Source: Candidatus Shapirobacteria bacterium
GTDB lineage: Bacteria; Patescibacteriota; Microgenomatia; UBA12405
Assembly (NCBI GenBank): GCA_028704635.1
Contig: JAQWFB010000001.1
Span: 5,541 to 69,540, forward strand
Direction: 5' to 3'
DNA length: 64,000 nucleotides
Shown here: piece after piece, positions 1 to 64,000 of the stretch
How the letters are laid out: each line of letters starts with the position of its first letter
Numbering within the stretch: the first letter of the stretch is position 1
Translations under genes and position numbers: made by a program
Notes under the pieces: generated by a model
Database searches by the model: none
What the model saw: only the letters and a program-made list of their open reading frames with translations
Told to the model about the DNA's origin: nothing

Positions 1-351
1 ACTAAGCTTGAAAGAACTTCCTCTATTTCGGCCAAAATTGAAAATTATAAAGAAGGTTTTGGTTTATTTTTAAAATCTCCTATTATTGGTCACGGCTACA
101 ATAATCTTTTATATATTCGTCAAATTGAAAATCCTGATTCGCATGCCAATTCAGGATTTGATGGATCGTTAATGACGATTCTAACCACATGTGGCATAGT
201 CGGTCTATTCCTTTTCATTCTAGGGATTAAAAACATATTCATTCACAGTGAATTAACAACAAAAACAATCCTTATTTCCGTTTTAACTCATTCCCTTTTT
301 GCCAATTCCTTTTTATATCCTTGGGTTTTACTCTTCTTTATCTTTATTTAA
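1..351 (+). CDS. O-antigen ligase (Wzy_C)-like membrane protein, C-terminal fragment (5' end outside window)
   Basis: Frame-1 translation ends ...HGYNNLLYIRQIENPDSHANSGFDGSLMTILTTCGIVGLFLF...*. This resembles the Wzy_C H-N-x-x-L / E-x-G-ivG motif region. Stop at 349-351. Confidence 0.35.
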   Translation, partial: TKLERTSSISAKIENYKEGFGLFLKSPIIGHGYNNLLYIRQIENPDSHANSGFDGSLMTILTTCGIVGLFLFILGIKNIFIHSELTTKTILISVLTHSLFANSFLYPWVLLFFIFI

Positions 352-1064
352 ATATCATAAGTAATCGATATTGTTTTTCTGGTTTCATTCAAAGCTGTGT
401 CTTTAGCCACTATTTCAATATCATTTTTACCAGAATTTAATTGTACTTTTAATTTAAAATTACCATCACTATCAACAATTGCTACTTTACCATTTATCGT
501 CACGTTTACCCCTTTTTCACTTTTTCCAGTAATATCAAAATCAGCCGAATCGACTGTTAATGAATCTTCGCTTGGATTAGACATCGTTAATTCTGGAGGT
601 GCAGTGTCAAAAACAACTGACACTACTTTAGAAACTTCACTACTTCCACCTATTTCTTTAGTTGCCCTTGCTGAAAAACTATTTTCACCTTCACTTAATT
701 CAACATTTTCAAAAGTAAAGTTTCCATCAGTTGTAACATCAGTTTTACCAATTGATTGGTCGTTTTTAAGCAATTCCACGACCGACCCAGTCTCAGCAAA
801 ACCATCAATTTTAATTCGACTACTACTAGTTGCCTCAAAAGGAACTATTAATCGTGGAGCCAATGGGGGAACAACATTTTCACTTGTAGTGTCTTTTTGG
901 CTTTTAGTATTACCTAAAAGAATTGAAAATTTGATCAATAGAGGCAATCCAAAAACAATAATTAATACGAAAACAATAACTGTTAAAAAACCCATAAACA
1001 CGGTCTTTTTTGTTATCTGCTCATCTTTTTTTCTTTCTAGTCTCGATCTTTTAAATTCTGGCAT
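348..1064 (-). CDS. membrane-anchored secreted protein with Ig-like beta-sandwich repeats (hypothetical)
   Basis: N-terminal TM helix (FMGFLTVIVFVLIIVFGLPLL) followed by a Thr/Ser/Val-rich beta-strand pattern. The ORF on the opposite strand (397..1089) is a shadow ORF. Confidence 0.4.
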   Translation of the reverse strand: MPEFKRSRLERKKDEQITKKTVFMGFLTVIVFVLIIVFGLPLLIKFSILLGNTKSQKDTTSENVVPPLAPRLIVPFEATSSSRIKIDGFAETGSVVELLKNDQSIGKTDVTTDGNFTFENVELSEGENSFSARATKEIGGSSEVSKVVSVVFDTAPPELTMSNPSEDSLTVDSADFDITGKSEKGVNVTINGKVAIVDSDGNFKLKVQLNSGKNDIEIVAKDTALNETRKTISITYDI

Positions 1065-1198
1065 ATGTTTCTATATTATACATTATTAACATAATCCCTC
1101 CTTTTTCAAGGGAGGGAAATCCCGATTTACCGAAATAAAAACAATCTTTTTAATTTAGTTTTTTCTATATTTTCAATTTAAAAAGTTTTTGTTTCTAG

Positions 1199-1271
1199 AG
1201 CCGAAGGGGAGAGTCGAACTCCCGACCCCAGCTTTACGAAAGCTATGCTCTACCAACTGAGCTACTTCGGC
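1199..1271 (-). tRNA. tRNA-Thr (anticodon CGU)
   Basis: Reverse complement folds as GCCGAAG acceptor / GCTC-GAGC D-stem / anticodon loop TTCGTAA / T-arm GGGAG-TTCGACT-CTCCC. The acceptor is 7 bp and the discriminator is U. No CCA is encoded. Confidence 0.7.
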
Positions 1272-1276
1272 ATCAG

Positions 1277-1347
1277 AGCGGCTAGAGGGAATCGAACTCT
1301 CGACCTATCCTTGGGAAGGATATGTTTTACCACTAAACTATAGCCGC
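1277..1347 (-). tRNA. tRNA-Gly (anticodon CCC)
   Basis: Reverse complement gives GCGGCTA acceptor, D-arm GTTT/AAAC, anticodon loop TTCCCAA and T-loop TTCGATT. There is one A-C mismatch in the T-stem. Confidence 0.65.
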
Positions 1348-1367
1348 ACCAAAATATTTTACCACGC

Positions 1368-1973
1368 CTATAGTTTTGGAATTTTAATTGTCATTCCAAT
1401 TTCTAATAAACCAGCATGTGGAATTATTGCCTTATTTTCCTTCCAAATATTTACCCATTTATATCCATCTCCATAAGCATTAACTGCAATTTTCCATAAA
1501 TTATCGTTTCTAACTACTTTATAATCAGTTCCTTGTTCAATAGTAGTATTTGTAGTAGTAGCGGCAGTAATAGTATTAGTTTTTTCTACTACAGCCGTTT
1601 TCTCTATCACTGGCATTTTTAATTTTTGACCAGCATAAAGAATTGACGCATTTTTAAGATTATTTGCCTTCGCAATTTTTGACCAGGCATAACCATCGTT
1701 ATATTTCTTTTCTGCAATTTTCCACAAATTATCACCTTTAACTACAGTATAAGAATTTTCATCCTCTTGTTTTTGTTTAATTGCTTCTTCCGATAAAGTA
1801 ATATCACTGGCTCCGGGAATTTCCACTGTTCCTTTCTTTCTCTGAATAAAATTAAAAATCAAAGACACTACTACCACCATAATTGCCAATCCCAATAACA
1901 TACTCACTAATTCTTCTGAAGATTTAAAATATTTTTTACCTGCTTTAAACATATTTTTTATTATAAACAGCAA
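1368..1973 (-). CDS. LysM-domain membrane protein (two LysM repeats)
   Basis: N-terminal TM helix, then two copies of Y.VVKGDNLWKIA...G...L.IG..L.IP LysM consensus. Confidence 0.7.
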   Translation of the reverse strand: MLFIIKNMFKAGKKYFKSSEELVSMLLGLAIMVVVVSLIFNFIQRKKGTVEIPGASDITLSEEAIKQKQEDENSYTVVKGDNLWKIAEKKYNDGYAWSKIAKANNLKNASILYAGQKLKMPVIEKTAVVEKTNTITAATTTNTTIEQGTDYKVVRNDNLWKIAVNAYGDGYKWVNIWKENKAIIPHAGLLEIGMTIKIPKL

Positions 1974-2036
1974 CTAATAATTTTTGCTGAACTTATAATA
2001 ATGTACAAAACAATTTTAAAATAGTCAATGTAGCTA

Positions 2037-2339
2037 TTATTTTCTTGTTCTAATTTCTATTTCAGAAAAAATATTTTCACCTAAGTTACCAACAAATTTA
2101 CCTATATTCCTAGTAAAGAATTTAAGTGGTTCTATATTCAACCTATAAATTCTTCGTTTTCCCAAAATACGACTTTCTACTAACTTTGCCTTTCTTAAAA
2201 TCGATAAATGATTAGACAAGGTTGCTTGAGTTATTTCAAAATTTTTCAACAATTCATTCACAGACATTTCTCCATTTCTCAATAGAGTTAAAATTTTTCT
2301 TCTATTAACATCGGCCATCGCCTTAAATATTTTGTCCAT
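2037..2339 (-). CDS. ArsR/SmtB-family HTH transcriptional regulator
   Basis: Matches DVNRRKILTLL...MSVNEL...ITQATLSNHLSILRKAKLV wHTH signature. Confidence 0.7.
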   Translation of the reverse strand: MDKIFKAMADVNRRKILTLLRNGEMSVNELLKNFEITQATLSNHLSILRKAKLVESRILGKRRIYRLNIEPLKFFTRNIGKFVGNLGENIFSEIEIRTRK

Positions 2340-2425
2340 GCTCGTATTATATCGACAAATATCAATATATTCAAAACAATAATATCGACTTGATTATTAA
2401 AAACCTTTCAGAGAAAATAAACCAT

Positions 2426-3037
2426 ATGAAAAATTTTGATAATAAACAAGAGCAAACTTTAGTTATTGTCAAACCAGATGGCGTCCAAAGAGGATTAATT
2501 GGAGAAGTGATTAAAAGATACGAAACTTGCGGTCTTAAATTAGTTGCCTTAAAAATGTTGATTCCTACCAAAGAATTAGCTCTCAAACATTATTCTACTG
2601 ACCCAGATTGGGCCTTTAAAAGCGGCACCAAGGCTTTCGAATCCTACAAATCTAAAGGCTTAACACCTCCGGGAAACGATCCAATTGAGTTTGCTGAAAC
2701 TATCAGAAAAAAAGTGGCAAATTTTATGAGCAGTGGCCCAGTTGTAGCTATGGTATGGCAAGGCATGGGAGCTGTCGCTGTTGTGAGGAAGATTACTGGC
2801 TCAACCGAACCATTAACTTCAGCTCCTGGCACCATCCGTGGCGATTACACTATTGATTCTTATTCAGCATCAGATTTAGACGATCGTGCCGTCAGAAATA
2901 TTATTCATTCATCCGGGTCCGTTGATGAAGCTTTAAAAGAAATTCCGATTTGGTTCGATGAAAAAGAGATACTAAAATTCCGACTCATTTCAGAAGAAAT
3001 TATTTATGACGTTAACCTCGACGGCATTTTGGAGTAA
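2426..3037 (+). CDS. ndk: nucleoside diphosphate kinase
   Basis: LVIVKPDGVQRGLIGEVIKRYE and NIIHSSGS (NxxH active-site His) motifs. The start is probably Met at 2426 within ORF 2390..3037. Confidence 0.8.
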   Translation: MKNFDNKQEQTLVIVKPDGVQRGLIGEVIKRYETCGLKLVALKMLIPTKELALKHYSTDPDWAFKSGTKAFESYKSKGLTPPGNDPIEFAETIRKKVANFMSSGPVVAMVWQGMGAVAVVRKITGSTEPLTSAPGTIRGDYTIDSYSASDLDDRAVRNIIHSSGSVDEALKEIPIWFDEKEILKFRLISEEIIYDVNLDGILE

Positions 3038-3142
3038 ACCAAGTCTAAGTATCTAAGCCTAATTTCTGCTATAATAACAAGTATATTTATTCGACCTCCG
3101 GAATAATTCGCTTTTATTTTTTAACTATATTCGCTTAATCTT

Positions 3143-3655
3143 ATGACAGAAATTAAAAACACTTTTTCAGTTGGTGATTACATTATTGATTTTGAAAATA
3201 TTTATCAAATTACTAGTCAAAAAGATCAAAAAGATCTTTCCGGCAAAACAATTTCTTATTTCTTTTATGAACCAATTGATGAATCAAATAACAGAACTAC
3301 CTATTCCACTCCAATCGATAATATTTTTAAAAGCGGATTAAGACCTCTAATTAACCAAGACATTGTCAAAAAATTATACAAAGAAGCCGAAGAAAAAATT
3401 GATCACGATGCTCTTCTAGATTACAAATCAGTTAAAGAAACTTTATATCAAAACGACCCAGGAAAAGATTTGGTCATTTTAAAACAATTATTTTTAGAAA
3501 GAGAAAAAACGCAAGAAAAATTTTCAAGAACCAATAAAGAAATTTTGGAATCAATTTTAAAACATATTTCCAGCGAAATTGCTTTTGTCACCAAAAAACA
3601 AATTGAAACTGTCCAAGAAAAACTCACTTCTCTAATCAAAAAAGCCATTAAATAA
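3143..3655 (+). CDS. hypothetical protein
   Basis: 170-aa ORF with no motif recognised. There is a weak CarD/CdnL-like N-terminus (SVGDYIIDF). Confidence 0.3.
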   Translation: MTEIKNTFSVGDYIIDFENIYQITSQKDQKDLSGKTISYFFYEPIDESNNRTTYSTPIDNIFKSGLRPLINQDIVKKLYKEAEEKIDHDALLDYKSVKETLYQNDPGKDLVILKQLFLEREKTQEKFSRTNKEILESILKHISSEIAFVTKKQIETVQEKLTSLIKKAIK

Positions 3656-3686
3656 ATAAAACAAGTTATAATATTTTTTATAAAAT

Positions 3687-4052
3687 ATGATTTTTTTTAT
3701 TACATTGATCAGATTTTTTAAAGGAATATTAAAAAGTTTTAAGGATCCGGAGTTTAAAGGTCTACTTTATTCAGTTATAATCATTCTCTTGTCGGGAACT
3801 ATTTTTTATAATCAAATAGAAAAGTGGAATCTTTTAGATTCACTTTTTTTTAGCGTTACCACCCTTACAACAGTAGGCTATGGAAATTTATATCCACATA
3901 CAGCAATAGGTAAAATATTTACAATTATCTACATTTTTATAGGGCTTGGAATATTACTTGGTTTTATAAATGCTATAAGTAAAAATATATTTAGAACAAG
4001 TGATAAAGTTAAACATGTTAGAAGTAAGATCAAAAAATTATTACCCAATTAA
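3687..4052 (+). CDS. minimal 2-TM potassium channel
   Basis: Two TM helices flank a pore helix and selectivity filter TTLTTVGYGNLYP. There is no RCK domain. Confidence 0.7.
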   Translation: MIFFITLIRFFKGILKSFKDPEFKGLLYSVIIILLSGTIFYNQIEKWNLLDSLFFSVTTLTTVGYGNLYPHTAIGKIFTIIYIFIGLGILLGFINAISKNIFRTSDKVKHVRSKIKKLLPN

Positions 4053-5077
4053 AATTCAGTATACAATTCCACTTCTCTTTTACTTCCCACCACAATAGGA
4101 CTTCTTTGATGAAGTGAACGCGGCACTAAATCTAATATTCGATTATTACCATCAGTCGCCATACCTCCAGCCTGTTCTGCAATAAAAGCAATTGGTTTTG
4201 ATTCACAACACAATCTGAGCTTTCCTTCAGGTTTTCCAATTTCTCCTGGATAAACAAAAACTCCTCCTTTAAGTAAATTACGGTGAAAATCAGCCACCAA
4301 CGACCCTATATATCTAGCGCTACACGGATCTTCATCTCTTGTTTTTAAATAATCAATGTAATTTTTAACATTTGGATTCCACTTACTACTATTACCTTCG
4401 TTAATACTATAAATTTTTCCTTTTTCAGGAATTTGAATTCGAGAATAACTTTCTGGTAACACAAATTCGCCTACACTAGGGTCTAAAGTAAAACCATAAA
4501 CTCCATTTCCAGCTGTATAAACCAACATAGTACTAGTTCCATATAAAAAATATCCAGCACATACTTGATTACATCCTGACTGAAGAAAATCTTTTTCATT
4601 AACTAAATCTTTTACATCAGAAATTCTCTTATAAATCGCAAAAATCGAACCTATCGAAACATTAGTATCAAAATTAGAAGATCCATCTAAAGGATCAAAC
4701 CAAACTATATATTTTTCCTTTTCACTTGGAGAAAAAGCTACAAAACTTTCTTCTTCTTCGGAAGCAAATCCTGCCACATATGGATTCGAGCGAAGAACCT
4801 CTTTAAACTGCTCATTAGCTCTTTCGTCTAATTTTAAAACCGTTTCTCCTTGGACATTAACTTCTCCGGTTGTACCATGAATATCTTTTATTCCCGCGGT
4901 GTTTACTAAATAAGAAATTGATTTCGCCACCCGTGATAAGTCAGTTAATATCGATGTTAATGCCCCAGTAGCCTCAGGGTGTAAAGCTTGTTCTCTACGA
5001 AAATGTTCCTGAATATTCACTGGAAGAGAATTTTTATTTCTTTCTCGACTATTTTCTGCTTGTTCAATAGACATCAA
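4049..5077 (-). CDS. fbp: fructose-1,6-bisphosphatase class 1
   Basis: RYIGSLVADFHRNLLKGGVFVYPG and DPLDGSSN metal-site motifs. Confidence 0.8.
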   Translation of the reverse strand: MMSIEQAENSRERNKNSLPVNIQEHFRREQALHPEATGALTSILTDLSRVAKSISYLVNTAGIKDIHGTTGEVNVQGETVLKLDERANEQFKEVLRSNPYVAGFASEEEESFVAFSPSEKEKYIVWFDPLDGSSNFDTNVSIGSIFAIYKRISDVKDLVNEKDFLQSGCNQVCAGYFLYGTSTMLVYTAGNGVYGFTLDPSVGEFVLPESYSRIQIPEKGKIYSINEGNSSKWNPNVKNYIDYLKTRDEDPCSARYIGSLVADFHRNLLKGGVFVYPGEIGKPEGKLRLCCESKPIAFIAEQAGGMATDGNNRILDLVPRSLHQRSPIVVGSKREVELYTEF

Positions 5078-5137
5078 TGGATAAGATACACCTATAGGCC
5101 AATCACGTCAACATTTTCACATTCCAAATCACTAAAA

Positions 5138-5161
5138 AATCCCCTAAAGTAGGGGATTTTT
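5138..5161. terminator. A-tract / GC hairpin / T-tract (aatcccct-aaagt-aggggatt) bidirectional terminator-like element, repeat family copy 1
   Basis: Perfect 8-bp stem with 5-nt loop flanked by A6 and T5. A near-identical copy is at 7129-7152. Confidence 0.4.
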
Positions 5162-5172
5162 ATACTGACGGA

Positions 5173-5205
5173 CAGTGTGGTCCGAACTTGGAACTTATTT
5201 AAATA
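5173..5205. repeat. left copy of a 33-bp direct repeat (att-like), cagtgtggtccgaacttggaacttatttaaata
   Basis: 31/33 identical to 23623-23655. The right copy lies inside the 3' end of the serine recombinase gene. Confidence 0.6.
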
Positions 5206-5287
5206 AAATTGATAATACAAAGCCGACTTATGGCAAATCGAAAAATAAAGCAATATAATAAACTATTATTACCCAACAAAAAAACTG

Positions 5288-5809
5288 ATGGAAAATACAA
5301 TCGAACTATTACCAAAAAACTTTAATATTTCAAAAGATGAAACTGTTTTAATTTGTTTAAAAGGAACAAACAAAGAATGGTTAATTTGTACAGATAAAAA
5401 ACTCTATATTTTAAAAAGAGGATTTATGACTGGCCACCTCGCTGGAGACAGTAATTTTCAAATGCCATACAAAAATATAACTGGAGCACATACTGATTAT
5501 CATTTATTGACTGGATATTTTGAAGTAAGTACTGGTGGTATGCAAAATGTGCAAAAAAACTATTGGGCACAGGGACAAAACAGCCCACAGCAATCACCAA
5601 ATTGTGTCACAATCGCAGGAAAACCTATGCTAGAAAAATTTCGTGACGCTTGCCATTTTATTAATCAAAAGATTACAGAATTCGCCACTTCCAACAATAC
5701 ACCGACAAGTGTTGCGGATGAAATAAAAAAATATAAATCATTACTTGATGATGGTGTAATTACTCAAGAAGAATTCTCAGCCAAAAAAAAACAACTTTTA
5801 GGAATTTAA
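5288..5809 (+). CDS. bPH-like + SHOCT domain protein (hypothetical)
   Basis: C-terminal EIKKYKSLLDDGVITQEEFSAKKKQLLG matches the SHOCT short C-terminal domain. N-terminal LICLKGTNKEWLICTDKKLYILKRG resembles bacterial PH. Confidence 0.4.
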   Translation: MENTIELLPKNFNISKDETVLICLKGTNKEWLICTDKKLYILKRGFMTGHLAGDSNFQMPYKNITGAHTDYHLLTGYFEVSTGGMQNVQKNYWAQGQNSPQQSPNCVTIAGKPMLEKFRDACHFINQKITEFATSNNTPTSVADEIKKYKSLLDDGVITQEEFSAKKKQLLGI

Positions 5810-5833
5810 TTAAAATATATTTTAAAAATTATT

Positions 5834-6454
5834 TTACATTTCTTTAACTAAATTAAATTGATTTGAATTTTCACGCTTCTTTACAGCATTGTCTATATAC
5901 TTTTTGTAATTGTAATTTTTAATAAATTCATCAAAAGAAACAAGAGAAATGTAAGAATCTTTTAACTCATCATATACATTAGTGCATTGATGTAATTTAT
6001 ACGAATCTTTAATATTCATCATATTCTTTCTTACTAAATTTTCAAAATTTTTAATCGCTGTTAAAGGACAATTTTTAGAACATCGACAACAATTAAAAAT
6101 TCCCATTAAATAAGATTCTGCTTCTTTTGTATATAAAGCAACAACCCCATTTGTTCTATTATTTTCTCTATCCTCTAAGGAATATCGCAACTCATCATAT
6201 AACCAATCATCAATTTGATTATTACCATTTCTATCATAATTAATTGCATTTGGTGTAAGAATACAAATTGTTACAGATGTCTCTTTTAATTTACCGTAAA
6301 GGTATTCTTTAATAGTTTTTTCGGTTTGATTAGATCTATCTTCGTTTTCAGAATAGTTATTTATTGCAACAGTATCATCAAATAAATCATCCAATTCTTT
6401 CTTGTAATTGTTTCCATCACTAAATCTAAAAGATATAAACACATTTGTTGCCAT
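5834..6454 (-). CDS. TIR-domain protein (ThsB/DUF1863-like)
   Basis: N-terminal betaA VFISFRFSDG. Downstream SVTICILTPNAI, then DDWLYDELRYSL (W-x-x-E putative catalytic Glu helix). The start overlaps the stop of the upstream 3-TM gene (ATGA at 6454). Confidence 0.55.
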   Translation of the reverse strand: MATNVFISFRFSDGNNYKKELDDLFDDTVAINNYSENEDRSNQTEKTIKEYLYGKLKETSVTICILTPNAINYDRNGNNQIDDWLYDELRYSLEDRENNRTNGVVALYTKEAESYLMGIFNCCRCSKNCPLTAIKNFENLVRKNMMNIKDSYKLHQCTNVYDELKDSYISLVSFDEFIKNYNYKKYIDNAVKKRENSNQFNLVKEM

Positions 6455-6972
6455 TAGTATTGTTTAAATAAATAATAAAAATTTTCATTTCTAAAAGTAT
6501 TCTCTTTTTGGTTAATAAAAGTGTCATTTTTCCAGTAAATATCAATTTTATTAATATTTGAATAAAAAAATCCAAACAAAATTAATATTAATAACGGAAT
6601 ATAAAAAATATTCAATGTCTTCGAAAACATTGAATTAAGCCAACTATTTTTATTTTTTCTATAGTGTTCTGCTTTTAATGAGTAGTCAATTTTTTTGTCA
6701 TCTTTAATCAATCTAACCTCATCATAAAGTGCACGATAACATCTTTCTGTCGATAAAAAATAACCATCTAAAATCCAAAAAATTAAAATTATACAGATGG
6801 AGAATATAAAACAAAGATCATTTGAATCTTTAAACATGAAAGTAAATAACCCAACAATCAAAGTTATGGTCCACCCTTTTAACATAAAAAGATTATTACC
6901 CATACGAGTTACAATCGCCTGAATAAATTCCAAATGTTTTTGTTTATTAGTCATATAATTAACAGACACCAT
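6454..6972 (-). CDS. small 3-TM membrane protein co-transcribed with the TIR gene (candidate effector)
   Basis: Three predicted hydrophobic helices. There is 4-bp overlap with the downstream TIR ORF. Confidence 0.45.
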   Translation of the reverse strand: MVSVNYMTNKQKHLEFIQAIVTRMGNNLFMLKGWTITLIVGLFTFMFKDSNDLCFIFSICIILIFWILDGYFLSTERCYRALYDEVRLIKDDKKIDYSLKAEHYRKNKNSWLNSMFSKTLNIFYIPLLILILFGFFYSNINKIDIYWKNDTFINQKENTFRNENFYYLFKQY

Positions 6973-7075
6973 ACTTAATATTTCAAAGAGATTCTATCTA
7001 CTACCTATATAGTCAGTCAATATTGCAAAATATATCAAAATTTCATTTTGCAATTATTCCGCGGAGTAAAGTGTT

Positions 7076-7112
7076 ATTTTTCTCACCCCAACCTTAAAAG
7101 TTGCACTCATGG
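7076..7112. repeat. copy 1 of ttatttttctcacccc(a/g)accttaaaagttgcactcatg repeat
   Basis: Matches 26619-26656 at ~35/37 positions. Confidence 0.55.
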
Positions 7113-7128
7113 ATTATAAATCAAAAAA

Positions 7129-7152
7129 AATCCCCTAAAGCAGGGGATTTTT
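7129..7152. terminator. A-tract / hairpin (atcccct-aaagc-aggggat) / T-tract element, repeat family copy 2
   Basis: Same hairpin as 5138-5161. It lies immediately downstream of repeat 7076-7112. Confidence 0.4.
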
Positions 7153-7494
7153 GTATAAAGCGGGCCCTAGTGAACTATGTCAGCAACTACTATCAACATA
7201 ATCCAGGCTATAATTGCCTACTAGGATAGCTTTTCATGAAACATCAGGCCCCTTCCCTTTCTTATACGATTCCTATCTAAAAAACCATATTTTAATTGTG
7301 TTTTTTTACTATCCCTTACTAAGGATCCAAATCTTGCAAGTAATCTTTATTTTCCTTATAGATAAACACGACCACTTATTACTAAGTCGATTAGATAGCT
7401 TTGAGGGGGTGTGGGGAGAGTGTAGTTAGATTTTAAGGAAGTGATATTTTCAAAAAACCAAAAATTTTAAAACATGTGAATAAATTATAGTCAA

Positions 7495-8577
7495 TCAGTC
7501 ACCTATTGATTCCAGAATTGCTTTTGCAGTTAACTCTCCAAGTCTTGGAGGCACTGCATTTCCAATTTGTTTCGCAATATCACCAAAATTGCCTATAAAA
7601 ATAAAATCATCTGGAAATGTTTGTAGTCTAGCTGCTTCCCTTAAACTAATGGCCCTATCCTGTTCTGGATGTCCGAATCTACCTTTTGTAATCATACCGC
7701 ACCCTCCAGTCATGGTTGGAGATGGAGCGTCCCATCTCATTCGACCATAAACATCTTTATGTCCTGTGGTATTTTTATGACAGGTAAGAATTAATTTTTC
7801 TGGCCATGAAGTACGATCACCACCATTTTGTGGTGTATTTTTTATTCTTTGAAGGTTTATTTCTGCAAGTGATGCTGAACGGTGGAGCTTATCATAATTA
7901 TATGTTTCTCCTGCCTCGATTTTCGGTAAATCACCAATAGTGTTCTTAACCGTCATCCAAACTTTTAAAGTAGATTCTTTTTTAGCAGGATCGGCATGTG
8001 TTTGAGATAGAAAAACTGGTTCTTTTTTTCCTTTTATACCGATAATGACAACTCTTCTTCTGTGCTGTGGTACTCCATAATCAGCGGTATCGATTACATC
8101 ATATTTCAGTTTATAACCCATTTCTTTAATGTCCCCCAACACATCTTCAAGGATATTTTTGCCGATACCTTTAGCTAATCCTGGAACGTTTTCCATTACA
8201 AAAGCAACTGGTTTAACCTGTTTAATTATTTTAACCACTTCAAAAATAAGTTTGTTTCTAGGATCATTTCTTCTCTGGCTATTTCTTCGGGCATTAGAAA
8301 AACCTTGACAGGGAGGGCAGGCAATTAATACGATTTTGTCCTTTTTGGAGAGATTTCCAGCCTTCATAAGGTATTTACCGTCAACGTCACAGATGCTTTC
8401 TTTTATAACTTTACAATCCTTAAAATTAGCTTCAAATGATTTGCCTGCTATTTCATTGTTGTCAACGGCTACCCGAATATCAAAACCCATGTTTTTAAAT
8501 CCGAGAGCTGAACCTCCACACCCTGAAAATAGATCGATTACTTTATAGTTACTGTTCACATCATAAATATATAGCAT
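7495..8577 (-). CDS. DNA (cytosine-5)-methyltransferase
   Basis: Motif I DLFSGCGG, motif IV ACPPCQGFS, motif VI ENV, motif X QIGNAVPP. Confidence 0.85.
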   Translation of the reverse strand: MLYIYDVNSNYKVIDLFSGCGGSALGFKNMGFDIRVAVDNNEIAGKSFEANFKDCKVIKESICDVDGKYLMKAGNLSKKDKIVLIACPPCQGFSNARRNSQRRNDPRNKLIFEVVKIIKQVKPVAFVMENVPGLAKGIGKNILEDVLGDIKEMGYKLKYDVIDTADYGVPQHRRRVVIIGIKGKKEPVFLSQTHADPAKKESTLKVWMTVKNTIGDLPKIEAGETYNYDKLHRSASLAEINLQRIKNTPQNGGDRTSWPEKLILTCHKNTTGHKDVYGRMRWDAPSPTMTGGCGMITKGRFGHPEQDRAISLREAARLQTFPDDFIFIGNFGDIAKQIGNAVPPRLGELTAKAILESIGD

Positions 8578-8680
8578 TTCCTAGTGTAATTTCACAGACA
8601 ATTTTATTTTGATGATAAATCTAAAATTATTCCGAGGGTAATTTTACATGGTTTGATGTTACAATATTGCAATAATCAAG

Positions 8681-11317
8681 ATGAATTGGGAAAAAATTGA
8701 AGAATCCATTTTATTGTCATATCCTTTTTTCCGGAACTTAAATAGCAAAACTCAATTAACTTCCGGAGTACATCCTTTTGTGTTGTTGAATTCCTACCTA
8801 TGTATAAAATCCATTGAAACTTCACTTCCAAAAAAATTGTTAATAATTCTGCCTTTTAAAGCAGACATCGCCAAATGGGTATCTGTTGTGACAACTTTAA
8901 AACTTCTTAAGGAAGATTCCCTTGCTAACCAAGACATTAAAATAGAATATTTACCTGGGCAAAAACTACTTATCAATGGAGTTGTAGTCGAGTTTGTTGG
9001 AGAAGAAAATAATCCTTCCTACGGTTACCGCTTTATCATACGTTACTGGAACGATGATAAAAAACACCCTGGATACATTACGGACCATATACCTTGTGAA
9101 AATAACCAGATGTTTGAGATGGCAGACCAGAATTGTGAAATTAGTTCATATTCTAAGGTTGTAAAAGCATTGTTAGGTCTTGAAGAATCAAGTGTAGTTA
9201 CAAATGATATTCTTGGAATAAATTTTAGAAATACAATATCTAGATTTGAACGTAATGTAATCTTGGTATCTGGAATTGGAGAGACAAAAAGATTTGCGGA
9301 AATGAATACTGTTAACAATGTATTGGTCAGTGAGTTATTTCCGTGGGGTAAGTTGGATTACACGGGCGACACAACAGCATTATTTTATAAGGAAAAAGCA
9401 AAACCAAACTGCATCATTAGTTCCAATATGTTCGGAATCGAAGAATATATATCAAAAAAAGGAAAAAATTATGGAATTATTATTGATGGTATCGATAAAT
9501 GCACTGACAATCTCCAACAATTAGATGATTTGATCGACTCTGGAAATAGGATTGTTGTATTTTGCGACAGAAATGAACTCGATGAAGCGAATAAGTATTT
9601 AATTAATAGGGATTTCCTCGTTTGGTCATGGGATAAAAAGATGATTGCAGGGTTAACTTCAACTTTGTCTATTGGAGACATTAATAAGTCTTTCAATACC
9701 CAGTTAAAAAATTACTCTGAGTTGGGTATTAAGGTATTAAAAAGTAATAACCCAATAATTGAAGAATTAATCAATATTTCGTCTCCTGTTTTAAAAATTA
9801 ATCCAGAAGATTCAGGTCTTATTAATAAATTTAAATTCAATCTACTCTCTGCGATTAATGAAATAATTAGATTGGGATTTATACCCGACAACGAATATTT
9901 AACTAGTTTTCTAAAAAAATTGGAGGAATTAAAAAAAGAATACGGATTAATTAGCAACATGGCCAGCAATGATACTCGTGTTGGACTTACGAAAATTTTA
10001 GACATGTTAACAAATCTGAAAATTAATGATTTTGCTCACCCAGAAAGCAAAGCAAATAAAATTATTTCCTGGTTTAACAACTTGAGTGGTGACGACAAAA
10101 ATAAAAAATACATAACAATCTTTGATGACTTGAACCCCGCTCGACTTCACCAAGATCACTTCGCAAATTCAATCGATAAAGAAATAAAACTAGAAACGAT
10201 AGCTTTTGAAGATTTTATTATCTCCCACAATTTTGAAGAAGATGCCGTTATTTTTACCGGATGGCCAGGTAAAAAAAAGATGAAAATAATATCAAATATC
10301 AATGCGGCAAAAAATATGTTGTTTTTTCTGTATCCTCAGGAACAAAAATGGTTCAACTCATATATCAGAAACACCGAAAAATATAGCTTTGGAAAAAATG
10401 AACTTGATAAATTTGCGGAATATCTGGATGTACCAGTTATTGAAGAATTAAAAACAGCATTAACAGAGTACTCTGATCAAACGGAAAACATAATTGGAAT
10501 TGATGACATAACAGAGGCACAAGATACCTTATTAATAAGCTCATATTTACCAGACGATAATGAATGTAACAATCCAATACCGTCTAAATTAGTTGTTTTT
10601 AATAGAGATTATTTCTGGTACTCAACTGAGAACCATCGATTCATTGTTATTACGGATTTGATTGCTAATTGTACTGATGGACAAATAAAAACTTCAAGAC
10701 CAGAGGGTCTTCATGTGGGCGATACTGTTTTGATTAGGGAGTCAAATAAAGATTTAATCAGGGAAATTGCTGAAATTGATTTAAAAAATAGAGATGAAGA
10801 ATGGGCTATCGAAAAATCTAAAGTCTGGAAAGATGCACTGAAAACCGAATACAAAAAACAATATGAAAATATTTTTCGTTTAATCAGTGTGTTAAGAGAA
10901 GCTGGATGTAATAGACAAGTTCAAACCATTAAGCTTTGGCTCTTTGAAGATGACCGTATTGGTTTAAGGGATGAAAAGGATCTCGAATATATAGCGAAAG
11001 CAACTGGTTCAAAGGAAATGATTAATAACCTGGACAAAATTCGTGAAGCAATACATCTTGTCCGGGCAGCACATTTAAGAGCAGGTGACACACTCGCGAA
11101 AGAGCTTTTGAACCGATTGCCCGATGTTCTTAATGGTACAGGAAATAAAATCAGGTCAAGTATCGATCTTGGAGAATATGGTACAGCCTTTTTACTTAAG
11201 GTTATTGTTGTTGCCGATGACTATATTGATATCGAAAGTATTAAAGTTAATAAGTTACTAAATAAAAACAAATCAAATGATCAGACTCATACCTCCACTG
11301 TTGTCTTCAGAAAATAA
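8681..11317 (+). CDS. large hypothetical protein, first gene of the helicase/DUF1998 operon (DrmE-like by position only)
   Basis: 878 aa with no recognisable catalytic motif. The 3' end overlaps the next gene by 41 nt. Confidence 0.5.
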   Translation: MNWEKIEESILLSYPFFRNLNSKTQLTSGVHPFVLLNSYLCIKSIETSLPKKLLIILPFKADIAKWVSVVTTLKLLKEDSLANQDIKIEYLPGQKLLINGVVVEFVGEENNPSYGYRFIIRYWNDDKKHPGYITDHIPCENNQMFEMADQNCEISSYSKVVKALLGLEESSVVTNDILGINFRNTISRFERNVILVSGIGETKRFAEMNTVNNVLVSELFPWGKLDYTGDTTALFYKEKAKPNCIISSNMFGIEEYISKKGKNYGIIIDGIDKCTDNLQQLDDLIDSGNRIVVFCDRNELDEANKYLINRDFLVWSWDKKMIAGLTSTLSIGDINKSFNTQLKNYSELGIKVLKSNNPIIEELINISSPVLKINPEDSGLINKFKFNLLSAINEIIRLGFIPDNEYLTSFLKKLEELKKEYGLISNMASNDTRVGLTKILDMLTNLKINDFAHPESKANKIISWFNNLSGDDKNKKYITIFDDLNPARLHQDHFANSIDKEIKLETIAFEDFIISHNFEEDAVIFTGWPGKKKMKIISNINAAKNMLFFLYPQEQKWFNSYIRNTEKYSFGKNELDKFAEYLDVPVIEELKTALTEYSDQTENIIGIDDITEAQDTLLISSYLPDDNECNNPIPSKLVVFNRDYFWYSTENHRFIVITDLIANCTDGQIKTSRPEGLHVGDTVLIRESNKDLIREIAEIDLKNRDEEWAIEKSKVWKDALKTEYKKQYENIFRLISVLREAGCNRQVQTIKLWLFEDDRIGLRDEKDLEYIAKATGSKEMINNLDKIREAIHLVRAAHLRAGDTLAKELLNRLPDVLNGTGNKIRSSIDLGEYGTAFLLKVIVVADDYIDIESIKVNKLLNKNKSNDQTHTSTVVFRK

Positions 11318-13001
11318 AAGTAGCGGAGAGAGAAAACTATTTAATCTTTTTCTAAAAAGTGGAAATACTGATGATTGGACTGTTCTTCACTCATTAAATC
11401 TGAGTGAACATATAAATCAAATATGTGGAGAAATTGATTTTCTTGTTTTAGCCCCAAATTTAGGTATATTTTGCCTTGAGGTAAAGTCTGGGAACGTAAC
11501 ATGTCATGATGGGCTATGGATATATCGGGATAGATTTGGTGTTGACCATAAAAGCACCAAAGGTCCTTTCGTTCAAGTCAAAGATAATATGTTTAGTTTG
11601 ATCGAGTGGGTTAAAAAAAAGACTTCTAATAATCCAAAATTAATAAACATGTTATTCGGCTACGGAGTAGTATTTCCCGATGTTTCATTCAACATCGATA
11701 GTATCGAGTATGATCGATCATCCGTGTTTGACAATATGACTGGTTCTATCGAATCTTTTATCACAACTCTAGCTGAAAATACCAAAAAAAAAGAAGAGAA
11801 CTTAGGTAGAAAAAGATATTTACCATCACTAAAAGATATTGAAACTCTGGTCAGTATTCTAAGGCCTGAATTTGAAGTTTTCAGGAGCACTAAGGACATT
11901 TTAAATGATACCGAAGAAAAAATTAGTTCTTTCACGGAAGAACAATATAAATGTCTTGATTCTCTTAAAGATAATCCCCGTTGTTTATTTAATGGAGCCG
12001 CTGGAACTGGAAAGACGGTCATTGCCGTCGAATCCGTTAAAAGAAAAGTTTTTGATGAAAAGAGAGTGTTATTTATCTGTTTCAATTCTTTATTAAGTGA
12101 ATGGTTAAAATCCAGATTCACAGACAGTGAAAAAAAGTTTGTCACAATCGAAACACTTCCAGGTTATATGGAGAAAATAGCAGCCATTCCAGAATATATT
12201 AAACGCGACAACTATTATTTTGACCACGTATTACCAACAAAAGCCGCAGAATTGATTGTAAAAGACTTTAGTAAATTTGACTATCTGATCGTTGATGAGG
12301 GTCAGGACATAATTAGCGAAGTAAATTTTGCTTTTCTTGATAAGGTCTTAAAAAATGGAATAGCAAAAGGTTTCTGGGAAATTTATTGTGATATGGACCG
12401 TCAGTCATTATTTGCAAAACTATCACCAAAATTAATGAGAGAAAAAATCTCAAAATGGTCACCCAATGGTTTTGTATCTTATAAACTGAACATCAATTGC
12501 CGTAATACTAAAAATATTGCCGAGGAAATTTCTCTGGTATGCGGGTTTGAAAAAGACCAACTATTGCCAGGTAATATTGAGGGAAATCTACCGGTAAACT
12601 ATAAGTTTGTTGATCATGATCAGATTCCTTTTGAAATAGACAAAATAGTGGATTTTGTTTACTCAAAAAAGATTCCTTTAAACAGGATAACAGTGCTATC
12701 ACCAAAAAAATATCAGCTATCTGAGGCCTCCAAGATAAAAAGTAAATGTACAGTTTTAGAACGTAACAATCTATTTTCAATACCAGTCGATTCAATAACA
12801 TTTTCAACTATCGGAAAATTTAAAGGGTTGGAAAATTCTTTTATAGTTGTCACAGACTTTGATTCTATTGAAGAAGACTGTTTGGAAAAACTTTACGTCG
12901 CCATGTCTAGGGCAAAATATGGTCTATATTTGATTATGGGAAAAGAAGCCGAAAAAGATTATGATTCCATTGTTAGTAAAGTTAATAGCGTACAAAGATA
13001 A
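11277..13001 (+). CDS. NERD nuclease-related domain fused to UvrD/PcrA-like SF1 helicase core
   Basis: NERD: GEIDFLVLAPNLGIFCLEVKSG. Walker A NGAAGTGKTV, Walker B LIVDEGQDI, C-terminal LYVAMSRAKYGLYLI (UvrD_C motif). Confidence 0.7.
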   Translation: MIRLIPPLLSSENKSSGERKLFNLFLKSGNTDDWTVLHSLNLSEHINQICGEIDFLVLAPNLGIFCLEVKSGNVTCHDGLWIYRDRFGVDHKSTKGPFVQVKDNMFSLIEWVKKKTSNNPKLINMLFGYGVVFPDVSFNIDSIEYDRSSVFDNMTGSIESFITTLAENTKKKEENLGRKRYLPSLKDIETLVSILRPEFEVFRSTKDILNDTEEKISSFTEEQYKCLDSLKDNPRCLFNGAAGTGKTVIAVESVKRKVFDEKRVLFICFNSLLSEWLKSRFTDSEKKFVTIETLPGYMEKIAAIPEYIKRDNYYFDHVLPTKAAELIVKDFSKFDYLIVDEGQDIISEVNFAFLDKVLKNGIAKGFWEIYCDMDRQSLFAKLSPKLMREKISKWSPNGFVSYKLNINCRNTKNIAEEISLVCGFEKDQLLPGNIEGNLPVNYKFVDHDQIPFEIDKIVDFVYSKKIPLNRITVLSPKKYQLSEASKIKSKCTVLERNNLFSIPVDSITFSTIGKFKGLENSFIVVTDFDSIEEDCLEKLYVAMSRAKYGLYLIMGKEAEKDYDSIVSKVNSVQR

Positions 13002-16000
13002 ATGCCTTTTAAAGACCAATTAATCGATTTTCTTAAAAAGGGTCTAATGGGACCAAATCCAACAGAGGGTAATGTTCAGGAAAACGGCGAAGAAATAATA
13101 ATAGGTAGCAATCCTTGTGATAGATATTCACTTGGAGTTCTTTTCCCGCAAAGTTCAAATACTCCTAAAAAAGATGAAATTGAGGATATTGGAAGTGAAG
13201 AAGCAACTGAAGAAGTAGTTAATCTCGCAAATTCCATGGCTCCTTCTGCTATGGGATTTAGTTGTGGATTAATATCCCCATTTAATGATCTGATAATAGA
13301 AATAAAGGCTGGGACTTATCAAAAAGTCGATGATTATGAGAGTTCTGGAAGATACGCTTTTTTAAGGCATCAGATAAATTATGAAATAAAAATCAGCAAA
13401 GAATCATTATCAGCATGTGATGGTATTCTGCATTTTCCCATAAAAAACGGTGATGAGGAAACAAAATTAGGTTTAATACTTTTGAGAAGAAAAATTGGAT
13501 CCTTAACTCATGGAGAAGACCTGTTTACATTTTCTTTAGTCAATTATAATAACGAAGGACGTGATGAAAAATGTTTTTTCCAATGTCAGTTTATCGTTAA
13601 GTCTGTTGACGGAAAACCCTGTTTTGCACCTTACCCCGATATTTCTGAGGCTTTTGGCAACGACTATGACCGTCTTTTAAATGCATATCTGTATCGGGAT
13701 AAAAAGACTTTCGCAATAGGGCATGGATGCTCTCCGCTATGGAATGACACAAAGAACGATGTCTCAGAAATATGTGCAAATGCAATACCTTCATATGAAA
13801 TGAAACCAGTTATCCCTACAACTATTGAAGGTTGTTCACTTGGAATGTATGAAATGAGTGATGAAGGTAAAGTTGAAAATATTTTTGAAAAGATAGAAAC
13901 ACTTTGCCGTGAATATGAAAATTGGATTAATGGTCAACAAAGAATAATTGAAGTAGAAACAAATATAAAGTATAAAGAAATCGGTCAAAAAAACATCCTT
14001 AATTGTAAGATGTGTCTTGATAGAATGCGTGAGGGATTTACATTGTTGAAAACCGATTCGGTAGTATTGGAAGCGTTCCGTTTAATGAATCGGGCTATGT
14101 TGTTACAACAATTGCATTACAAAATTGATTTAAGGATTTGGGATGATAATGACGACATTGTCCAAGTGAAAATGCCTAAGTTGAACGACAAAAGCACCTG
14201 GCCTGACAAAGTTGGTAATTGGTATCCGTTTCAGTTGGCTTTTATCTTAATGAACTTGGACTCTATGTCTGATCCCAGCAGTAAATATCGGGAAATGGTC
14301 GACCTGATTTGGTTTCCTACTGGAGGCGGAAAGACTGAAGCATATTTAGGCTTGACTGCTTTTACTATCTTTCTAAAGAGATTGACTGATAAAAATGATG
14401 ACGGAACAACTGTTTTAATGCGATATACCCTGAGACTACTTACAAATCAGCAATTTCAAAGAGCGTCATCCTTAATATGTTCATGCGAATACATTAGGTC
14501 ATCAATTCCACAAAAATTGGGTGAAACAAAAATTACTATTGGCCTTTGGGCAGGTAGTGGTTTAACTCCTAATACTAGACCAGAAGCAGTCAGTAAATTT
14601 AAAAAATTGCTACAGGGACAGGATGATGTAAATTGTTTTTTAATCGATAAATGTCCATGGTGCGGTGCTCAAATGGGTTTTATTAAGAAAAAAAACATAA
14701 AAGCTAAAGGTTATAGGCAAATGTTACACCCGTCAACTGTTATTTTTCGCTGCTCAGACCAGGAATGTTTTTTTTCACATGAGGAAAGTCCTCTACCTTT
14801 ATTAGTAATTGATGAAGATATTTATGATAATCCTCCATCGTTGGTTATCGGAACAATAGATAAATTTGCAATGTTAGTTTGGAAACCAGAATCTGTACGA
14901 AAAATATTTGGATTTAGGGATAACGGAAGAGTTTTGCCGCCATCATTAATAATCCAAGATGAATTGCATTTGATTTCTGGCCCCCTTGGGTCGATTGCTG
15001 GAATGTACGAAGTATTAATTGAAGAATTATGCTCCCAGAAAAATAGTAGTGGAATAATAAAACCTAAAATTGTTGCCTCTACTGCTACTGTTAGTAGGGC
15101 CAAAGAACAGGTGAATGCCCTTTATGGCCGAGACGTTTTTATTCTTCCGCCACCAGCAACTAAAGCAAATGATTCTTTTTTTGCTAAAGAAGCCGTCGAT
15201 TTGCCAGGAAGAACTTATTTAGGCATCTATGCTCCATCGTTAAGTCATGCAACCGCTCATGTCAGAACGGTTTCTTTCCTATTGGAGGGAGTAAAATATA
15301 TACCAGCAGATCCGACTGTTAAAAACTATTATTGGACTTTATTGGATTACTTTAATAGTCTTCGGGAACTTGGGCATGCCAAAACAAGGATATCAGCAGA
15401 TATTCCAGAGTATCTGAATATTGTATATAGTTATCTTGGCCTGTTTCATGCTTCAATAGAGGAAAAGGCTAAACGAAGATTTATTAATCCAAGCAAATGT
15501 CCAGAGTTAACCAGTCGTGTAGACGAAATTTCTAAAGCTCTTAATGATCTAAAAGAACCATATTTATTGGAAAATTCTAAAGCATTGGATATTTGTCTTT
15601 GTACTAATATGATTTCCGTTGGCATTGATATTGATAGGTTAGGTTTAATGACTGTAGCTGGACAACCAAAGACAACAGCCGAATATATCCAAGCCACCAG
15701 CCGTGTTGGAAGAAGTAGTAAGGGACCAGGTTTGGTTGTAGCTATATTTAATACCCCTAAACCAAGAGATAGATCTCACTATGAAAATTTTCTCTCTTAC
15801 CACTCAAAAATTTATAGCTTTGTTGAGCCTACCAGCATCACTCCATTTTCCAGACCAGCAAGAGAAAGAGCTTTGCATGCACTTTTAATCGGATATATCA
15901 GATATTTTGGTTCCACAGACAATCTTTTATCTCCAAAAAACATTAGTGATCAGAATATATTTACCCGTTTTACAGAAATGATTAAAAATAGAGTTATAAA

Positions 16001-16265
16001 AATTGACCCAGATGAAATGGAAGGATGTTTAACAGAAATTGATAAATTAAAACGGCGTTTGTTTAGATTACATGCCGAAAAATACTACGGTAACGGTATA
16101 GAAAGATGGGCAAATTGTCTTATCTATCCCTATGGTGTAGTTCCTCCAGATTCTGATACAAGAAACAGAATGTGGCCCACACTTCAGTCGATGAGAAATG
16201 TAGACCTGACTTGTCAGATAGAACCAGATACTTATTATTTAGATCCTCCAGATGTCACAATATAG
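13002..16265 (+). CDS. DrmA-like DExH-box SF2 helicase with internal Cys4 insertion
   Basis: Motif I WFPTGGGKTEAYL, motif II IIQDELHLISG, motif III STAT, motifs V/VI GIDIDRLG...YIQATSRVGRS. A CPWCGAQ...FRCSDQEC zinc knuckle lies between motifs I and II. The start abuts the previous stop. Confidence 0.7.
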   Translation: MPFKDQLIDFLKKGLMGPNPTEGNVQENGEEIIIGSNPCDRYSLGVLFPQSSNTPKKDEIEDIGSEEATEEVVNLANSMAPSAMGFSCGLISPFNDLIIEIKAGTYQKVDDYESSGRYAFLRHQINYEIKISKESLSACDGILHFPIKNGDEETKLGLILLRRKIGSLTHGEDLFTFSLVNYNNEGRDEKCFFQCQFIVKSVDGKPCFAPYPDISEAFGNDYDRLLNAYLYRDKKTFAIGHGCSPLWNDTKNDVSEICANAIPSYEMKPVIPTTIEGCSLGMYEMSDEGKVENIFEKIETLCREYENWINGQQRIIEVETNIKYKEIGQKNILNCKMCLDRMREGFTLLKTDSVVLEAFRLMNRAMLLQQLHYKIDLRIWDDNDDIVQVKMPKLNDKSTWPDKVGNWYPFQLAFILMNLDSMSDPSSKYREMVDLIWFPTGGGKTEAYLGLTAFTIFLKRLTDKNDDGTTVLMRYTLRLLTNQQFQRASSLICSCEYIRSSIPQKLGETKITIGLWAGSGLTPNTRPEAVSKFKKLLQGQDDVNCFLIDKCPWCGAQMGFIKKKNIKAKGYRQMLHPSTVIFRCSDQECFFSHEESPLPLLVIDEDIYDNPPSLVIGTIDKFAMLVWKPESVRKIFGFRDNGRVLPPSLIIQDELHLISGPLGSIAGMYEVLIEELCSQKNSSGIIKPKIVASTATVSRAKEQVNALYGRDVFILPPPATKANDSFFAKEAVDLPGRTYLGIYAPSLSHATAHVRTVSFLLEGVKYIPADPTVKNYYWTLLDYFNSLRELGHAKTRISADIPEYLNIVYSYLGLFHASIEEKAKRRFINPSKCPELTSRVDEISKALNDLKEPYLLENSKALDICLCTNMISVGIDIDRLGLMTVAGQPKTTAEYIQATSRVGRSSKGPGLVVAIFNTPKPRDRSHYENFLSYHSKIYSFVEPTSITPFSRPARERALHALLIGYIRYFGSTDNLLSPKNISDQNIFTRFTEMIKNRVIKIDPDEMEGCLTEIDKLKRRLFRLHAEKYYGNGIERWANCLIYPYGVVPPDSDTRNRMWPTLQSMRNVDLTCQIEPDTYYLDPPDVTI

Positions 16266-18093
16266 AAAAAAAAGACCAGTAAGACAGGGACAACTTATAT
16301 CACCATGGGGTGTAGGACAAATGATACCTTTTCCAGAAGGGGACTCTCTCATGATAGCTGGACTTGATGCTTGGCAGGAAAAATATGGACATCCAGGAGA
16401 AGAGAAATACTTTGTCCAGGAGTTAAGATTGGAGAAAAGATTAGGGGTTAAACATTTTAGATTACCCCCTAATTTTATAGAGGAAGAAAGGGATCAGGCC
16501 AAGACCGTGCCTGCGATCAGATTTCCACAATGGCACTATTGCAAACACTGTGGTTCTATGGAGAAGTTAAGTATTTTTAGTACCCAATTACCCCACTGTA
16601 AAGGATTGCCATATGATGATATAAGTTGTCAAAATACACCTGAAAAAAGAAGGCTAAAGATGATACCAGTCCGCTTTGTAGTTATCTGTCCTGATGGACA
16701 TATCGATGATTTTCCATTTATGGAATGGGTGCATAGTAAAAGTAAAATGGTAGAAACCCCAGATTGTCGGTTAAGATACAAAATTAGAAGTGCTGGAAGT
16801 TCACTCGGTGCCATCAAATTAATCTGTAGTTGTGGAGCCAAGTCCAGTATGCATGGGTCATTTAATAAAGGGGGCTTAAAAAATATTTTAAAATGTAAAG
16901 GGTATAAACCGTGGCTAGGTAAAATTGAAGAATTCGATTCCGAACCGTGTGATAAGGAGTTGACTGTTGCTCAAAAAGGCGGATCAAACGTATATTTTCC
17001 AAATGTAATAAGCTCAATTTATATTCCCAGCGAATTTAGACCTGAGATTCATGAAAAATACCTTGATGAATATTGGAGTTACTTGACTGGGGTTTTAAAA
17101 AATGACGTATTAGATTTTGAAAGGTTTAAAAACGTTGCACTTAAAAACGGATTAGATCCCCAGGAGTTTTATGATAATGGGTTAAAACGCTATAAGGAAG
17201 CCACTAATTACGATGAGAGCCTTACAGAAAACGATATCGAAAAGGAAATTAGAAAACAAGAATATATTTACCTCACAGGAAATAAAAATATTGACAACGA
17301 TTATTTGACTCAAAAAACGTCACCTATTGATGGTTATAGTAAATTAATCCAAAGTTTTTGCAACCAAATATCTCTTGTTCACCGTCTTAAGGAAACCAGA
17401 GTTTTTACAGGATTTTCAAGATTAAACTCTAATGATGGTAAAACTTTATCTCAAAGAAAAAGTGAATTGTCATTAAAAAAAATTGATTGGCTTCCAGCTA
17501 TAACTGTTAGCGGTGAAGGTATTTTTCTAAAATTTAAAGACAGCCTAATCAAAACGTGGGAAACAAATGCTCTTGTAAAAGAAAGGGCAGAAATTATTAA
17601 TAACAACTTTGCTAATTATGCCCGCCAATTCAATTTACCCGAAAGAACAGTTAGCCCTGGATACATAATGGTCCACACTTTTTCCCATATTTTAATTAAT
17701 GAACTTAGCCTTGTTTGTGGATATGGAAGTTCGTCTTTAAGAGAGAGGATATATTTTAATGAAGATCAGGGCGAAAGTTATTTTGGTTTGTTGATCTACA
17801 CAGCATCTGGAGATTCTGAAGGATCTCTTGGTGGCCTAGTAAAACAGGGGTTACCCAGTCGACTAAACGAAATGATAATGTCCGCCTTAAATAAAGCAAG
17901 TTGGTGCTCGGTCGATCCAATCTGTATTGAAAGCCGTGGTCAAGGATTGGGATCGTGCAATTTAGCCGCATGCCACAACTGTGTCCTTCTACCAGAAACA
18001 TCCTGCGAACAATCAAATAGATTACTCGACCGTGCCATGTTAATCGGTACATTGGAAAACCATGAGATTGGTTTCTTTTCTAATATGGAATAA
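16252..18093 (+). CDS. DUF1998-family protein (DrmB-like), N-terminal multi-Cys region
   Basis: C-terminal WCSVDPICIESRGQGLGSCNLAACHNCVLLPETSCEQSNRLLDRAMLIG is the DUF1998 hallmark. There are 14 nt of overlap with the upstream helicase. Confidence 0.7.
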   Translation: MSQYRKKRPVRQGQLISPWGVGQMIPFPEGDSLMIAGLDAWQEKYGHPGEEKYFVQELRLEKRLGVKHFRLPPNFIEEERDQAKTVPAIRFPQWHYCKHCGSMEKLSIFSTQLPHCKGLPYDDISCQNTPEKRRLKMIPVRFVVICPDGHIDDFPFMEWVHSKSKMVETPDCRLRYKIRSAGSSLGAIKLICSCGAKSSMHGSFNKGGLKNILKCKGYKPWLGKIEEFDSEPCDKELTVAQKGGSNVYFPNVISSIYIPSEFRPEIHEKYLDEYWSYLTGVLKNDVLDFERFKNVALKNGLDPQEFYDNGLKRYKEATNYDESLTENDIEKEIRKQEYIYLTGNKNIDNDYLTQKTSPIDGYSKLIQSFCNQISLVHRLKETRVFTGFSRLNSNDGKTLSQRKSELSLKKIDWLPAITVSGEGIFLKFKDSLIKTWETNALVKERAEIINNNFANYARQFNLPERTVSPGYIMVHTFSHILINELSLVCGYGSSSLRERIYFNEDQGESYFGLLIYTASGDSEGSLGGLVKQGLPSRLNEMIMSALNKASWCSVDPICIESRGQGLGSCNLAACHNCVLLPETSCEQSNRLLDRAMLIGTLENHEIGFFSNME

Positions 18094-18274
18094 CATAAAG
18101 TAAATCCTTTATTGAGAAGTCTTAATAAAAAATGACAAATCGATATTTTAATCAGTGTGCCAAACAAATCATTTAAAAAAAAAAACGGTTCATCACGAAC
18201 AAATATAACCACTAAATAATAATCTCCGAACAACTATTTTGTGTATGATAGTAAAGTAGTAAATTACGTTCTTA

Positions 18275-19471
18275 TTACTTATCCTCATAATCCTTTAATG
18301 TGTACTCTTCTTGATATTCTTTGATTTTGTTTAAAATTTTATTTTGACTGTCTACGGCGTAGACTTTTACAATTCCCATCGTACCAGGAGATGGTGCTCC
18401 TCCACCTGATAATTGTGATTTAACTACTATATTATTTCCAATCACCTTAACTCTAATGTCAGTTCCATCTTCAATTAAAAGATTTGTATTATCATCGACT
18501 ATAGTTGATATGGATAACGTTTGACCGTGACAGCTTGAACAACCTTCTCCATTTAAAAACAAAGCTTGTAGGGTTAATTTTCCAACAGTAAATATTTGAC
18601 TTTTTAAAATTACTTCCCTATATTCATTAACTTTAATTAAAGTTTTGTTTTGATTATCTACTTCGTAGACTTTTACATTAATTGCGTCTTCTCCTGTTCC
18701 CACCATGTCTGATTTGAATCTAACCTCAATAGTATTTTTGTCTACTCTAACATTGATTCCATAACCTTTTTCTTTTAAAAACAAATTATCTTTATCAAAA
18801 ATATATAGTTCCTGGGAAACACTACTAGAAATAGGTATCGTCACTAAACTTTCTAGTTTTGACTCATCAACAACTAATTTAGTTTTATTCAATTTCCATA
18901 GACTCTGATTACCTACCAACTTTGAAATTAATGAATAGCTGTTTAAATATTTACTATCTTCCTTAGACAAGGTGTCATCACGGCGTGGATTGATGTTTTC
19001 CTTAATCTCTCCAGTTATTGGATTCACTATTAAACGGTAAGAAGCCGAATAACTTCCACGGTCTGGTTCATTGTTAGACAACTCAATATTTATTCCATCT
19101 ACTACCTTGGCCGAAATTAAACTAGCATTGGCCTGACCCTGTTGGAATAGTTTGGGATAATTATCCTTTCTTACAGTTAAATCAGGCTTAAAATTGTTCT
19201 CACTTTTATTACCCTCAGTGGGATTAATAAAAATAGAACCTTCTGTTAATTGAATTATTAAAACTCCTTTAGGAGTATCTAGGGAAACACTATAATCCAA
19301 TGGTTTGCTTTTATCCTCAGGAACTACAGTTTTTGAATTGTTTTCAATATCAGTAATAACTTCTCTTGGAATGTGTCGACTTATCTTTTCTCTGACTTTA
19401 CTAAAAAAACCAGCAACTAAACAAAAAACAAAGAATAGTATTAGAATTGAAAATAATTTATTTTTAGTCAT
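18275..19471 (-). CDS. secreted/lipid-anchored hypothetical protein
   Basis: N-terminal signal/TM LFSILILFFVFCLVAGFF, then a beta-rich sequence with no catalytic motif. Confidence 0.4.
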   Translation of the reverse strand: MTKNKLFSILILFFVFCLVAGFFSKVREKISRHIPREVITDIENNSKTVVPEDKSKPLDYSVSLDTPKGVLIIQLTEGSIFINPTEGNKSENNFKPDLTVRKDNYPKLFQQGQANASLISAKVVDGINIELSNNEPDRGSYSASYRLIVNPITGEIKENINPRRDDTLSKEDSKYLNSYSLISKLVGNQSLWKLNKTKLVVDESKLESLVTIPISSSVSQELYIFDKDNLFLKEKGYGINVRVDKNTIEVRFKSDMVGTGEDAINVKVYEVDNQNKTLIKVNEYREVILKSQIFTVGKLTLQALFLNGEGCSSCHGQTLSISTIVDDNTNLLIEDGTDIRVKVIGNNIVVKSQLSGGGAPSPGTMGIVKVYAVDSQNKILNKIKEYQEEYTLKDYEDK

Positions 19472-19590
19472 AGCTTAATTTACTCTAATCATTTCATTAA
19501 CTACTAGTTAGTTAAAATATACCATTTTTAGGCTTAATTATTAACCAACAGTTAATAAACTAATTCCAGTCAAATTGTTACCTTCTATCA

Positions 19591-19809
19591 ATGGAAGACC
19601 GTAAGGTAACGAATAAAGACTTAAAATTTGGTAAGAGACTTCAACGAGTCAGAAAATCGGCTGGTTTCACTCAAGAAAAACTAGCAGAGGGGACAAGACT
19701 AAGCACAACCTTCATAGGATTACTTGAAATTGGTCAAAGACGACCAAGTATGAAAACACTCCAAAAAATCGCATCAACATTGAAAGTAGATGTAAAAGAT
19801 TTGTTTTGA
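19591..19809 (+). CDS. XRE-family HTH transcriptional regulator
   Basis: FTQEKLAEGTRLSTTFIGLLEIGQRRPSMKTLQKIASTL is a Cro/C1-type HTH. It is a paralog of 26391-26600 (shared C-terminal D[IV]KDLF). Confidence 0.7.
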   Translation: MEDRKVTNKDLKFGKRLQRVRKSAGFTQEKLAEGTRLSTTFIGLLEIGQRRPSMKTLQKIASTLKVDVKDLF

Positions 19810-19852
19810 CCGACTAGACTTTATTAACCACTGGTTTATAATTAGGTTAATA

Positions 19853-20167
19853 ATGATATTTCCAAATAATAGTTGGCTAGAAAAACATTGGTGGCATAGA
19901 CTAGCAAAAATCTTCAGAATAATTTTTTCTTTATTTTTTATTTTTGTTGCGATATATTATGTCGCTTTTGTTCCGGTTGTTGATCCTGCCATGAACATTT
20001 CTATTCCAATTTGCGCTGGAATATCAATATTAATTGCCATCTTTGGTTTTCCTCTTTTGTATAAAATTTTACTGTATGTTTTTGTAAGTGATTGGAAAAC
20101 AAAAATTAAACCCGATAAAAAAAGTTCAGAACAAACTAAAGCTAAATGGAATCATACGATAATGTAA
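19853..20167 (+). CDS. small 2-TM membrane protein (hypothetical)
   Basis: Hydrophobic helices. Confidence 0.35.
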   Translation: MIFPNNSWLEKHWWHRLAKIFRIIFSLFFIFVAIYYVAFVPVVDPAMNISIPICAGISILIAIFGFPLLYKILLYVFVSDWKTKIKPDKKSSEQTKAKWNHTIM

Positions 20168-20360
20168 GTTAAAGTCTACCCGCGTAGACAATTACATAAA
20201 ATTTTAAACAATCAATTATTGTTCGTCTTAGTATTGCTGGCAACGAGACAATCATAAATCTTAAATAAGTTTAGGTCGTATTAACACCAAATCTGGCTTC
20301 ACTAAATGACCTAGAATCGTTGGAATATCATTAATCGAGTATAATTAGGTTAGATTAATA

Positions 20361-21053
20361 TTGATATTAAAAATGGACAACAATGTTAGTAAACTGGTTG
20401 TACTAATAACCAAGCAACGAAAATTTATTGAGAGTAATTTTGAGAAATATCGGGAAGAGATTTGCAATCTTGGTGATGACAAAATATTGGAATTTCTTGG
20501 GAGTACCGAAAGTGAAATTGCTTTATGGGAAAAGAGAGTCATTAGGGTGTTAAAAACTTTTAACAAACAAAACTACCTAATCCGTTTTAGTCATCCAAAG
20601 GATATTAAGTCATCCCACAACGCCTATATTACGGAAGCTATCGATTGCAAAGTCATGGCTCAACTTAATGAATTAAACGATATTTTAACTGAACTCGAAA
20701 ATAATAATTTACCAATAAAATCCAAAAAAATTATTCACCAGATTGAATACACTGAAAATCGTGAAATTTTATTAGACGGAAAAGTAATTCATCGATTCCA
20801 ATCAGATTCACCAGGCGAAAATCTTTTTAGCTACTTAATTAATAATCCAAATAAAGTTATTGAATTAAAAGAAATTGAAAAAAACGAAGGTAGAGATGAT
20901 ATTTCTAAAGGAATTCATCAAAAAATTAGAGACTTAGGTTTCAAAGGAAAATTAAAGACGATGTTTTTTCCAGGATTAGATGAACAAAAAATCCAATTTA
21001 TCAACCCAATCACCAAAGCTTACTTAAACGAGAATCACATCTTTGAAACTTAA
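20361..21053 (+). CDS. hypothetical protein
   Basis: 230-aa ORF inside the mobile element with no motif. Confidence 0.35.
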   Translation: MILKMDNNVSKLVVLITKQRKFIESNFEKYREEICNLGDDKILEFLGSTESEIALWEKRVIRVLKTFNKQNYLIRFSHPKDIKSSHNAYITEAIDCKVMAQLNELNDILTELENNNLPIKSKKIIHQIEYTENREILLDGKVIHRFQSDSPGENLFSYLINNPNKVIELKEIEKNEGRDDISKGIHQKIRDLGFKGKLKTMFFPGLDEQKIQFINPITKAYLNENHIFET

Positions 21054-21302
21054 CCAATATCGATAATGTGAAACAGTGTGAAATGATGAGAAATCCCTAA
21101 AGTAGGGCATAACTGATTATACAATCTGTTATGTCAATAAATTTAAATGAAGATTGGCTCAATAGTGAGCTTAAAAAAGAGGTACTCGATCTCTTTCAAC
21201 CTTTGTATAAACACCCATTGACTGAAACTGAAGTAACAAATATTGCCAACACTCTCGCCAACACAGCCGAATTATGGATTAAATTCAACTGGAGGATCGA
21301 TC

Positions 21303-21536
21303 ATGCCAACTAATAACTATAGAACCAAGGATCTAGCTGAATCAGCCACCCTGCTTACCTTAGGACAAAAAATTATTGATGTTGAAAGAATAGACCGTAT
21401 TTGCTGGTTTGTTTTTGCCGATTCAAAAAAATGCCAAAAAATAGCTAATCAATTTTGGTATGACCAATGTCTCGTCGATGCCAAAACTTATTATGATTCG
21501 ATTGTCAGGTTAAAAAATAGAATATTTTCTAGCTAA
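21303..21536 (+). CDS. DUF5659-like small protein typical of integrative elements
   Basis: YRTKDLAESATLLTLGQKIIDVERIDRICWFVFADS...FWYDQ pattern (DL.LAa.L..lG..l / kv.FvF / .Yw). The internal Met start is inferred. Confidence 0.4.
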   Translation: MPTNNYRTKDLAESATLLTLGQKIIDVERIDRICWFVFADSKKCQKIANQFWYDQCLVDAKTYYDSIVRLKNRIFSS

Positions 21537-21555
21537 GAAGACCAAGCAGACAAAT

Positions 21556-22050
21556 ATGATTAAAATTAATAAAAAAGGCTGCACCTGGATTCCAAACTAT
21601 TGGATTGTCGGTGATGACATTTCTGACGCCGCTTTTCGAACTCTTTCAATCATTAGAAGTTACAACTTTGATCAAATTTACCCATCCGTAAAAAGAATTG
21701 CTGAAAGAAGAGGTAAGAGTAGAAGTACCATTTTTCTCCACCTTAAAGAACTAAAGGAGAAGAAATATATTACAACCAAAAGATCAGGATACTCTACTTC
21801 AAATATATACAAATTCAGTAGTCCAGAAAATTGGACTAATGAATCAAACCCGACATCAAATAATGATACTTCTATCGTCCAGGAAACTGGTCTTCAGTCG
21901 TCCAATAATCCAGACCCTAATAATAGTCTTAATAAAGAATTAAAAAATAGTCAAAATCCTTTAAGGGGAGAAGAATTAGAAAAGGCTAAAGAAAATCTTT
22001 TTAATAAACTCCCATGGGTAAACAAAAACAAAAATCATCTTAAAAAGTAA
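21556..22050 (+). CDS. winged-helix DNA-binding protein (replication/excision accessory-like)
   Basis: IAERRGKSRSTIFLHLKELKEKKYITTKR wHTH. Confidence 0.35.
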   Translation: MIKINKKGCTWIPNYWIVGDDISDAAFRTLSIIRSYNFDQIYPSVKRIAERRGKSRSTIFLHLKELKEKKYITTKRSGYSTSNIYKFSSPENWTNESNPTSNNDTSIVQETGLQSSNNPDPNNSLNKELKNSQNPLRGEELEKAKENLFNKLPWVNKNKNHLKK

Positions 22051-22091
22051 TATAATTTTATTAGGGAAACCAATAATAAAATCTCAAATTT

Positions 22092-23699
22092 TTGGAATAT
22101 TCGGTTATATCAATTAATATCAATATGAAAACAAATCAAGACAATTCGTTAAAGTATTGCCAATACTGTCGAAAATCATCCGAGAGTAAAGAAAAACAGG
22201 CCTTATCGATTCCTGATCAAATCAAGGTTTGTGGAGAATATGCTGTCAAAAACGAACTAAATATTGTTGCAAAAATAGAAGAATCAAAATCTTCTTACAA
22301 ACCCCATATCAGACCTGAATTCGATAAAATTTTAAAAATGATTGGCGATAAAAAAATTGATGCAATTCTGACATGGAAACTTGATCGACTATGCCGTAAT
22401 CCAGAAGAAGGTGGAATTCTACTTCAATTACTTCAAGACGGAAAAATAAAAGAAATTAGGACACCAATGGGAGATATTTATACCCAAGAAAGTGATCATT
22501 TAATTCTCCAAATTCATTTTGGAATGGCAAATCAATATTCACGAGCAATCAGTCAAAACGTTCGTCGTGCTCTCGTATGTAAAGCCGAAAGGGGAGAGTT
22601 TACTAAACCTGCTCCACTTGGCTATGAAGGAATCGGTGAAAGTAAAAGTCGTTTGATTAAACCTCATAAATTTGAAGCACCACTTCTAGTTCAAGCTTAT
22701 GAATTAGCTAAATCTGGTCGGTACTCACTAAGTAATATTCAAAAATATTTAAAAGATAACGGTTTAAAAACCAAAAGAGGGAAAGATTTAAGCAAAAGCC
22801 ATTTATATCGAATCCTTACCAGTTCAATTTATTATGGTGTTTTCAACCATAATGGCATTGCTTATCAAGGTAACTATGAACCACTTATCAATAAGTCAAC
22901 CTTTGATGAAGTTCAAATCGCTTTGGGTGTTAGGTCTAAGCCCAAGAAATTAATTTGGGAGTCGGTTTACAATGGCTTATTCTTCTGTCCAGATTGTGGC
23001 TGTGCCATAACCACTGTAAACAAAAAGAAGTTAATTAAAAAAACTAATAAATATGAAACTTACACTTATCTAGTGTGTACTCATCGAAAGGGAAATTGCC
23101 AACAAAAACCAATATCTGCAGATGATTTTGATAAACAAATTATGGCAAAAATCGGGCCACTTAAACTTACCGAAAGAAAATGGGAATTAGCATTAAAACT
23201 ATTTCGAGCCAAAAATGCCAATCAAAATCAAACCCAATCTAAATTTATTGATAACCTTCATTTGCAACTCAAGATTCATCAAGAAAAATTAAATCGACTG
23301 ATTAATATGAGAGCAGGAGACGAAATTACTGCTGAAGAGTTCAAAGAACAAAAATTAATTATCCTTAATGAACAAACACGAATCAGTGAGGCAATCAATC
23401 GATACAACGAAACCAATCAAAATTGGTTGGAACTGTCAGAAAACTTCATAAATAAGGTATTCTTAGCCAAAAAAATATTATCCGATGGTTTACCAGAAGA
23501 AAAAAAGAAACTGATTGATGAGGTCGGTCGGAACTTATTTCTAAACAATAAAAAAGTGGAACTTACCTTAAAAGAACCATACATAGCCATGACAAATCCA
23601 GCTATTTCTAATAATATGCGGGCAATGTGGTCCGAACTTGGAACTTATTTAGATAGGAATGATACAATCAAATATGAATTGTCCACATTGTTTACATAG
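22092..23699 (+). CDS. large serine recombinase (integrase), element 1
   Basis: Resolvase N-domain YCRKSSESKEKQ (Ser nucleophile motif) and LDRLCRN. Recombinase domain, zinc ribbon CPDCGC...C, then a coiled-coil tail. The 3' end spans the right att-like repeat. Confidence 0.85.
   Translation: MEYSVISININMKTNQDNSLKYCQYCRKSSESKEKQALSIPDQIKVCGEYAVKNELNIVAKIEESKSSYKPHIRPEFDKILKMIGDKKIDAILTWKLDRLCRNPEEGGILLQLLQDGKIKEIRTPMGDIYTQESDHLILQIHFGMANQYSRAISQNVRRALVCKAERGEFTKPAPLGYEGIGESKSRLIKPHKFEAPLLVQAYELAKSGRYSLSNIQKYLKDNGLKTKRGKDLSKSHLYRILTSSIYYGVFNHNGIAYQGNYEPLINKSTFDEVQIALGVRSKPKKLIWESVYNGLFFCPDCGCAITTVNKKKLIKKTNKYETYTYLVCTHRKGNCQQKPISADDFDKQIMAKIGPLKLTERKWELALKLFRAKNANQNQTQSKFIDNLHLQLKIHQEKLNRLINMRAGDEITAEEFKEQKLIILNEQTRISEAINRYNETNQNWLELSENFINKVFLAKKILSDGLPEEKKKLIDEVGRNLFLNNKKVELTLKEPYIAMTNPAISNNMRAMWSELGTYLDRNDTIKYELSTLFT
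23623..23655. repeat. right copy of 33-bp direct repeat (att-like)
   Basis: caatgtggtccgaacttggaacttatttagata matches 5173-5205. Confidence 0.6.
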
Positions 23700-24354
23700 T
23701 TTTCACGATAGTCCTTCAAGATTAAAAACAGGTGGTTGGATGTATTATGATAAAACAATTTGGAATTTTGAATATCAAGAATGCCCAGAATGTAAAAAAT
23801 TAATAGGAAAAATTCTCATATCAGAAGATGATGGAATAAAAGAAATAATGGCATATCCTAAAAAAAATTCGCGAACAGTATTGCCTGACTTTATAGATAA
23901 ACAATTTTTAGAAGACTACAACGAAGCATGCTCTGTAATTAATGAAAGTCCCAAAGCAAGTGCAGCACTTAGCCGTAGATGTTTGCAAAATATATTAAGG
24001 GAAAAAGCCATGATTAAACGCTTTGACACAATACAAGGCAAATATATAACAGAAAAAATAACTCCATCTGATTTATCTAAAGAAATTCAACAAGTACTAG
24101 ATATGGGCAACCTTACCTCCAATATAAGTGAAGGATTAGATGCAATTAGGGCGATTGGTAATTTCGCAGCACACCCAATTAAAAGTACTAATACAGGAGA
24201 AATTTTTAGTGTTGAAACTGGAGAAGCTGAATGGAATTTAGAAATACTTGAAAGTTTGTTTGACTATTACTTTATTCAGCCAAAAAATATTCAAGATAAA
24301 AAAAATGCATTGAATATTAAGCTCAAATCAGCCGGTAAACCTGAAATCAAATAA
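23659..24354 (+). CDS. zinc-ribbon + DUF4145-like domain protein
   Basis: N-terminal CPHC...CPEC zinc ribbon. ASAALSRRCLQNILRE resembles the DUF4145 core helix. Confidence 0.45.
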   Translation: MIQSNMNCPHCLHSFHDSPSRLKTGGWMYYDKTIWNFEYQECPECKKLIGKILISEDDGIKEIMAYPKKNSRTVLPDFIDKQFLEDYNEACSVINESPKASAALSRRCLQNILREKAMIKRFDTIQGKYITEKITPSDLSKEIQQVLDMGNLTSNISEGLDAIRAIGNFAAHPIKSTNTGEIFSVETGEAEWNLEILESLFDYYFIQPKNIQDKKNALNIKLKSAGKPEIK

Positions 24355-24494
24355 AATATATAATGTGTATAAAATTCTCTTTTGATAAATTATTGACAAA
24401 GATTTTATAAAATGTAAGACTTTTATAATAAAAAGTAGAAAAGATGATTATATTTGATATAATTCGACACAGTATTATTTAAAAAATAAAAAAA

Positions 24495-24749
24495 ATGCCT
24501 ACCAAAGAACCAAGAGAAATTGTTAATTCAGCTTTAACTTACCTACAAGAAGTTACACCATCAATTCAAAGAATTAGTGATGTTCGACTTGAAGAATTAG
24601 CACCAATAGAAGACGGTGTTAATTGGAGAGTTGTTTTGAGTTATGATGCTGTAGGAGAATTTCCTTTTGATAAAAAAAGAGAATATAAAGAATTTATAGT
24701 AGAGTCGAACACTGGTAAAGTTCTTTCAATGACAATCAAAAAAGTTTAA
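24495..24749 (+). CDS. hypothetical protein
   Basis: 84-aa ORF with no motif. Confidence 0.3.
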   Translation: MPTKEPREIVNSALTYLQEVTPSIQRISDVRLEELAPIEDGVNWRVVLSYDAVGEFPFDKKREYKEFIVESNTGKVLSMTIKKV

Positions 24750-24758
24750 TTATATAGA

Positions 24759-25301
24759 GTGAATAATTTAAGTAGCTTAGAAGAAATTTCGCAATTCAGA
24801 GCAAAACATTATTCGGCTGAATTAATTATAGATACAAATATCCTTTTGTTATTACTAGTCGGAGCATATGATAAAGAATTTTTAACAAATTGTGGTTTAA
24901 TGACTGAAAATGGCAAAAACTACAAAATAGAAGATTATAATGTTCTAATAAAGATAGTTGCTCGTTTTCTTAATAAAATTACTATCACTCCTCAAATTAC
25001 AGCAGAAATCTGGTCTTTATCTAAAACAAAAATACCATCAGTAATATTTAACAAATATTTTTCACAAACATTAGAATCTCTTAAATCTTATCAAGAAAAA
25101 AATATACCACTTTCTGTTATATTACAAAATCATCAACAAGTATTAGAATTTGGATTTACCGATATTGGTTTGACTGAAGCCGCGAGAGAAAACAAAGCTA
25201 TTATTCTCACTGACGAATATCCTTTTTATGCCACATTCAGAGAGAAAATACCCATAATTAAATTTAGCAATATAGTAGCACAACACCTTATAAATAATTA
25301 A
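24759..25301 (+). CDS. PIN-like domain protein
   Basis: LIIDTNILLLLLVG acidic Asp motif and later ILTDEYPFYA. Confidence 0.4.
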   Translation: MNNLSSLEEISQFRAKHYSAELIIDTNILLLLLVGAYDKEFLTNCGLMTENGKNYKIEDYNVLIKIVARFLNKITITPQITAEIWSLSKTKIPSVIFNKYFSQTLESLKSYQEKNIPLSVILQNHQQVLEFGFTDIGLTEAARENKAIILTDEYPFYATFREKIPIIKFSNIVAQHLINN

Positions 25302-25564
25302 TTATTCACTTATTTAAAGTAATTTATAAAAACACAATAAAATACTATAAATAGGGATTTTTATTTTGGATAATTTTATTTAATCTCCAATTTTTTCATT
25401 AATTTCTTCAAGCTTTTTATATACTTCTTCTAAAACTACATCTAGAGATGTCGTTTGACCAGCACTTCCAGCATAAGCAGTTACTATTTCAATAGCTTTT
25501 AAAAATAAATTAGATTTTGAATATGACATATTAAATCTCCAACAAATTATTAATTAATATAATT

Positions 25565-26290
25565 CTAACAAATTTGTATTTTCCTACACAAGTAAACCAA
25601 TTCAGATGAATCTTTAGGGTCTTCTTGATGAAAATTTTCAAGTTTATCAACTAAAAACTTGTGTAAGAATTTACTGTTTCTAATTAAACTTAAAATTATT
25701 TTCGGGACAAACTTACTTATCGTTGTAATTTCATTACTTGAACTAACTCCTTTAATTTCCAAAATTTCAAACGAATTTCTTTCTAATAATTGCTTCATCT
25801 CTTCCAAAGTAAATTCTTTAATATGAAATTTATTCAATCCTAAAGATTTATCTTTATTTGGAGTTGTTAAAAACAATAAACCACCTGTTGTTAAAGACTT
25901 GGATAAATTTGATAAATAAAATTCATAATTTTTCAAATGTTCCAGCACATCCAAAGAAATTACTAAATCATAATAATTAGATTCAAATTCTGTTTTATTA
26001 AAATCTTTAATTCCAAAATTAAGTGATTTACTTTGATTTTTATCTTGGCAATAATTAATTGCTTCTTTGTCAATATCAAAAGCATCAACCTTTTTTGCTC
26101 CTAAAGATAAAAGAATTGGTTCTGTTAATCCATACCCACACCCAGCATCTAAAACACATTTATTTAATGCCGAAGGTATAAGAGTGGAAACTTTATCATG
26201 ATATTTTTTCAACCAATATAATTCAGAATTATTTGGGTTATATCTTTCAGTTGAAGCTATCCCTTTCTTTAAATTTTTGACACCTTTCAT
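25565..26290 (-). CDS. class I SAM-dependent methyltransferase (small-molecule/RNA type)
   Basis: Motif I VLDAGCGYGL, acidic loop DAFDID, motif DLVISLDVLEHL. Confidence 0.65.
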   Translation of the reverse strand: MKGVKNLKKGIASTERYNPNNSELYWLKKYHDKVSTLIPSALNKCVLDAGCGYGLTEPILLSLGAKKVDAFDIDKEAINYCQDKNQSKSLNFGIKDFNKTEFESNYYDLVISLDVLEHLKNYEFYLSNLSKSLTTGGLLFLTTPNKDKSLGLNKFHIKEFTLEEMKQLLERNSFEILEIKGVSSSNEITTISKFVPKIILSLIRNSKFLHKFLVDKLENFHQEDPKDSSELVYLCRKIQIC

Positions 26291-26390
26291 AGTTAATTAT
26301 TTTATTGAATAAATTTACCTTACTTGTCGCTATTTTTAATATAAATAGGAAATATATTTCCTGTTGAAATAATGACATTTATGTCAGATT

Positions 26391-26600
26391 TTGTCAATGA
26401 CAACTAAATATCAAAAACTAGGTGAGAGAGTAAAAGAGTTAAGAAAAGACAGGGGATTATCCCAAGAACAGTTAGCCGAAATGGTTAAATGTGATGTTAG
26501 AACTATTGTTGCAATTGAAGGTGGTAAAAGAAATCCAACATTAGACACAATGAATAAAATTGCCAAAGCTGTAAACGCCGATATAAAAGATTTATTTTAG
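26391..26600 (+). CDS. XRE-family HTH transcriptional regulator (paralog of 19591-19809)
   Basis: LSQEQLAEMVKCDVRTIVAIEGGKRNPTLDTMNKIAKAV HTH. Confidence 0.7.
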   Translation: MSMTTKYQKLGERVKELRKDRGLSQEQLAEMVKCDVRTIVAIEGGKRNPTLDTMNKIAKAVNADIKDLF

Positions 26601-26618
26601 TTTTCTTTAGGTTAAATT

Positions 26619-26703
26619 ATTTTTTTCTCACCCCGACCTTAAAAGTTGCACTCATGTGAGGCGTAGCCGAGCATGAGATAATGCGACTTTGGGTTGGGGT
26701 GAA
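26619..26703. repeat. structured repeat unit: copy 2 of the 7076-7112 repeat plus its inverted partner (gggttggggtgaaa) enclosing an inner ctcatg/catgag stem
   Basis: tctcaccccgacc...ggttggggtga imperfect inverted repeat ~60 nt apart. Candidate small RNA or recombination site. Confidence 0.45.
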
Positions 26704-27209
26704 ATATATCAACCATTGGAATTAGTAAAGACTTTATGGAGTTTTTGGAGCTCATGGAATCACCGATAATGTGATATTATTATCTTAATTATAAATTCTG
26801 CTTTTGTAGAATTTAGACGTTCTTTTAATAATCAGGACATTTTTATAAAAAAAAGATACGTAATCGTAGCAATATAAAAATATCTGATTCCCAGACAAAA
26901 GGGTACTAAATAATGTCGGCATTTGATACTTTACAAGCCTTGTACATTTCCCAAAACACAAACGGTGTAATCGATAAACAAACAGACTATAGAATTCAAT
27001 CTAAACTTTCAGTCCATATGTTTATTTATTGCGCCTAAATCTGCAAAAGTCCTAAAAACGGACTTTTGTGATTTCTCCAAATCAAACTCTAAAAATAGAA
27101 AAATATTTTCAGACAACTTATTGCCAGAAATTAACACATCAAGAAATCGAAGAGATAACCCAAAGTCTTAAATACCTTGGTAAGGCAATAGTCCGTTTTC
27201 ATTTACTAA

Positions 27210-28274
27210 ATGAAAAAGAAGGACATAAAAAACGATAATCAAATTAGACTTTTTGAATATAAAAAAAATGAATTTCCTGTTCTCCTTCAAACTGAAACCG
27301 CCTGCGGTCAGTTTGAAGAGATAGATTGTAGCGATAAAAACATTATTCTTCCTTCTGAATATAAGCCTAATACTGTATTATCCTTGACTCTTAATAGATC
27401 ATCTCAACAACCAACTAGAAAATACGATACAACCATGTCTCAACACATTCGTGATGTCAAAGAACAAATGAAAAATCAATTTTTTAGAATGTCTCATTAT
27501 CCTTGTAATTTTAGTAGTGATAAAAAAGCATTACTTTTTATTGGTAACGATGGAAAAGTAGAAAATGTTAGATATAAATTTAAAAGTTGTAATTCATGGA
27601 CTTGTCCTCGTTGTGCTCCTATTAAAGCCAAAGCTATTGGTCACCAAATTTCAGAGATAGCTATTACCAATAATTTAATTTATTACTTAACACTAACTCT
27701 TGATCCAAAAAAAATATCTCCTGAAGATATTTTAGATTCTAGAACTCATAAATTAATCACTGGATTTTTTAATCATTTTATTACAACTATCAAAAGGAAG
27801 AAATTTACTTATTTTCGTGATGGTAAGACTTACAGATTTGATCTTAAAAATAAAGAAGAAAAACTTAAATATATTTGGGTTATTGAATTTCAAAGAAATG
27901 GTTTAGCTCATATGCACATATTACTTAATAAATTTTTACCAGTAGAAATTATTAGAAAGGTTTGGACTCATGTTGGAGGTGGTCATATTATGAAAATTGA
28001 AAAAGCAAAAAATATCCAAGCTGTTGGCAATTATATTACTAAATATATTTTTAAAGAGTTTGAAAATATTGACCAAGTAAGAAATACATTTCACTTTTTT
28101 GAAAAAAGATATTCTATTAGTCAATCATGTCAAAAACCGCCTAAGGTAACAACAAGAATGTTTGAAAAAGATGTTGATAATTTTGATATTAATATCAAAA
28201 TGAAAGAATTAAGATTAGATTGGGTTTATAATACTCTTAACCCTCCCCCTATAAATAATCATTCTGACTTATGA
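27210..28274 (+). CDS. HUH endonuclease of the phiX-gpA / Rep_trans superfamily (rolling-circle initiator or MOB_T-type relaxase)
   Basis: HUH motif LAHMHILLN. Paired-Tyr motif NYITKYIFK (Y-x-x-K-Y-x-x-K as in phiX174 gpA YVAKYVNK). Cys cluster CNSWTCPRC. Confidence 0.6.
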   Translation: MKKKDIKNDNQIRLFEYKKNEFPVLLQTETACGQFEEIDCSDKNIILPSEYKPNTVLSLTLNRSSQQPTRKYDTTMSQHIRDVKEQMKNQFFRMSHYPCNFSSDKKALLFIGNDGKVENVRYKFKSCNSWTCPRCAPIKAKAIGHQISEIAITNNLIYYLTLTLDPKKISPEDILDSRTHKLITGFFNHFITTIKRKKFTYFRDGKTYRFDLKNKEEKLKYIWVIEFQRNGLAHMHILLNKFLPVEIIRKVWTHVGGGHIMKIEKAKNIQAVGNYITKYIFKEFENIDQVRNTFHFFEKRYSISQSCQKPPKVTTRMFEKDVDNFDINIKMKELRLDWVYNTLNPPPINNHSDL

Positions 28275-29761
28275 AATATTTTGCTTATTGTCGAAAATCA
28301 ACCGAGGATAATTCTCATCAAGCTCAATCTATTGAAACACAAAAAAGAATTCTTTCGGATTTTGCCAAAAATAATGATATTGAAGTAGTTGATTTTATTA
28401 TTGAAACAAGAAGTGCAAAAAATGACGGAAACAGGCCAGAGTTTGAAAACATGTTAAAAAGATTCGAAAAAAAAGAAGCTGAAGGACTCTTAGTTTGCCA
28501 CATTGATCGTATTAGTAGAAATTGGATAGAAGCCGGACAAATTAGCAAACTTCACGATTTAGGATTAATCAAAGAAATTCGTACTTCTCAAAAAACATAC
28601 AGTACTTCCGCAGATATGTTTATGATGGGAGTTGAAATGGCTTCATCTTCTTATTATTCAAGAAATCTTTCTGAAAGAGTTAAGGAGGGGATTGCTACTA
28701 AATTATCAAAAGGTGAATATTCCGCACCGGCACCATTGGGCTATAAAAATAATCATGGAAATATTATTCCAGATTCTAAAACCCAACATTTTATCAAAGA
28801 AGCATTTGAGCTTTACGCAACAGGAACTTATTCTATTAATCAAATAGCTGAAAAACTTTATTCTGAGGGCTTTAGAACGCGTAGAGGTGGCAATAAAGTT
28901 TACAAGTCAGTAATTCATCGGATTCTTAATAATCCAGTTTATTATGGCGTGATGATTAATAAAGGCAAAAGATATCAAGGCAATTTTAAACCATTAATCT
29001 CAATGGCTTTATTCAACAAGGTTCAATTTCTTTTAAATGGAACTCATCACACTAAAAAACAAAAACATAATTTCTTATTCAATAAATATCTAACCTGTGA
29101 AAAATGCGGTTGTAGAATTACTGCCACGCTTAAAAAAGAAAAACATACTTATTATTACTGCACCAACGGTAAACATAATTGCGATCAACATTCTAAATAT
29201 TTAACAGAAAGTCTTATCGATAAATTAATTGGTGATGTTATTTCTAACATAACTTTAGACAAAGAATTGGCTAACTTATCATTAAATATGTATGCTGATG
29301 AATTAAGAAAGAAAAGTTTAAATAAAATTGGCGAAAGCCAAATTATCCAAGAACAAATAGATAATTTGAAGAAAAAAGAAAATAGGCTTTTAGATATGTA
29401 TTTAAATCAAGATATCGCCAAACAAATTTACGAAACTAAAAAAGCAGAAATTGAAGAAAATTTAGAAGATTTAAATACCGCATTAAAAAACTCGAAAAAC
29501 AGTAACCCTGAAATCACTTTGGAACTTTTAGAAAAATTTAAAAACACCGCTGTTTCCCTTAAAAAAATGTATGACACTGGCGATAGAGAGATAAAAGAGA
29601 ATTTATTAAAATCAGTACTTTGGAACGCTTCTATTGAAAATGAAAAAATAGGGAAAGTTACATATAAAAAACCGTTCGCTTACCTTGAAAAAATGGTAAA
29701 AACGAACGATTTTTCGCTAATGCGGGCCCGATGGGATTCGAACCCACGATCTTCCGCGTGA
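28271..29761 (+). CDS. large serine recombinase (integrase), element 2
   Basis: YCRKSTEDNSHQ, HIDRISRN, zinc ribbon CEKCGC, coiled-coil. The last 13 codons (MRARWDSNPRSSA) are encoded by the antisense of the tRNA-Asp 3' half. Confidence 0.85.
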   Translation: MKYFAYCRKSTEDNSHQAQSIETQKRILSDFAKNNDIEVVDFIIETRSAKNDGNRPEFENMLKRFEKKEAEGLLVCHIDRISRNWIEAGQISKLHDLGLIKEIRTSQKTYSTSADMFMMGVEMASSSYYSRNLSERVKEGIATKLSKGEYSAPAPLGYKNNHGNIIPDSKTQHFIKEAFELYATGTYSINQIAEKLYSEGFRTRRGGNKVYKSVIHRILNNPVYYGVMINKGKRYQGNFKPLISMALFNKVQFLLNGTHHTKKQKHNFLFNKYLTCEKCGCRITATLKKEKHTYYYCTNGKHNCDQHSKYLTESLIDKLIGDVISNITLDKELANLSLNMYADELRKKSLNKIGESQIIQEQIDNLKKKENRLLDMYLNQDIAKQIYETKKAEIEENLEDLNTALKNSKNSNPEITLELLEKFKNTAVSLKKMYDTGDREIKENLLKSVLWNASIENEKIGKVTYKKPFAYLEKMVKTNDFSLMRARWDSNPRSSA

Positions 29762-29796
29762 CAGGCGGATGTGCTAGACCGCTGCACCACGAGCCC
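29723..29796 (-). tRNA. tRNA-Asp (anticodon GUC)
   Basis: Reverse complement gives GGGCTCG acceptor, anticodon loop CTGTCAC and T-loop TTCGAAT. It is overlapped by the recombinase 3' end. Confidence 0.8.
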
Positions 29797-29876
29797 ATTG
29801 GTCTAAGTATCCTGATAATATACCAAAACTTCCTCAAACAAACAACAAATTGATTAATTTGTTCTATAATTAACAT

Positions 29877-30914
29877 ATGAACAAAATTTACAGTAATACT
29901 GAGGTTGCTGAATACTTACAAAATATTTCTACTGCTTATGAAATTAAACGAAAAAATATTTTCAAAACCGTTTCTTATCAAAACGCCGCTGACACTGTTG
30001 CTACCTATCCAAAATCTATTCAAGAAATTTGGCAAAAAAATCCAAAAGACTTAGATAATATTCCTAATATTGGACCAAATATTCTCGCCAAAATCGACTA
30101 TTTATTTAAACACAACCAACCTCATCCAGCCGTTATTAAAGCTTTTAAAAATATTCACCCTAGTGTTTTTACTTTTACCAAAATTGAAGGCATTGGTCCC
30201 AAAATTGCCTATAAGCTTAGCAAAAATTTAAAATTTTCAAGTGATCCGGAAAAATCTTTAACTGAATTAATTGAATACGCTCAAAACGGCAAAATTAGAA
30301 ATATCCCTAAATTAGGCCAAAAATCAGAACAATTAATTTTAACCCAAACTCTAAATTTTTTAGGTCTTGGAAAACGAATGACCTTAAAACAAGCCAAAAA
30401 AACCGCCCAAAAAATTATTGATTATCTTCATCAACAATTCCCCGAAATCGAAATTATTCCTCTCGGCAGCCTTCGCCGCCAAGTTAAAACAATAGGGGAC
30501 ATTGACCTTGCTGCTAAAAGTAGTGATACCGAAAAAATATTAAACAATTTTGTTGAATACCCAGAAAAAATTCAAATCATTAATAGAGGTGATAAAAAAG
30601 CCTCAATTTTAATTGAAAATTATGTTCGAGTCGATTTAATGGTTCAGCCATCAGAGAATTTCGCTTCTCTAATTCAACATTTTACCGGCTCTCGTCAACA
30701 CAATATTAATTTAAGAAAATACGCTTTAAACTTAGGCCTTTCAATTTCTGAATATGGTATAAAAGATCTAAAAACAGGTAAAATTAATACATTTGATAAT
30801 GAAGAAAAACTTTATAACTTCTTAAGGCTTTGCTATATTGAACCTCAAAAAAGAACTGGCGATAAAGAGATTGAAATCGCTCAAGAATGTTATAATGAAT
30901 CAATTAAAAATTAA
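29877..30914 (+). CDS. family X (Pol beta-like) nucleotidyltransferase / PolX polymerase domain, no PHP domain
   Basis: HhH segments (GIGPKIAYKL) and GSLRRQVKTIGDIDLA nucleotidyltransferase motif. Confidence 0.6.
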   Translation: MNKIYSNTEVAEYLQNISTAYEIKRKNIFKTVSYQNAADTVATYPKSIQEIWQKNPKDLDNIPNIGPNILAKIDYLFKHNQPHPAVIKAFKNIHPSVFTFTKIEGIGPKIAYKLSKNLKFSSDPEKSLTELIEYAQNGKIRNIPKLGQKSEQLILTQTLNFLGLGKRMTLKQAKKTAQKIIDYLHQQFPEIEIIPLGSLRRQVKTIGDIDLAAKSSDTEKILNNFVEYPEKIQIINRGDKKASILIENYVRVDLMVQPSENFASLIQHFTGSRQHNINLRKYALNLGLSISEYGIKDLKTGKINTFDNEEKLYNFLRLCYIEPQKRTGDKEIEIAQECYNESIKN

Positions 30915-30921
30915 TAAATAA

Positions 30922-31500
30922 ATGATTTACGTAATTATTCTCGTCCTAGCTATTGTTTTTTTACTTTTCAGTTTCTACAACAAATTAAAAACCACTCAAG
31001 TCAGAATTAAAGCTTCCATTCAAGAAATCGGCAATCAATTAAAGCGCCAAGCCAATTTAATTCCCAATCTTGTCGATTCTGTAAAAGGTTATATGACCCA
31101 CGAAAAGGGGATTTTTGATCAATTAACCGAAGCTCGAAAATCAATTGATCAAGCAGTTCAAACTAACGATCCAAAAGCTATGGATAAATCTCAAGAATTG
31201 ATCAATAAAGCTCTTGGCTCCATTAAAGTTGTTATGGAAAGTAATCCAGAAATTAAGGCTTCAGATCTAGTTTCCAATTTAATGAACGAACTCCGCGACA
31301 CCGCCGATAAATTAATGTATGCCAGACGAACTTTAATTGATCTTACTGCCGATTTCAACACTACTATTTCCACTATTCCAGGAATGTGGATCGCCCCACT
31401 TTTTGGTTTTAAAGAAGAAAAAGGACTAAGTACTCCAACTGATATGAATCAACTTGAAGTTTCTAAAGAAGAAACCAAAAATCCAGAAGTAAAATTATAA
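30922..31500 (+). CDS. lemA: LemA-family membrane protein
   Basis: N-terminal TM, then YNKLKTTQVRIKASIQEIGNQLKRQANLIPNLVDSVKGYMTHEKGIFDQLTEAR. Confidence 0.75.
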   Translation: MIYVIILVLAIVFLLFSFYNKLKTTQVRIKASIQEIGNQLKRQANLIPNLVDSVKGYMTHEKGIFDQLTEARKSIDQAVQTNDPKAMDKSQELINKALGSIKVVMESNPEIKASDLVSNLMNELRDTADKLMYARRTLIDLTADFNTTISTIPGMWIAPLFGFKEEKGLSTPTDMNQLEVSKEETKNPEVKL

Positions 31501-31510
31501 AAAGATTTTT

Positions 31511-32395
31511 ATGATCAACGTTTACGAACAAGTCTCTATAAACAAATTTAAGTCGGGTTTAATTATTAGCCTATTTATAGGTTTTATTTTAGGCGCCACT
31601 TATTTAATTTCCCAAGCTTTCGGCTTTGGTAATGAATTTATGATTTTTGCTTTAGTTATTTCTTTTGGCATGTCTGGTGTTAGTTATTTTTGGGGCGACC
31701 AAATTGTCGTTTCTCTAAACGGTGCCAAACCAGCCAACCGTAAAGAATTTTTTGATTTTTACACTGTCACTGAAAATTTAAGCATGGCCAATAGAACTCC
31801 TATGCCAAAAGTTTATGTCATTGATAGTCCAGCCATGAATGCTTTTGCTACTGGTCGCGACCCTGAACATTCGCTAGTTTGTGCTACAACAGGTCTTTTA
31901 CAAAAATTAAATCGCACCGAACTCGAAGCTGTCATCGGCCATGAACTTTCTCATATTAAAAATTACGACATTCGGTTAATGATGATCGTCAGTATTTTAA
32001 TTGGCACACTTTCGATTGTCGTTAATTTTGCCACTAATTCCATGTTTTTTGGCGGTCGCGACAATGATAGCGACAACAACAATCCTTTTATCGCCATTAT
32101 CGGTTTAGTTTTAATCATTTTTGCCCCAATAATCGCCCAATTAATTCAATTAGCAATTTCTCGTCGTCGCGAATTTTTAGCCGATGCTTCAGCAGTAAAA
32201 TTAACTCGTCAACCTCAAGGACTTATTGATGCTCTTAAAAAAATATCCACAGATTCCAGTAAATTAGAAACAGCCTCCACGGCTACAGCCTCCCTTTATA
32301 TCAGTAATCCATTTAAAGGTAATAAAGTTGCCAGTCTTTTTTCTACCCACCCCCCAATAGAAGATAGAATCGCCACTTTAACTAAAATGCTTTAA
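31511..32395 (+). CDS. htpX: M48-family zinc metalloprotease HtpX-like
   Basis: HELSHIKNYD (HExxH), multi-TM, canonical LemA partner. Confidence 0.75.
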   Translation: MINVYEQVSINKFKSGLIISLFIGFILGATYLISQAFGFGNEFMIFALVISFGMSGVSYFWGDQIVVSLNGAKPANRKEFFDFYTVTENLSMANRTPMPKVYVIDSPAMNAFATGRDPEHSLVCATTGLLQKLNRTELEAVIGHELSHIKNYDIRLMMIVSILIGTLSIVVNFATNSMFFGGRDNDSDNNNPFIAIIGLVLIIFAPIIAQLIQLAISRRREFLADASAVKLTRQPQGLIDALKKISTDSSKLETASTATASLYISNPFKGNKVASLFSTHPPIEDRIATLTKML

Positions 32396-32403
32396 AATAA
32401 CCC

Positions 32404-35400
32404 ATGGGTAATTTTGTTCATCTTCATGTCCACACTGAATATTCTCTTCTTGACGGCCTCACTAAAATAAAAAAACTAATCCCTTTTATTAAAGAAATGG
32501 GAATGGATTCTATCGCCATCACTGATCACGGTAACATGTATGGTGCCATTGAATTTTATAAAGCTTGCAAAAAAAACGATATCAAGCCTATTATTGGCTG
32601 TGAAGTTTATTTAGCACCCAACGGCCGACTCGATAAATCAGCCGCTAATCGCCGTAATCATCATTTAATTTTATTAGCCAAAAACGATCAAGGTTATCGA
32701 AATTTAATGAAATTGGTCAGTATTGGGAATCTTGAAGGCTATTACTATAAACCTCGAATTGATTGGGAAATTTTACAACAATACAAAGATGGTTTAATTT
32801 GCAATAGTGCTTGTGTTGAAGGGGAAATTGCTCAATTAATTTTAGATGATAATTACGAGAAAGCCAAAAAAAGAGCCAAAGAATTTCAAGATCTTTTTGG
32901 AGAAGATTATTATTTAGAAATTCAACGACATCCAGGACTAAAAGATCAAGACCGAGCCAATGAAGGCATTATTAAAATTAGCCGAGAGTTAGGCATTCCT
33001 TTAATTGCCGCTAACGATGCCCATTACCTCAAAAAAAGTGATGCTTTTGCCCAAGACGTTTTGATGATGATCAACACTCAAACCACTCTTAATGATTCCA
33101 AAAGATTAAGTATGTTTGATGTCCCTGATTTTTATATCAAGTCACCAGAAGAAATGCAACAACAGTTTTCCGACATTCCAGATGCTTTGGAAAATACTGT
33201 AAAAATCGCCGAAAAATGTAATTTAGAAATTGAATTAGGCAATTGGTATTTCCCTAAATTTAAATTACCAAAAGGTAAAAATGCCGAAGAAACTTTAAAA
33301 GAATTAGTTTATAAATGCGCCGAAGAACATTATGGCAAATTAACTCAAGAAATAATCGATCGTCTCGAATATGAATTAGGAGTTATTAATCCCAAAGGTT
33401 ATGCTGCCTACTTTTTAATCATGTATGATTTTATCCGTTGGACTGAGGAAAATGACACTCCAACTAATACTAGAGGTTCTGCTGGTGGTTGTTTAGTCGC
33501 CTTTACCTTAGGTATTACTTCTGTCGATCCTTTAATCTACCAACTACCTTTTGAAAGATTTTTAAATAAAGATCGTCCTTCACCACCAGATATCGATCTA
33601 GACATCGCCGACGACAAACGACAAGGAATGCTTTATCACATTGTTGAACAATACGGTAAAGACGCTGTTGCTCAAATCTGTACTTTTGGTCGAATGATGG
33701 CCAAAGGTGCCGTTCGTGACACTGCCCGTGTCCTTGGTTATGAATACACCATTGGCGACAAAATTAGTAAATTAATTCCCATGGGTTCTCAAGGTTTTCC
33801 CATGTCTATCGACAAAGCTATCGATACCACCCCAGAATTAAAAAACCTTTACGAAACCGATCCCGATTCCAAAAAAATTATCGAAGCCGCCAAACAAATT
33901 GAAGGTATTGCTCGTCACATCAGTGTTCATGCCTGTGCTATCGTTATTTCTCCATCTGCCATCACCGACTTTTCTCCAGTCCAAACAGAAACCGGTGGCG
34001 ATAAAACCATTACTCAATATGAAATGCATGCCTGCGAGGAAGTCGGCTTAATTAAATACGATATTTTAGGAATTCGAAATTTATCCTTCTTAGGACAATC
34101 AGTTTTAAATGTTCGCAAATATCAAAATATCGACATTAATTTAAGAAAAATTCCTCTCGATGATAAAAAAACTTTTGAGATGCTTTCTCGTGGCGACACT
34201 ATGGGGGTTTTTCAATTAGCAGGCGAGGGGATGACAAAATGGATTAAAGAGTTAAAACCAAATCGAGTCGAAGATTTAATGGCCATGGTAGCTCTCTATC
34301 GTCCTGGACCAATGGCTATTATCCCCGAATATATTGCCCGTAAAAACGGCACTTCTAAAATAACCTACATCGATCCAAAAATGGAAAAATTTTTGGATAA
34401 ATCTTATGGTCTTTTGGTTTATCAAGACGACTGTTTGTACACTGCCATCGAACTAGCTGGTTACAATTGGACCGAGGTAGATAAATTTAGAAAAGCCATT
34501 GGTAAAAAAATCCCTGAAGAAATGGCCGCTCAAAAAGAAAAATTTCTTCAAGGTTGTATTAACAACGACTACACCGAAGAAAAAGCTAAAGAAATTTTTA
34601 GTTACATCGAACCATTCACTTCATATGGTTTCAATAAGGCCCACGCTGCCTCCTACGGCATGCTTGCCTATCGCACCGCCTACATGAAAGCTAATTACCC
34701 AGTTGAATACATGTGTGCCCTTTTAACTGCCGAATCTGGTGACGCTGAAAAAATCACTGATGGTGTCAGTGAGTGTCGCCATCTTGGCATAATTGTCGGA
34801 CCTCCCGATATTAATAAATCATTAAGTGGTTTTGAAATGGAAGAAAATTCCGAATCACTCGAAAAATTTGCAATTCGTTTTGGTTTAAGTGCTATTAAAA
34901 ATGTCGGTGAAGCCGCCATTGAAAACATTATCAACGAAAGAAATACTAACGGTCCATTTATTAGTTTTAGTGATTTTTGCCTCCGTGTTGATTCTCAAAA
35001 AATCAACAAAAGAGTTTTAGAAAGTTTAATCAAGGTTGGAGCCATGGATCAATTCGGCGAAAGAAACGCTATTTTAGCATCGCTTGAAAAAATTAGAATT
35101 GACTGCGAAAAATTAAATTCTAAAAAAAGTAACGGACAATTTAGTCTTTTTGATGCTCCTACTGATGACAACACTAAAATAATTGCTCCGCCAGATGTTT
35201 TTATTCAGACCACTCCTATGACTGAACATGAAAGATTGGCTCTAGAAAAAGAACTTCTTGGAATTTTTGTCACTGAAAACCCCATCAGCAAAATTCTGCT
35301 CCCTTTTCAAACACTCGGCCTTCCTAAAATATCAGAAATTCTCGAAAAAGATACCGATATTTCTGTTAAAATGGCCGCTTCTCTAACTAAAATCAAAATG

Positions 35401-35826
35401 ATACGTACCAAAAAGAACAATGCCAAAATGGCTTTCCTTTCTCTCGAAGACGAAACTGGAAAAATCGAAGCCGTTGTTTTTCCTAAAACTTTTGACGAAA
35501 TTGAAAATATTTTAGCCGAAAATAAGGCATTTTATATTGAAGGTAAAACCAATCTAAGAGAAGGAAATTTATCAATTTTAATCGATAATATTAGTTTAAA
35601 TCCTCCTAAAAATTCCTCAAAATATGATTTTGTTATTACCGTTCATAAAAATGCCAGTCAAAATCAATTAATGGAATTAAATACTCTACTTAAACAAAAT
35701 CCCAACGGACATCGCGGTTTAATAATTCTTCCAAACGGAAAAAATATTCCGCTTAATTATGGAGTAAACTATAATGAAAATCTTCAGCAACAAATTGACA
35801 ATATCTTCTTGTCAAATAAAAATTAG
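32404..35826 (+). CDS. dnaE: DNA polymerase III alpha subunit
   Basis: PHP domain FVHLHVHTEYSLLDG. Length 1140 aa, with finger/palm motifs and an OB-fold near the C-terminus. Confidence 0.9.
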   Translation: MGNFVHLHVHTEYSLLDGLTKIKKLIPFIKEMGMDSIAITDHGNMYGAIEFYKACKKNDIKPIIGCEVYLAPNGRLDKSAANRRNHHLILLAKNDQGYRNLMKLVSIGNLEGYYYKPRIDWEILQQYKDGLICNSACVEGEIAQLILDDNYEKAKKRAKEFQDLFGEDYYLEIQRHPGLKDQDRANEGIIKISRELGIPLIAANDAHYLKKSDAFAQDVLMMINTQTTLNDSKRLSMFDVPDFYIKSPEEMQQQFSDIPDALENTVKIAEKCNLEIELGNWYFPKFKLPKGKNAEETLKELVYKCAEEHYGKLTQEIIDRLEYELGVINPKGYAAYFLIMYDFIRWTEENDTPTNTRGSAGGCLVAFTLGITSVDPLIYQLPFERFLNKDRPSPPDIDLDIADDKRQGMLYHIVEQYGKDAVAQICTFGRMMAKGAVRDTARVLGYEYTIGDKISKLIPMGSQGFPMSIDKAIDTTPELKNLYETDPDSKKIIEAAKQIEGIARHISVHACAIVISPSAITDFSPVQTETGGDKTITQYEMHACEEVGLIKYDILGIRNLSFLGQSVLNVRKYQNIDINLRKIPLDDKKTFEMLSRGDTMGVFQLAGEGMTKWIKELKPNRVEDLMAMVALYRPGPMAIIPEYIARKNGTSKITYIDPKMEKFLDKSYGLLVYQDDCLYTAIELAGYNWTEVDKFRKAIGKKIPEEMAAQKEKFLQGCINNDYTEEKAKEIFSYIEPFTSYGFNKAHAASYGMLAYRTAYMKANYPVEYMCALLTAESGDAEKITDGVSECRHLGIIVGPPDINKSLSGFEMEENSESLEKFAIRFGLSAIKNVGEAAIENIINERNTNGPFISFSDFCLRVDSQKINKRVLESLIKVGAMDQFGERNAILASLEKIRIDCEKLNSKKSNGQFSLFDAPTDDNTKIIAPPDVFIQTTPMTEHERLALEKELLGIFVTENPISKILLPFQTLGLPKISEILEKDTDISVKMAASLTKIKMIRTKKNNAKMAFLSLEDETGKIEAVVFPKTFDEIENILAENKAFYIEGKTNLREGNLSILIDNISLNPPKNSSKYDFVITVHKNASQNQLMELNTLLKQNPNGHRGLIILPNGKNIPLNYGVNYNENLQQQIDNIFLSNKN

Positions 35827-35884
35827 ATTGCTAGACTACCAAGGTTTACTTTGATATAATTCAAAGCACTAATTTAATAAAAAT

Positions 35885-36199
35885 ATGGCTCTAAAAATTA
35901 CTTACAAAGAACAAAACTTTTTCGTTGGCGACTCCGTTAAAGTCAACTATAAAATCAAAGAAAAAGATAAAGAAAGAGTACAAGCTTTCGATGGCGTTAT
36001 TTTAGCTGTCAAAGGAATCGGCGAAAATAAAAATTTCATCGTTCAAAAAGTTGCTTCAAATGCAGTTAAAGTTGAAAGAACTTTTCCTGTCAATTCACCT
36101 TGGATCGATAGTATCGTTAAATTAAGAGCCCCAAAAAGCAAAATTCGACGAGCTAAACTATACTATTTGCGCGCTGATAAAGTTCGTAAAACCGCTTAA
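35885..36199 (+). CDS. rplS: 50S ribosomal protein L19
   Basis: KERVQAFDGVILAVKG...VERTFPVNSP...RRAKLYYLR. Confidence 0.85.
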   Translation: MALKITYKEQNFFVGDSVKVNYKIKEKDKERVQAFDGVILAVKGIGENKNFIVQKVASNAVKVERTFPVNSPWIDSIVKLRAPKSKIRRAKLYYLRADKVRKTA

Positions 36200-36205
36200 C
36201 AATCT

Positions 36206-36281
36206 GGGTCTTTAGCTCAGTCGGTAGAGCAGTTGCCTTTTAAGCAATTGGTCGCGGGTTCGAATCCCGCAGGACCCACCA
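36206..36281 (+). tRNA. tRNA-Lys (anticodon UUU), CCA encoded
   Basis: GGGTCTT acceptor, anticodon loop CTTTTAA, T-loop TTCGAAT, 3' ACCA. Confidence 0.85.
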
Positions 36282-36929
36282 ATGCACCTCTATGGCCTAA
36301 TCCTAGGAATCTGTTTTGTCATCGGTATCACTTATTTCCAAAAAAATAATAAAATTATTCCCAAAAATAAAGAAAATATTTTCCTTATTTTTCTTCTAAT
36401 ATTCGGAATTATTGGCGCTCGAACTTATTCTATTATTCAAAATTGGCATTATTTTTCTCAAAACCCAATTCAAATCCTAAATCTCCCCGGTGGTGGACTT
36501 GGAATTTATGGCAGCCTAATTTTCGGAATTTTATTTATTTTTCTTTTTTCTCAGAAAAATAAAATTGGTTTTTTAAAAATAACCAATACTCTTGTCCCCA
36601 TCATTCCTCTTTGTCAAAGTTTCGGTCGCTTCGGTAATTTTTTTAATCATGAAATTTACGGCATTAATAACCAACCAGTTTGGTTTTATGAATCAGTTTT
36701 ATTATTTATTTTATTTTTAATTTTTCAAAAAATAAAAACTCACCAAACCGCCATTTATTTGATTTATTATGGAATCATTAGATTTTTCCTCGAATTTATT
36801 CGCCTCGACACCATTCCTATTTATTTTTTAACATTTGCCCAAATTTTAAGCCTTTCTTTTATTTTAATTGGCTTTATAATAATCATGTATGAAAATTCTA
36901 GTAATAAACCCAGGCTCCACCAGCACTAA
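36282..36929 (+). CDS. lgt: prolipoprotein diacylglyceryl transferase
   Basis: GRFGNFFNHEIYG signature, multi-TM. Confidence 0.7.
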   Translation: MHLYGLILGICFVIGITYFQKNNKIIPKNKENIFLIFLLIFGIIGARTYSIIQNWHYFSQNPIQILNLPGGGLGIYGSLIFGILFIFLFSQKNKIGFLKITNTLVPIIPLCQSFGRFGNFFNHEIYGINNQPVWFYESVLLFILFLIFQKIKTHQTAIYLIYYGIIRFFLEFIRLDTIPIYFLTFAQILSLSFILIGFIIIMYENSSNKPRLHQH

Positions 36930-37968
36930 AATAGCTGTTTTTGAAGATAAAGAACTTATTTTCGAATTAAAACTTGATCACACTAAAGATCCAGAATTCC
37001 AAAAAGAATTTAGTAAACCCGGCAATGTTATGGATCAATATAATTATCGTTTCAAATGTGTCGCCCAAGCTCTAAAAGAAAATGATATTATTCAACTCGA
37101 CGCCATTGTTGGTCGCGGCGGAATGCTTCCTCCTGTAACCTCCGGTACTTATTTAATCAATGAGAAAATGATTGACGATTTAAAAAATCGTCCTCAAGCC
37201 AACCATGCCTCAAATCTTGGTGCTCCAATTGCTTTTGAATTAGCCAAAAAATTTAATATTACTCAATCATTCATTGTTGACCCTGTCACCACTGACGAAA
37301 TTGAATTAAAACACAAAGTCACTGGTATACCAGGAATCCAACGTTACGCCGGCTGGCACGCTTTAAACCAGAAGGCTGTATCTCGTAAATATGCCGAATC
37401 TGTAGGTAAAAAATACGAAGATTTAAATTTAATTGTCGCTCACCTTGGTGGTGGTTTTTCTTTTGGCGCCCACAAAAAAGGACGAACCATTAATGTCACC
37501 AATGCTCTTGCTGGTGAAGGTCCAATGAGTCCAGAAAGATCCGGTCAAGTTCCAGCTCAAGGCCTAATCGATTTGTGTTTTTCTGGTAAATACACCAAAG
37601 AAGAGGTTATGAATAAAGTTCTTGGTGGTGGTGGTCTTTTTGCCCATCTTGGCACTAAAGATGTTCAAGAATTAGAGAAAAAATATGACACTTTAAATAA
37701 ACAAGACAAAGATGTTGTTGATGAAATGATCGCTGGAGTTTCTCGATCGGTTTGTTCAATGATTCCTGATTTTGAAGGTGAAGAAATTGATCAAATTATT
37801 TTAACCGGTGGTGTTGCTTATTGGAAACTTTTAACTGATAAAATTAAACAAGACGTTTTTGCCACTAAAATAGGCGTTACTGTCTATCCAGGTGAAAAAG
37901 AACTTGAAGCCCTTCGCGATGCTGCTATCCGAGTTTTAACTGATGAAGAAAACGCCAAAGAATATTAA
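36889..37968 (+). CDS. buk: butyrate kinase (acetokinase family)
   Basis: MKILVINPGSTSTKIAVFED N-terminus and VAHLGGGFS. 359 aa fits Buk rather than AckA. Confidence 0.7.
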   Translation: MKILVINPGSTSTKIAVFEDKELIFELKLDHTKDPEFQKEFSKPGNVMDQYNYRFKCVAQALKENDIIQLDAIVGRGGMLPPVTSGTYLINEKMIDDLKNRPQANHASNLGAPIAFELAKKFNITQSFIVDPVTTDEIELKHKVTGIPGIQRYAGWHALNQKAVSRKYAESVGKKYEDLNLIVAHLGGGFSFGAHKKGRTINVTNALAGEGPMSPERSGQVPAQGLIDLCFSGKYTKEEVMNKVLGGGGLFAHLGTKDVQELEKKYDTLNKQDKDVVDEMIAGVSRSVCSMIPDFEGEEIDQIILTGGVAYWKLLTDKIKQDVFATKIGVTVYPGEKELEALRDAAIRVLTDEENAKEY

Positions 37969-37969
37969 T

Positions 37970-38635
37970 CTACCAGTTTATTGGTTTTTTATCATTAAAA
38001 ATCAAATAGGCATTTGTTTGGGAAAATGGCTTTGATCCAAAAAATCCATTGTAAGCTGAAAAAGGGGAAGGGTGAGTTGATGTAATCACTAAATGTTTTG
38101 ATTGATCAATCACACTTCCTTTCTTTTGGGCATATCCGCCCCACAAAATAAAAACTAAATTTTCTTTTTGATCCGACAAAATTTTTACCACTGCGTCAGT
38201 GAATTGTTCCCAGCCTTTATTTTGATGTGAACCAGCCATATGTGCTTGCACTGTCAAGGTTGCATTTAACATCAATACTCCCTGTTTTGCCCAATTTTCT
38301 AAATTTCCATTTTTATTAATTGTTTTTTGTCCTAAATCGCTTTCTATTTCTTTATAAATATTTACCAAGGATGGAGGAGTTACCACCCCATCATTTACCG
38401 AAAATGCCAATCCATTGGCCTGATTCACACCATGGTATGGATCCTGCCCTAAGATTACCACTTTAACTTCATCAAAAGGTGTTAATTCAAAGGCGTTAAA
38501 AATAAATTTTGCTGGTGGATAAACTGTTGTTTTTTTATATTCCGATTTTACAAATTCCGTTAATTTAGAAAAATACTCCTCACCAAATTCTTTTTGTAAA
38601 ACCTTTTTCCAACTTGGTTCTATTTTTACTTCCAT
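37970..38635 (-). CDS. ung: uracil-DNA glycosylase family 1
   Basis: GQDPYHG, GLAFSV, HPSPFSA motifs. Confidence 0.85.
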   Translation of the reverse strand: MEVKIEPSWKKVLQKEFGEEYFSKLTEFVKSEYKKTTVYPPAKFIFNAFELTPFDEVKVVILGQDPYHGVNQANGLAFSVNDGVVTPPSLVNIYKEIESDLGQKTINKNGNLENWAKQGVLMLNATLTVQAHMAGSHQNKGWEQFTDAVVKILSDQKENLVFILWGGYAQKKGSVIDQSKHLVITSTHPSPFSAYNGFFGSKPFSQTNAYLIFNDKKPINW

Positions 38636-38667
38636 AAATACATATTATACTCAAAAATAAATATTCA

Positions 38668-39306
38668 TTGGATTGTTATAATAAAACAATCATGACAATT
38701 ATTTATTTAATTCTGTTTTTTATAATCGGTTATTTTGTTGGCAGTATTCCATTCGGCTATTTAATCGGAAAAGTTAAAAATATTGATATCCGTCAATCTG
38801 GCAGCGGCAACATTGGCGCCACCAATGTTTATCGTAAATTAGGATTATGCCCAGCAATTTTGGCTGGTTCTCTTGATTTTTTCAAAGCTTATTTTATTAT
38901 TTTACTATTTTTTTCATTCAATAATATTCCTTTAACTTTAAAATTAATTTTATCGATTTCGCCAATCATTGGACACATTTTTCCTATTTGGTTTAAATTC
39001 CAGGGAGGAAAAGGAGTCGCTTCAACTTTCGGACTTCTTACCGCTATTTTTGGCTGGAAGTTTATCATTTTATGGCTTATTGTTTGGATAATTCTATTAT
39101 TAATCACTCACCTTATGAGTTTAATTAATTTATCCATGTCTTTAGCGCTACCAATTATTCTTTGTTTACATTTTCAAACCATACCTGCTTTAATTTTCGG
39201 AATATGTCTTACTTCTACTATTTGGTGGACACATAGACAAAACATTAAAAGATTATTAAAAGGAAATGAAAACAAGATATACTTTTATAAGTTAAATAAA
39301 AAATGA
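38668..39306 (+). CDS. plsY: glycerol-3-phosphate acyltransferase PlsY
   Basis: GSGNIGATNVYR signature, multi-TM. Confidence 0.8.
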   Translation: MDCYNKTIMTIIYLILFFIIGYFVGSIPFGYLIGKVKNIDIRQSGSGNIGATNVYRKLGLCPAILAGSLDFFKAYFIILLFFSFNNIPLTLKLILSISPIIGHIFPIWFKFQGGKGVASTFGLLTAIFGWKFIILWLIVWIILLLITHLMSLINLSMSLALPIILCLHFQTIPALIFGICLTSTIWWTHRQNIKRLLKGNENKIYFYKLNKK

Positions 39307-39956
39307 ACGATTTTTGCACCAACATTATTAATAACCTTAGTTTTACTCAATCACCATGGATTAATGCCTTAAGTCTTTTTTTAGTAGGCTTCCTTCTGTC
39401 AATATGGATTAAAAGTATTTTCCTTTCATTTCTAAAGAAGATTCAATTTAATACTGCTTTAGAACGAATTGGTTTTAATGAATTTGTCCATAATATCGAT
39501 CAAAAAATTCAAATAGAAAAATTTATCGGTTTTCTCATCCAATTTTTTCTTATATTAGTTTTTCTTATGTTTTCTTTTGAAATACTTCAACTTCATACAT
39601 CTTTTAATCTTTTAGACAAAATCATTTCTTATTATCCTAACATTCTCATTTCCATAATTATTTTTATTATTGCCATTTATGCTATCGATTTTTCCCAAAA
39701 AATTGTTATTGGTACCAAAACATCAAAAAAAATAACTTATTCCCGATCATTTGCTAAAATAATCGATTTGTCTATTAGAGTTTTAACAATCCTCGCCATA
39801 CTTTATCAACTGCAAATTATTCCTCAGCTTATTATCATTATCTTTATTGGTATTGTTCTTACTATTAGTCTTTCTGTCGGTACTTCTTTTGGTCTAGCAG
39901 CTAAAAAACCCATGGCTCGTATCGTTAAAAAGCTTGGTAGTATTTTTAAGTTTTAA
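39303..39956 (+). CDS. hypothetical multi-TM membrane protein
   Basis: Hydrophobic helices only. Confidence 0.3.
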   Translation: MNDFCTNIINNLSFTQSPWINALSLFLVGFLLSIWIKSIFLSFLKKIQFNTALERIGFNEFVHNIDQKIQIEKFIGFLIQFFLILVFLMFSFEILQLHTSFNLLDKIISYYPNILISIIIFIIAIYAIDFSQKIVIGTKTSKKITYSRSFAKIIDLSIRVLTILAILYQLQIIPQLIIIIFIGIVLTISLSVGTSFGLAAKKPMARIVKKLGSIFKF

Positions 39957-39967
39957 CGATAAAATTC

Positions 39968-41749
39968 ATGAATCACCAAACTATTCAAAAAATGTTGATT
40001 GGTGCCTATCAAAAGGTCTCTAATAAAAAAGAAGCTATCAATGCTATTAATATTTTCCCCGTACCAGACCAAGATACTGGTGATAATTTAGCCTTTACTT
40101 TGCAAGGTATTTTTGACGCCACCAACAAAAAAACCTTCATTAATATGATCGATTTAAAAAACGCCGCCATTGATGGCGCTATTTGTAATGCTTCGGGAAA
40201 TGTTGGCATTATAACCACTGGTTTTTTAAATGGATTTTTGTCCAATTTATCAGATAACATTTCTACCGCAAATTTTGTTCAAGCTTTTAATTTTGGACTA
40301 TCTTCGGCTTATAATTCTATCCAAAACCCAAAAGAAGGAACCATTTTAGATGTCATCAAAGGTGCAAACGACAGTCTTTCTCAAGAAATAGATTCGTCTG
40401 ATATTAAAAAAATATTAAAAAATACCATTGTTTCCGCAAAAAAAGCCTTAGATGATACTCAATTAAAAATGGAGCTTTATAAACGAGCTGGAACTGTAGA
40501 CGCTGGTGGATACGGATTTCTCCTTATCCTTGAAGGATTCCTCGAAAGTTTAAATAAAAAAACAAATTATCACGACACCGATAAAAAACCCGTCATCCAA
40601 ACTGGCAGTTTTTTTCAAATTATTTCCCACCGCTACGAAGTCATTTCATTATTAGAATCTCTAACTACCAACAAAAAAACAATCATTAAGCAACTAATCA
40701 ATTATGGTGATTGTCTTGATATTATCGAAGCCAATCAAAAAATAAAAATTCATATTCACACCGATACACCGGACAATGTCGTTGAATTAATTTCCACCTT
40801 TGGGTCAGTAGTTCACATGCGAACCACTGATATGACTCAACAAATAGATCAAATAAAAAATTCCAAAAAATCGGTTGGTTTGGTTGTAGATGACGCTTCT
40901 GGCTTAGATATCGATTTTGCAATTAAACACGATATAGTTTTTGTTCCTTTTAAAACATCTTGGGAAAAAGTAGACAAAAAATCTTCTTATAAAAATCTCT
41001 CTATTTACCAAAAAATGGAACTTTTTAAAGATAAAACTGAAGAATATGGTTGGCCTAAAACTTCACAACCAACATTACAAAGTTTTTACAATAGTTTTAA
41101 AGAACAATTACAAAAATATAATTATGTTATTTGTATTACTGCCTCAACCGTTATTTCCGGTTCATACAATTCCGCAATTCAAGCTCGTTCATTATTATCG
41201 AATGAAGATCAAAAAAGAATCATTATTCCTGATTTAAAACAATTTGGACCTGGTCAATCATTATTAACCATAAAAGCTGTTAAGTTAATTGAACAAGAAT
41301 ATACTTATAAACAAATTGAAAAACAATTAATGTCTTTTACAAAAAATATTGACACTTTTGGTACTCCAAAAAATATAATTTGGATTACTACTGGAGGAAG
41401 AGTTAATGGAACAATCGCCAAAATAGCTCATTTTTTTCAAAAAATAAAAATTAGACCAATGTTTTTATTAACCACTAAAACTATTTCTCTCAAAAAAATA
41501 TACTTTGGAGACAAACCTTTATCAACCTTATTTGTTCACTATCTTAATCAAAAATATTATTCATCAAACGGCCCATTAAAATTAGTTATTCAACATGGTG
41601 ATGATGATTTGGAATTAAAAAAAATTAAGCAGATGCTCGACCCAAATCGTTTTAAAATTATTCAAGAAACAATTTTGTCACCAGTTATTGGTATTCACAC
41701 TGGCCCTGGCACTTTTATTATTGGAATACTAAAACCATCTAAAAAATGA
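39968..41749 (+). CDS. fakA: fatty acid kinase FakA / YloV-like (DAK2 domain + DegV-like domain)
   Basis: N-terminal DAK2 PDQDTGDNLAFT. C-terminal DegV-like VVDDASGLDIDFAIKHDIVFVPF. 593 aa. Confidence 0.6.
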   Translation: MNHQTIQKMLIGAYQKVSNKKEAINAINIFPVPDQDTGDNLAFTLQGIFDATNKKTFINMIDLKNAAIDGAICNASGNVGIITTGFLNGFLSNLSDNISTANFVQAFNFGLSSAYNSIQNPKEGTILDVIKGANDSLSQEIDSSDIKKILKNTIVSAKKALDDTQLKMELYKRAGTVDAGGYGFLLILEGFLESLNKKTNYHDTDKKPVIQTGSFFQIISHRYEVISLLESLTTNKKTIIKQLINYGDCLDIIEANQKIKIHIHTDTPDNVVELISTFGSVVHMRTTDMTQQIDQIKNSKKSVGLVVDDASGLDIDFAIKHDIVFVPFKTSWEKVDKKSSYKNLSIYQKMELFKDKTEEYGWPKTSQPTLQSFYNSFKEQLQKYNYVICITASTVISGSYNSAIQARSLLSNEDQKRIIIPDLKQFGPGQSLLTIKAVKLIEQEYTYKQIEKQLMSFTKNIDTFGTPKNIIWITTGGRVNGTIAKIAHFFQKIKIRPMFLLTTKTISLKKIYFGDKPLSTLFVHYLNQKYYSSNGPLKLVIQHGDDDLELKKIKQMLDPNRFKIIQETILSPVIGIHTGPGTFIIGILKPSKK

Positions 41750-42396
41750 ATTATCTTCAAATTTGTTTAATCGCCTATCTTTTTGGTAGTTTTCCAACTG
41801 CCTTAATTATTGTCAAATTGTTCGCTAAAAAAGATGTTCGATCAGAAGAATCCGGCAATATGGGAGCCATGAATACCTTACGAATGGTCAAAAAAAACAA
41901 AGGATTAACACTGGCCATTATCGCTTTTCTTATAGTCTGGTTAACCGACTGCGCCAAAGCAATTTTTGCAATAATAATCACCCAATATTTAATACCAAAT
42001 TCAGTTTTAGTTATCACCTTGGCTTCATTTTTTGTTGTTTTAGGACATAATTATCCAATCTGGCTCAAAGGTAAAGGCGGCAGGGGAGCCTCATCTTTAA
42101 TGGGAATTTTAATGTATTTAAATTGGCCAGTTTTTTTTTATTGGCTCATCACTGTTTTTCTTGGGTCAGTTATTACTGAACTAATTATCAGAATTATAAA
42201 AAAACAATCTTTCGTTTTTAAAACTATTTTTAAGGCCATTTCTGACCAAATAGCCGGCCGACTCATAGGTGAGATTTTAGCCGTTTTTATGGTTTATTTT
42301 GTTGATCGTCAACTATTTTATCCAGTTTTATTTACCACTATTTTAATTATCTATCGACACAAAGATCGTCTAATTAAACAATTGATCCAAAATTAA
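41746..42396 (+). CDS. PlsY-like acyltransferase paralog
   Basis: SEESGNMGAMNTLR (degenerate GSGNxGATN) and GHNYPIWLKGKGG. Confidence 0.55.
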   Translation: MNYLQICLIAYLFGSFPTALIIVKLFAKKDVRSEESGNMGAMNTLRMVKKNKGLTLAIIAFLIVWLTDCAKAIFAIIITQYLIPNSVLVITLASFFVVLGHNYPIWLKGKGGRGASSLMGILMYLNWPVFFYWLITVFLGSVITELIIRIIKKQSFVFKTIFKAISDQIAGRLIGEILAVFMVYFVDRQLFYPVLFTTILIIYRHKDRLIKQLIQN

Positions 42397-42461
42397 CAAA
42401 AAAAAAGGCTGTAGATTTTATAAACACATTTCTGTGCAAAATCTACAGCCTTAAAGTACCC

Positions 42462-43076
42462 TTACTCTGATTTTTTTGAAATATTTTTTTTATTTATAAA
42501 AAGATTACGATAGCCAATTAAACCAATAATAGCAATCGCAGTAGAGGTATACATGACCAATTGTCCTGGAATTAATAACCAGTTAACACCACTAGCTGAA
42601 ATAAAAAGCATTATTAATCCGACATATTGAGAAAAAGTTTTTGCTTTACCCCAATTACTAGCAGATACTACCTCATTATTTTTATCTTTGATAAGTAATC
42701 GGATAAAATCCACTAAAAACTCTCTAGAAAAAACAATCCAAAGTACCCAAAAAGTTAACAAACCAGACTCATTTGCTATCAATAATCCTGCGACCATTGT
42801 CAATTTGTCAGCTATTGGATCAAATGTAGCCCCAAAATCCGTCACCTGTTTTAAATAACGAGCAATTGGACCATCTAATAAATCTGTTAATCCAGACAAA
42901 AAATAAATTGCAGCAACTAACCACCATGCATCCTGTATTTTCCACGCCACTACAGTAGATACTAAAAAAAATGGAATTAAAAAGATACGAGAAACCGTCA
43001 ACTTATTGGCAATATTCAACCCCTTTTCCTCCTCACTAATTTTAAAAATATTCAGATTATCAAAGAACTGTATCAA
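42462..43076 (-). CDS. pgsA: CDP-alcohol phosphatidyltransferase (PgsA-like)
   Basis: DLLDGPIARYLKQVTDFGATFDPIADKL signature. Confidence 0.75.
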   Translation of the reverse strand: MIQFFDNLNIFKISEEEKGLNIANKLTVSRIFLIPFFLVSTVVAWKIQDAWWLVAAIYFLSGLTDLLDGPIARYLKQVTDFGATFDPIADKLTMVAGLLIANESGLLTFWVLWIVFSREFLVDFIRLLIKDKNNEVVSASNWGKAKTFSQYVGLIMLFISASGVNWLLIPGQLVMYTSTAIAIIGLIGYRNLFINKKNISKKSE

Positions 43077-43205
43077 TTAGATCTAGTGCGATACTAGTAA
43101 ATCAATATAGTAGGCAATTTTAACACAGCAAAAAAAATACCCCCACTTTAAAACTTAGATTTATACCATAATGGTATAAAAATGTTTCTCAGTTAAGGGG
43201 GTTTA

Positions 43206-43589
43206 TTAATCTTGTCGCTTCGAATTTATCTTAGGAATATGTACCCACCCAAACGCAATACTCATCAATAATCCAATCCAAAAAAATGAGAAGTTGATAG
43301 TAAACCAATGAGTTAGGCTTGAAGTAGCCCAAAGAATAATCCAACCTTGGATAAACATCATTATTGGTAGTGTTAAACATCCTATAAAACAGGTAGTAAA
43401 TATGAAAGTTAAATATAACCAATCAAAGATTACCTCCACCAACCAAGCAACAAGTGCTGTCATTATAAATACTTGCCAAAGAGAAATTTCCACATTAAAA
43501 CTAATCCAACCAAGCGAAGAAAAAACCCACAACCAACCTGCATTAATGAATAAATTACCAATAACCCGAAGTACTCTTGCAATTTCCAT
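43206..43589 (-). CDS. small multi-TM membrane protein (hypothetical)
   Basis: Hydrophobic helices. Confidence 0.3.
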   Translation of the reverse strand: MEIARVLRVIGNLFINAGWLWVFSSLGWISFNVEISLWQVFIMTALVAWLVEVIFDWLYLTFIFTTCFIGCLTLPIMMFIQGWIILWATSSLTHWFTINFSFFWIGLLMSIAFGWVHIPKINSKRQD

Positions 43590-43772
43590 TTCACTCTTCC
43601 TTTCAAATTTGATTTTTGTGTGATTAATGTGCGAGAAACAATAAATAAATCAATAAATTTAGAATAACTTTTTATCCGATTTATCGATCTTTATTAGGTG
43701 AAAATATATCAAAATGTATACACTTTATCAAAATCACACAACATAAAAGCTTTTAATTTAGAATTATTTTTG

Positions 43773-43845
43773 TGACTCCAGTGGGAGTCGAACCCACGAT
43801 TGCCTGGATGAAAACCAGGAGTCCTAACCACTAGACGATGGAGCC
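43773..43845 (-). tRNA. tRNA-Glu (anticodon UUC)
   Basis: Reverse complement gives GGCTCCA acceptor, anticodon loop TTTTCAT, T-loop TTCGACT. Confidence 0.8.
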
Positions 43846-43989
43846 ATTTAGTGACAAAGGTATTTTATCAAAACATATCGAGTTTTTCATCAAACAAATT
43901 AATTTCTCCCTTTTTTAAGGCGTTAGTCCCGCTATTGCGGGAGGAGATGTCTGAAGGACAGAGAGGTTTTGTTTTGATAAACTATCCTA

Positions 43990-44610
43990 ATGATTTATAT
44001 CTTCCACGGCGACAACCAACTTGAAAGCCGCCGATCATTCAGTGATTTTTTGGATCAAAACAAAAATATCGACATTCTTCGCTTAGATTCCAAAAACATT
44101 ACTGTAGATCAAGTAAATCTTTTTCTCCAAGAATCATCCCTTTTTAATAGTAAAAAAATACTAAGCATAAGCAATTTATTCTCCACTAATAAATCAATAA
44201 TTGATCAAATCAATAAATTAATTAATCAAATTGAAAATATCGATGTTGTTATTTGGCAAGACAAAACCATAACTCCAACCCAACTTAAAACTTTTAAAAC
44301 TGCCCAAGTTAAAAACTTTCCCCTCGACAACAAGTTATTTTCTTGTCTTAATTCCATTAAACCAAAAAATATCACCAAAGTTATTCCACTTTATCATCAA
44401 GTTATTGATTTTGGTCTTTATGACCTTTTTCTTTATTTTTTGAAAAATAATTTTCGAAAACAATTAACCTCTTATCCAAAATTTGATTTACAAACCACAA
44501 AACGAATTTATCTTCAATTAATTGAATTGGATTTTAAAAACAAAACAGGGGAATTAACCATTCCTAAAGAATTAGCTTTAGAACGCATCTTGGTTAATTT
44601 AACCAAATAA
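43990..44610 (+). CDS. holA: DNA polymerase III delta subunit-like (short)
   Basis: N-terminal IYIFHGDNQLESRR pattern as in HolA. Weak. Confidence 0.3.
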   Translation: MIYIFHGDNQLESRRSFSDFLDQNKNIDILRLDSKNITVDQVNLFLQESSLFNSKKILSISNLFSTNKSIIDQINKLINQIENIDVVIWQDKTITPTQLKTFKTAQVKNFPLDNKLFSCLNSIKPKNITKVIPLYHQVIDFGLYDLFLYFLKNNFRKQLTSYPKFDLQTTKRIYLQLIELDFKNKTGELTIPKELALERILVNLTK

Positions 44611-44631
44611 TTAAAATGTTAAAATCCAAAT

Positions 44632-45048
44632 ATGGATCTAAAAGAATTATTTTACACAAAAAATATTATTAAACCTTGGGGAGAAGAAATAATTTACACT
44701 CCAGAAAATTTAAATTACACTTTTAAACAAATTAAGATAAACAATGGTCACCGTTTATCTCTTCAATCACATACCGAAAAAGTGGAAACATTTGTATTAA
44801 TAGAAGGGGAGGCTGATTTGATTGTTGGACCAGATTTAGATCATTTAGAAACTATTCATATGGAAATTAAAAAAGGTTACAATGTTCCAATTGGAACAAT
44901 TCACCGAATGGCTGGAATCAAAAACGCTATCATTCTAGAAGGCTCCACTCCAGAAACAGGCACCACTATTCGCTACCAAGACGACTACAGTCGCCCCAAT
45001 GAAACCGAAGAAATTAGAAAACAAGACAATCGAGGCTGGAAAGAATAG
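44632..45048 (+). CDS. cupin-domain protein
   Basis: HRLSLQSHTEKVETFVLIEGEADL cupin motifs. Confidence 0.5.
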   Translation: MDLKELFYTKNIIKPWGEEIIYTPENLNYTFKQIKINNGHRLSLQSHTEKVETFVLIEGEADLIVGPDLDHLETIHMEIKKGYNVPIGTIHRMAGIKNAIILEGSTPETGTTIRYQDDYSRPNETEEIRKQDNRGWKE

Positions 45049-45192
45049 TTTGATTTATTTTGATATAGTCAATTTTTACCCTAAAGACAGGTTAATTTAA
45101 AAAAATAGGTTTAGTTAGCAATCAAACGTATTGTCTGCTAATTACATAAACGTCTCTTTCTTTTTATTTAATAAATCTGTATTATTTTATAT

Positions 45193-47466
45193 ATGAAAGA
45201 TCAAGACATTTTATGGTTTAAAGAAATTGGTTTTGACGATGTAAATCTAGTTGGAGGTAAAGGTGCAAATTTAGGTGAAATGTATAATTTAGGAATTCCA
45301 GTTCCTAATGGTTTTGTTGTACCGGTTAATGTTTACTTTCAATTTATCAAAGAAAATAATCTTCAGCCAAAAATAGCCGATATTTTAAAAACAACTGATG
45401 TTGATCAACCAGACCAACTTCTACATGCTTCCAAACAAATAAGATCTATTATTAAAAAAAGCCCTATCAATCATCAAACCGCTGTTAAAATCATGGCGGC
45501 TTATAAAAAGCTTTCTGATTTTGGTGGTTTAAAAGATGTTCCTGTAGCTGTTCGTACTTCAGCTACAGCCGAAGACACCGCCGACGCTTCATTTGCTGGA
45601 CAAGGTGATACTTTTCTAAATGTTACTGGTGAAACCAATGTTCTCCATCGTGTCCGTGATTGCTGGTCCAGTCTTTTCACTCCCAGATCAATTTTTTATC
45701 AAGTCAAAAAACATTACAACCATTTTAAAATTGGTGTCGCTGTTCCTGTTCAAAGATTAATTCAATCTGATATTTCTGGAGTCATGTTTACTGTTAATCC
45801 TGTCACCAATGAAAAAAATCAAATTATTGTCGAAACCATTTGGGGTTTAGGTGAATATATTGTCCAAGGAACCGTTTCTCCTGATCAATATATCATCAAT
45901 AAAAACGATTGGTCTGTTATCTCTGAAAATCATGTTGAACAAAAAACCGAATTAATTCGAGCTGAACATGAAACTAAAGAAATTATTGTCCCTAAATTTA
46001 AACAAAATAAAAACAAAATTAATACTACCATGGCTATTAAAATTGCCAAAATCGGTCAAAAACTCCATGAACATTATGGCAAACCTCAAGATATTGAATT
46101 TGCTATTGATAACAAAGGCAAACTTTTTATTGTCCAAACTCGTCCCATTACTACTGTCGTCTCTAATCAAAAAACCCTCGATATCCAAACCACCAAAATA
46201 ATTCAAAAACCTGACCTTACCGGAGAACAAGCCAGTCCTGGCACTGCCTCTGGCACTATTATCATTATTAAAAGTCCAAAAGAAATTAATAGAGTCAAAA
46301 AAGGTCAAATTTTAGTTACCTCTATGACTACTCCCGATTTTGTCCCAGCTATGAAAATAGTCAGCGGTATTATCACCGACAAAGGCGGACAAACTTCTCA
46401 CGCCGCCATCGTCAGTCGAGAATTAGGAGTTCCTTGTGTTGTCGGCACCAAAATCGCCACTAAATTTTTAAAAGAAGGAGATATTGTCACCTTAAATGGA
46501 ACAACTGGAGAAATTTGGAAAGGAAATTTAATTGATAAAAATGCACCAGTAATTAAAAAACAATCATCAACTGCCAAAACAGCCACTAAAATTTATGTTA
46601 ATTTAGGCGAACCAGACTTGGCCGAAATGATCTCTAAAAGAAACGTCGATGGTATTGGTCTTTTACGAGCCGAATTTATGTTAGCCAACATCGGCATTCA
46701 CCCAAAAAGAATTATAGCCGAAGGTAAGGAAAAAGCATACATCAATAAACTTGCCAAAGAAATGGTTAAATTTTGTAAAAGTTTTAGCCCCAGGCCAGTT
46801 ATTTATCGCGCCACCGATTTTAAAACTAACGAATATCGCTCTTTAAAATGGGGTAAATTATACGAACCAGAAGAACCAAATCCGTTAATGGGTTTTCGTG
46901 GCGCTTCTCGTTATATCAGTTCTCCTGATGTTTTTTATATGGAACTCGAAGCCATCAAACAAGTCAGAACTAAATATGGTTACAAAAATCTCTGGCTAAT
47001 GATTCCTTTTGTTCGCACTCCACAAGAATTGGCTGATGTTAAAAAAATAGTTATCAGTGCTGGACTTTTACGCTCACCCTCTTTTAAATTTTTAATGATG
47101 GCCGAAATTCCCAGCAATGTCATTCTTTTAGATAAATTTATCGATGTTGGTATCGACGGTATTTCCATTGGCAGTAATGATTTAACCATGCTCACTCTTG
47201 GTCTCGATCGCGATAATAATGAAGTCGCTAAAAATTTCAATGAAATGGACCCCGCTGTTCTCTGGTCTTTAAAAAGATTGGTCACTAAATCCAAAAAACG
47301 CGGCATTACCTGTTCAATTTGTGGACAAGCCCCAAGTAATTATCCTGAATTAGTAGAAAAACTAGTTAGATGGGGAGCCACCAGTATTTCTGTTAGTCCC
47401 GATGCTATCGATGCCACCCGCGATGTTGTTGCCTGGGCTGAAAAAAGAAATATTAATAAAAAATAA
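45193..47466 (+). CDS. ppsA: phosphoenolpyruvate synthase (pyruvate, water dikinase)
   Basis: N-terminal GGKGANLGEM, phospho-His domain GGQTSHAAIVSRELGVPCVVG, C-terminal PEP-utilising TIM barrel. Confidence 0.8.
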   Translation: MKDQDILWFKEIGFDDVNLVGGKGANLGEMYNLGIPVPNGFVVPVNVYFQFIKENNLQPKIADILKTTDVDQPDQLLHASKQIRSIIKKSPINHQTAVKIMAAYKKLSDFGGLKDVPVAVRTSATAEDTADASFAGQGDTFLNVTGETNVLHRVRDCWSSLFTPRSIFYQVKKHYNHFKIGVAVPVQRLIQSDISGVMFTVNPVTNEKNQIIVETIWGLGEYIVQGTVSPDQYIINKNDWSVISENHVEQKTELIRAEHETKEIIVPKFKQNKNKINTTMAIKIAKIGQKLHEHYGKPQDIEFAIDNKGKLFIVQTRPITTVVSNQKTLDIQTTKIIQKPDLTGEQASPGTASGTIIIIKSPKEINRVKKGQILVTSMTTPDFVPAMKIVSGIITDKGGQTSHAAIVSRELGVPCVVGTKIATKFLKEGDIVTLNGTTGEIWKGNLIDKNAPVIKKQSSTAKTATKIYVNLGEPDLAEMISKRNVDGIGLLRAEFMLANIGIHPKRIIAEGKEKAYINKLAKEMVKFCKSFSPRPVIYRATDFKTNEYRSLKWGKLYEPEEPNPLMGFRGASRYISSPDVFYMELEAIKQVRTKYGYKNLWLMIPFVRTPQELADVKKIVISAGLLRSPSFKFLMMAEIPSNVILLDKFIDVGIDGISIGSNDLTMLTLGLDRDNNEVAKNFNEMDPAVLWSLKRLVTKSKKRGITCSICGQAPSNYPELVEKLVRWGATSISVSPDAIDATRDVVAWAEKRNINKK

Positions 47467-48091
47467 CTGTCATTTCACCTTTTAATTCTTTATTGACAGT
47501 CGATAAAACTTCTTCAAATTTTTTCGTCATTTCTCGAGTGATCGCAATTTGAACATCATTTCCATAAACTTTTTTAACCTGTTCTTCCAATTTTTTAACT
47601 CTAAAAGGGGATTCATAAACAATTTTAGCCCCATCAAATTCTTTATATCTTTCCAATATTTTTAATCTTTCGCCATCCTTTTTTGGCAAAAATCCCAAAA
47701 ACATAAATCTTCCCGATGGAATTCCCGATAATACTAAAGCATTAATTGCCGCACATGCCCCCGGTAAAGAAGTATAAGGAATGCCTAAATTACGGCATTT
47801 TTTAACTAATCTCCACCCCGGATCAGAAATAATTGGTGTTCCCGCATCAGTTGCTAAAGCAACTTCATTTCCGTCTTGTAATAATTTAACCACCTCTGGA
47901 ATTTTTTGTTCTTCCACTTCGTCATAAAAAGAAATTAGTTTTGGCTTATTTTTTATTCCCAATTTAATTAACAATAATCCGGTGTTTCGAGTGTCTTCAC
48001 AAAGCAAATATTCCACTTTTTCTAAAGTCTCCAAAGCCCTAACCGTAATATCCCCCAAATTCCCAATCGGCGTTGCAATTATATATAACAT
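47453..48091 (-). CDS. rsmI: 16S rRNA (cytidine1402-2'-O)-methyltransferase RsmI-like
   Basis: MLYIIATPIGNLGDITVRALETL and ATDAGTPIISDPG. Confidence 0.7.
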   Translation of the reverse strand: MLYIIATPIGNLGDITVRALETLEKVEYLLCEDTRNTGLLLIKLGIKNKPKLISFYDEVEEQKIPEVVKLLQDGNEVALATDAGTPIISDPGWRLVKKCRNLGIPYTSLPGACAAINALVLSGIPSGRFMFLGFLPKKDGERLKILERYKEFDGAKIVYESPFRVKKLEEQVKKVYGNDVQIAITREMTKKFEEVLSTVNKELKGEMTVIFY

Positions 48092-48106
48092 TATTTATTA
48101 TACCGC

Positions 48107-48757
48107 TTAATTAAACTGTCTAATCACTGCCACCACTTTTCCTCTAATTTCCACATCTGTCACATAAATAGGGGACATGGTTGTATTTGCTGGTTGTAAC
48201 CGAATTCTGCTCGCTTCTCGATAATACCGTTTTAAAGTGGCAAATCCATTTTTTAACACTGCCACTACAATGTCGCCATTATTAGCATTTTTTTGTTCTC
48301 TAACCACCACATAATCACCACTCAAAATTCCATCATCAATCATCGAATCTCCCTTGGCTTGTAAAACAAAAGATTGGTCTCCTGGTTTTACTAAATTTGA
48401 ATTTACTCCAATCGTTGCATTTGGATCAGTATATGGCTCAATTGGCTCACCACAAGCAATAAAACCCAAAACTGGTAGCTCAATAAAAGATGCTGCTATT
48501 TTTTCAGTTTCTTCTTTAATTTTATCTAAAACTTCAATCCCTCTAACCGCCCCACGATATCTTCTAATTAATCCTTTTTTTTCTAAAACCGCCAAATGTT
48601 CATGAACCGTTGCCAATGAAGAAAGGCCTAAATGTTGAGCAATTTCTGTTAGTGTCGGTGCATATCCATATTTCAAAATATTTTGTTCAATATAATCTAA
48701 AATTTGTTTTTGCCTTTTATAAAGAATTGTTGCCATAGACAAATGATACGCGAACAA
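48107..48757 (-). CDS. lexA: LexA repressor (S24 peptidase)
   Basis: N-terminal wHTH. Ala-Gly cleavage region. GDSMIDDGI Ser and TLKRY Lys. Confidence 0.8.
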   Translation of the reverse strand: MFAYHLSMATILYKRQKQILDYIEQNILKYGYAPTLTEIAQHLGLSSLATVHEHLAVLEKKGLIRRYRGAVRGIEVLDKIKEETEKIAASFIELPVLGFIACGEPIEPYTDPNATIGVNSNLVKPGDQSFVLQAKGDSMIDDGILSGDYVVVREQKNANNGDIVVAVLKNGFATLKRYYREASRIRLQPANTTMSPIYVTDVEIRGKVVAVIRQFN

Positions 48758-48938
48758 TACCCGAAGTCAATGATGTAAATTAAAATTTATCATTTTTTTT
48801 GACAAATGACCGTTTTATCGATAAAATCTCTCACTTTTATTAAACAACCAAAAAGCTGAAATTTAATAAAATAAAATCCGTTCCTTTAAAATCAATAAAA
48901 CTCAAAAAAAACAAAAGGAAGAAAGTGAGGTAAAAATA

Positions 48939-49274
48939 ATGGATATCGTCGAAAAAATCTTTGATGACTGTCTACTCCAAGAAAATGATGGTTTTAATAA
49001 TTGCATTAAAGCCGAAGGCATCACTAATCTAGCAATTTTCAATCAAGACCGTTTACAGCAACATAAACCCGAAATCGAAACAATGTTAAATGGATTACCT
49101 AAAGATTTTAAAATTCCGGTTGAAGACAATCATTTAACTAAATTGCATTACACACTAGAAAAATTGCTTCAACTTGGTATTGGCATAGGCAAGGTAAAAC
49201 CTCCTATTTTTCTTAAGAAGAAATCGGAAACATTATCAAACGAACATGTCTATAGTATGGCTAGTAACCAATAA
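48939..49274 (+). CDS. hypothetical protein
   Basis: 111-aa ORF. Confidence 0.25.
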   Translation: MDIVEKIFDDCLLQENDGFNNCIKAEGITNLAIFNQDRLQQHKPEIETMLNGLPKDFKIPVEDNHLTKLHYTLEKLLQLGIGIGKVKPPIFLKKKSETLSNEHVYSMASNQ

Positions 49275-49406
49275 AAACAAAACATTTTATTTTGAGTTTT
49301 ATTGCCCGTCCTATTTAATACCGACAGGTTTGTGTAAAAACAAATTTGCCGGTATTTTTTTTTGTCAAAAAAATAAAGCCATCAAATGTTATATTAGACT
49401 ATCTCT

Positions 49407-51173
49407 ATGTTTCTATTTTTTTTAATTTCCTTTCTATTTTTTTCCGTAAATCCCGCTAATGCTGCTGACGAATTTAAAACCCAACAAAAAATAATTTATC
49501 AAATCGATAATCAAGGCAATGCCGTCGTTAATCAAGAAGTTCAACTAATTAATAATTTTTCTGAAATTTATCCCACTGTCTACCAACTAATTTTATCCGG
49601 TCCAGCCCTAGAAAATATCACCGGCACCGATAGTCAAGGAAATATTATTCAAAAAACTGACCATCAAGATGATCTTAATACTATCGACATCAAATTCAAT
49701 AACAACAATCTCGGTAAAGACAAAATCACCAAATTTAATTTAAATTACACTATTCCCAAATTAGCTACTCAAAAGGGGAACATTTGGGAAGTTTCTGTTC
49801 CAGAAAACAAAAACATAAAATCTAACGATACTAACGAAATAACTGTATTGGTTCCCAATTCTTTTGGAAATCTTTCTTTTTCCTCGTCAAACCCCAAAAA
49901 TTCAGTTCCTTTAAATAATCAGACTCAAATATTTTTTAATAACTCCAATCAAAAAATATTTTTAATTTTTGGTAATTATCAACTTTTTGATTTTCATTTT
50001 AAATATTTTTTAGAAAATACTACTAATCAACCACAAATTTTAGAAATTACCATTCCTCCAGAAACCGATAATCAAAAAATAGTTTATAAAGAAATATCAC
50101 CTCAACCTTTAAATATTAGAATCGATACTGATGGTAATTGGTTAGCTCAATATAAATTAACCAGCAATCAGGAATTAGAAATCAATGTTTCCGGCCAAGC
50201 CAAAATTATTCCAAATAACATTAGCTCTTCAATTAATGAAGACAATTATTTGAAAGAACAAAATTTTTGGCCCATTAACGATCCTTCTATCAAACAAATC
50301 GTCAGTTCTCTTAAAACCGTCAAAGATATTTACAATTACACTGTTAACACTCTTAATTATGATTACAATTCAATCAACGCCTCCGAACGTAAAGGTGCAC
50401 TAAACACTTTGCTCTCACCAAACACATCAATTTGTACCGATTTTACCGATCTTTTTGTAACACTGGCTAGAGCTAAAGGTATTCCCGCCCGCGAAGTCGA
50501 AGGTTTTGCTTACACTAATAATTCCAAAATTAAACCAATTAATGCTAATGCCGATATTCTCCATGCCTGGCCTCAATACTACGACCAAGATAAACAATCA
50601 TGGGTTTCTGTTGACCCTACTTGGGAAAAAACTACCAATGGTGTTGATTTTTTTAAAGACCTTGACCCCAATCATTTCGTATTTGTTTTTCATGGTCTAG
50701 ATAGTGAAAAACCACTTCCACCTGGCGGTTATAAAAATAATCACAATGTTAAAACTATTGAAGTTGAATTTGCCACTCAAGAATTACAGGCCAACCACGA
50801 AAACCTTAAAATAATTTCTCTAAATAAAAAAATCTACCAACCCACAATAATTAAAATTTCTAACCAAAATAACAATTCCATTTCTGATTTAAAAATCAGT
50901 ATTCCCAATTTAAATTGGCAACAAAAAATTCCTATTTTACCGCCATTTTCATCTATTGAGATAACTTTGCCGAACTATCAGTTTTTAAAAGTTTTAAATC
51001 CTGCCAATAGAAATATAAAAATTAAAGTCGAATCATTAAACACCACCTCTAATCAAATCTCTATTTCTAATCCTAAATATTACTTAAATTTAATTATTTT
51101 TATCGGTTTAATCATCACTTTACTAGGTCTTGGCGGTATAATATTAAACAGTAACAAAAAACATAAAAAATGA
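49407..51173 (+). CDS. secreted transglutaminase-like (Cys-His-Asp) domain protein with C-terminal TM anchor
   Basis: Signal peptide. CTDFTDLFVTLARAKGIPAREVEGF...HAWPQYY...D catalytic triad pattern. Confidence 0.6.
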   Translation: MFLFFLISFLFFSVNPANAADEFKTQQKIIYQIDNQGNAVVNQEVQLINNFSEIYPTVYQLILSGPALENITGTDSQGNIIQKTDHQDDLNTIDIKFNNNNLGKDKITKFNLNYTIPKLATQKGNIWEVSVPENKNIKSNDTNEITVLVPNSFGNLSFSSSNPKNSVPLNNQTQIFFNNSNQKIFLIFGNYQLFDFHFKYFLENTTNQPQILEITIPPETDNQKIVYKEISPQPLNIRIDTDGNWLAQYKLTSNQELEINVSGQAKIIPNNISSSINEDNYLKEQNFWPINDPSIKQIVSSLKTVKDIYNYTVNTLNYDYNSINASERKGALNTLLSPNTSICTDFTDLFVTLARAKGIPAREVEGFAYTNNSKIKPINANADILHAWPQYYDQDKQSWVSVDPTWEKTTNGVDFFKDLDPNHFVFVFHGLDSEKPLPPGGYKNNHNVKTIEVEFATQELQANHENLKIISLNKKIYQPTIIKISNQNNNSISDLKISIPNLNWQQKIPILPPFSSIEITLPNYQFLKVLNPANRNIKIKVESLNTTSNQISISNPKYYLNLIIFIGLIITLLGLGGIILNSNKKHKK

Positions 51174-51565
51174 AAAAAATACTCAGATATATTATTCTCT
51201 TCAGTTTTTCCATCGTCACCGCCAATCTTATTTGGCAAAATTTTTATTTTCAACAAATCCCATGGACTATCGTCAAAGTCGCCATTATTTTAACCATCTT
51301 TGAACTTCTATTAAAACCCATAATCAAAATTCTCTTGATTCCAATTAATATCTTAACTTTAGGTTTATTTAGAATTGTTATTGACACCCTTGGTTTATAT
51401 TTAGCTGTTTTCTTTATTGCCGATTTTCAGATAGGAAATATATACATCTCCCAGTATAATTACCATGTCAATAATTTTTGGGCTTATTTACTAAGTTCCT
51501 TCACTGTTGGTACAATTTTATATATTTATAATTCAATTTTGCACAAGAGCAAACCTAAAAAATGA
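51170..51565 (+). CDS. small multi-TM membrane protein
   Basis: Four hydrophobic helices. Confidence 0.3.
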   Translation: MKKILRYIILFSFSIVTANLIWQNFYFQQIPWTIVKVAIILTIFELLLKPIIKILLIPINILTLGLFRIVIDTLGLYLAVFFIADFQIGNIYISQYNYHVNNFWAYLLSSFTVGTILYIYNSILHKSKPKK

Positions 51566-51774
51566 AAACTACTTTAGTTATTATTCAAATAATATTATCC
51601 ATTCTTTTAAGTGCCCTCATTTTTCTTCAATCAAATGGTGACACTGAATCTCGATCAAATATTCTTTCTGCCACTACAGTTGAAAAGAGGGGATGGGAAA
51701 AAATTATGTTTAATTTCACTATTTTTATCATTGTTCTTTTTCTAATTTCATCAGTTATTCAAACTCTTTTATAA
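51562..51774 (+). CDS. secG: preprotein translocase subunit SecG-like
   Basis: Two TM helices with LIFLQSNGDTES between them (LLQ.gkG pattern). Confidence 0.4.
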   Translation: MKTTLVIIQIILSILLSALIFLQSNGDTESRSNILSATTVEKRGWEKIMFNFTIFIIVLFLISSVIQTLL

Positions 51775-51780
51775 ACCATC

Positions 51781-53121
51781 TTGCTTAACAAACTTCATTT
51801 TAAAATTGCCTATTTTGTCTCTTTTATTAAGAGAAAAATTTTGCTTATTTTAATAATAATTATTGTTGGTCTTTGTGCCATTTTTTTTAGAAAAGAAATT
51901 ATTAATTTTATTAATCTTCCTATTTTTAAAAAAGAATCCATTGGTATTGAAGGTCTTTATACTTTAAAAAATCTTCCTGACAATATTGCCAATCAAATTA
52001 GCTACGGTCTAACTATCAATTCTGAGAATGACAAAGCCGTTATCTCTCCTATTGTCGAATCATTAAATGTTGAAAATGAAAACAAAGACTACGTTTTTAC
52101 ACTTAAAGATAATATTTTTTGGCATAATGGAAAAAAACTAATCGCCAGTGATATTGATTATTCATCTATTTCCGGAATTAAAATTAGTATTTTAAACGAA
52201 AATCAGATTAAGGTTAGTCTTGAAAAAGAGTTTTCTCCTATTCTATCGGTTCTAAGTAAGCCTTTGTTTAAAAAAAATACTATCGGTTTAGGTCAATATA
52301 AAATTAAAAAATATTCCCTCCAAGAGGGTTACTTAAAAACTCTTTATCTTACACCAACCAAAGACAATCTTCCCAAATTAATCTATTATTTTTATCAAGA
52401 TGAGGCCGATTTAATTAATGCCTATAAATTAGGCGACGTTGATCAAATAAAAATTAGTTCTCTTCCAGAAGAATTATCAAAGTGGAGTAATAGTAAAATA
52501 TCTCAAAAAATTGAAACCAATGAAAAATATTCAGCTCTTTTTTTTAATACTCAAAAAATTAACAACAAACAACTCCGTCAAGCTATAGCCTATGCCACCC
52601 CAAAAACTAAAGATCAAAACGAACGATGTCTTGGTCCAATTTCCCCTGAATCATGGGCATATAATCCCAGCGTTAAGGAATATAATTTCGATACCACTCG
52701 GGCTAAAGAACTTTTTCAAAACAATAAAATCGACTCCATTAATTTAATTGTCGGTGATCGAAGATTATTATCAATTGCTGAAGATATTAAAAAATCCTGG
52801 GAAAGTATTCTCGGTTTAAAAACCAATATTTCTATTATTAATCAAATCGACACCGAAAATTTTGATGTCATTTTAACCTACGGCAGCATTCCTCATGATC
52901 CAGATCAATATCTTTTTTGGCATTCAACTCAAATCGGAAAAAGTAATTTAACTAAACTCAATGATTCTCGCATTGACAAACTTTTAGAAGACGGCAGATT
53001 TGCCATTGACCAAATAGAAAGGAAAGCAATTTATCAGGATTTCCAAAAATATCTTCTAGAAGAATCTCCTGCTATTTTTTTAGCCTACCCTAATACTTAT
53101 ACAATTACTCGAGTAAAATAG
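51781..53121 (+). CDS. membrane-anchored solute-binding-protein-like protein (family 5?)
   Basis: N-terminal TM. Weak similarity to peptide/nickel SBP fold. Confidence 0.3.
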   Translation: MLNKLHFKIAYFVSFIKRKILLILIIIIVGLCAIFFRKEIINFINLPIFKKESIGIEGLYTLKNLPDNIANQISYGLTINSENDKAVISPIVESLNVENENKDYVFTLKDNIFWHNGKKLIASDIDYSSISGIKISILNENQIKVSLEKEFSPILSVLSKPLFKKNTIGLGQYKIKKYSLQEGYLKTLYLTPTKDNLPKLIYYFYQDEADLINAYKLGDVDQIKISSLPEELSKWSNSKISQKIETNEKYSALFFNTQKINNKQLRQAIAYATPKTKDQNERCLGPISPESWAYNPSVKEYNFDTTRAKELFQNNKIDSINLIVGDRRLLSIAEDIKKSWESILGLKTNISIINQIDTENFDVILTYGSIPHDPDQYLFWHSTQIGKSNLTKLNDSRIDKLLEDGRFAIDQIERKAIYQDFQKYLLEESPAIFLAYPNTYTITRVK

Positions 53122-53132
53122 TAAAATAAAAT

Positions 53133-53366
53133 ATGACAGAAGAAAATAAAAAACCAGATTATATCGGCAACACTATTGTTTTTATTTTACTCGGATTATT
53201 ATTATATGCCGGCTTTATATCTTACAAAAGCATTGACTGGAATGTTTTAAACAGGCTTGAATCAGAAAACCTAATTCTTCCTACACCAATTCCTACCTCA
53301 ATCGCCACTAATTCTGCCACTACTACTGGATCAGCAACTTCCACATCTTCAAGCACTAAAAAATAG
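53133..53366 (+). CDS. small membrane protein with Thr/Ser-rich tail
   Basis: One TM. Confidence 0.25.
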   Translation: MTEENKKPDYIGNTIVFILLGLLLYAGFISYKSIDWNVLNRLESENLILPTPIPTSIATNSATTTGSATSTSSSTKK

Positions 53367-53367
53367 G

Positions 53368-53832
53368 TTATTTCTTTGGTGGCCTTTCTAATTTTCCTAA
53401 AGTTTTTATTTCTAATTTACCAACAAAATTATAAATTTTATCGATTTCTCTTCTAATAAAATCAACATCTTCACCTTCGCTTTTTAATTCTCCTAAAACT
53501 AATTTAATAGATTTATCATAATCATTTTTAAATTTTTTATTAATATCCTCCCAGCAAATATTCTGCAAAATTTCTAATAATTTTTGTTCATAGGGAATTT
53601 TGCCAATTAACATTAAAAAGGCAATCATTGGATAACTTAAAGAATAAGTGTAATAAGCCGAATTATCATTTGACATCATACCTCCAGTATTAGGATCATA
53701 TTTAACATCGTAAAATTTATCACCAGACGGCAAATAACATTTAGCCTTATTGCCATTTATTTCCATTCTGTCATCAGCAATCACTGTCAATGCTTCATAA
53801 ATTTTTGAAATATGCGGTTTTTTCCAAATCAT
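53368..53832 (-). CDS. hypothetical protein
   Basis: 154 aa. Confidence 0.3.
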   Translation of the reverse strand: MIWKKPHISKIYEALTVIADDRMEINGNKAKCYLPSGDKFYDVKYDPNTGGMMSNDNSAYYTYSLSYPMIAFLMLIGKIPYEQKLLEILQNICWEDINKKFKNDYDKSIKLVLGELKSEGEDVDFIRREIDKIYNFVGKLEIKTLGKLERPPKK

Positions 53833-53839
53833 AATCCTG

Positions 53840-54700
53840 TTATCTTTCTAATGGAATATCTTCTCCGTCAGAAGTTATTTCTCTAACTGATGTCGGCTGC
53901 TGTGACTTAAAATGTTCTAATAATTGTGGTGGTTCCTGTGGTGGACCTTTTCTTTTTGATTTAATTTTTTCCACAATTTTCGGACCAAAAACCGGCCCAA
54001 TAAACATTACTAAACCGAGGATCACTAGAATAATTGGCAAATAATCCGCAAACGATTTCGATTTTTTAGAGGAATCAACAGGAGTTTGTGTGATTCCTTC
54101 GGACACCATAGCAGCAGTCGGTTCTAAGACCACAGTCGGTTCAATTACAGGGGCCGAAGTTGGCGTCGGTGTTAAAATCTTAGTCGGCGTCGGTGTAGGT
54201 GTTAATGTAACCGCCAAAGTCGGTGTTGGAGTAAGTGTTGGTGTTGGAGTAGAAGTTGGAGTAAGAGGATCGTTAATTTTAATAGTTCTAGAAACACTAG
54301 TTAAGTTTAATTCTGGAACATAAGCATATAAATAATAAGTTCCCGAAGATGCCGAAGTACCTACTCGTAAACGCATAGTTAAATTATCATTACCGGTAAC
54401 ATAAGGCATTACATTAATGTCTGTACCACAACCATTTGGCCAATTACCGTTATATAAATTTTCTACTAAACACGACGTATTTGTAGAACTTTCAGTTTGA
54501 CCACCATAAACCCTAACGTGATAAGTATTTCCCACTGAAACATTATTTAATTTAACATTAATATCAAATTGTTCACCTCGCCTTGCTTCACTTGCCCCCC
54601 AACTATCCCAAGAAATACTCGGACTATCGGCCAAAACAACCGGTTTAAAAATAAAAAATAATGAAAAAAGAACACTCCAAAACATAATTGATTTTAACAT
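53840..54700 (-). CDS. cell-surface protein with Thr-Pro-rich linker and C-terminal TM anchor
   Basis: Signal peptide. LTPTSTPTPTLTPTPT... repeats, encoded by the ggtgttgg DNA repeats at ~54.1-54.3 kb. Confidence 0.5.
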   Translation of the reverse strand: MLKSIMFWSVLFSLFFIFKPVVLADSPSISWDSWGASEARRGEQFDINVKLNNVSVGNTYHVRVYGGQTESSTNTSCLVENLYNGNWPNGCGTDINVMPYVTGNDNLTMRLRVGTSASSGTYYLYAYVPELNLTSVSRTIKINDPLTPTSTPTPTLTPTPTLAVTLTPTPTPTKILTPTPTSAPVIEPTVVLEPTAAMVSEGITQTPVDSSKKSKSFADYLPIILVILGLVMFIGPVFGPKIVEKIKSKRKGPPQEPPQLLEHFKSQQPTSVREITSDGEDIPLER

Positions 54701-54706
54701 TAATAT

Positions 54707-55462
54707 TTACAAATCACTTCTAGTTCCATGTCTAATTTCAATTTTCCCTTTTTTTAAAGTTTCCAATAACTTCGTTGGGTCATCCAATTTAATCATATTA
54801 AATCTATTTCCAATTCTATTTTTAATATGTGCATCACTATTGGAATAAGCGGGAATTTCCAGTTTAAGAACAAATTTTTTAGCCAAATTATGCCAAACAC
54901 GATAAAGTTTTCTTTTAAATTTTTTTTCTATGTCATCATTATGAATCTCTGCTCCATGAATTAAACCTTTTTCATAAAGCTCTGCCAAAAAATTCCCTCT
55001 TAAAGACATCATTCCTGTTGGTATTTTTGGATGAGCCGCTATAATCAATGCGCCATTATCCACAAAATATTGCAATATTCCTCTAATCGTTTTTTTTCTG
55101 GCAATAACCGAACAAGTTTTCTCTTTAATTTTATATTGTTTTAATTTTTTTTCTATCAATTCTGAATCCAACCCTAAGACTAGTAAATGCCCCGATAAAA
55201 ATGATAATTCACAACCAGAAATAACATAAATACCATATTTTTTCCTTATTCTTTCAAGATTGAATTTATTAGGAACATTATGGTCAGTTATTGCTATCAC
55301 ATCCAAACCTCTTCTTTTTGCTGTTTTCAACATTTCTTTGGTGATATTTTTTCCGTCACTTTTAGTAGTATGCATATGCAAATCAAACCTTAGCCATTTT
55401 CTTTTAGAAACCATATTTTGTATTTTACACCTTTTTCTTTCCCTTCTTTCCCGCCAATCCAA
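54707..55462 (-). CDS. PHP-domain phosphoesterase
   Basis: LRFDLHMHTTKSDGK...VIAITDHN. Confidence 0.7.
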   Translation of the reverse strand: MDWRERRERKRCKIQNMVSKRKWLRFDLHMHTTKSDGKNITKEMLKTAKRRGLDVIAITDHNVPNKFNLERIRKKYGIYVISGCELSFLSGHLLVLGLDSELIEKKLKQYKIKEKTCSVIARKKTIRGILQYFVDNGALIIAAHPKIPTGMMSLRGNFLAELYEKGLIHGAEIHNDDIEKKFKRKLYRVWHNLAKKFVLKLEIPAYSNSDAHIKNRIGNRFNMIKLDDPTKLLETLKKGKIEIRHGTRSDL

Positions 55463-56690
55463 TAATCCAAGAAATAAATATTAAAGCAACCAATCCTCCA
55501 ATAAGTACCATTAATGATTTGTTTTCTGAAAAAATTCCAATTTCAAACCCTTGTTTAAATTCATCTCTAATATTAGTGTTGTAAAGAGTGTTTAATACTA
55601 ATGTGTATTTACCTTTATCTAATAACAATCCTTCAAATGTTTTATTAAAGACTCCTTCTGTTTGTATTGTTGTATTATCAGCTGATCTATAATATTCTTT
55701 TCCTTTTTCATCAACTATAGTAAATGTCATTTCTACTGGTGTATCTTTATTTCCAAAACTAACAAAAGTTACTCTAGCAGTTAATTCAGATACACTAGTA
55801 ATTTGTGTTTTATCAACAATTAGGGCGATATCAAAAAGTCGATTACTAATTTCTGAAGCAGGAACAAAACCCTCAGCAACAGTAACCACGGCTCTTGTTT
55901 CACCAACAGGAATACTTGATACCTCATTTGACCAATCACCTGGCATACAGTCATTAATAGCTTTTATCTTAAAGTAATATCTAGTTCCACCAGATAATCC
56001 TCTGATTGTATAACTAGTGGTATCAGCATTTCCTACGTTTGGATTACCATATTCAATTGATCCAGAAGAAGTTCCATAAGCTACTAAATAATGAGTAAAT
56101 GGATTACTTGCTTTTGACCAAGTTAAAGTAATACTATTATCTCCATTTACTGTATTAGTAATAGTTGGTGCACTTCCTGGTTTAGTTGCAGTACAGGCTG
56201 GTGCTGCCCAACCAGTAGAGGTTGTAGAGGTTGAAGTAATAAAAGTTGAAACACATGTTGGTCGCCAATCCGTTTTTACATCGCAATTTGCACAATCAAA
56301 ACTAATTCTTCCTGCTGTCGAGCCAGATGTCCCAATTGTACCAGTAAATTTACCGCTAGAGTCAATTTTTGCCCCAGAAAAACTAATCCATCCTAATGTT
56401 CCAGACCAAGCATATCCACCTAAAATTCCAGAACAATTATTAGTTACACCGCTAGTAGATGGAGATAGATTAATCCATCCATAATTAGAATTCCAGGCAT
56501 ATCCAGTTACGGTTGAATCAGTAACAGAAATATTTCCTCCATTGGCCAAAAAATTAATCCATCCCATATTTTCTCCCCAAGCATAGGCACTACTTCCAAT
56601 AATACTTCCCGACGACGCCAAAACTTTAATCAAACCAAAATTTAAAAATAAACTAACAACTAAAAATATTGTTACTAATATTTTTTTCAT
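55425..56690 (-). CDS. secreted fibronectin-III-containing surface protein with C-terminal TM
   Basis: Signal peptide, Gly/Trp-rich beta repeats, FN3-like (ITLTWSKASNPFTHYLVAYG). Confidence 0.45.
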   Translation of the reverse strand: MKKILVTIFLVVSLFLNFGLIKVLASSGSIIGSSAYAWGENMGWINFLANGGNISVTDSTVTGYAWNSNYGWINLSPSTSGVTNNCSGILGGYAWSGTLGWISFSGAKIDSSGKFTGTIGTSGSTAGRISFDCANCDVKTDWRPTCVSTFITSTSTTSTGWAAPACTATKPGSAPTITNTVNGDNSITLTWSKASNPFTHYLVAYGTSSGSIEYGNPNVGNADTTSYTIRGLSGGTRYYFKIKAINDCMPGDWSNEVSSIPVGETRAVVTVAEGFVPASEISNRLFDIALIVDKTQITSVSELTARVTFVSFGNKDTPVEMTFTIVDEKGKEYYRSADNTTIQTEGVFNKTFEGLLLDKGKYTLVLNTLYNTNIRDEFKQGFEIGIFSENKSLMVLIGGLVALIFISWIIGLAGKKGKKKV

Positions 56691-56692
56691 GT

Positions 56693-57217
56693 TTAATTTT
56701 CCGGTGTTTCAGTGGGCGTTTTAGTTGGTATCTCAGTTGGTGTTTCAGCGGGCGTTTTAGTTGGTATCTCAGTTGGTGTGGTATTTTGATCACTATTACC
56801 AATCAGCAAGGGAGCAAATTCTATAACTTTTTGAGTTGATGGACGATATAAAATTGCTTTTTTTGCATTAGCATAAATCAGTATTTTGTCCCCATTCTCT
56901 GATTTTTTAAAAAAATCTTGGTCTTTTAACTTTTCTTTATCAGTTACTGTCGCCAATGTCGGTGTTTCATCTACTGGCAAATCCATAAATTTACTAATTA
57001 CTGTAGTAAGTGATTTGATTTCATCAGTTGAAATTTTATTCGGATTTTCCTTAATTTCTTTATATTGCTTATAAAAATACGCCGCCGCCGCCAAAGAACT
57101 AAAAATTAATATGACAATAAAAATTGTAAAACTAACTTTGGCTATTTTTTTATACATGTACATATAAAAACATGTATAGATTAAAAAATTATTAAAAGTT
57201 TTACTATCTTGCATCAC
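56693..57217 (-). CDS. membrane-anchored protein with TPTEIPTK tandem repeats
   Basis: N-terminal TM. The C-terminal repeats are encoded by the DNA tandem repeat at 56700-56775. Confidence 0.4.
   Translation of the reverse strand: MMQDSKTFNNFLIYTCFYMYMYKKIAKVSFTIFIVILIFSSLAAAAYFYKQYKEIKENPNKISTDEIKSLTTVISKFMDLPVDETPTLATVTDKEKLKDQDFFKKSENGDKILIYANAKKAILYRPSTQKVIEFAPLLIGNSDQNTTPTEIPTKTPAETPTEIPTKTPTETPEN
56700..56775. repeat. ~33-bp tandem direct repeat x2 (coding for TPTEIPTKTPxE)
   Basis: ggtgtttcagygggcgttttagttggtatctcagttggtgt appears twice. Confidence 0.6.
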
Positions 57218-57247
57218 CTAGTACCTGGTGTATAATCAGCTTATAAA

Positions 57248-57577
57248 ATGAAAGATACTAATGAACAAAATTCACAGCTGCGTAAAGGCCTTCTTGAATT
57301 GGCGGTTATGTTGGTAATTAAACAAGGTTCTGTTTATGCCAGTGATATTCTTAAAAAACTAAAAGACAGTCAATTATTAGTAGTTGAAGGAACTTTATAT
57401 CCTTTATTAAGCCGTCTCAAGAACGAAGGCGACTTGGAATATGAATGGAAAGAATCAAAAAATGGTCCTCCTCGAAAATATTATCATTTAACCCAACAGG
57501 GGATTAATAAACTATCAAAATCAATGGAAATTTGGTCGAATTTAAACAAATCAATTATTTCTTTAAACAAAAAATAA
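57248..57577 (+). CDS. PadR-family transcriptional regulator
   Basis: LRKGLLELAVMLVIKQGSVYASDILKKL...LYPLLSRLKNEG. Confidence 0.75.
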   Translation: MKDTNEQNSQLRKGLLELAVMLVIKQGSVYASDILKKLKDSQLLVVEGTLYPLLSRLKNEGDLEYEWKESKNGPPRKYYHLTQQGINKLSKSMEIWSNLNKSIISLNKK

Positions 57578-57578
57578 A

Positions 57579-59609
57579 ATGAAAAAAACCATCAGTGTTA
57601 ATTTAAATCGACAAATTTTTTATTTGGATATTGATGCCTATGATAAATTAGAAGAGTATCTCAATTCCATTAAAAAATATTTTAAAAATCAAAGTTCTTT
57701 TGAAGTAATTGACGATATTGAGGCCAGAATTGCCGAAAAATTTGAGGAAATTATTAATAAATCTAAAAAAGCAATACAAATTATTGATGTTGAAAAAATT
57801 ATTGAAGAGATGGGAACTGTTGATGATATTACTGGAGAAGACGAAGAAATAGAAACTAAAACCGAAACTGAAAAGATAAAAAAGAAATTATTTCGTGATC
57901 CAGAAAATAAAATTCTAACCGGTGCCGCTGCTGGATTTGGTTGGTATTTTGGAATCAAATCTATTTTTATTAGAATTGTTCTATTAATTCTATTTTTCAA
58001 TCCTTCCACAACATGGCTAGCTGTTATTTTATACATCGCTTCTTGGTTAATTATTCCCGAAGCTAAAACTAATTGGGAAAAATTAGAGATGAAAGGCAAG
58101 CCCACCACTGTTAATGAACTTCAAACTGCTGTTGAAGAAAAAACTTCCAAAGTCGTTTCTAATATTGAAGCTAAAACCAGAAATATTATTCAAAAAATAT
58201 TTTCTTTTTTTAGTAATGTCATTAAATTTTGCTGGATTTGGTTTTGGAAAATAAGCGGTTTTTTCGCCTTAATATTCACCATTTTAACCATAATGGCAGT
58301 GACAATCGGAATGATTTTTGTCTATCTTTATCCAAATATGCCATATTTCGATTTTAGTTTCTTAAAAGCCATTAGAGCTCCTTGGTTAGAAATCGCTTAT
58401 GTTGCCCTCGGTTTAGTTATATTAACTCCCTTTATCTTTATAATTGATCTAGCCGACAGCTTAATGAGATTAAAATGGCGCGTCTCCGTCCAAAAAATAA
58501 TAATCTTATTAATTATCTGGATAGCATCTCTAGTTGTTCTTTCTGGTATCGCCAAAATAAATTATCCCCAATACAAAGATAGTTTAAATAATTCCATCCA
58601 ACATTTGAAATATATTAATTACATCGATGAGTCAAATTCTGAAATTCTTAAAATCGGCAAAGTTTCTGAAATTGATATTTCTTCGGTTAAAGAAGTCAAA
58701 ATTATTGAAGGTAATGAAAATGAAGTAAAAATCATTGGTAGTCAATATTCGATTAAAGAATTAAATCAAAATTATCAAGATGGAAAACTTATCATCAATG
58801 GCAAATCAGAAAAATGGTTTAATTGTCATGATTGCTCCGGTTATACCAGTACTGTCAGAGTTGAAATTAAAACTAAAAATATCAATTCTCTTAAATTAGA
58901 TAACGATATTGATGCCTGGTATTTTCCAAATGGAAATAACATCAACATCGAAGTTGGTAACAGAGTCGGCCTTAAAATCGAAGGTATTTTGAATAAAGCT
59001 TCAATAAAAGTTGGTCAAAATTCAGTGATCAATATGCTTGATACTAAAATTACCGAGATCAATACCGACCTTTACAATGGTGTAATTAAAACTCAAGCTA
59101 AAAAAATTAAAATCACTGGCAATGAAAATTCAACTTTAATATATCAAGGCTCACCCGAAATTATTAGTGATAAAAGTGATAAAACCAATAAAGAAAAATA
59201 TATTTTATCTGAAGATTACGACAAAATAGAAAAGGCGATTATGGATACTCTTATCAATGTCGATGGTATCAAAAAGAAAATAAAAGATTTTGACTGGACC
59301 AAAGAATTTGAAAAACAAAGCGATTATGGTTTTTATAATATCTTTACAGCTGTTAGGTCTATAGAAAATAATAAAGTTTATATTATTTGGTTAATCGAAA
59401 AAAACGGAACTATTAGTCAAAAAACTTTTACCAAAATAGATAATTGGGAAGAAGTCCACTATTTAAATTTAGTCAACGATAAATTTTTAAGAATTAATGG
59501 ACAAGTTTATGGTCCAGATTTAAAAGAAGAGACCAAAGAATTTTATATTGATAAAACAAAAGGTATTTTACAAATTAAACCAGAAACAAATCTAGAAATA
59601 GAAGAATAA
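57579..59609 (+). CDS. PspC-domain membrane protein with C-terminal DUF4097-like beta-solenoid
   Basis: ENKILTGAAAGFGWYFGIKSIFIRIVLLIL PspC motif. TM helices. C-terminal repetitive beta region. Confidence 0.55.
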   Translation: MKKTISVNLNRQIFYLDIDAYDKLEEYLNSIKKYFKNQSSFEVIDDIEARIAEKFEEIINKSKKAIQIIDVEKIIEEMGTVDDITGEDEEIETKTETEKIKKKLFRDPENKILTGAAAGFGWYFGIKSIFIRIVLLILFFNPSTTWLAVILYIASWLIIPEAKTNWEKLEMKGKPTTVNELQTAVEEKTSKVVSNIEAKTRNIIQKIFSFFSNVIKFCWIWFWKISGFFALIFTILTIMAVTIGMIFVYLYPNMPYFDFSFLKAIRAPWLEIAYVALGLVILTPFIFIIDLADSLMRLKWRVSVQKIIILLIIWIASLVVLSGIAKINYPQYKDSLNNSIQHLKYINYIDESNSEILKIGKVSEIDISSVKEVKIIEGNENEVKIIGSQYSIKELNQNYQDGKLIINGKSEKWFNCHDCSGYTSTVRVEIKTKNINSLKLDNDIDAWYFPNGNNINIEVGNRVGLKIEGILNKASIKVGQNSVINMLDTKITEINTDLYNGVIKTQAKKIKITGNENSTLIYQGSPEIISDKSDKTNKEKYILSEDYDKIEKAIMDTLINVDGIKKKIKDFDWTKEFEKQSDYGFYNIFTAVRSIENNKVYIIWLIEKNGTISQKTFTKIDNWEEVHYLNLVNDKFLRINGQVYGPDLKEETKEFYIDKTKGILQIKPETNLEIEE

Positions 59610-59613
59610 TTTT

Positions 59614-60642
59614 ATGAAAAAAAATAAAAAAAAGATAATCATTATTTTAATTATTTTAATTATTTTGATAATAATTGGTTCTTTTATATTTTTTAATGTA
59701 AAAAAATCCAAAAATAATTCAAAAGGTATTACTACCACTGTTCAAAGTAAAAATTTGCAGGAAAAAATTTATTTATCGGGCTCTCTAAACGCTTCTTCAA
59801 AAGCTAAAGTAAGTTTTATTAGCGATAGTAAAATTACTTGGATTGGAGTCAAAGAGGGTGACGAAGTTAAAAAATTTCAAGGCTTAGCTAAACAAGATAC
59901 TAGTGAAGTTGAAAAATCATTAAAATTAAGTCTCAATAGTTATCTATCTACTAGATGGGATTTTGACAAGACCACTCAAGATAACAAATATTTAGACCAA
60001 GCCGATAAAACTATGGCTAGAGATATGAAGCTGTTAGTTGATAAAGCTCAATTATCTTTAGATGATTCTGTAATTGATGTTGATTTAAAAAATATGGCTA
60101 TTAAAAAATCATATTTATCCAGTCCAATTAAAGGAATTGTCACCAAAGCTCCAACATCTCAAACTGGTTCTTATCCAAATGCCGATGATTATTTTGAAAT
60201 AGTTGATCCAGCTACTGAATATATTTCTGCTATGGTTGGGCAACAAGATGTTATTAAACTAAAAGTTGGTCAAAAAGCTAAAATCACTCTCGATTCTTAT
60301 CGTGAATTACCATTTGAAGCTACTGTTAATTACATTTCTTATAACCCAGTTGACACCACCAACAACAAATATGAAGTGAAATTAATCTATACTCGCCAAC
60401 CGGAAAAATATAATTATCATCTGGGAATGACCGGAGAAATAGAAGTCTTATTATCAGAAAAAAATGACGCTCTCGTTTTACCTCGCCAATATATCTCTAG
60501 TGATATGGGAAAAAGATTTGTCACTATTACCAACAATAATTCAACTGAAAAAAGAGAGGTAACTACTGGTATGGAAAATTACGAAGAAATTGAAATACTT
60601 TCTGGTCTAAAAGTCGGCGATACTGTCAGTTACTCAAAATAA
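59614..60642 (+). CDS. efflux periplasmic adaptor (HlyD/MacA-like membrane fusion protein)
   Basis: N-terminal TM, coiled-coil, beta-barrel. Confidence 0.55.
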   Translation: MKKNKKKIIIILIILIILIIIGSFIFFNVKKSKNNSKGITTTVQSKNLQEKIYLSGSLNASSKAKVSFISDSKITWIGVKEGDEVKKFQGLAKQDTSEVEKSLKLSLNSYLSTRWDFDKTTQDNKYLDQADKTMARDMKLLVDKAQLSLDDSVIDVDLKNMAIKKSYLSSPIKGIVTKAPTSQTGSYPNADDYFEIVDPATEYISAMVGQQDVIKLKVGQKAKITLDSYRELPFEATVNYISYNPVDTTNNKYEVKLIYTRQPEKYNYHLGMTGEIEVLLSEKNDALVLPRQYISSDMGKRFVTITNNNSTEKREVTTGMENYEEIEILSGLKVGDTVSYSK

Positions 60643-60645
60643 TTT

Positions 60646-61335
60646 ATGACCAAAACTAATTCCATTATCGAGGCCAAAAATATTATCCGTACTTACGGAC
60701 AAAAAGATGATATTTGCAAAGCTTTAGACGGTGTTTCTTTTACTATTAATAAAGGTGAAAGCGTTGCCATCATTGGTAAGTCTGGCAGCGGCAAATCCAC
60801 TCTAATGCATATTTTGGCTTGTCTTGATAAACCCACCTCAGGTGAATTGTTAATTAATGGAACTGATGTTTCTAAAATGTCAGAAAAACAGCAAGAAATA
60901 TTAAGAGGGGAAAGTTTTGGTTTTGTTTTTCAACAGTTTTTTTTAAATCCCAATGACACTGTTTTAGAAAATGTCATTTTACCTTTAAAAATTAACGGTC
61001 AAGATAATCGAAAAATTAGAGAAGAAAAAGGCATAAAAATACTTGAAGAAGTTGATCTCTTAAATAAAAAAAATAATAAGGCCAAAAATTTATCCGGCGG
61101 TCAAAAACAAAGAGTTTGCATCGCCAGGGCTTTGGTAGGAAATCCTCAAATAGTTTTTGCCGATGAACCAACAGGAAATCTTGATAGTACTAACGGAGAA
61201 ACAATTGAAAAAATTTTATTTGGGTTAAACAAAAAGGGGATTACTCTCATTTTAGTTACCCACGACCAAGAACTTGCCCAAAAATGTCAAAAACAAATAA
61301 TGATTAAAGACGGCAAAATTGTCAATAAATTATGA
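60646..61335 (+). CDS. ABC transporter ATP-binding protein (MacB/LolD type)
   Basis: Walker A GKSGSGKST, signature LSGGQKQRVCIARAL, Walker B VFADEPTG. Confidence 0.85.
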   Translation: MTKTNSIIEAKNIIRTYGQKDDICKALDGVSFTINKGESVAIIGKSGSGKSTLMHILACLDKPTSGELLINGTDVSKMSEKQQEILRGESFGFVFQQFFLNPNDTVLENVILPLKINGQDNRKIREEKGIKILEEVDLLNKKNNKAKNLSGGQKQRVCIARALVGNPQIVFADEPTGNLDSTNGETIEKILFGLNKKGITLILVTHDQELAQKCQKQIMIKDGKIVNKL

Positions 61336-62582
61336 AAATAAACGATATTATCACCACTGCAAATAATAACCTTTTTAGAAACAAAACTAGAACTATATTG
61401 ACAACTCTGGCAATTATAATTGGGTCTATCACTTTATTAGTTGCCGAAAGTGTCGGCAATGGTTTTGAACAATATGTCTCCAATAATTTAGAAACCGGTT
61501 CATCTCAGATTTTTAGATTGACAAAAAAAGGTGCAGATAAATATAAATATGGAGAAATTACTAAATTTAAAGATTCAGATCAAGAAGATGACACTCAAGT
61601 TTTTAGGTCATCAGATATTGGTTATCTCAAAAACACTTATCCCTCTATTATTAAAGATGTTTTTTATCCTCAATATCTTAGTTTAGCTTCCATTTCTCGA
61701 AATGGTTATGAAAAATTTACTGGTTCAGCAGGTGTAATTTATCCTGATAGTTCGGCAAAATTAATTAGCGGTAAAACTCCTGAATTTAATCAAATATTAA
61801 TTAGCCAAGAATATGTTGAGCCTCTTGGTTTTTTAAACGCTGATGATGCTGTTGGTAAAGTAGTCACTATTAATGTTTGGGATAATAACCAAAAAACATC
61901 TCGAGAATTTTCTTTAGTTATTTCTGGTGTCACTCATAAAAGTGAAAGTACTTATCCGCTTCAAATAAGTTACGAAACCGCCACCCATATTAATCAAATA
62001 GTTTCTCCTCAATCTGTTAATCCTCAGTCGTCAAATTATTTACAGATATACACCAGAGATTTATCGGAGACAGAGTTGGCTGAATTTAAAGAAAAGTTAT
62101 CAAATACTGGAATTGAAGCCTCTTCTTATGAAGATCAAAATAAACAAATGTTTCAAATTGTAGATATTTTAAGAGCCGTAATGCTTGGTGTCGCTGCTGT
62201 TTCTTTAGCTGTCGCCACTTTTGGAATTGTTAATACTGTTTTGATGGGAATCCTAGAAAGAACCAAAGAAATCGGTTTAATGAAAGCTCTTGGTGGCAGT
62301 AAAAAAATGGTCTTTCAATTATTTACTTTTGAAGCCGCCTGTATTGGTTTTTGGGGTTATATCTTTTCAGTAGTTCTCGCCATAATCTTAGGGTTAATTA
62401 TAAATCCAATATCACACGCCACTTTCTTAAAAGATATTGACGAATTTACTCTATATGTTTTAACTCCTCTTTCAGTCATAAAAATATTCTTTGTCGTCAT
62501 GGCTGTATCATTTGGCGCTAGCTTTTTTCCTTCCCTAAAAGCTTCAAAATTAAATCCCATCGACGCACTCCGATCTGAATAA
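61332..62582 (+). CDS. ABC transporter permease, FtsX/MacB-like
   Basis: N-terminal TM, large periplasmic loop, C-terminal FtsX 3-TM bundle. Confidence 0.7.
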   Translation: MKINDIITTANNNLFRNKTRTILTTLAIIIGSITLLVAESVGNGFEQYVSNNLETGSSQIFRLTKKGADKYKYGEITKFKDSDQEDDTQVFRSSDIGYLKNTYPSIIKDVFYPQYLSLASISRNGYEKFTGSAGVIYPDSSAKLISGKTPEFNQILISQEYVEPLGFLNADDAVGKVVTINVWDNNQKTSREFSLVISGVTHKSESTYPLQISYETATHINQIVSPQSVNPQSSNYLQIYTRDLSETELAEFKEKLSNTGIEASSYEDQNKQMFQIVDILRAVMLGVAAVSLAVATFGIVNTVLMGILERTKEIGLMKALGGSKKMVFQLFTFEAACIGFWGYIFSVVLAIILGLIINPISHATFLKDIDEFTLYVLTPLSVIKIFFVVMAVSFGASFFPSLKASKLNPIDALRSE

Positions 62583-62592
62583 TAATAAAAAC

Positions 62593-62940
62593 TTACTTTA
62601 TTTTTTTTAAAAAATAAGATTCCTTTACCCAATCCATAAATTTGTCATCAATTTCTTTAGTTGATTTTATTTTAAAAACACCCAGCTTAGACCTAATTTC
62701 CAAATTTTCTTTCTTTGGTAAAATAGCCAAAAAATCATAATTACTAAAAAAATGAATACAACAGGGGAGAGAAATTATTTTACATTTTCCAATTTCATTA
62801 TTAATTTTTTTCACCAAAAATTCAAACAAATCTTTTGCACTGTCTTTATTTTTAAAATGTTCTTCAAGAGAAATTTTATTACAACTATGCATCTGTCCTT
62901 TTTTTTCAAAAATTCTCCCACATTTTTTGCATTTCCACAT
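62593..62940 (-). CDS. hypothetical zinc-ribbon protein
   Basis: CKKCGRIF...HSC N-terminal Cys motif. Confidence 0.3.
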   Translation of the reverse strand: MWKCKKCGRIFEKKGQMHSCNKISLEEHFKNKDSAKDLFEFLVKKINNEIGKCKIISLPCCIHFFSNYDFLAILPKKENLEIRSKLGVFKIKSTKEIDDKFMDWVKESYFLKKIK

Positions 62941-62951
62941 AAATAATTATA

Positions 62952-63953
62952 TTACTCAAATCTTAAAGCATCAATTGCATGAAGCTTAGCTGCTTTTTGG
63001 GCTGGATATAGGCCAAATATAATACCAACCGATATTGATATTATGGTGGCAATCACCACCCAAACCATATTAACAATAAAAGGAATTCCTACTAAAACCG
63101 AAACTAAATACGTGATTCCTATTCCCAAGATAATGCCAATAAACCCACCAACAGTAGTAATAATAGAAGATTCTACTAAAAATTGGCTAAGAATATCTTT
63201 ACGCTTAGCCCCAATTGATTTAAGTAATCCAATTTCTTTAGTCCTCTCAGTAACCGATACTAACATTATATTCATCACTCCTATTCCTCCCACCACCAAC
63301 GATATTGCTGAAATACCGGTAATAAAAAGAGTAAGCACATTAGTAATAGTTTCAAAAATATTTAATGATTCAGTAAAACTTTCCATAATGAAATCATTTT
63401 CTTCATCATCAGCAATTTTTCGATAATCTTTCAAAACTAACTCCACTTCATCCATAGTTTCTTTAATATAATCAGTATTTTTAACTTCAACATCAATCTC
63501 CACTAATTCATCAACTCCAGTAATTTGATGTTGTAGAGTTTCCAATGGAAGAGTAATTGAAGTATTAAAAAAACTACCAAATAAATTTCCACCACTTTTG
63601 GAAACACCAATAACCGAAAACCGCATTTCATCGATCTTAATTGATTCACCAACCGGATCAGTATTCTCACCAAACAATTTATCCGCCACCTCCGAACCAA
63701 TAACTGCCACTCGACTATTAATATCATCGTTCGTCAAAAATTCACCATAAATCATGTTTGGTTTTAAAAGAGTTTCTCCTTCTGGAGTCATACCATAAAC
63801 ACTAACCCGAATAGATTCGTCATTTGCCGAAACTGCCTTACTGGTCATCGAAAATTCCACCACGTTTTGAATATTAGAAATATTAGCATCTTTAATGGCC
63901 GAAACGTCTCCAGTCGTCAATGGTTCTCCACCACCAGTTATCGCACTCATCAT
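62952..63953 (-). CDS. ABC transporter permease, FtsX/MacB-like (second copy; 5' end may extend toward window edge)
   Basis: C-terminal FtsX TM bundle with conserved LYPAQKAAKLHAIDALRFE tail, similar to 61332-62582 (PIDALRSE). Confidence 0.6.
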   Translation of the reverse strand: MMSAITGGGEPLTTGDVSAIKDANISNIQNVVEFSMTSKAVSANDESIRVSVYGMTPEGETLLKPNMIYGEFLTNDDINSRVAVIGSEVADKLFGENTDPVGESIKIDEMRFSVIGVSKSGGNLFGSFFNTSITLPLETLQHQITGVDELVEIDVEVKNTDYIKETMDEVELVLKDYRKIADDEENDFIMESFTESLNIFETITNVLTLFITGISAISLVVGGIGVMNIMLVSVTERTKEIGLLKSIGAKRKDILSQFLVESSIITTVGGFIGIILGIGITYLVSVLVGIPFIVNMVWVVIATIISISVGIIFGLYPAQKAAKLHAIDALRFE

Positions 63954-64000
63954 ATTATTTCCTGGATTTATCTGAAAAAAATTTGTCCCGAAAGAACTAA

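Follow-up and report, generated by a model that had tools for sequence, protein, structure and literature searches.

The question raised by this locus is whether an 18.5-kb block of accessory genes bracketed by two 33-bp direct repeats is a single integrative element, with the repeats as its attL and attR, as was originally predicted. The block lies in a 64-kb stretch of DNA (the window) from a metagenome-assembled genome (MAG) of Candidatus Shapirobacteria, a Candidate Phyla Radiation (CPR) bacterium. The repeats had been described correctly: 5173–5205 and 23623–23655 both read as quoted and are identical at 31 of 33 positions in the window sequence, and their similarity reaches 46 nt (5169–5214 against 23619–23664, 87%). 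Their exact 25-nt core, GTGGTCCGAACTTGGAACTTATTTA, has two copies in the 64-kb window, even with three mismatches allowed, where zero matches are expected from 100 shuffles. Site-specific integration by a large serine recombinase (LSR) and an att-related nature of the repeats are upheld, but the block does not appear to be one element. Rather, 5174–29727 is probably a tandem array of three LSR-inserted units at the 3' end of a tRNA-Asp gene, between fbp and polX; the two repeats would be two P' arms of one element type (E2), so that the 18.5 kb would form part of a 24.6-kb stack. The flanks and junctions are as follows.

4049–5077, minus strand: fbp, class 1 fructose-1,6-bisphosphatase, host gene of the left flank
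5134–5164, unstranded: T1, bidirectional terminator hairpin (DNA fold), host-side (B) arm of J1
5168–5214, plus strand: J1, degenerate crossover core ACGGAC (5168–5173), then the left repeat copy (putative P'2 arm, 5174–5214)
7125–7165, unstranded: host-type arm of J2, T2 hairpin (7125–7155), GTATAAA and core GCGGGC (7160–7165), corresponding to the tRNA-Asp 3' end
23618–23664, plus strand: J3, core GCGGGC, then the right repeat copy (putative P'2 arm of E2)
29722–29727: J4 (P2/B'), core GCGGGC within tRNA-Asp
29722–29796, minus strand: tRNA-Asp(GTC), integration target (ARAGORN; Rfam tRNA, 67.3 bits)
29877–30914, plus strand: polX, host gene of the right flank (Pfam)

The extent of the insertion was judged from related contigs, as no excised circle and no empty site of this exact genome were observed. 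Contig L001 carries an fbp homologue 88% identical to that of the window and an ndk identical at 212 of 215 positions, and there fbp and tRNA-Asp, the latter upstream of fbp, are ∼1.15 kb apart. In L005 the terminator, tRNA-Asp and polX are intact, and the tRNA-Asp–polX–LemA–M48 flank is common to the window, L003 and L005. The comparison of related genomes at the fbp-proximal locus, which had been proposed as a check, therefore found the insert to be absent (L001, L005), which argues that all of 5174–29727 is inserted DNA. The T1 hairpin (−10.7 kcal/mol, z −5.65 as a DNA fold) recurs in L005, just 3' of the intact tRNA-Asp, and in L007, at its attL, and is duplicated in the window at 7125–7155 (repeat family D6). 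The material observed directly comprises junction sequences, homologues in other contigs, sites that are intact or nearly empty and a free relative in circular form; we infer the current mobility of the array elements.

The recombinase family provides the logic of the junctions. Among 240 homologues of the two recombinases described below (LSR1 and LSR2), 118 have a C-terminus that reads as a tRNA T-arm translated in antisense (DSNP or a similar motif), and at least 14 have a P'-type tail. The native state is seen in L009, a 12-kb contig that is circular (its ends overlap by 30 nt and split one gene between them) and carries DUF5659 and an LSR terminating in LELVEYVGTYYLSLSLTK before the stop codon. 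Read from the sequences, this CPR-wide family would integrate at the extreme 3' end of tRNA genes through an attP that overlaps the 3' end of the recombinase gene, with attL and attR sharing 6–8 bp, GCGG(G/A)C. The P arm would consist of the last conserved recombinase codons and mimic the tRNA 3' end and terminator flank, while the P' arm would encode a native tail of ∼20 amino acids (motif LVxYVGTY[YF]) and mimic the tRNA T-arm. With the attP across the recombinase 3' end and strand exchange inside GCGG(G/A)C (we infer the exact crossover dinucleotide), integration would restore the tRNA and swap the recombinase tail for antisense tRNA sequence, WDSNPRSSA and a stop codon. GGAAC lies at +17 to +21 in the P' arms (both repeat copies, L008) and CGAAC at +12 to +16 in the tRNA arm; since the DBD2 motif of LSR sites is reported to lie 5 bp closer to the centre of attB than to that of attP (PMC11722253), this half-site geometry fits LSR rules. 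The resemblance of the repeat to the tRNA-Asp 3' end, noted earlier as weak, is genuine and is accounted for. The tail motif may be no more than a consequence of constraints on the DNA half-site.

At the right end of the array, the 33-bp repeat would be the element-side P' arm of a small element with a Rep and LSR2 genes. This element, E2, appears to be intact, to measure 6,104 bp (23624–29727) and to end in tRNA-Asp. Its cargo and regulator block occupies 23659–26600.

23659–24354: DUF4145/PD-T7-4-like protein (PADLOC/Pfam), followed by 84-aa and 180-aa ORFs
25565–26290, minus strand: SAM methyltransferase (MTase)
26391–26600: XRE, end of the cargo and regulator block
26628–26702, plus strand: D3 hairpin, 75 nt, perfect stem, upstream of Rep
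27210–28274, plus strand: HUH Rep (REP_ORF2-G2P)
28271–29761, plus strand: LSR2, terminating in MRARWDSNPRSSA and a stop codon inside tRNA-Asp

The D3 hairpin (−23.2 kcal/mol, z −7.9 as a DNA fold), also conserved in L007, is a candidate origin of replication, or nick site, for E2. L007 is a complete 5.8-kb E2-type element in a metagenome contig, with the repeat sequence at its left and tRNA-Asp at its right. Its order is the terminator, GCGGAC/AATGTGGTCCGAACTTGGAACTTATTTAAAC, the ThsB/TM/MTase/XRE cargo, D3, Rep and an LSR2 ending in tRNA-Asp; its attL reads TTTGCGGAC/AATG and its attR AATGCGGAC/CGGA. E2 is 88–94% identical to it at the nucleotide level (94% over MTase–XRE–D3, 88% over Rep and LSR2, 27210–29761).

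At the left end, J1 is best read as the attL (B/P'2) of a remnant E2-type element, holding the left repeat; its layout (terminator, ∼7 nt, GCGGAC/AATGTGGTCCGAACTTGGAACTTATTTAAA) recurs in L005 and L007. The sequence that follows, S1 (5174–7111), would be what is left of such an element, 2 kb in which a ThsB/PDC-M50A cassette is retained.

5288–5809, plus strand: SHOCT/bPH protein (Pfam)
5834–6454, minus strand: ThsB-like TIR protein (Pfam; PADLOC ThsB, 2e-82)
6454–6972, minus strand: PDC-M50A membrane protein (PADLOC PDC-M50A, 2.7e-44)
7066–7111, plus strand: D3L, E2-type long hairpin reduced to its left arm, truncation point of S1

S1 and L007 share 74–100% nucleotide identity, with 82% for the ThsB and 74% for the TM gene. 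D3L is 100% identical to L007 over 35 nt (2967–3001) and 87% identical to 26611–26656 (repeat family D3); the full hairpin occurs in the window only at 26628–26702. The J1 core, ACGGAC, is not the GCGGGC of this genome but the acceptor variant found in the L005/L007 lineage, so recombination may have brought in S1 and T1.

Between these two units lies E1, the DISARM element, which would span 7166–23623 (16,458 bp).

7166–7234, plus strand: P'1 arm of E1, encoding the predicted native C-terminal tail LVNYVSNYYQHNPGYNCLLG and a stop codon in the LSR1 frame
7495–8577, minus strand: C5 MTase/DrmMII (Pfam; PADLOC MTase_II 1.2e-100, DrmMII 3.5e-56)
8681–11317, plus strand: DrmE-like protein (PADLOC DrmE only 2.7e-4; Pfam DrmE_C 8.7e-9)
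11277–13001, plus strand: NERD-UvrD helicase (Pfam)
13002–16265, plus strand: DrmA (PADLOC 1.7e-212)
16252–18093, plus strand: DrmB (PADLOC 2.1e-78)
18275–22050, unstranded: backbone span (Pfam)
18275–19471, minus strand: 398-aa protein, function not assigned
19591–19809: XRE (Pfam), then a 104-aa ORF
20361–21053: 230-aa protein, then a 60-aa ORF
21243–21536: DUF5659 (Pfam)
21556–22050: HTH_36 wHTH (Pfam)
22125–23699, plus strand: LSR1, large serine recombinase of E1 (ORF 22092–23699; NCBI start Met-12, 524 aa, P0001)

The attL of E1 would be J2 (7125–7234), in which the terminator and tRNA-Asp 3' end are followed by the P'1 arm. The J2 sequence ATAAAGCGGGCCC is identical to that at the tRNA-Asp 3' end in L001. 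The P'1 arm aligns without gaps to the homologous junction GCGGGC/ATTAGGTAACTATGTTGGAACCTATTTT of L008, which starts an LSR1-type element within a Rep-LSR/XRE...LSR array, and it translates in the LSR1 frame as LVNYVSNYY..., a tail motif that matches homologues P0118, P0128 and P0149. It is somewhat degenerate at J2, with AGCAAC for the TGGAAC of L008 and AAC one base further out. The E1 backbone is syntenic with the LSR1-type elements of L003 and L004 (73–77% nucleotide identity), which sit directly at tRNA-Asp(–polX). L009, L010 and L011 carry HTH_36 and DUF5659 as well.

Pfam and PADLOC agree with the earlier description of the cargo between the repeats as defence and regulatory genes. The genes at 7495–18093 probably form a DISARM class 2-like anti-phage system. 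As in DISARM class 2 (DrmA, DrmB, DrmE, DrmMII and optional DrmC), DrmA, DrmB and a C5 cytosine methylase are clustered, and the large upstream protein matches the DrmE C-terminal domain. Unlike in that class, the DrmE match is weak, a NERD-UvrD helicase lies between the DrmE-like gene and DrmA, and the PLD-type DrmC is absent.

LSR1 contains the Resolvase, Recombinase and Zn_ribbon_recom domains, and its catalytic domain aligns to PDB 3g13 with CRKS opposite CRVS. Its ORF crosses the right repeat, as predicted, and terminates in MRAMWSELGTYLDRNDTIKYELSTLFT and a stop codon. The coding sequence proper to LSR1 ends at the core GCGGGC (23618–23623), and the last 25 codons come from the next element, E2. 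J3 would accordingly be a hybrid P1/P'2 junction at the E1/E2 boundary, holding the right repeat, and the odd tail MWSELGTYL... would arise because the P' arm of E2 now follows LSR1. The closest relatives (70–87% identical) terminate in MRxQWDSNPRSSA, and the P1/P'1 junction of E1 would read ATATGCGGGC/CCTAGTGAACTATG. In myxophage Mx8 (intP/intX) and with SSV1-type integrases, attP likewise lies within a gene and integration alters the C-terminus; attP is also inside a gene in the mycobacteriophages BPs and Brujita (integration-dependent immunity). These four use tyrosine integrases, whereas here a serine recombinase is itself the altered protein. In BPs, integration at a tRNA gene alters the C-terminus of an element-encoded protein with attP in its coding sequence (PMC9262239); that protein is a repressor, which loses an ssrA-like tag.

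In the array reading, the order would be T1 and a degenerate core, S1, T2 and GCGGGC, E1, GCGGGC, E2 and tRNA-Asp. E1 and then E2 may have entered the tRNA, or E2 may have come first and E1 entered its attL, with an identical outcome. External left ends are represented by one example per type (L007 for E2, L008 for E1). Against this reading stands an extra arm of host type at 7125–7165 (T2, spacer and GCGGGC), internal to the array; simple serial attP × attB integration gives no second such arm, so some extra event is needed.

A single LSR1 element at 5173–23655, with a duplicated 33-bp common core as attL/attR, is very unlikely, even though near-identical direct repeats bracket a block with a recombinase at one end and every gene between them is accessory. 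It implies excision of 5206–23655 with the circle junction ATGCGGGCAATGTGGTCCGAACTTGGAACTTATTTA/AATAAAATTGATAATAC, a leftover site fbp-T1-...TTATTTA/GATAGGAATGATACA-DUF4145, and a AATGTGGTCCGAAC arm at the left ends of other LSR1-type elements. However, family attL and attR share only 6–8 bp, and just 7–8 bp in L007, where both ends are visible, with the repeat sequence at the left and LSR2 within tRNA-Asp at the other; a short common core is the general rule for LSRs (PMC9262239). The genes inside the left repeat are those of an E2-type element, syntenic with the L007 cargo and not with LSR1-type elements, and to the right of the right repeat lies the cargo of another element rather than host DNA. 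The implied site is absent from L001 and from the fbp-proximal region, the closest LSR1 relatives end within tRNA-Asp itself, adjoining polX, and the internal junction at 7125–7234, the more plausible attL of the DISARM element, is left without an account. An assembly artefact, in which the contig is chimeric at short repeats and the array exists in no single cell, is exceedingly improbable: the source is a MAG and related assemblies often break at tRNA-Asp (L001, L002, L008), but the exact identity runs (26 nt in the repeat pair D2, ∼16 nt in the T hairpin pair) are shorter than common assembly k-mers, L008 independently assembles a comparable two-element array, and flank synteny is consistent on either side.

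Two further histories are each unlikely. S1 and E1 (5174–23623) may once have been excised and moved jointly after recombination of an E2-type attL with the E1 attR to give a hybrid attP (P1/P'2), the left repeat being the arm of the composite and the right repeat that of E2. This accounts for the host-type arm (T2 and core) carried within the block and for the foreign GCGGAC-type core at J1, and tandem arrays are known in both orders (window; L008). However, it requires a non-canonical multi-step history, no composite circle or second S1–T2–E1 arrangement occurs in any fetched locus, and the repeats would still be homologous P' arms, not attL/attR of a single integration. Alternatively, a resident E2-type element underwent tandem duplication of its left part, from the terminator to the D3 left arm, through unequal exchange or a template switch between hairpins D3 and T; the cargo of the copies then diverged, and E1 later entered the attL of the second copy as a pseudo-attB. 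T1/T2, the left and right D2 copies and D3L/D3 are indeed three colinear repeat pairs, the left D3 copy ceases to be homologous exactly where the hairpin loop starts, and L007 holds ThsB-TM and MTase-XRE cargo within one element. Set against this, L005 has three T(+D2) units separated by unrelated genes, and the unequal distances to L007 (S1 74–82%, E2 88–94% nucleotide identity) and the unlike cores (ACGGAC and GCGGGC) favour independent acquisitions of S1 and E2.

The stacked array shares features with known systems. The enzyme has the same three domains as the large serine integrases of temperate phages and integrative elements (phiC31, Bxb1, A118/LI, SPbeta SprA and PLE Int), with the nucleophilic Ser in CRKS here, and phiC31/Bxb1-type integrases likewise combine a short common core with asymmetric P- and B-type half-sites and a motif shifted by 5 bp; unlike in those systems, the elements here are 4–16 kb, are without virion or conjugation genes and occur in CPR bacteria. 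In tRNA island accretion (tyrosine-integrase islands, ICE/IME/CIME arrays), successive insertions at one tRNA likewise yield an array in which older units are displaced and decayed to cargo-only remnants, with hybrid junctions between units. Here, in contrast, the recombinases are serine rather than tyrosine enzymes, the junctions have 6–8 bp in common instead of a tRNA core that spans at least 25 bp, and an extra host-type arm (terminator and tRNA end) lies within the array.

The two direct repeats on which the original prediction was built lie, as it had reported, at 5173-5205 and 23623-23655 and are identical at 31 of 33 positions, and their gapless similarity reaches 46 nt (5169-5214 versus 23619-23664, 87%). 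The 25-mer common to both, GTGGTCCGAACTTGGAACTTATTTA, occurs twice in the window even when three mismatches are allowed, where chance would give no occurrence. The open reading frame at 22092-23699, which encodes the large serine recombinase LSR1, also runs through the right repeat as had been seen, with the C-terminus ...NNMRAMWSELGTYLDRNDTIKYELSTLFT before the stop codon. However, the interpretation of these features could be supported only in part, and a single 18.5 kb element bounded by attL and attR was not upheld. What lies there is an array built up by accretion at tRNA-Asp from three units, all of them serine-recombinase elements, laid out as follows.

Components and flanks of the array (window positions)
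4049-5077, minus strand, fbp, left flank
5174-7111, S1, truncated remnant of an E2-type element
7166-23623, E1, the DISARM element, 16,458 bp, with LSR1 at its right end
23624-29727, E2, an intact element with a Rep gene and a second large serine recombinase
28271-29761, LSR2, the recombinase of E2, in the same orientation as LSR1 and 32% identical to it
29722-29796, minus strand, tRNA-Asp, intact, right side
29877-30914, polX, right side

LSR1 is 100% identical to protein P0001 of a Candidatus Shapirobacteria MAG (CPR, Patescibacteria). A scan of the genome collection with fbp returned one relative only, contig L001, in which fbp is 88% identical to that of the window and ndk is identical at 212 of 215 positions. 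Here, fbp and tRNA-Asp are only ∼1.15 kb apart and are separated by two small genes (GIY-YIG and HSDR_N-like); the contig breaks inside the tRNA gene, so that the right side of the locus is not visible. In another related contig, L005, the unit of terminator hairpin, ATTTTAT and tRNA-Asp is intact and is followed by polX-LemA-M48-DnaE, which is 81% identical to the right flank of the window. The short spacing in L001 and the intact unit in L005 together indicate that ∼24.6 kb (5174-29727) was inserted, not 18.5 kb alone. L001 (CAYRMT010000002.1) is titled 'uncultured Gammaproteobacteria bacterium' and shares tRNA-Gly/tRNA-Thr neighbours with the Shapirobacteria window; it has probably been binned or labelled wrongly. 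The interval between ndk and fbp is another small variable spot, where the window carries two genes at 3143-4052 (a 170-aa unknown and a 121-aa K+-channel-like membrane protein) and where ndk and fbp are adjacent in L001 (2257-2265), without those genes.

A metagenome scan with the repeat core gave two real matches, and the same core sought in viral contigs found nothing. One of the contigs compared, L007, holds a complete 5.8 kb element, which begins with the terminator hairpin, ATATTT and GCGGAC joined to AATGTGGTCCGAACTTGGAACTTATTTAAAC, continues with a 190-aa gene, ThsB, a TM protein, a SAM MTase and XRE, and then has a long hairpin, Rep (HUH, REP_ORF2-G2P) and an LSR2-like gene ending in ...TAATGCGGAC, joined to CGGATGGGATTCGAACCC of tRNA-Asp. 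The ends of this element share TGCGGAC only. From this layout, the repeat is the P' (element-side) arm of the E2-type element carrying Rep and LSR2, joined to a host terminator and tRNA-end arm (B). Comparison by blastn placed the window against L007 at 5130-5203 (terminator and repeat, 90.5%), 5852-6467 (ThsB, 82%), 6732-7081 (TM gene, 74%), 7077-7111 (left arm of the hairpin, 100%), 25577-27235 (MTase, XRE and hairpin, 94%) and 28268-29832 (LSR2 and tRNA-Asp, 88%). The left repeat thus opens S1, which stops exactly at the hairpin loop, and the right repeat opens E2. The 33 bp repeats are two copies of the P' arm of one element type and not an att core, since the ends of L007 share only TGCGGAC and junctions J2, J3 and J4 of the array share GCGGGC (6-8 nt). 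A match of a 20-mer in contig L006 was discarded as a chance match inside a coding region. The repeat was also rejected as a tRNA or other RNA gene: the true tRNA-Asp is all that ARAGORN and Rfam detect, and the small hairpin of the repeat is not significant (z −2.1).

In the E2-type element, XRE and the HUH Rep are separated by a near-perfect hairpin of 75 nt (DNA fold −23.2 kcal/mol, z −7.9), found in full at 26628-26702, as the left arm only at 7066-7111 in S1 and at 2967-3047 in L007. This hairpin is a candidate nick site or origin of rolling-circle replication. Homology of S1 ends exactly at the start of the hairpin loop, as if a break had fallen at a nick site.

The recombinases themselves define a family. 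LSR1 contains Resolvase (8e-20), Recombinase (DBD1, 4e-13) and Zn_ribbon_recom (DBD2, 5.6e-8) domains, and LSR2 carries the same three; a PDB sequence search matched the resolvase domain only, with CRKS, the motif of the nucleophilic serine, opposite CRVS of PDB 3g13. By these domain matches, the LSR1-family enzyme qualifies as a bona fide large serine recombinase. A homologue search with LSR1 and LSR2 gave 240 CPR proteins among the matches listed, 118 of which have a DSNP-, DSNL- or ESNP-type peptide after the last conserved block, which is the tRNA T-arm read antisense (GATTCGAACC). At least 14 of the 240 have another conserved tail, h-x-x-[D/E/N]-[Y/V/F]-[V/I/L]-[G/R]-T-[Y/F]-[Y/F], and most of the remainder end within a few codons of the block. 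LSR2 ends inside tRNA-Asp with MRARWDSNPRSSA before the stop codon, and the closest relatives of LSR1 among the matches listed (70-87% identical) have the same type of ending. In contigs L003 and L004, an LSR1-type backbone (XRE ... wHTH-LSR) is present, and its recombinase gene runs into tRNA-Asp immediately upstream of polX; the recombinase of contig L002 ends with DMRA and a stop codon in the same tRNA. These tails and the L003 and L004 loci indicate that, in this family, attP spans the point where the recombinase gene ends (3') and that tRNA 3' ends are the targets. Among the closer LSR1 relatives, contigs L003, L004, L010 and L011 stop short of the left end of the element.

The left end of E1 was found inside the interval that had been taken as one element. 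Just past S1, the terminator hairpin recurs (7125-7155, 94% identical to 5134-5164) and is followed by GTATAAAGCGGGCCC; L001 has the identical stretch ATAAAGCGGGCCC where its tRNA-Asp ends (3'). When the LSR1 frame is continued past ...MRA, 7166-7234 encodes LVNYVSNYYQHNPGYNCLLG and a stop codon, which matches the non-tRNA tail of the family (WLVDYVGTYY in P0149, LELVEYVGTYY in P0118 and ALGNYVGTYF in P0128). Furthermore, a Rep-LSR element in contig L008 precedes an LSR1-type element, which consists of cargo, XRE, backbone and an LSR of 506 aa that ends in tRNA-Asp. The junction in this contig, GCGGGC joined to ATTAGGTAACTATGTTGGAACCTATTTT, aligns without gaps to GCGGGC joined to CCTAGTGAACTATGTCAGCAACTACTAT in the window. 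The tail match, the L008 junction and the L001 tRNA end identify 7125-7234 as the attL of E1 (B joined to P'1, the P' arm of E1). The four junctions are listed below.

Junctions of the array (the slash marks the join between arms; B and B', host side; P and P', element side, numbered by element)
J1, T1-ATACTGA-CGGAC/AGTGTGGTCC..., B/P'2
J2, T2-GTATAAA-GCGGGC/CCTAGTGAAC..., B/P'1
J3, LSR1...ATATGCGGGC/AATGTGGTCC..., P1/P'2
J4, LSR2...TAATGCGGGC/CCGATGGGATTCGAACCC..., P2/B'

LSR1 and LSR2 thus stand head-to-tail with tRNA-Asp intact, hybrid junctions at J1-J4 and short loci in L001 and L005, and an independent array is present in L008. The unusual tail of LSR1 arises because the P' arm of E2 now adjoins its coding sequence. 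Under the original prediction, both repeats would be made by one integration, with host sequence on the outer flanks and one element type between them, which would give a circle of 5206-23655 with the junction ...GGAACTTATTTA/AATAAAATTGATAATAC. The right flank is the cargo of another element, however, and the interval contains the attL-like junction at 7125-7234, with 5174-7111 syntenic with the E2-type L007 and 19498-23637 with the LSR1-type L003 and L004. Nor is the predicted site next to fbp present in related genomes, and the same arm starts a separate element in L007. For the array, the predicted junctions would be ...TCTAATAATATGCGGGC/CCTAGTGAACTATGTCAGC in the E1 circle and ...TTTTTCGCTAATGCGGGC/AATGTGGTCCGAACTTGG in the E2 circle; loss of E1 would leave ...GGGGATTTTTGTATAAAGCGGGC/AATGTGGTCCGAACTTGG, and loss of E2 would leave ...AATAATATGCGGGC/CCGATGGGATTCGAACCC, with LSR1 regaining a WDSNPRSSA-type tail. 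The same structure could be reached by integration of E2 into the tRNA end supplied by E1 or of E1 into the attL of E2.

Strand exchange probably takes place inside GCGG(G/A)C, which spans the tRNA discriminator and the first acceptor bases. The P arms in the recombinase genes resemble the B arm (GATTTTT-N7-ATGCGG), and the P' arms resemble the tRNA T-arm. The P' arms (the repeat copies and L008) have GGAAC at +17..21, and the tRNA arm has CGAAC at +12..16. In attB half-sites the DBD2 motif is 5 bp nearer to the centre than in attP half-sites (PMC11722253), and the observed offset would fit this rule, with the motif and the centre of the site both inferred from sequence. The last codons of LSR1 and LSR2 (...GATTTTTCGCTAATGCGGGC and ...CTATTTCTAATAATATGCGGGC; window 23593-23623 and 29697-29727) resemble the host arm, consisting of the right half of the terminator and the spacer (GGGGATTTTTATTTTATGCGGAC; L005 1437-1467), and the recombinase coding sequence appears to be constrained to mimic an attB half-site. 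The acceptor stem of tRNA-Asp occurs as two compensated variants, GGGCUCG/CGGGCCC (window 29722-29796, L001, L003 and L008) and GGACUGG/CCGGUCC (L005 1462-1536 and L007 5883-5957). The P arms of the elements match the variant (GCGGGC versus GCGGAC), J1 of the window having that of the other lineage, and element and host lineages appear to co-vary in this respect.

One free form, and possibly a second, was found among Logan contigs. The 12 kb L009 (SRR27197493_8805) has an exact terminal overlap of 30 nt and one gene split across its ends, and is therefore circular. Its LSR, which is 46% identical to LSR1 and ends in the P'-type tail LELVEYVGTYYLSLSLTK before the stop codon, is accompanied by an EcoRII-C/C5-methylase RM pair, an ADP-ribosylglycohydrolase, a Terminase_2-like protein and DUF5659. 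L009 shows the free form of an LSR1-type element, the native non-integrated state that the array model predicts. The 4.2 kb L012 (SRR11128413_2013) has a terminal overlap of 24 nt and no genes beyond those for an LSR (tail VWNDVGTYFVNL), a protein of 153 aa and a reverse transcriptase (RVT_1); it may be a second free form, a minimal circular element with RT-based defence cargo. The 6.7 kb contig L013 has a Rep-LSR pair and a second, 455-aa Recombinase-domain protein (1181-2548 and 5064-6566), the LSR tail being P'-type (FLIDVRTFFEQTPQ); it is possibly a further array or a two-recombinase element.

The main interest of these results is the location of attP inside the recombinase gene throughout the family, together with the targeting of tRNA genes. 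This very abundant CPR serine-recombinase family acts like tRNA-targeting tyrosine integrases and stacks defence-carrying elements at one tRNA. Tyrosine-integrase islands are well known to accrete in tandem at tRNA genes. The present family is directed to tRNA ends, uses its own coding sequence to restore the tRNA and alters its own C-terminus on integration; the nearest concept is integration-dependent immunity (PMC9262239), a system that uses tyrosine integrases, whereas a serine recombinase is used here. Mx8 intP/intX and SSV1, both with tyrosine integrases, are further near comparisons. Literature searches for serine recombinases of CPR/Patescibacteria at tRNA genes gave no relevant result and no paper on this CPR family, which is weak evidence of novelty because the literature coverage was incomplete.

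We give little credence to, but raise as a testable idea, a regulatory swap of the recombinase tail. With attP in the gene, the tail would report the state of the element: LVxYVGTY[YF]... when free, WDSNPRSSA and a stop codon when integrated at a tRNA, and the tail of the next element when displaced in an array. The swap would tune stability or directionality, and the T-loop GAAC, which is present in nearly all tRNAs, would be the zinc-ribbon motif and let the family radiate across tRNA targets. If true, the tail swap would be the serine-recombinase counterpart of integration-dependent immunity. 

The corrected boundaries matter for extraction of the 'DISARM island', PCR or read-mapping, which would otherwise take the wrong junctions. 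The results are also useful for locating defence islands and mobile DNA in genomes of the CPR, the assemblies of which typically break at these tRNAs, and the family may yield serine integrases with predictable, tRNA-derived att sites.

The array has two host-type arms (at terminator copies T1 and T2), where serial attP × attB integration gives one. An origin of T2 by LSR reactions among the existing junctions was rejected, as none of these duplicates a B arm. At J1 the core has the GCGGAC form that typifies L005 and L007, unlike the GCGGGC of this genome. It is possible that the right half of an old element was replaced, by deletion or substitution, using an empty allele, or that ancestral tandem terminator-tRNA-Asp units later underwent deletion; template switching between the E2-type and terminator hairpins is likewise possible. 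Terminator-ended cassettes mobilized in trans are a further possibility, modelled on L005, where three terminator(+repeat) units are separated by unrelated small genes without a recombinase; in L001 one gene lies between a half terminator and a full terminator. The unit of terminator hairpin downstream of tRNA-Asp, with ∼15 nt of left flank and the first tRNA-end bases, occurs in 2-3 copies per locus in three genomes (window 5134-5164 and 7125-7155; L005 519-588, 1144-1231 and 1423-1468; L001 421-445 and ∼1160-1175), with unrelated small genes between copies and the leftmost L005 copy the most decayed. These units look like a cassette array, with a mechanism that is not explained by LSR integration.

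The cargo of E1 is a DISARM class 2-like system consisting of a C5 MTase/DrmMII, a weakly matching DrmE-like protein, an extra NERD-UvrD helicase, DrmA and DrmB. PADLOC detected DrmA (1.7e-212), DrmB (2.1e-78) and DrmMII (models down to 3.5e-56), with Pfam MZB and DNA_methylase, so that E1 contains the DrmA, DrmB (DUF1998/MZB) and C5 methylase DrmMII that class 2 requires; DrmE matches in its C-terminal domain only (Pfam DrmE_C 8.7e-9; PADLOC 2.7e-4). S1 retains ThsB and PDC-M50A, and the cargo of E2 is a DUF4145/PD-T7-4-like gene together with a SAM methyltransferase. In both element types, variable defence cargo adjoins the P' arm and the conserved backbone (XRE ... recombinase) occupies the opposite end. 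A weak direct repeat of 33 nt (76%) links 5249-5281, upstream of the SHOCT gene in S1, with 26868-26900, upstream of Rep in E2, and may mark a promoter or operator common to the two, or be a chance similarity.

Follow-up and report, generated by a model that had tools for sequence, protein, structure and literature searches.

Two small genes on the minus strand of a Candidatus Shapirobacteria MAG, one for a TIR-domain protein and the other for a small membrane protein, raise the question of whether they form a defence pair of the Thoeris kind and, if so, of which type. The DNA that was analysed is a stretch of 64,000 nucleotides, in the following called the window. An earlier note on this DNA had read the genes as a minimal Thoeris-like pair composed of a TIR signal generator and a small membrane effector, and this reading is borne out by the homology of the two proteins to ThsB and ThsF and by the conserved pairing of their genes. 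These are the components of type V Thoeris, described by Yirmiya et al. (bioRxiv 10.64898/2025.12.03.692087) as ThsB together with ThsF, an effector with three TM helices that is annotated as DUF2270. According to this preprint, type V Thoeris was validated with the system of B. thuringiensis DAR 81934, whose ThsB produces 3'cADPR on infection, and 3'cADPR added to cells carrying this system is toxic; phage-dependent synthesis of 3'cADPR, toxicity triggered by 3'cADPR and protection are known for the B. thuringiensis system only (10.64898/2025.12.03.692087). It is highly likely that the pair in the window is a type V Thoeris system, with thsF preceding thsB in one transcription unit and the two genes coupled via a TAATG junction. 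With this assignment a gene pair that has so far been annotated as “hypothetical protein” and “molecular chaperone Tir” finds its place in a defined anti-phage system. The kind of system is already known: the locus corresponds to the described and validated type V Thoeris and to the PADLOC candidate PDC-M50, and it brings no new principle; what modest interest it has lies in its CPR host, an effector swap, an altered Cys/His cluster in ThsB and a tail of ThsF.

The two genes and their genomic setting

The gene thsB (5834-6454, minus strand) encodes the TIR-like signal-producing protein of 206 aa and was identified by PADLOC, Pfam, PDB and fold comparison, and thsF (6454-6972, minus strand) encodes the three-TM effector, with a longest ORF of 172 aa, identified by PADLOC, BLASTP, hydropathy and AlphaFold2. 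Both ORFs lie where the earlier note had placed them, and the highly significant homologues found for each of the two proteins rule out a chance ORF in either case. ThsB and ThsF are each present in one copy in the window. The junction between the genes had been described as a 4-bp ATGA overlap, which has to be corrected: it reads CAA TAC TAA TGG, so that the stop codon TAA of thsF and the start codon ATG of thsB have one base in common (TAATG) and the overlap is 1 nt. Despite this 1-nt overlap, the tight translational coupling of thsF and thsB still holds. The start of thsF is probably the second ATG at 6954, leading to a protein of 166 aa, because its homologues, and likewise the identical protein as annotated by NCBI, start at this second Met; the conserved ThsF residues named below are numbered by the 172-aa ORF. 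Directly upstream of thsF, a consensus scan detected a promoter-like site (TTGACT-18 nt-TAGAAT, 6991-7020, minus strand) with 10 of 12 consensus matches, which is a pattern match only, and promoter-like sites in the scanned region as a whole show no excess over shuffled sequence. Further upstream, a 12-bp stem followed by a T tract forms an intrinsic-terminator-like hairpin (7126-7152, minus strand), one of two such hairpins found in the scanned region vs. 0.6 expected from shuffles. Taken as a pattern match only, this hairpin would end the transcript of the upstream C5-methyltransferase gene and set the 5' boundary of the thsF-thsB unit. Due to the promoter-like site and the terminator-like hairpin, both of them pattern matches, the pair therefore looks like a transcription unit of its own.

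The pair adjoins a DISARM class-2-like island that extends from 7495 to 18093. It starts immediately upstream of thsF, on the same minus strand, with the gene for a DrmMII-like C5 methyltransferase (7495-8577), followed by DrmE (8681-11317), a NERD and UvrD-like helicase protein (11277-13001; best PADLOC match RTasNERD-Hel, 4.6e-44) that is located between DrmE and DrmA, then DrmA itself (13002-16265) and DrmB (16252-18093); no DrmC was identified within the island. On the other side, a convergent plus-strand gene (5288-5809) terminates 24 bp away from the stop codon of thsB; its 173-aa product contains bPH_3 and SHOCT domains and has no PADLOC match. Further downstream, weak defence-related matches were found for a CasR/CARF-like HTH protein (21556-22050), a protein resembling PD-T7-4 (23659-24354, E=7e-17) and, on the minus strand, a mad2-like methyltransferase (25565-26290). 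The earlier note had placed the pair and the helicase/DUF1998 system in one mobile element; of this, the position beside the DISARM-like island is borne out, and in the search for such an element, which covered tRNAs, the nearest tRNAs were located at 1198-1347.

The G+C content drops to 24.5% over 6001-7000, compared to a window average of ~32%, a dip that is consistent with horizontal acquisition of the thsF-thsB cassette. A cassette acquired in this way may also be inactive or decaying, with no current function in the reduced CPR genome. Such a fate would fit the low G+C, the host, which is an uncultured Shapirobacteria MAG, and the first ATG of the TM ORF, which differs from the usual start of the family. 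However, both ORFs are intact and tightly coupled, the family-invariant residues are all retained in ThsB as well as in ThsF, a promoter-like site lies upstream of thsF, and related CPR genomes have the same thsF-thsB pair. We therefore regard decay as very improbable and a functional type V pair as the preferred reading.

The TIR-like protein ThsB

The TIR features for which the 206-aa ORF had originally been singled out, the N-terminal strand VFISFRFSDG and the DDWLYDELRYSL segment, are both present, and the TIR-like profile match that was to be expected for 5834-6454 was found with Pfam ThsB_TIR as well as with the PADLOC ThsB model. The Pfam match is narrow, with 21.8 bits vs. a cut-off of 21.2, and covers residues 6-71 only. 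The PADLOC model PDLC00438 matches over the full length (1-206 of 206) with E=2e-82. Moreover, the family profile matches the sequence of a solved structure, PDB 9vyl (ThsB1 of Bacillus dafuensis, BdThsB1), over the full length with E=5.7e-17. The same structure, BdThsB1 with NAD, is the best Foldseek match (TM 0.74) of the AlphaFold2 model of the window protein (pLDDT 86.3, pTM 0.85), followed by EcThsB and BcThsB. Pfam, PADLOC, the sequence search against solved structures and the fold thus agree in identifying the 206-aa TIR protein as a ThsB. A TIR protein clearly belonging to the family of the window ThsB is also entered as “DUF2270 - Type V” in Table S1 of the preprint (10.64898/2025.12.03.692087). 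A comparison by genome name with its Tables S1 and S3, both in truncated form, gave no match.

The protein consists of a TIR core (residues ~1-110) with the putative catalytic E88 and a C-terminal part of ~95 residues with the invariant cysteines C122, C125 and C157. The earlier note had pointed to a putative catalytic Glu, and this residue is indeed conserved: in an hhalign alignment W84 and E88 of the window ThsB stand opposite W81 and E85 of B. cereus ThsB (BcThsB), E85 being the catalytic Glu, and E88 is invariant in 51 of 51 close relatives and nearly invariant among the 72 divergent proteins encoded next to homologues of the TM protein. In the C-terminal part, 43 of the 51 relatives also have H120. 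Three proteins, the window ThsB and the two relatives nearest to it, show F, Y or a gap at this position and have gained C129 and H155. The loss of H120 together with the gain of C129 and H155 may be a swap of metal-site ligands in the presumed sensor half of the protein.

A TIR protein next to a membrane protein does not automatically imply signalling in this direction. The roles could be reversed, with the TIR protein as an NAD+-depleting effector, as in CBASS, Pycsar and pAgo, and the membrane protein as a sensor, an anchor or an antitoxin-like regulator. Many bacterial TIR proteins are NADase effectors, according to the preprint (10.64898/2025.12.03.692087), and the window protein has a weak Pfam match to the CAP12/Pycsar TIR family (E=0.068). 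However, membership of the ThsB family is given by a full-length PADLOC match and by the fold, and close relatives of this ThsB are partners of ThsA effectors. Furthermore, the TIR protein of the validated type V system makes 3'cADPR, and 3'cADPR alone sickens cells carrying the system, as stated in the same preprint (10.64898/2025.12.03.692087). Reversed roles thus have very little probability, and ThsB can be assumed to be the signal-producing partner of the pair.

The three-TM partner ThsF

The TM protein of the window matches all four PADLOC PDC-M50A models, the best with E=2.7e-44. In a BLASTP comparison with ThsF of B. thuringiensis (L087:4773-5198) it shows 38% identity and 64% positives over 129 aa (E=6e-36). 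In the reverse direction, B. thuringiensis ThsF scores 175 bits on an HMM made from relatives of the window protein, and it matches the same four PDC-M50A models. The B. thuringiensis protein was reached via the ThsB sequence in Table S1, which led to a 100% identical protein (P0241), from there to its contig (L087) and to the adjoining 141-aa gene; this gene is taken as the effector of the paper because the IMG gene ids are consecutive and the three-TM architecture agrees with the description, not because of a published sequence. Judged by these sequence comparisons, the TM protein of the window is clearly homologous to the effector of the validated type V Thoeris, ThsF.

The published label DUF2270 is of little help for finding such proteins. 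The window protein has no match to PF10028 (DUF2270) by hmmscan at E<=1, and in the ThsF family weak sub-threshold matches occur in 6 of 25 members, the best with E=0.0036. The validated ThsF of B. thuringiensis has no PF10028 match by hmmscan either, so that with HMMER the presence or absence of this match does not discriminate between members and non-members of type V. This means that the Pfam DUF2270 label used with HMMER misses ThsF, and that pipelines relying on this label will overlook type V systems. For the window protein, Pfam gave sub-threshold matches to DUF3278 and DUF4064 only, NCBIfam assigned no family, and in the literature no paper describing “PDC-M50” was found. SLATT identity was considered, as the layout of helix, two TM segments and helix is similar, and was rejected, because none of 25 family members has a SLATT Pfam match at E<=10. 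As a side observation, B. thuringiensis ThsF (L087:4773-5198) aligns weakly but nearly end to end with PF24838 “8xMP” (E=0.012). This octameric membrane protein family could be a remote relative, which would be relevant to the oligomeric model of ThsF.

The three TM helices that had been predicted for the partner of the TIR protein are confirmed by hydropathy, with hydrophobic segments at ~31-47, 53-73 and 119-137, and AlphaFold2 agrees. The model, based on 99 homologues, has three long helices (3-42, 46-82, 112-164) at a pLDDT of 84.7. ThsF thus begins with a basic amphipathic helix, which is followed by TM1 and TM2, a basic helix and a loop in the cytoplasm, TM3 and a C-terminal tail. The net charge is +3 in the N-terminal 33 residues and +4 in residues 75-118, and from these two basic parts an N-in orientation, a cytoplasmic loop and an outer C-terminus are therefore predicted. 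The core of the ThsF family comprises ~133 aa and is tightly conserved. In an alignment of 25 sequences K10, K12, H13, Q18, R23, W34, W66, D69, E76, R80, W111 and Y124 are invariant or nearly so; in an alignment of 99 sequences K12 falls below 90%, and R23, W34, W66, E76 and Y124 are still invariant. The tail of ~35 aa (residues ~138-172, window 6454-6560) is shared with the nearest relatives only, which have 155-176 aa vs. the 133-aa core; it has low model confidence and is predicted to be extracytoplasmic. In the preprint, ThsF is modelled by AlphaFold3 as a heptameric channel-like ring with basic pockets between the protomers (10.64898/2025.12.03.692087). The conserved K, R and H residues of ThsF are located in the N-terminal helix and in the helix after TM2, a placement that is compatible with a ring-shaped homo-oligomer with basic inter-protomer pockets. 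The earlier note had called it atypical that the TM partner has no recognisable ligand-binding domain; this judgement is outdated, as the architecture is now a named Thoeris type.

Conserved pairing, signal and relation to known Thoeris types

Members of the TM family are encoded by at least 526 species-representative genomes of many phyla, and 80 of these loci were retrieved. A same-strand gene lies downstream of the TM homologue in 72 of these 80 loci, and its product has a Pfam ThsB_TIR match in 58 of the 72 cases and a TIR_2 match in others, so that the TM gene is conserved beside TIR genes, as the interpretation as a pair demands. Same-strand upstream neighbours include 16 TIR_2 and 11 ThsB_TIR proteins, the remainder being largely restriction-modification genes. 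With our own HMM, TIR neighbours were counted at 71 of 80 loci. This count is not independent, because the HMM was built from those very neighbours, and the Pfam figure of 58 of 72 is preferred. The ThsB neighbours that are partners of ThsF range from 145 to 230 aa and belong to many ThsB clades; the same pairing is also found in the locus L089. ThsF relatives were found on 94 PLSDB plasmids, mostly conjugative plasmids of Klebsiella (40) and Escherichia (18), and are annotated as “hypothetical protein” only. The family appears to be common in Patescibacteria and on conjugative plasmids of Klebsiella and Escherichia. Relatives of the type V ThsB adjoin relatives of the window TM protein on a Priestia plasmid (CP023318, L084) and on a Klebsiella plasmid (AP022022, L085). 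On B. cereus CP053657, the plasmid protein that is most closely related to the type V ThsB is surrounded by TIR and SIR2 genes, and no ThsF is annotated beside it. Separately, we observed a contig of a Clostridiales MAG (JAFWQC010000012.1, L063, 5382-10030) with a TIR gene upstream of ThsF and a 270-aa gene downstream; ~3 kb further on, a protein closely homologous to ThsB of the window is encoded (E=2e-81). This locus looks like a Thoeris island with several ThsB proteins or several systems.

The relatives of the window ThsB have different effectors. ThsB proteins with 55-60% identity directly follow a SIR2+STALD ThsA, hence an effector of type I, which has 3'cADPR as its signal, in Carnobacterium divergens, in Streptococcus parasuis and on a metagenomic contig, and the ThsB with 76% identity (P0122), which is one of the two closest relatives, directly follows a 132-aa ThsF homologue as its partner. 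To judge by these gene neighbourhoods, an effector swap has taken place, in which one ThsB clade serves both SIR2-SLOG ThsA (type I) and ThsF. A recent effector swap supports the modular picture of signal and effector in Thoeris. Since one ThsB clade is found with effectors of type I and of type V, we infer that the signal is 3'cADPR.

The proposed mechanism is derived from the characterised systems and is connected to the window by homology, the catalytic Glu, the three-TM topology, the operon structure, the pairing and the defence-island setting. By analogy, ThsB would sense phage infection, probably via its Cys-rich C-terminal half, and the TIR active site with E88 would make an isomer of cyclic ADP-ribose from NAD+, with 3'cADPR as the most likely product. 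This signal would then bind to basic pockets of an oligomeric ThsF, formed by the conserved N-terminal helix and the helix after TM2, and the activated ThsF would compromise the membrane and thereby abort the infection. However, the same two-gene architecture could work with a signal other than 3'cADPR or with a second infection cue, if ThsB and ThsF of CPR bacteria have diverged in their ligand. In the preprint, the other of two validated type V systems, that of Bacillus sp. 1NLA3E, did not respond when 3'cADPR was added (10.64898/2025.12.03.692087), and therefore the signal may differ. The replacement of H120 and the gain of C129 and H155 in this ThsB and the two relatives nearest to it, the tail of ~35 aa that is missing from the 133-aa core family, and the many ThsB clades with which ThsF is paired (neighbours of 145-230 aa) point in the same direction. 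On the other hand, the effector of the nearest ThsB relatives, SIR2-SLOG ThsA, is the canonical receptor of 3'cADPR, the window ThsF keeps the basic and aromatic positions conserved in the family, and the residue changes in ThsB fall outside the catalytic core of the TIR domain. A deviating signal or cue is thus possible, albeit unlikely. Somewhat less likely again is that the CPR pair differs in function from other type V systems and forms a sub-variant of its own, characterised by the rewired Cys/His cluster of ThsB and the added extracytoplasmic tail of ThsF. If this were true, the sub-variant might respond to another phage cue or signal with another ADPR-derived molecule, and signalling-based abortive infection would operate in ultra-small episymbiotic bacteria. 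Our preferred reading is still a type V system with 3'cADPR as its most likely signal.

Compared with the named systems, the pair shares with type II (TM-Macro effector) and type VII (SLATT effector) the combination of a TIR signal generator with a membrane-spanning effector, but the effector of the window is far smaller than theirs and a member of another family. No Macro domain match was obtained for the TM protein in Pfam at E<=1, and the protein of 166-172 aa is fully occupied by its three TM helices and two short helices. The likeness to type I is restricted to ThsB, which is 55-60% identical to ThsA-linked ThsB proteins and has the fold of BdThsB1, EcThsB and BcThsB, whereas the effector is a three-TM ThsF that replaces the SIR2-SLOG ThsA. 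The flanking proteins scanned at 5288-16265 gave no match to SIR2 or SLOG in Pfam or to ThsA in PADLOC, and among the ORFs at 16252-29761, covered by the PADLOC scan only, there is no PADLOC match to ThsA. The matches to all four PDC-M50A models link the effector to component A of PDC-M50 in PADLOC-DB v2.0.0, a label for a computational candidate only. The closest agreement is with type V, even if four differences from the validated locus can be named: the gene order is thsF then thsB, in contrast to thsB then thsF in B. thuringiensis; the window ThsB belongs to another TIR clade and is type-I-like with 206 aa, whereas that of B. thuringiensis is N-terminally extended with 252 aa; ThsF has an extra C-terminal tail; and the host is a CPR bacterium. 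In common with type V, adjacent, co-oriented genes encode a TIR protein of the ThsB kind together with a three-TM effector of ~135-170 aa, and the pair lies in a defence island.

What the first reader, a model, noticed from the sequence alone, without database searches (positions are those of the whole stretch)
7495..18093. DISARM class 2 / Druantia-like defence module with a non-canonical gene complement
A divergent C5 cytosine methyltransferase (7495-8577, minus) sits next to a translationally coupled four-gene operon. The genes overlap by 41 and 14 nt or directly abut. Gene 1 is an 878-aa orphan protein. Gene 2 is a NERD+UvrD SF1 helicase. Gene 3 is a 1087-aa DExH SF2 helicase. Gene 4 is a 613-aa protein ending in the DUF1998 hallmark (CxxDPxC...AACHxC...ETSCExxNxxLDR). 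A helicase followed by a separate DUF1998 protein is the DrmA/DrmB core of DISARM, and class 2 DISARM pairs this core with a 5mC methyltransferase and a large DrmE of unknown function. The same helicase-DUF1998 combination fused into one protein is Druantia DruE, and Druantia type II also has a cytosine methyltransferase. Here there is no PLD-family DrmC. An extra NERD-UvrD helicase is inserted in the operon, and gene 1 has no recognisable domains. The architecture therefore does not match a described class cleanly. It also sits inside an integrative element in a reduced, CPR-like genome. Spot GC counts are ~37% in the operon versus ~30% in flanking backbone, which fits acquired DNA.
Basis: partly seen in the sequence, partly recalled or inferred. 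Interest (0 to 1): 0.85.

Follow-up and report, generated by a model that had tools for sequence, protein, structure and literature searches.

The report
DISARM defence operon with NERD nuclease-helicase
This is an intact DISARM-type anti-phage system in a candidate-phyla-radiation bacterium, of a widespread but apparently undescribed subtype in which the usual phospholipase-D nuclease gene is absent and a NERD nuclease-helicase gene sits inside the operon, making that protein a testable candidate for DISARM's missing DNA-cutting component.

Summary
The five ORFs exist exactly as described: overlaps of 41 and 14 nt and one abutting junction. The reading "DISARM class 2" is largely right; "Druantia-like" and "gene 1 is an orphan" are wrong. 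Gene 1 is a full-length DrmE (NCBIfam DrmE_fam, 2.6e-76). Gene 3 is DrmA (PADLOC 1.7e-212; PDB 7s9v 4e-140). Gene 4 is DrmB (NCBIfam 1.3e-139). The methylase is a standard C5 Dcm-type enzyme. No PLD/DrmC is present in the 64-kb window.

The NERD-SF1 helicase is not a one-off insertion. Its six sampled homologues (38-43% identity) all lie between DrmE and a DrmA-like helicase. Among 77 informative DrmA-seeded genome loci, about 47 have it next to DrmA/DrmB, across at least eight phyla. None of the loci examined has a DrmC, except one deliberately fetched class 1 reference. Its sequence divergence tracks that of DrmA (rho 0.72), and its nuclease and ATPase motifs are conserved.

The locus is therefore an ordinary member of a common DrmE-NERDhelicase-DrmA-DrmB-C5 methylase architecture that I could not find described in the literature. 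It probably lies on an 18.4-kb serine-recombinase island. The GC argument is weak. Novelty: new variant of a known kind. Interest: moderate.

The parts
7495..8577 (-). C5 cytosine DNA methyltransferase (DrmMII-type), transcribed divergently from the operon
   Evidence: Pfam DNA_methylase 6.2e-72, full length. PADLOC MTase_II 1.2e-100, DruM2 1.8e-92, DrmMII 3.5e-56. NCBIfam dcm 6.8e-58. Motifs DLFSGCGG, PPCQGFS and ENV are visible. It is 56% identical to the methylase that directly follows DrmB in a Patescibacteria relative (L003/L005).
8578..8680 (.). 103-bp divergent intergenic region between the methylase and drmE; presumed promoter region (inferred only)
   Evidence: Position only. The consensus promoter scan was no better than shuffled sequence (45 sites found, 51.6 expected).
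8681..11317 (+). DrmE family protein, 878 aa
   Evidence: NCBIfam DrmE_fam NF038316 2.6e-76, 257.6 bits (cut-off 80), model positions 17-838 of 838. Pfam DrmE_C 8.7e-9. NCBI names it 'DrmE family protein'. The AF2 model is poor (pLDDT 63). Its weak Foldseek hits are all SF2 helicase cores, which is tentative.
11277..13001 (+). NERD (PD-(D/E)xK nuclease) + SF1 helicase, 574 aa; member of a DISARM-linked subfamily
   Evidence: Pfam NERD 4e-12 and UvrD_C_2. PADLOC RTasNERD-Hel 4.6e-44 and 'NERD+UvrD' 2.2e-17. AF2 pLDDT 88.7. Foldseek hits: SLFN11/14, Upf1, Dna2, RecD2, UvrD. E52, D54, E68, K70, GxAGxGKT(240-247), DExQD(340-344), R409 and R545 are at least 90% conserved in 43 DISARM-linked homologues. 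The same synteny is seen in 6 of 6 homologue contexts.
13002..16265 (+). DrmA, SF2 DExH helicase, 1087 aa
   Evidence: PADLOC DrmA 1.7e-212. NCBIfam DISARM_DrmAS 3e-262, 873 bits, just under the equivalog cut-off of 950. PDB 7s9v_A Serratia DrmA 4.4e-140.
16252..18093 (+). DrmB, DUF1998/MZB protein, 613 aa
   Evidence: NCBIfam DrmB_fam 1.3e-139, 466.8 bits (cut-off 240). PADLOC DrmB 2.1e-78. Pfam MZB 1.7e-8. PDB 7s9v_B DrmB 3e-84 over the full length.
5169..5214 (.). Left copy of a 46-nt direct repeat; putative att site of an 18.4-kb island (context)
   Evidence: 87% identical to 23619-23664, with a 26-nt near-perfect core and unrelated flanks.
23619..23664 (.). Right copy of the 46-nt direct repeat, inside the 3' end of the recombinase ORF (context)
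22092..23699 (+). Large serine recombinase/integrase at the right end of the putative island (context)
   Evidence: Pfam Resolvase, Recombinase and Zn_ribbon_recom. PHROG integrase 1.5e-71.
21556..22050 (+). HTH_36 replication-initiator-like protein of the putative island (context)
   Evidence: Pfam HTH_36 1.2e-9. PHROG replication initiation protein 6.3e-14.

Best explanation
The locus is an intact methylation-based DISARM defence system of class 2 type: a C5 methylase, DrmE, DrmA and DrmB. It belongs to a widespread, conserved subtype that has no PLD nuclease DrmC. Instead it carries a dedicated NERD (PD-(D/E)xK) + SF1 helicase gene, translationally coupled between drmE and drmA.

Proposed mechanism:
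1. The methylase marks host DNA with 5mC. This is inferred from the family.
2. The DrmA:DrmB complex loads on unmethylated invading DNA through 5' single-stranded ends. This has been shown for Serratia DrmAB and is inferred here from homology.
3. The NERD-helicase acts as the in-operon motor-nuclease that degrades the DNA engaged by DrmAB, taking the effector role assigned to DrmC in canonical systems. This rests on synteny, co-variation and conserved catalytic motifs and has not been shown.
4. DrmE, possibly a degenerate helicase-like scaffold, is required as in Bacillus class 2 DISARM. Its role is unknown.

The whole module is probably cargo of an 18.4-kb serine-recombinase integrative island in a Candidatus Shapirobacteria genome.
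For: Family assignments:
- DrmA: PADLOC 1.7e-212, PDB 7s9v 4.4e-140.
- DrmB: NCBIfam 1.3e-139, PDB 3e-84.
- DrmE: NCBIfam 2.6e-76, full length.
- C5 methylase: 6e-72.

No DrmC:
- tblastn with a class 1 DrmC finds nothing in the window or in any of the loci held at that point (L001-L093) except the DrmC source locus itself, L090.
- The only HKD-motif match in an ORF of at least 100 codons in the window is a chance hit in DrmB.
- No HKD motif occurs in the ORFs after DrmB, and ten such ORFs have no PLD Pfam hit.

The NERD-helicase is conserved in this position:
- 6 of 6 homologue contexts show DrmE -> NERD-helicase -> DrmA-like -> DUF1998 protein with 4-20 nt overlaps. One of the six is cut by the contig end within the DrmA-like gene. 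The contexts come from Bacillota, Patescibacteria, Chloroflexota and metagenomes.
- Of 80 DrmA-seeded genome loci, 40 have it immediately upstream of DrmA (41 counting L031) and 6 immediately downstream of DrmB, out of 77 informative loci. Among the 37 informative closest loci the figure is about 34.
- In a NERD-helicase-seeded metagenome sample, all 17 best loci have DrmA and/or DrmB adjacent, while distant NERD helicases do not.
- In L049 a canonical DrmE (685 bits) is followed by DrmA-DrmB-NERDhelicase. The NERD-helicase therefore occupies DrmC's usual slot.

Co-variation: pairwise distances of the NERD-helicase correlate with those of DrmA (rho 0.72) and DrmB (0.69). DrmA against DrmB gives 0.84.

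Catalytic competence:
- The ExD...ExK motif and Walker A/B are at least 90% conserved and invariant in 110 homologues.
- The confident model resembles nuclease-helicases and SF1 cores.

Literature:
- DrmC is dispensable and often missing, and the DISARM nuclease is 'a mystery' (PMC9142583).
- RmuC nucleases embedded in Pseudomonas DISARM-like operons give a precedent for alternative nucleases (PMC10270631).

Island.
Against: - No experiment exists on any member of this subtype. Defence activity, the methylation motif, NERD nuclease activity and any physical link to DrmAB are all inferred.
- Three close relatives (L007, L009, L018) have DrmE-DrmA-DrmB without the NERD-helicase, so it can be lost.
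- Its position varies between upstream of DrmA and downstream of DrmB, and in L070 it accompanies a different DISARM-like class. It therefore behaves as a module.
- More distant NERD-SF1 helicases occur outside DISARM. PADLOC files similar proteins under other candidate systems.
- The distance correlations are inflated by shared phylogeny, and the NJ tree has no support values.
- I could not read Ofir et al. 2018. I therefore cannot exclude that such genes were already noted there.
Confidence: 0.6

Rival explanations
1. This is a class 2 DISARM that has simply lost the dispensable drmC. The NERD-SF1 helicase is an autonomous single-gene defence system (Nhi-like or Shield-like) that is merely 'embedded' in the operon for co-regulation. 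It would work independently of DrmA, DrmB and DrmE.
For: - DISARM, BREX and type I RM operons frequently carry embedded, same-strand defence genes (bioRxiv 10.1101/2024.01.29.577857).
- PADLOC lists NERD+UvrD-type proteins as separate candidates (RTasNERD-Hel, C3a187).
- NERD occurs in Nhi-like and Mokosh systems (PMC10952713).
- Distant NERD helicases are found without DISARM.
- The gene's position varies, and it is absent in L007, L009 and L018.
Against: - Embedded genes are normally sporadic. Here one subfamily keeps the same slot in about 60% of DrmA-seeded loci and about 90% of the closest ones, across at least eight phyla.
- All 6 sampled close homologues and all 17 best metagenomic homologues are DISARM-linked.
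- Its divergence tracks that of DrmA and DrmB.
- It is translationally coupled on both sides.
Confidence: 0.27
2. The NERD-helicase is an integral DISARM component but not the effector nuclease. It could instead process DNA ends to create the 5' single-stranded substrate that DrmAB senses, or act as a sensor or regulator. In that case degradation would be done by DrmAB stalling or by host nucleases.
For: - DrmAB needs 5' overhang ssDNA, and blocking by translocation has been proposed as sufficient (PMC9142583).
- Structural neighbours include Dna2 and RecD2, which are end-processing enzymes.
- The gene usually lies upstream of DrmA, not in DrmC's slot.
Against: No data separate this reading from the effector model. 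The nuclease motif is strictly conserved, which fits either role.
Confidence: 0.1
3. The module is Druantia-like, or it is a DNA-repair MrfA/YprA-type helicase next to an unrelated type II methylase, and not a DISARM system.
For: - The methylase scores well on PADLOC DruM2 (1.8e-92).
- DUF1998 is shared with DruE, DpdJ and MrfA (PMC12458937).
Against: - The helicase and the DUF1998 protein are separate genes, which is the DISARM hallmark (PMC12458937).
- DruE3 scores only E = 0.0047 and DpdJ 4.5e-7, against DrmA 1.7e-212.
- No other Druantia gene family was returned for the six module ORFs or the ten flanking ORFs scanned.
- DrmE is present.
- A 56%-identical methylase overlaps the DrmB stop codon in a relative.
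Confidence: 0.02

Closest known systems
DISARM class 2 (Bacillus paralicheniformis type: DrmE, DrmA, DrmB, DrmC, DrmMII; Ofir et al. 2018, as summarised in bioRxiv 10.1101/2021.12.28.474362 and PMC9252829)
   Same: DrmA and DrmB are separate adjacent genes. A full-length DrmE and a C5 cytosine methylase are present. The genes are tightly packed on one strand and lie in a defence-island context.
   Different: There is no PLD DrmC anywhere in the window. An additional conserved NERD + SF1 helicase gene lies between drmE and drmA. The methylase is divergently transcribed here, whereas it is co-directional in most relatives. DrmA scores just below NCBI's equivalog cut-off (873 against 950).
DISARM class 1 (Serratia sp. 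SCBI; Trichormus plasmid C locus L090: DrmD, DrmMI, DrmA, DrmB, DrmC)
   Same: The DrmA:DrmB core is homologous to the solved Serratia complex (4.4e-140 and 3e-84).
   Different: There is no SNF2 DrmD, no N6-adenine DrmMI and no DrmC. DrmE and the NERD-helicase are present instead.
Pseudomonas DISARM-like operons with an embedded RmuC nuclease (ShdA homologues; PMC10270631)
   Same: A non-PLD nuclease gene sits inside a DISARM-like operon. This raises the same question of accessory component versus separate system.
   Different: The nuclease family differs (NERD PD-(D/E)xK fused to an SF1 helicase, not membrane-anchored RmuC). The RmuC case is restricted to Pseudomonas, whereas the NERD-helicase arrangement spans at least eight phyla.
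Nhi / Nhi-like nuclease-helicase immunity proteins and Dna2-type nuclease-helicases
   Same: Both share a one-polypeptide architecture of an N-terminal nuclease domain plus an SF1 helicase. NERD is listed for Nhi-like systems (PMC10952713). Dna2, Upf1 and SLFN11/14 are structural neighbours.
   Different: No Nhi family was returned by the PADLOC scan at E <= 0.01. Those proteins act alone, whereas this subfamily is found essentially only inside DrmE/DrmA/DrmB operons.
ARMADA type II (ArmA-D; PMC12458937)
   Same: It is a YprA-family helicase system that also needs a UvrD/GajB-like SF1 helicase fused to an N-terminal nuclease-type domain. All four of its genes are essential, which gives a precedent for an SF1 helicase-nuclease partner of a YprA helicase.
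   Different: In ARMADA the YprA helicase is fused to DUF1998. The methylase is PglX-like (N6A). The SF1 partner carries a RelE-like RNase domain, not NERD. There is no DrmE.

Membership tests
DISARM (core) | DrmA: SF2 helicase of the YprA/DrmA family | tested here: met
   PADLOC DrmA 1.7e-212. PDB 7s9v_A 4.4e-140. NCBIfam DrmAS 873 bits, slightly under the equivalog cut-off of 950.
DISARM (core) | DrmB: DUF1998/MZB protein encoded by a separate gene directly after DrmA | tested here: met
   NCBIfam DrmB_fam 466.8 bits (cut-off 240). Pfam MZB above cut-off. PDB 7s9v_B 3e-84. 14-nt overlap with drmA.
DISARM (core) | DrmC: PLD-domain nuclease (third gene of the 'core triplet'; bioRxiv 10.1101/2021.12.28.474362) | tested here: not met
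   No tblastn hit to the DrmC of L090. No HKD-motif ORF in the 64-kb window. No PLD hit among the Pfam and PADLOC scans of the module and the flanking ORFs scanned. The literature says drmC is dispensable and often missing (PMC9142583).
DISARM (core) | An associated DNA methyltransferase | tested here: met
   The C5 methylase lies 103 bp upstream and is divergent. In relatives a homologue is co-directional and in places overlaps drmB. Methylation activity was not tested.
DISARM class 2 | DrmMII: C5 cytosine methylase (pfam00145) | tested here: met
   PF00145 6.2e-72. PADLOC DrmMII models down to 3.5e-56, although generic MTase_II models score higher.
DISARM class 2 | DrmE present | tested here: met
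   NCBIfam DrmE_fam 2.6e-76, full length. Pfam DrmE_C.
DISARM class 2 | [quoted passage not shown] | tested here: not met
   Four of the five are present and DrmC is absent.
DISARM class 2 | Protection against phages and self-protection by methylation | not testable with these tools
   This needs heterologous expression and methylome sequencing.
DISARM-linked NERD-SF1 helicase subfamily (defined here) | About 560-610 aa NERD + SF1 helicase with ExD...ExK and Walker A/B motifs, encoded adjacent to DrmA/DrmB | tested here: met
   38-43% identity to 119 homologues. Motifs conserved. Synteny in 6 of 6 and 17 of 17 sampled contexts.
Druantia | DruE: large helicase fused to DUF1998, with DruA-D or DruH-type partner genes | tested here: not met
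   The helicase and DUF1998 are split into two genes. DruE3 scores only E = 0.0047. No other Druantia component was found among the 16 proteins scanned.
Nhi / Nhi-like | Stand-alone nuclease-helicase matching Nhi profiles | tested here: inconclusive
   No Nhi family is listed by PADLOC at E <= 0.01. I did not verify which Nhi models that library holds. The architecture is similar, but the genomic context is an operon rather than a stand-alone gene.

The most novel reading that the evidence does not exclude
DrmE-NERDhelicase-DrmA-DrmB plus a C5 methylase may be a distinct, so far unnamed DISARM class (effectively a 'class 3'). It would be the predominant architecture among this branch of DrmA relatives, from CPR bacteria to Actinomycetota. 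In this reading the NERD-SF1 motor-nuclease is the obligatory DNA-degrading effector recruited by DrmAB. That would answer, for this class, the open question of which nuclease executes DISARM restriction.
Probability: 0.4. Interest if true: 0.65.

Novelty: new variant of a known kind. Interest (0 to 1): 0.55.

Why it matters
DISARM is a well-known defence system whose killing step is unresolved. The annotated nuclease DrmC is dispensable and often absent, and the structural study of DrmAB calls the source of DNA degradation 'a mystery' (PMC9142583).

A large, phylogenetically broad set of DISARM operons has no DrmC. These operons always carry a catalytically intact NERD nuclease fused to an SF1 motor, and that protein co-varies with DrmA and DrmB. 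This gives a concrete candidate effector that can be tested by mutation.

The result also shows that rule-based annotators requiring DrmC (PADLOC type II), and NCBI's equivalog cut-offs, leave many such loci unnamed. An example is the Rhodococcus pROB02 locus, where the genes are annotated 'helicase-related protein', 'NERD domain-containing protein' and 'DUF1998 domain-containing protein'.

Finally, it documents a complete five-gene, 10.6-kb defence system on a mobile island in a reduced CPR genome. Similar systems occur in two other Patescibacteria genomes (L003/L005 and L044).

Tried and rejected
- The genome-contig scan with the single DrmA protein found no relative. Repeating it with a four-sequence alignment worked.
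- Two homologue searches for DrmE, one with the single sequence and one with a 27-sequence profile, returned only six proteins. The DrmE structure prediction therefore had a six-row alignment and is poor (pLDDT 63). Its Foldseek hits to SF2 helicase cores (TM about 0.2) are only a hint.
- The promoter/terminator scan of the module gave fewer hits than shuffled sequence.
- Rfam found only tRNAs.
- A tblastn search of plasmids with a canonical-type DrmE found nothing. I therefore could not retrieve a canonical DrmE+DrmC class 2 locus for direct comparison.
- Ofir et al. 2018 (PMC5739279) is not held.
- GC content as evidence of horizontal acquisition was rejected as too weak.
- The Druantia reading was rejected on profile scores and gene architecture.
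- My idea that NCBIfam 'DrmAS' marks class 2 was rejected. The class 1 Trichormus DrmA scores highest on it.
- Literature searches for a named third DISARM class or 'DrmF' returned nothing relevant.
- The YprA-family survey (PMC12458937) mentions NERD only for TALON systems, and its supplements do not mention NERD or DrmE at all.

Full report
**Observation**

The ORF map reproduces the finding exactly:
- 7495-8577 (-), 360 aa
- 8681-11317 (+), 878 aa
- 11277-13001 (+), 574 aa
- 13002-16265 (+), 1087 aa
- 16252-18093 (+), 613 aa

The overlaps are 41 nt and 14 nt, and one junction abuts. No intrinsic terminator above chance lies inside the four-gene block.

**Identity of the proteins**

- **Methylase.** It is an ordinary Dcm-type C5 enzyme (Pfam DNA_methylase 6.2e-72; NCBIfam dcm). 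It carries motifs I, IV and VI.
- **Gene 1.** It is not an orphan. It matches NCBIfam DrmE_fam end to end (2.6e-76, 257.6 bits against a cut-off of 80) and Pfam DrmE_C above threshold. NCBI already calls the identical protein 'DrmE family protein' from a Candidatus Shapirobacteria MAG (lineage).
- **Gene 3.** It is DrmA (PADLOC 1.7e-212; solved Serratia DrmA 7s9v 4.4e-140). Its NCBIfam DrmAS score of 873 bits is just under the equivalog cut-off of 950.
- **Gene 4.** It is DrmB (NCBIfam 1.3e-139; 7s9v_B 3e-84 over the full length; Pfam MZB/DUF1998).
- **Gene 2.** It is a NERD + SF1 helicase (Pfam NERD 4e-12 and UvrD_C_2). Its best PADLOC models are generic NERD-helicase candidates (RTasNERD-Hel 4.6e-44 and 'NERD+UvrD' 2.2e-17).
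- **Druantia.** The only signals are a DruE3 hit at E = 0.0047 and the generic cross-hit of the methylase to DruM.

**No DrmC**

A DrmC reference taken from a canonical class 1 locus (Trichormus plasmid C, L090) has no tblastn match in the window. It also has no match in any of the loci held at that point (L001-L093), apart from L090 itself. The only HxKxxxxD match in an ORF of at least 100 codons in the window is a chance hit within DrmB.

The locus therefore has four of the five genes in PADLOC's 'type II DISARM' rule (PMC9252829). It lacks one gene of the 'core triplet' as defined in the literature (bioRxiv 10.1101/2021.12.28.474362). The same literature says drmC is dispensable and often missing (PMC9142583).

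**Is the NERD-helicase an accident of this locus?**

No. Several independent samples agree.

- The family search returned 2,700 proteins at E <= 1e-10. The best 119 non-self hits are 38-46% identical (nearly all 38-43%), and all but one are full length.
- I looked up six of them, from Paenibacillus, Patescibacteria, Chloroflexota, Lihuaxuella, a Clostridia MAG and a JGI metagenome. In all six the gene lies between a DrmE_C protein and a DrmA-like gene, followed by an MZB protein. One locus, L085, is cut by the contig end within the DrmA-like gene. The overlaps are 4-20 nt, and a C5 methylase lies nearby in the five loci not cut by a contig end.
- A DrmA-seeded scan of one genome per species gave 80 loci. 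Gene labelling used tblastn and blastp.
  - The NERD-helicase lies immediately upstream of DrmA in 40 loci (41 counting L031).
  - It lies immediately downstream of DrmB in 6 loci.
  - It is absent in 32 loci. Three of these are truncated contigs, and most of the rest form an actinobacterial, mostly Streptomyces, subgroup with a different gene set.
  - Among the 37 informative loci closest to the window, about 34 have it.
- The carriers include Patescibacteria, Saccharibacteria, Bacteroidota, Acidobacteriota, Bacillota, Pseudomonadota, Actinomycetota, Verrucomicrobiota and Chloroflexota. A mobilizable Rhodococcus plasmid also carries the arrangement.
- A NERD-helicase-seeded metagenome sample gave the reciprocal result. 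All 17 best loci (at least 180 bits) carry DrmA and/or DrmB next to it. NERD helicases below about 130 bits do not.
- There is therefore a DISARM-dedicated subfamily inside a larger NERD-SF1 family. The larger family has 17,967 representatives at E <= 1e-3, and more than 150 50%-identity clusters score at least 463 bits.

**DrmE is also conserved upstream**

A profile built from 27 DrmE sequences finds DrmE upstream of the NERD-helicase in 37 loci. In some Verrucomicrobiota, Acidobacteriota and Actinomycetota it finds only a split C-terminal half.

**No PLD after DrmB**

None of the ORFs after DrmB in these loci has an HKD motif. Ten of them scanned against Pfam are variable cargo, including IS200, DUF4365, AspBHI/Mrr and NucS-like proteins, and none is a PLD. 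In L049 a canonical DrmE (685 bits) is followed by DrmA, DrmB and then the NERD-helicase, which is DrmC's usual position.

**Co-variation and catalytic integrity**

- Across 43 loci, pairwise distances of the NERD-helicase correlate with those of DrmA (Spearman 0.72) and DrmB (0.69). The DrmA-DrmB value is 0.84. These values are inflated by shared ancestry, but they are what one module inherited together would give.
- An unsupported NJ tree of 86 DrmA sequences places the class 1/DrmC locus on a long outgroup branch. NERD-bearing loci spread over most of the remaining clade, with sporadic losses.
- The PD-(D/E)xK residues E52, D54, E68 and K70 are at least 90% conserved in the 43 DISARM-linked proteins. 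So are Walker A (G240...GKT247), Walker B (DE341xQD344) and the arginines R409 and R545. Most of these residues are invariant in 110 homologues.
- The AF2 model is confident (pLDDT 88.7). Its PDB neighbours are SF1 helicases, several of them fused to nucleases: SLFN11/14, Upf1, nsp13, Dna2, RecD2 and UvrD.

**Mechanism**

Shown elsewhere and transferred here by homology:
- DrmA:DrmB loads on 5'-overhang single-stranded DNA.
- It is auto-inhibited by a trigger loop.
- Methylated DNA dampens its ATPase (PMC9142583).
- In Bacillus class 2 DISARM, drmA, drmB and drmE are essential and drmMII protects self DNA.

Inferred here: the NERD-SF1 protein supplies the nuclease step in this DrmC-less subtype.

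Alternatives are given as rivals:
- It may be an autonomous embedded system, as proposed generally for genes nested in DISARM.
- The RmuC/ShdA homologues in Pseudomonas DISARM operons leave the same question open.
- It may be an end-processing helper rather than the effector.

ARMADA type II offers a precedent. There a YprA helicase system requires a UvrD-like helicase with an N-terminal nuclease-type domain.

DrmE remains unexplained. The low-confidence model (pLDDT 63) gives only weak, though uniformly SF2-helicase-like, fold hits. The sequence lacks a Walker A motif.

**Context**

Immediately left of the methylase lie two more defence candidates:
- a ThsB-like TIR protein (PADLOC 2e-82);
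- a small membrane protein matching candidate PDC-M50A (2.7e-44).

To the right lie unknown ORFs, a replication-initiator-like HTH protein and a large serine recombinase. A PD-T7-4-like DUF4145 protein follows.

A 46-nt direct repeat occurs at 5169-5214 and 23619-23664. It is 87% identical, has a 26-nt near-perfect core and has unrelated flanks. It brackets exactly the ThsB pair, the DISARM module and the recombinase. An 18.4-kb integrative island is therefore plausible but unproven, since no empty site was examined. GC is only marginally higher in the operon (34.5% against 31.3%).

**Novelty**

Within the searchable library I found no paper that links a NERD or SF1 helicase with DISARM. The 2025 YprA survey notes 'many uncharacterized DISARM-like classes'. 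It mentions NERD only for the rare TALON systems. The original DISARM paper could not be read, so prior mention in its supplements cannot be excluded.

**Verdict**

The window's locus is a typical member of a common, conserved but apparently undescribed variant of class 2 DISARM. The individual proteins are already annotated in public databases. The interesting content is the family-level pattern and the hypothesis it supports about DISARM's missing nuclease.

Noticed in passing
window 5834-6454 (-) and 6454-6972 (-): A ThsB-like TIR protein (PADLOC ThsB1 2e-82, full length) overlaps by one base a 172-aa predicted membrane protein that matches phage-defence candidate PDC-M50A (2.7e-44). This is a second candidate defence pair next to the DISARM methylase.
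   Followed up: partly
window 5169-5214 and 23619-23664: A 46-nt direct repeat (87% identical; core TGTGGTCCGAACTTGGAACTTATTTA) with unrelated flanks. The right copy lies inside the 3' end of the serine recombinase ORF. These may be the attL/attR sites of an 18.4-kb island.
   Followed up: partly
window 7066-7111 and 26611-26656; also 5134-5164 and 7125-7155: A second 46-nt direct repeat pair (87% identical). Its right copy appears, by eye in the alignment, to form the left arm of a longer hairpin (about 26620-26700). In addition, a 31-nt terminator-like hairpin is duplicated at 94% identity. The intervals interlock with the first repeat pair. No Rfam family matches. Unexplained.
   Followed up: partly
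window 23659-24354 (+): A DUF4145 protein matching PADLOC PD-T7-4 (7.3e-17) lies directly after the recombinase.
   Followed up: no
window 18275-19471 (-): A 398-aa ORF convergent with drmB has internal DNA repeats (18307-18371 / 18613-18677). It has no hit in Pfam, NCBIfam, PADLOC or PHROGs and no homologue in the related loci.
   Followed up: partly
L062 2983-15069 (Streptomyces) and similar loci L051-L083; L070: In actinobacterial (mostly Streptomyces) DrmA-DrmB loci, DrmA is preceded by a 1,600-1,850-aa protein and a roughly 640-aa helicase. In the representatives scanned (L062, L070) the large protein has a sacsin-like ATPase N-terminus plus an SF2 helicase, and the smaller one is UvrD-like. 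Usually there is no methylase within 10 kb. This is another DISARM-like class.
   Followed up: partly
L091 5286-13228 (Bacillus plasmid), L048, L092 4018-13213 (Rhodococcus pROB02): In some Bacillota and Actinomycetota loci the DrmE slot is filled by two ORFs (about 210-330 aa plus about 505 aa). This occurs with the NERD-helicase (L092) or without it (L091, L048). RefSeq annotates all these genes generically rather than as DISARM.
   Followed up: partly
L001/L002 3166-10013 (Paenibacillus melissococcoides): The drmE gene is broken into three pieces. A reverse-transcriptase (RVT_1, group II intron-like) gene and a DDE transposase are inserted between them. A second transposase lies between the 645-aa unknown ORF that follows DrmB and the methylase. 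This copy is probably decaying.
   Followed up: no
L003 18094-18516, L004 4253-4684, L087 17669-18109, L091, L092: Very-short-patch repair (Vsr) endonuclease genes recur next to the C5 methylase of these DISARM loci, as expected for 5mC systems. No vsr gene is visible near the window's methylase.
   Followed up: no
L090 6865-8848 (Trichormus plasmid C): A canonical class 1 DISARM has an ATP-binding protein plus a DUF4435 protein embedded between drmMI and drmA. This is an example of the 'embedded system' phenomenon.
   Followed up: no
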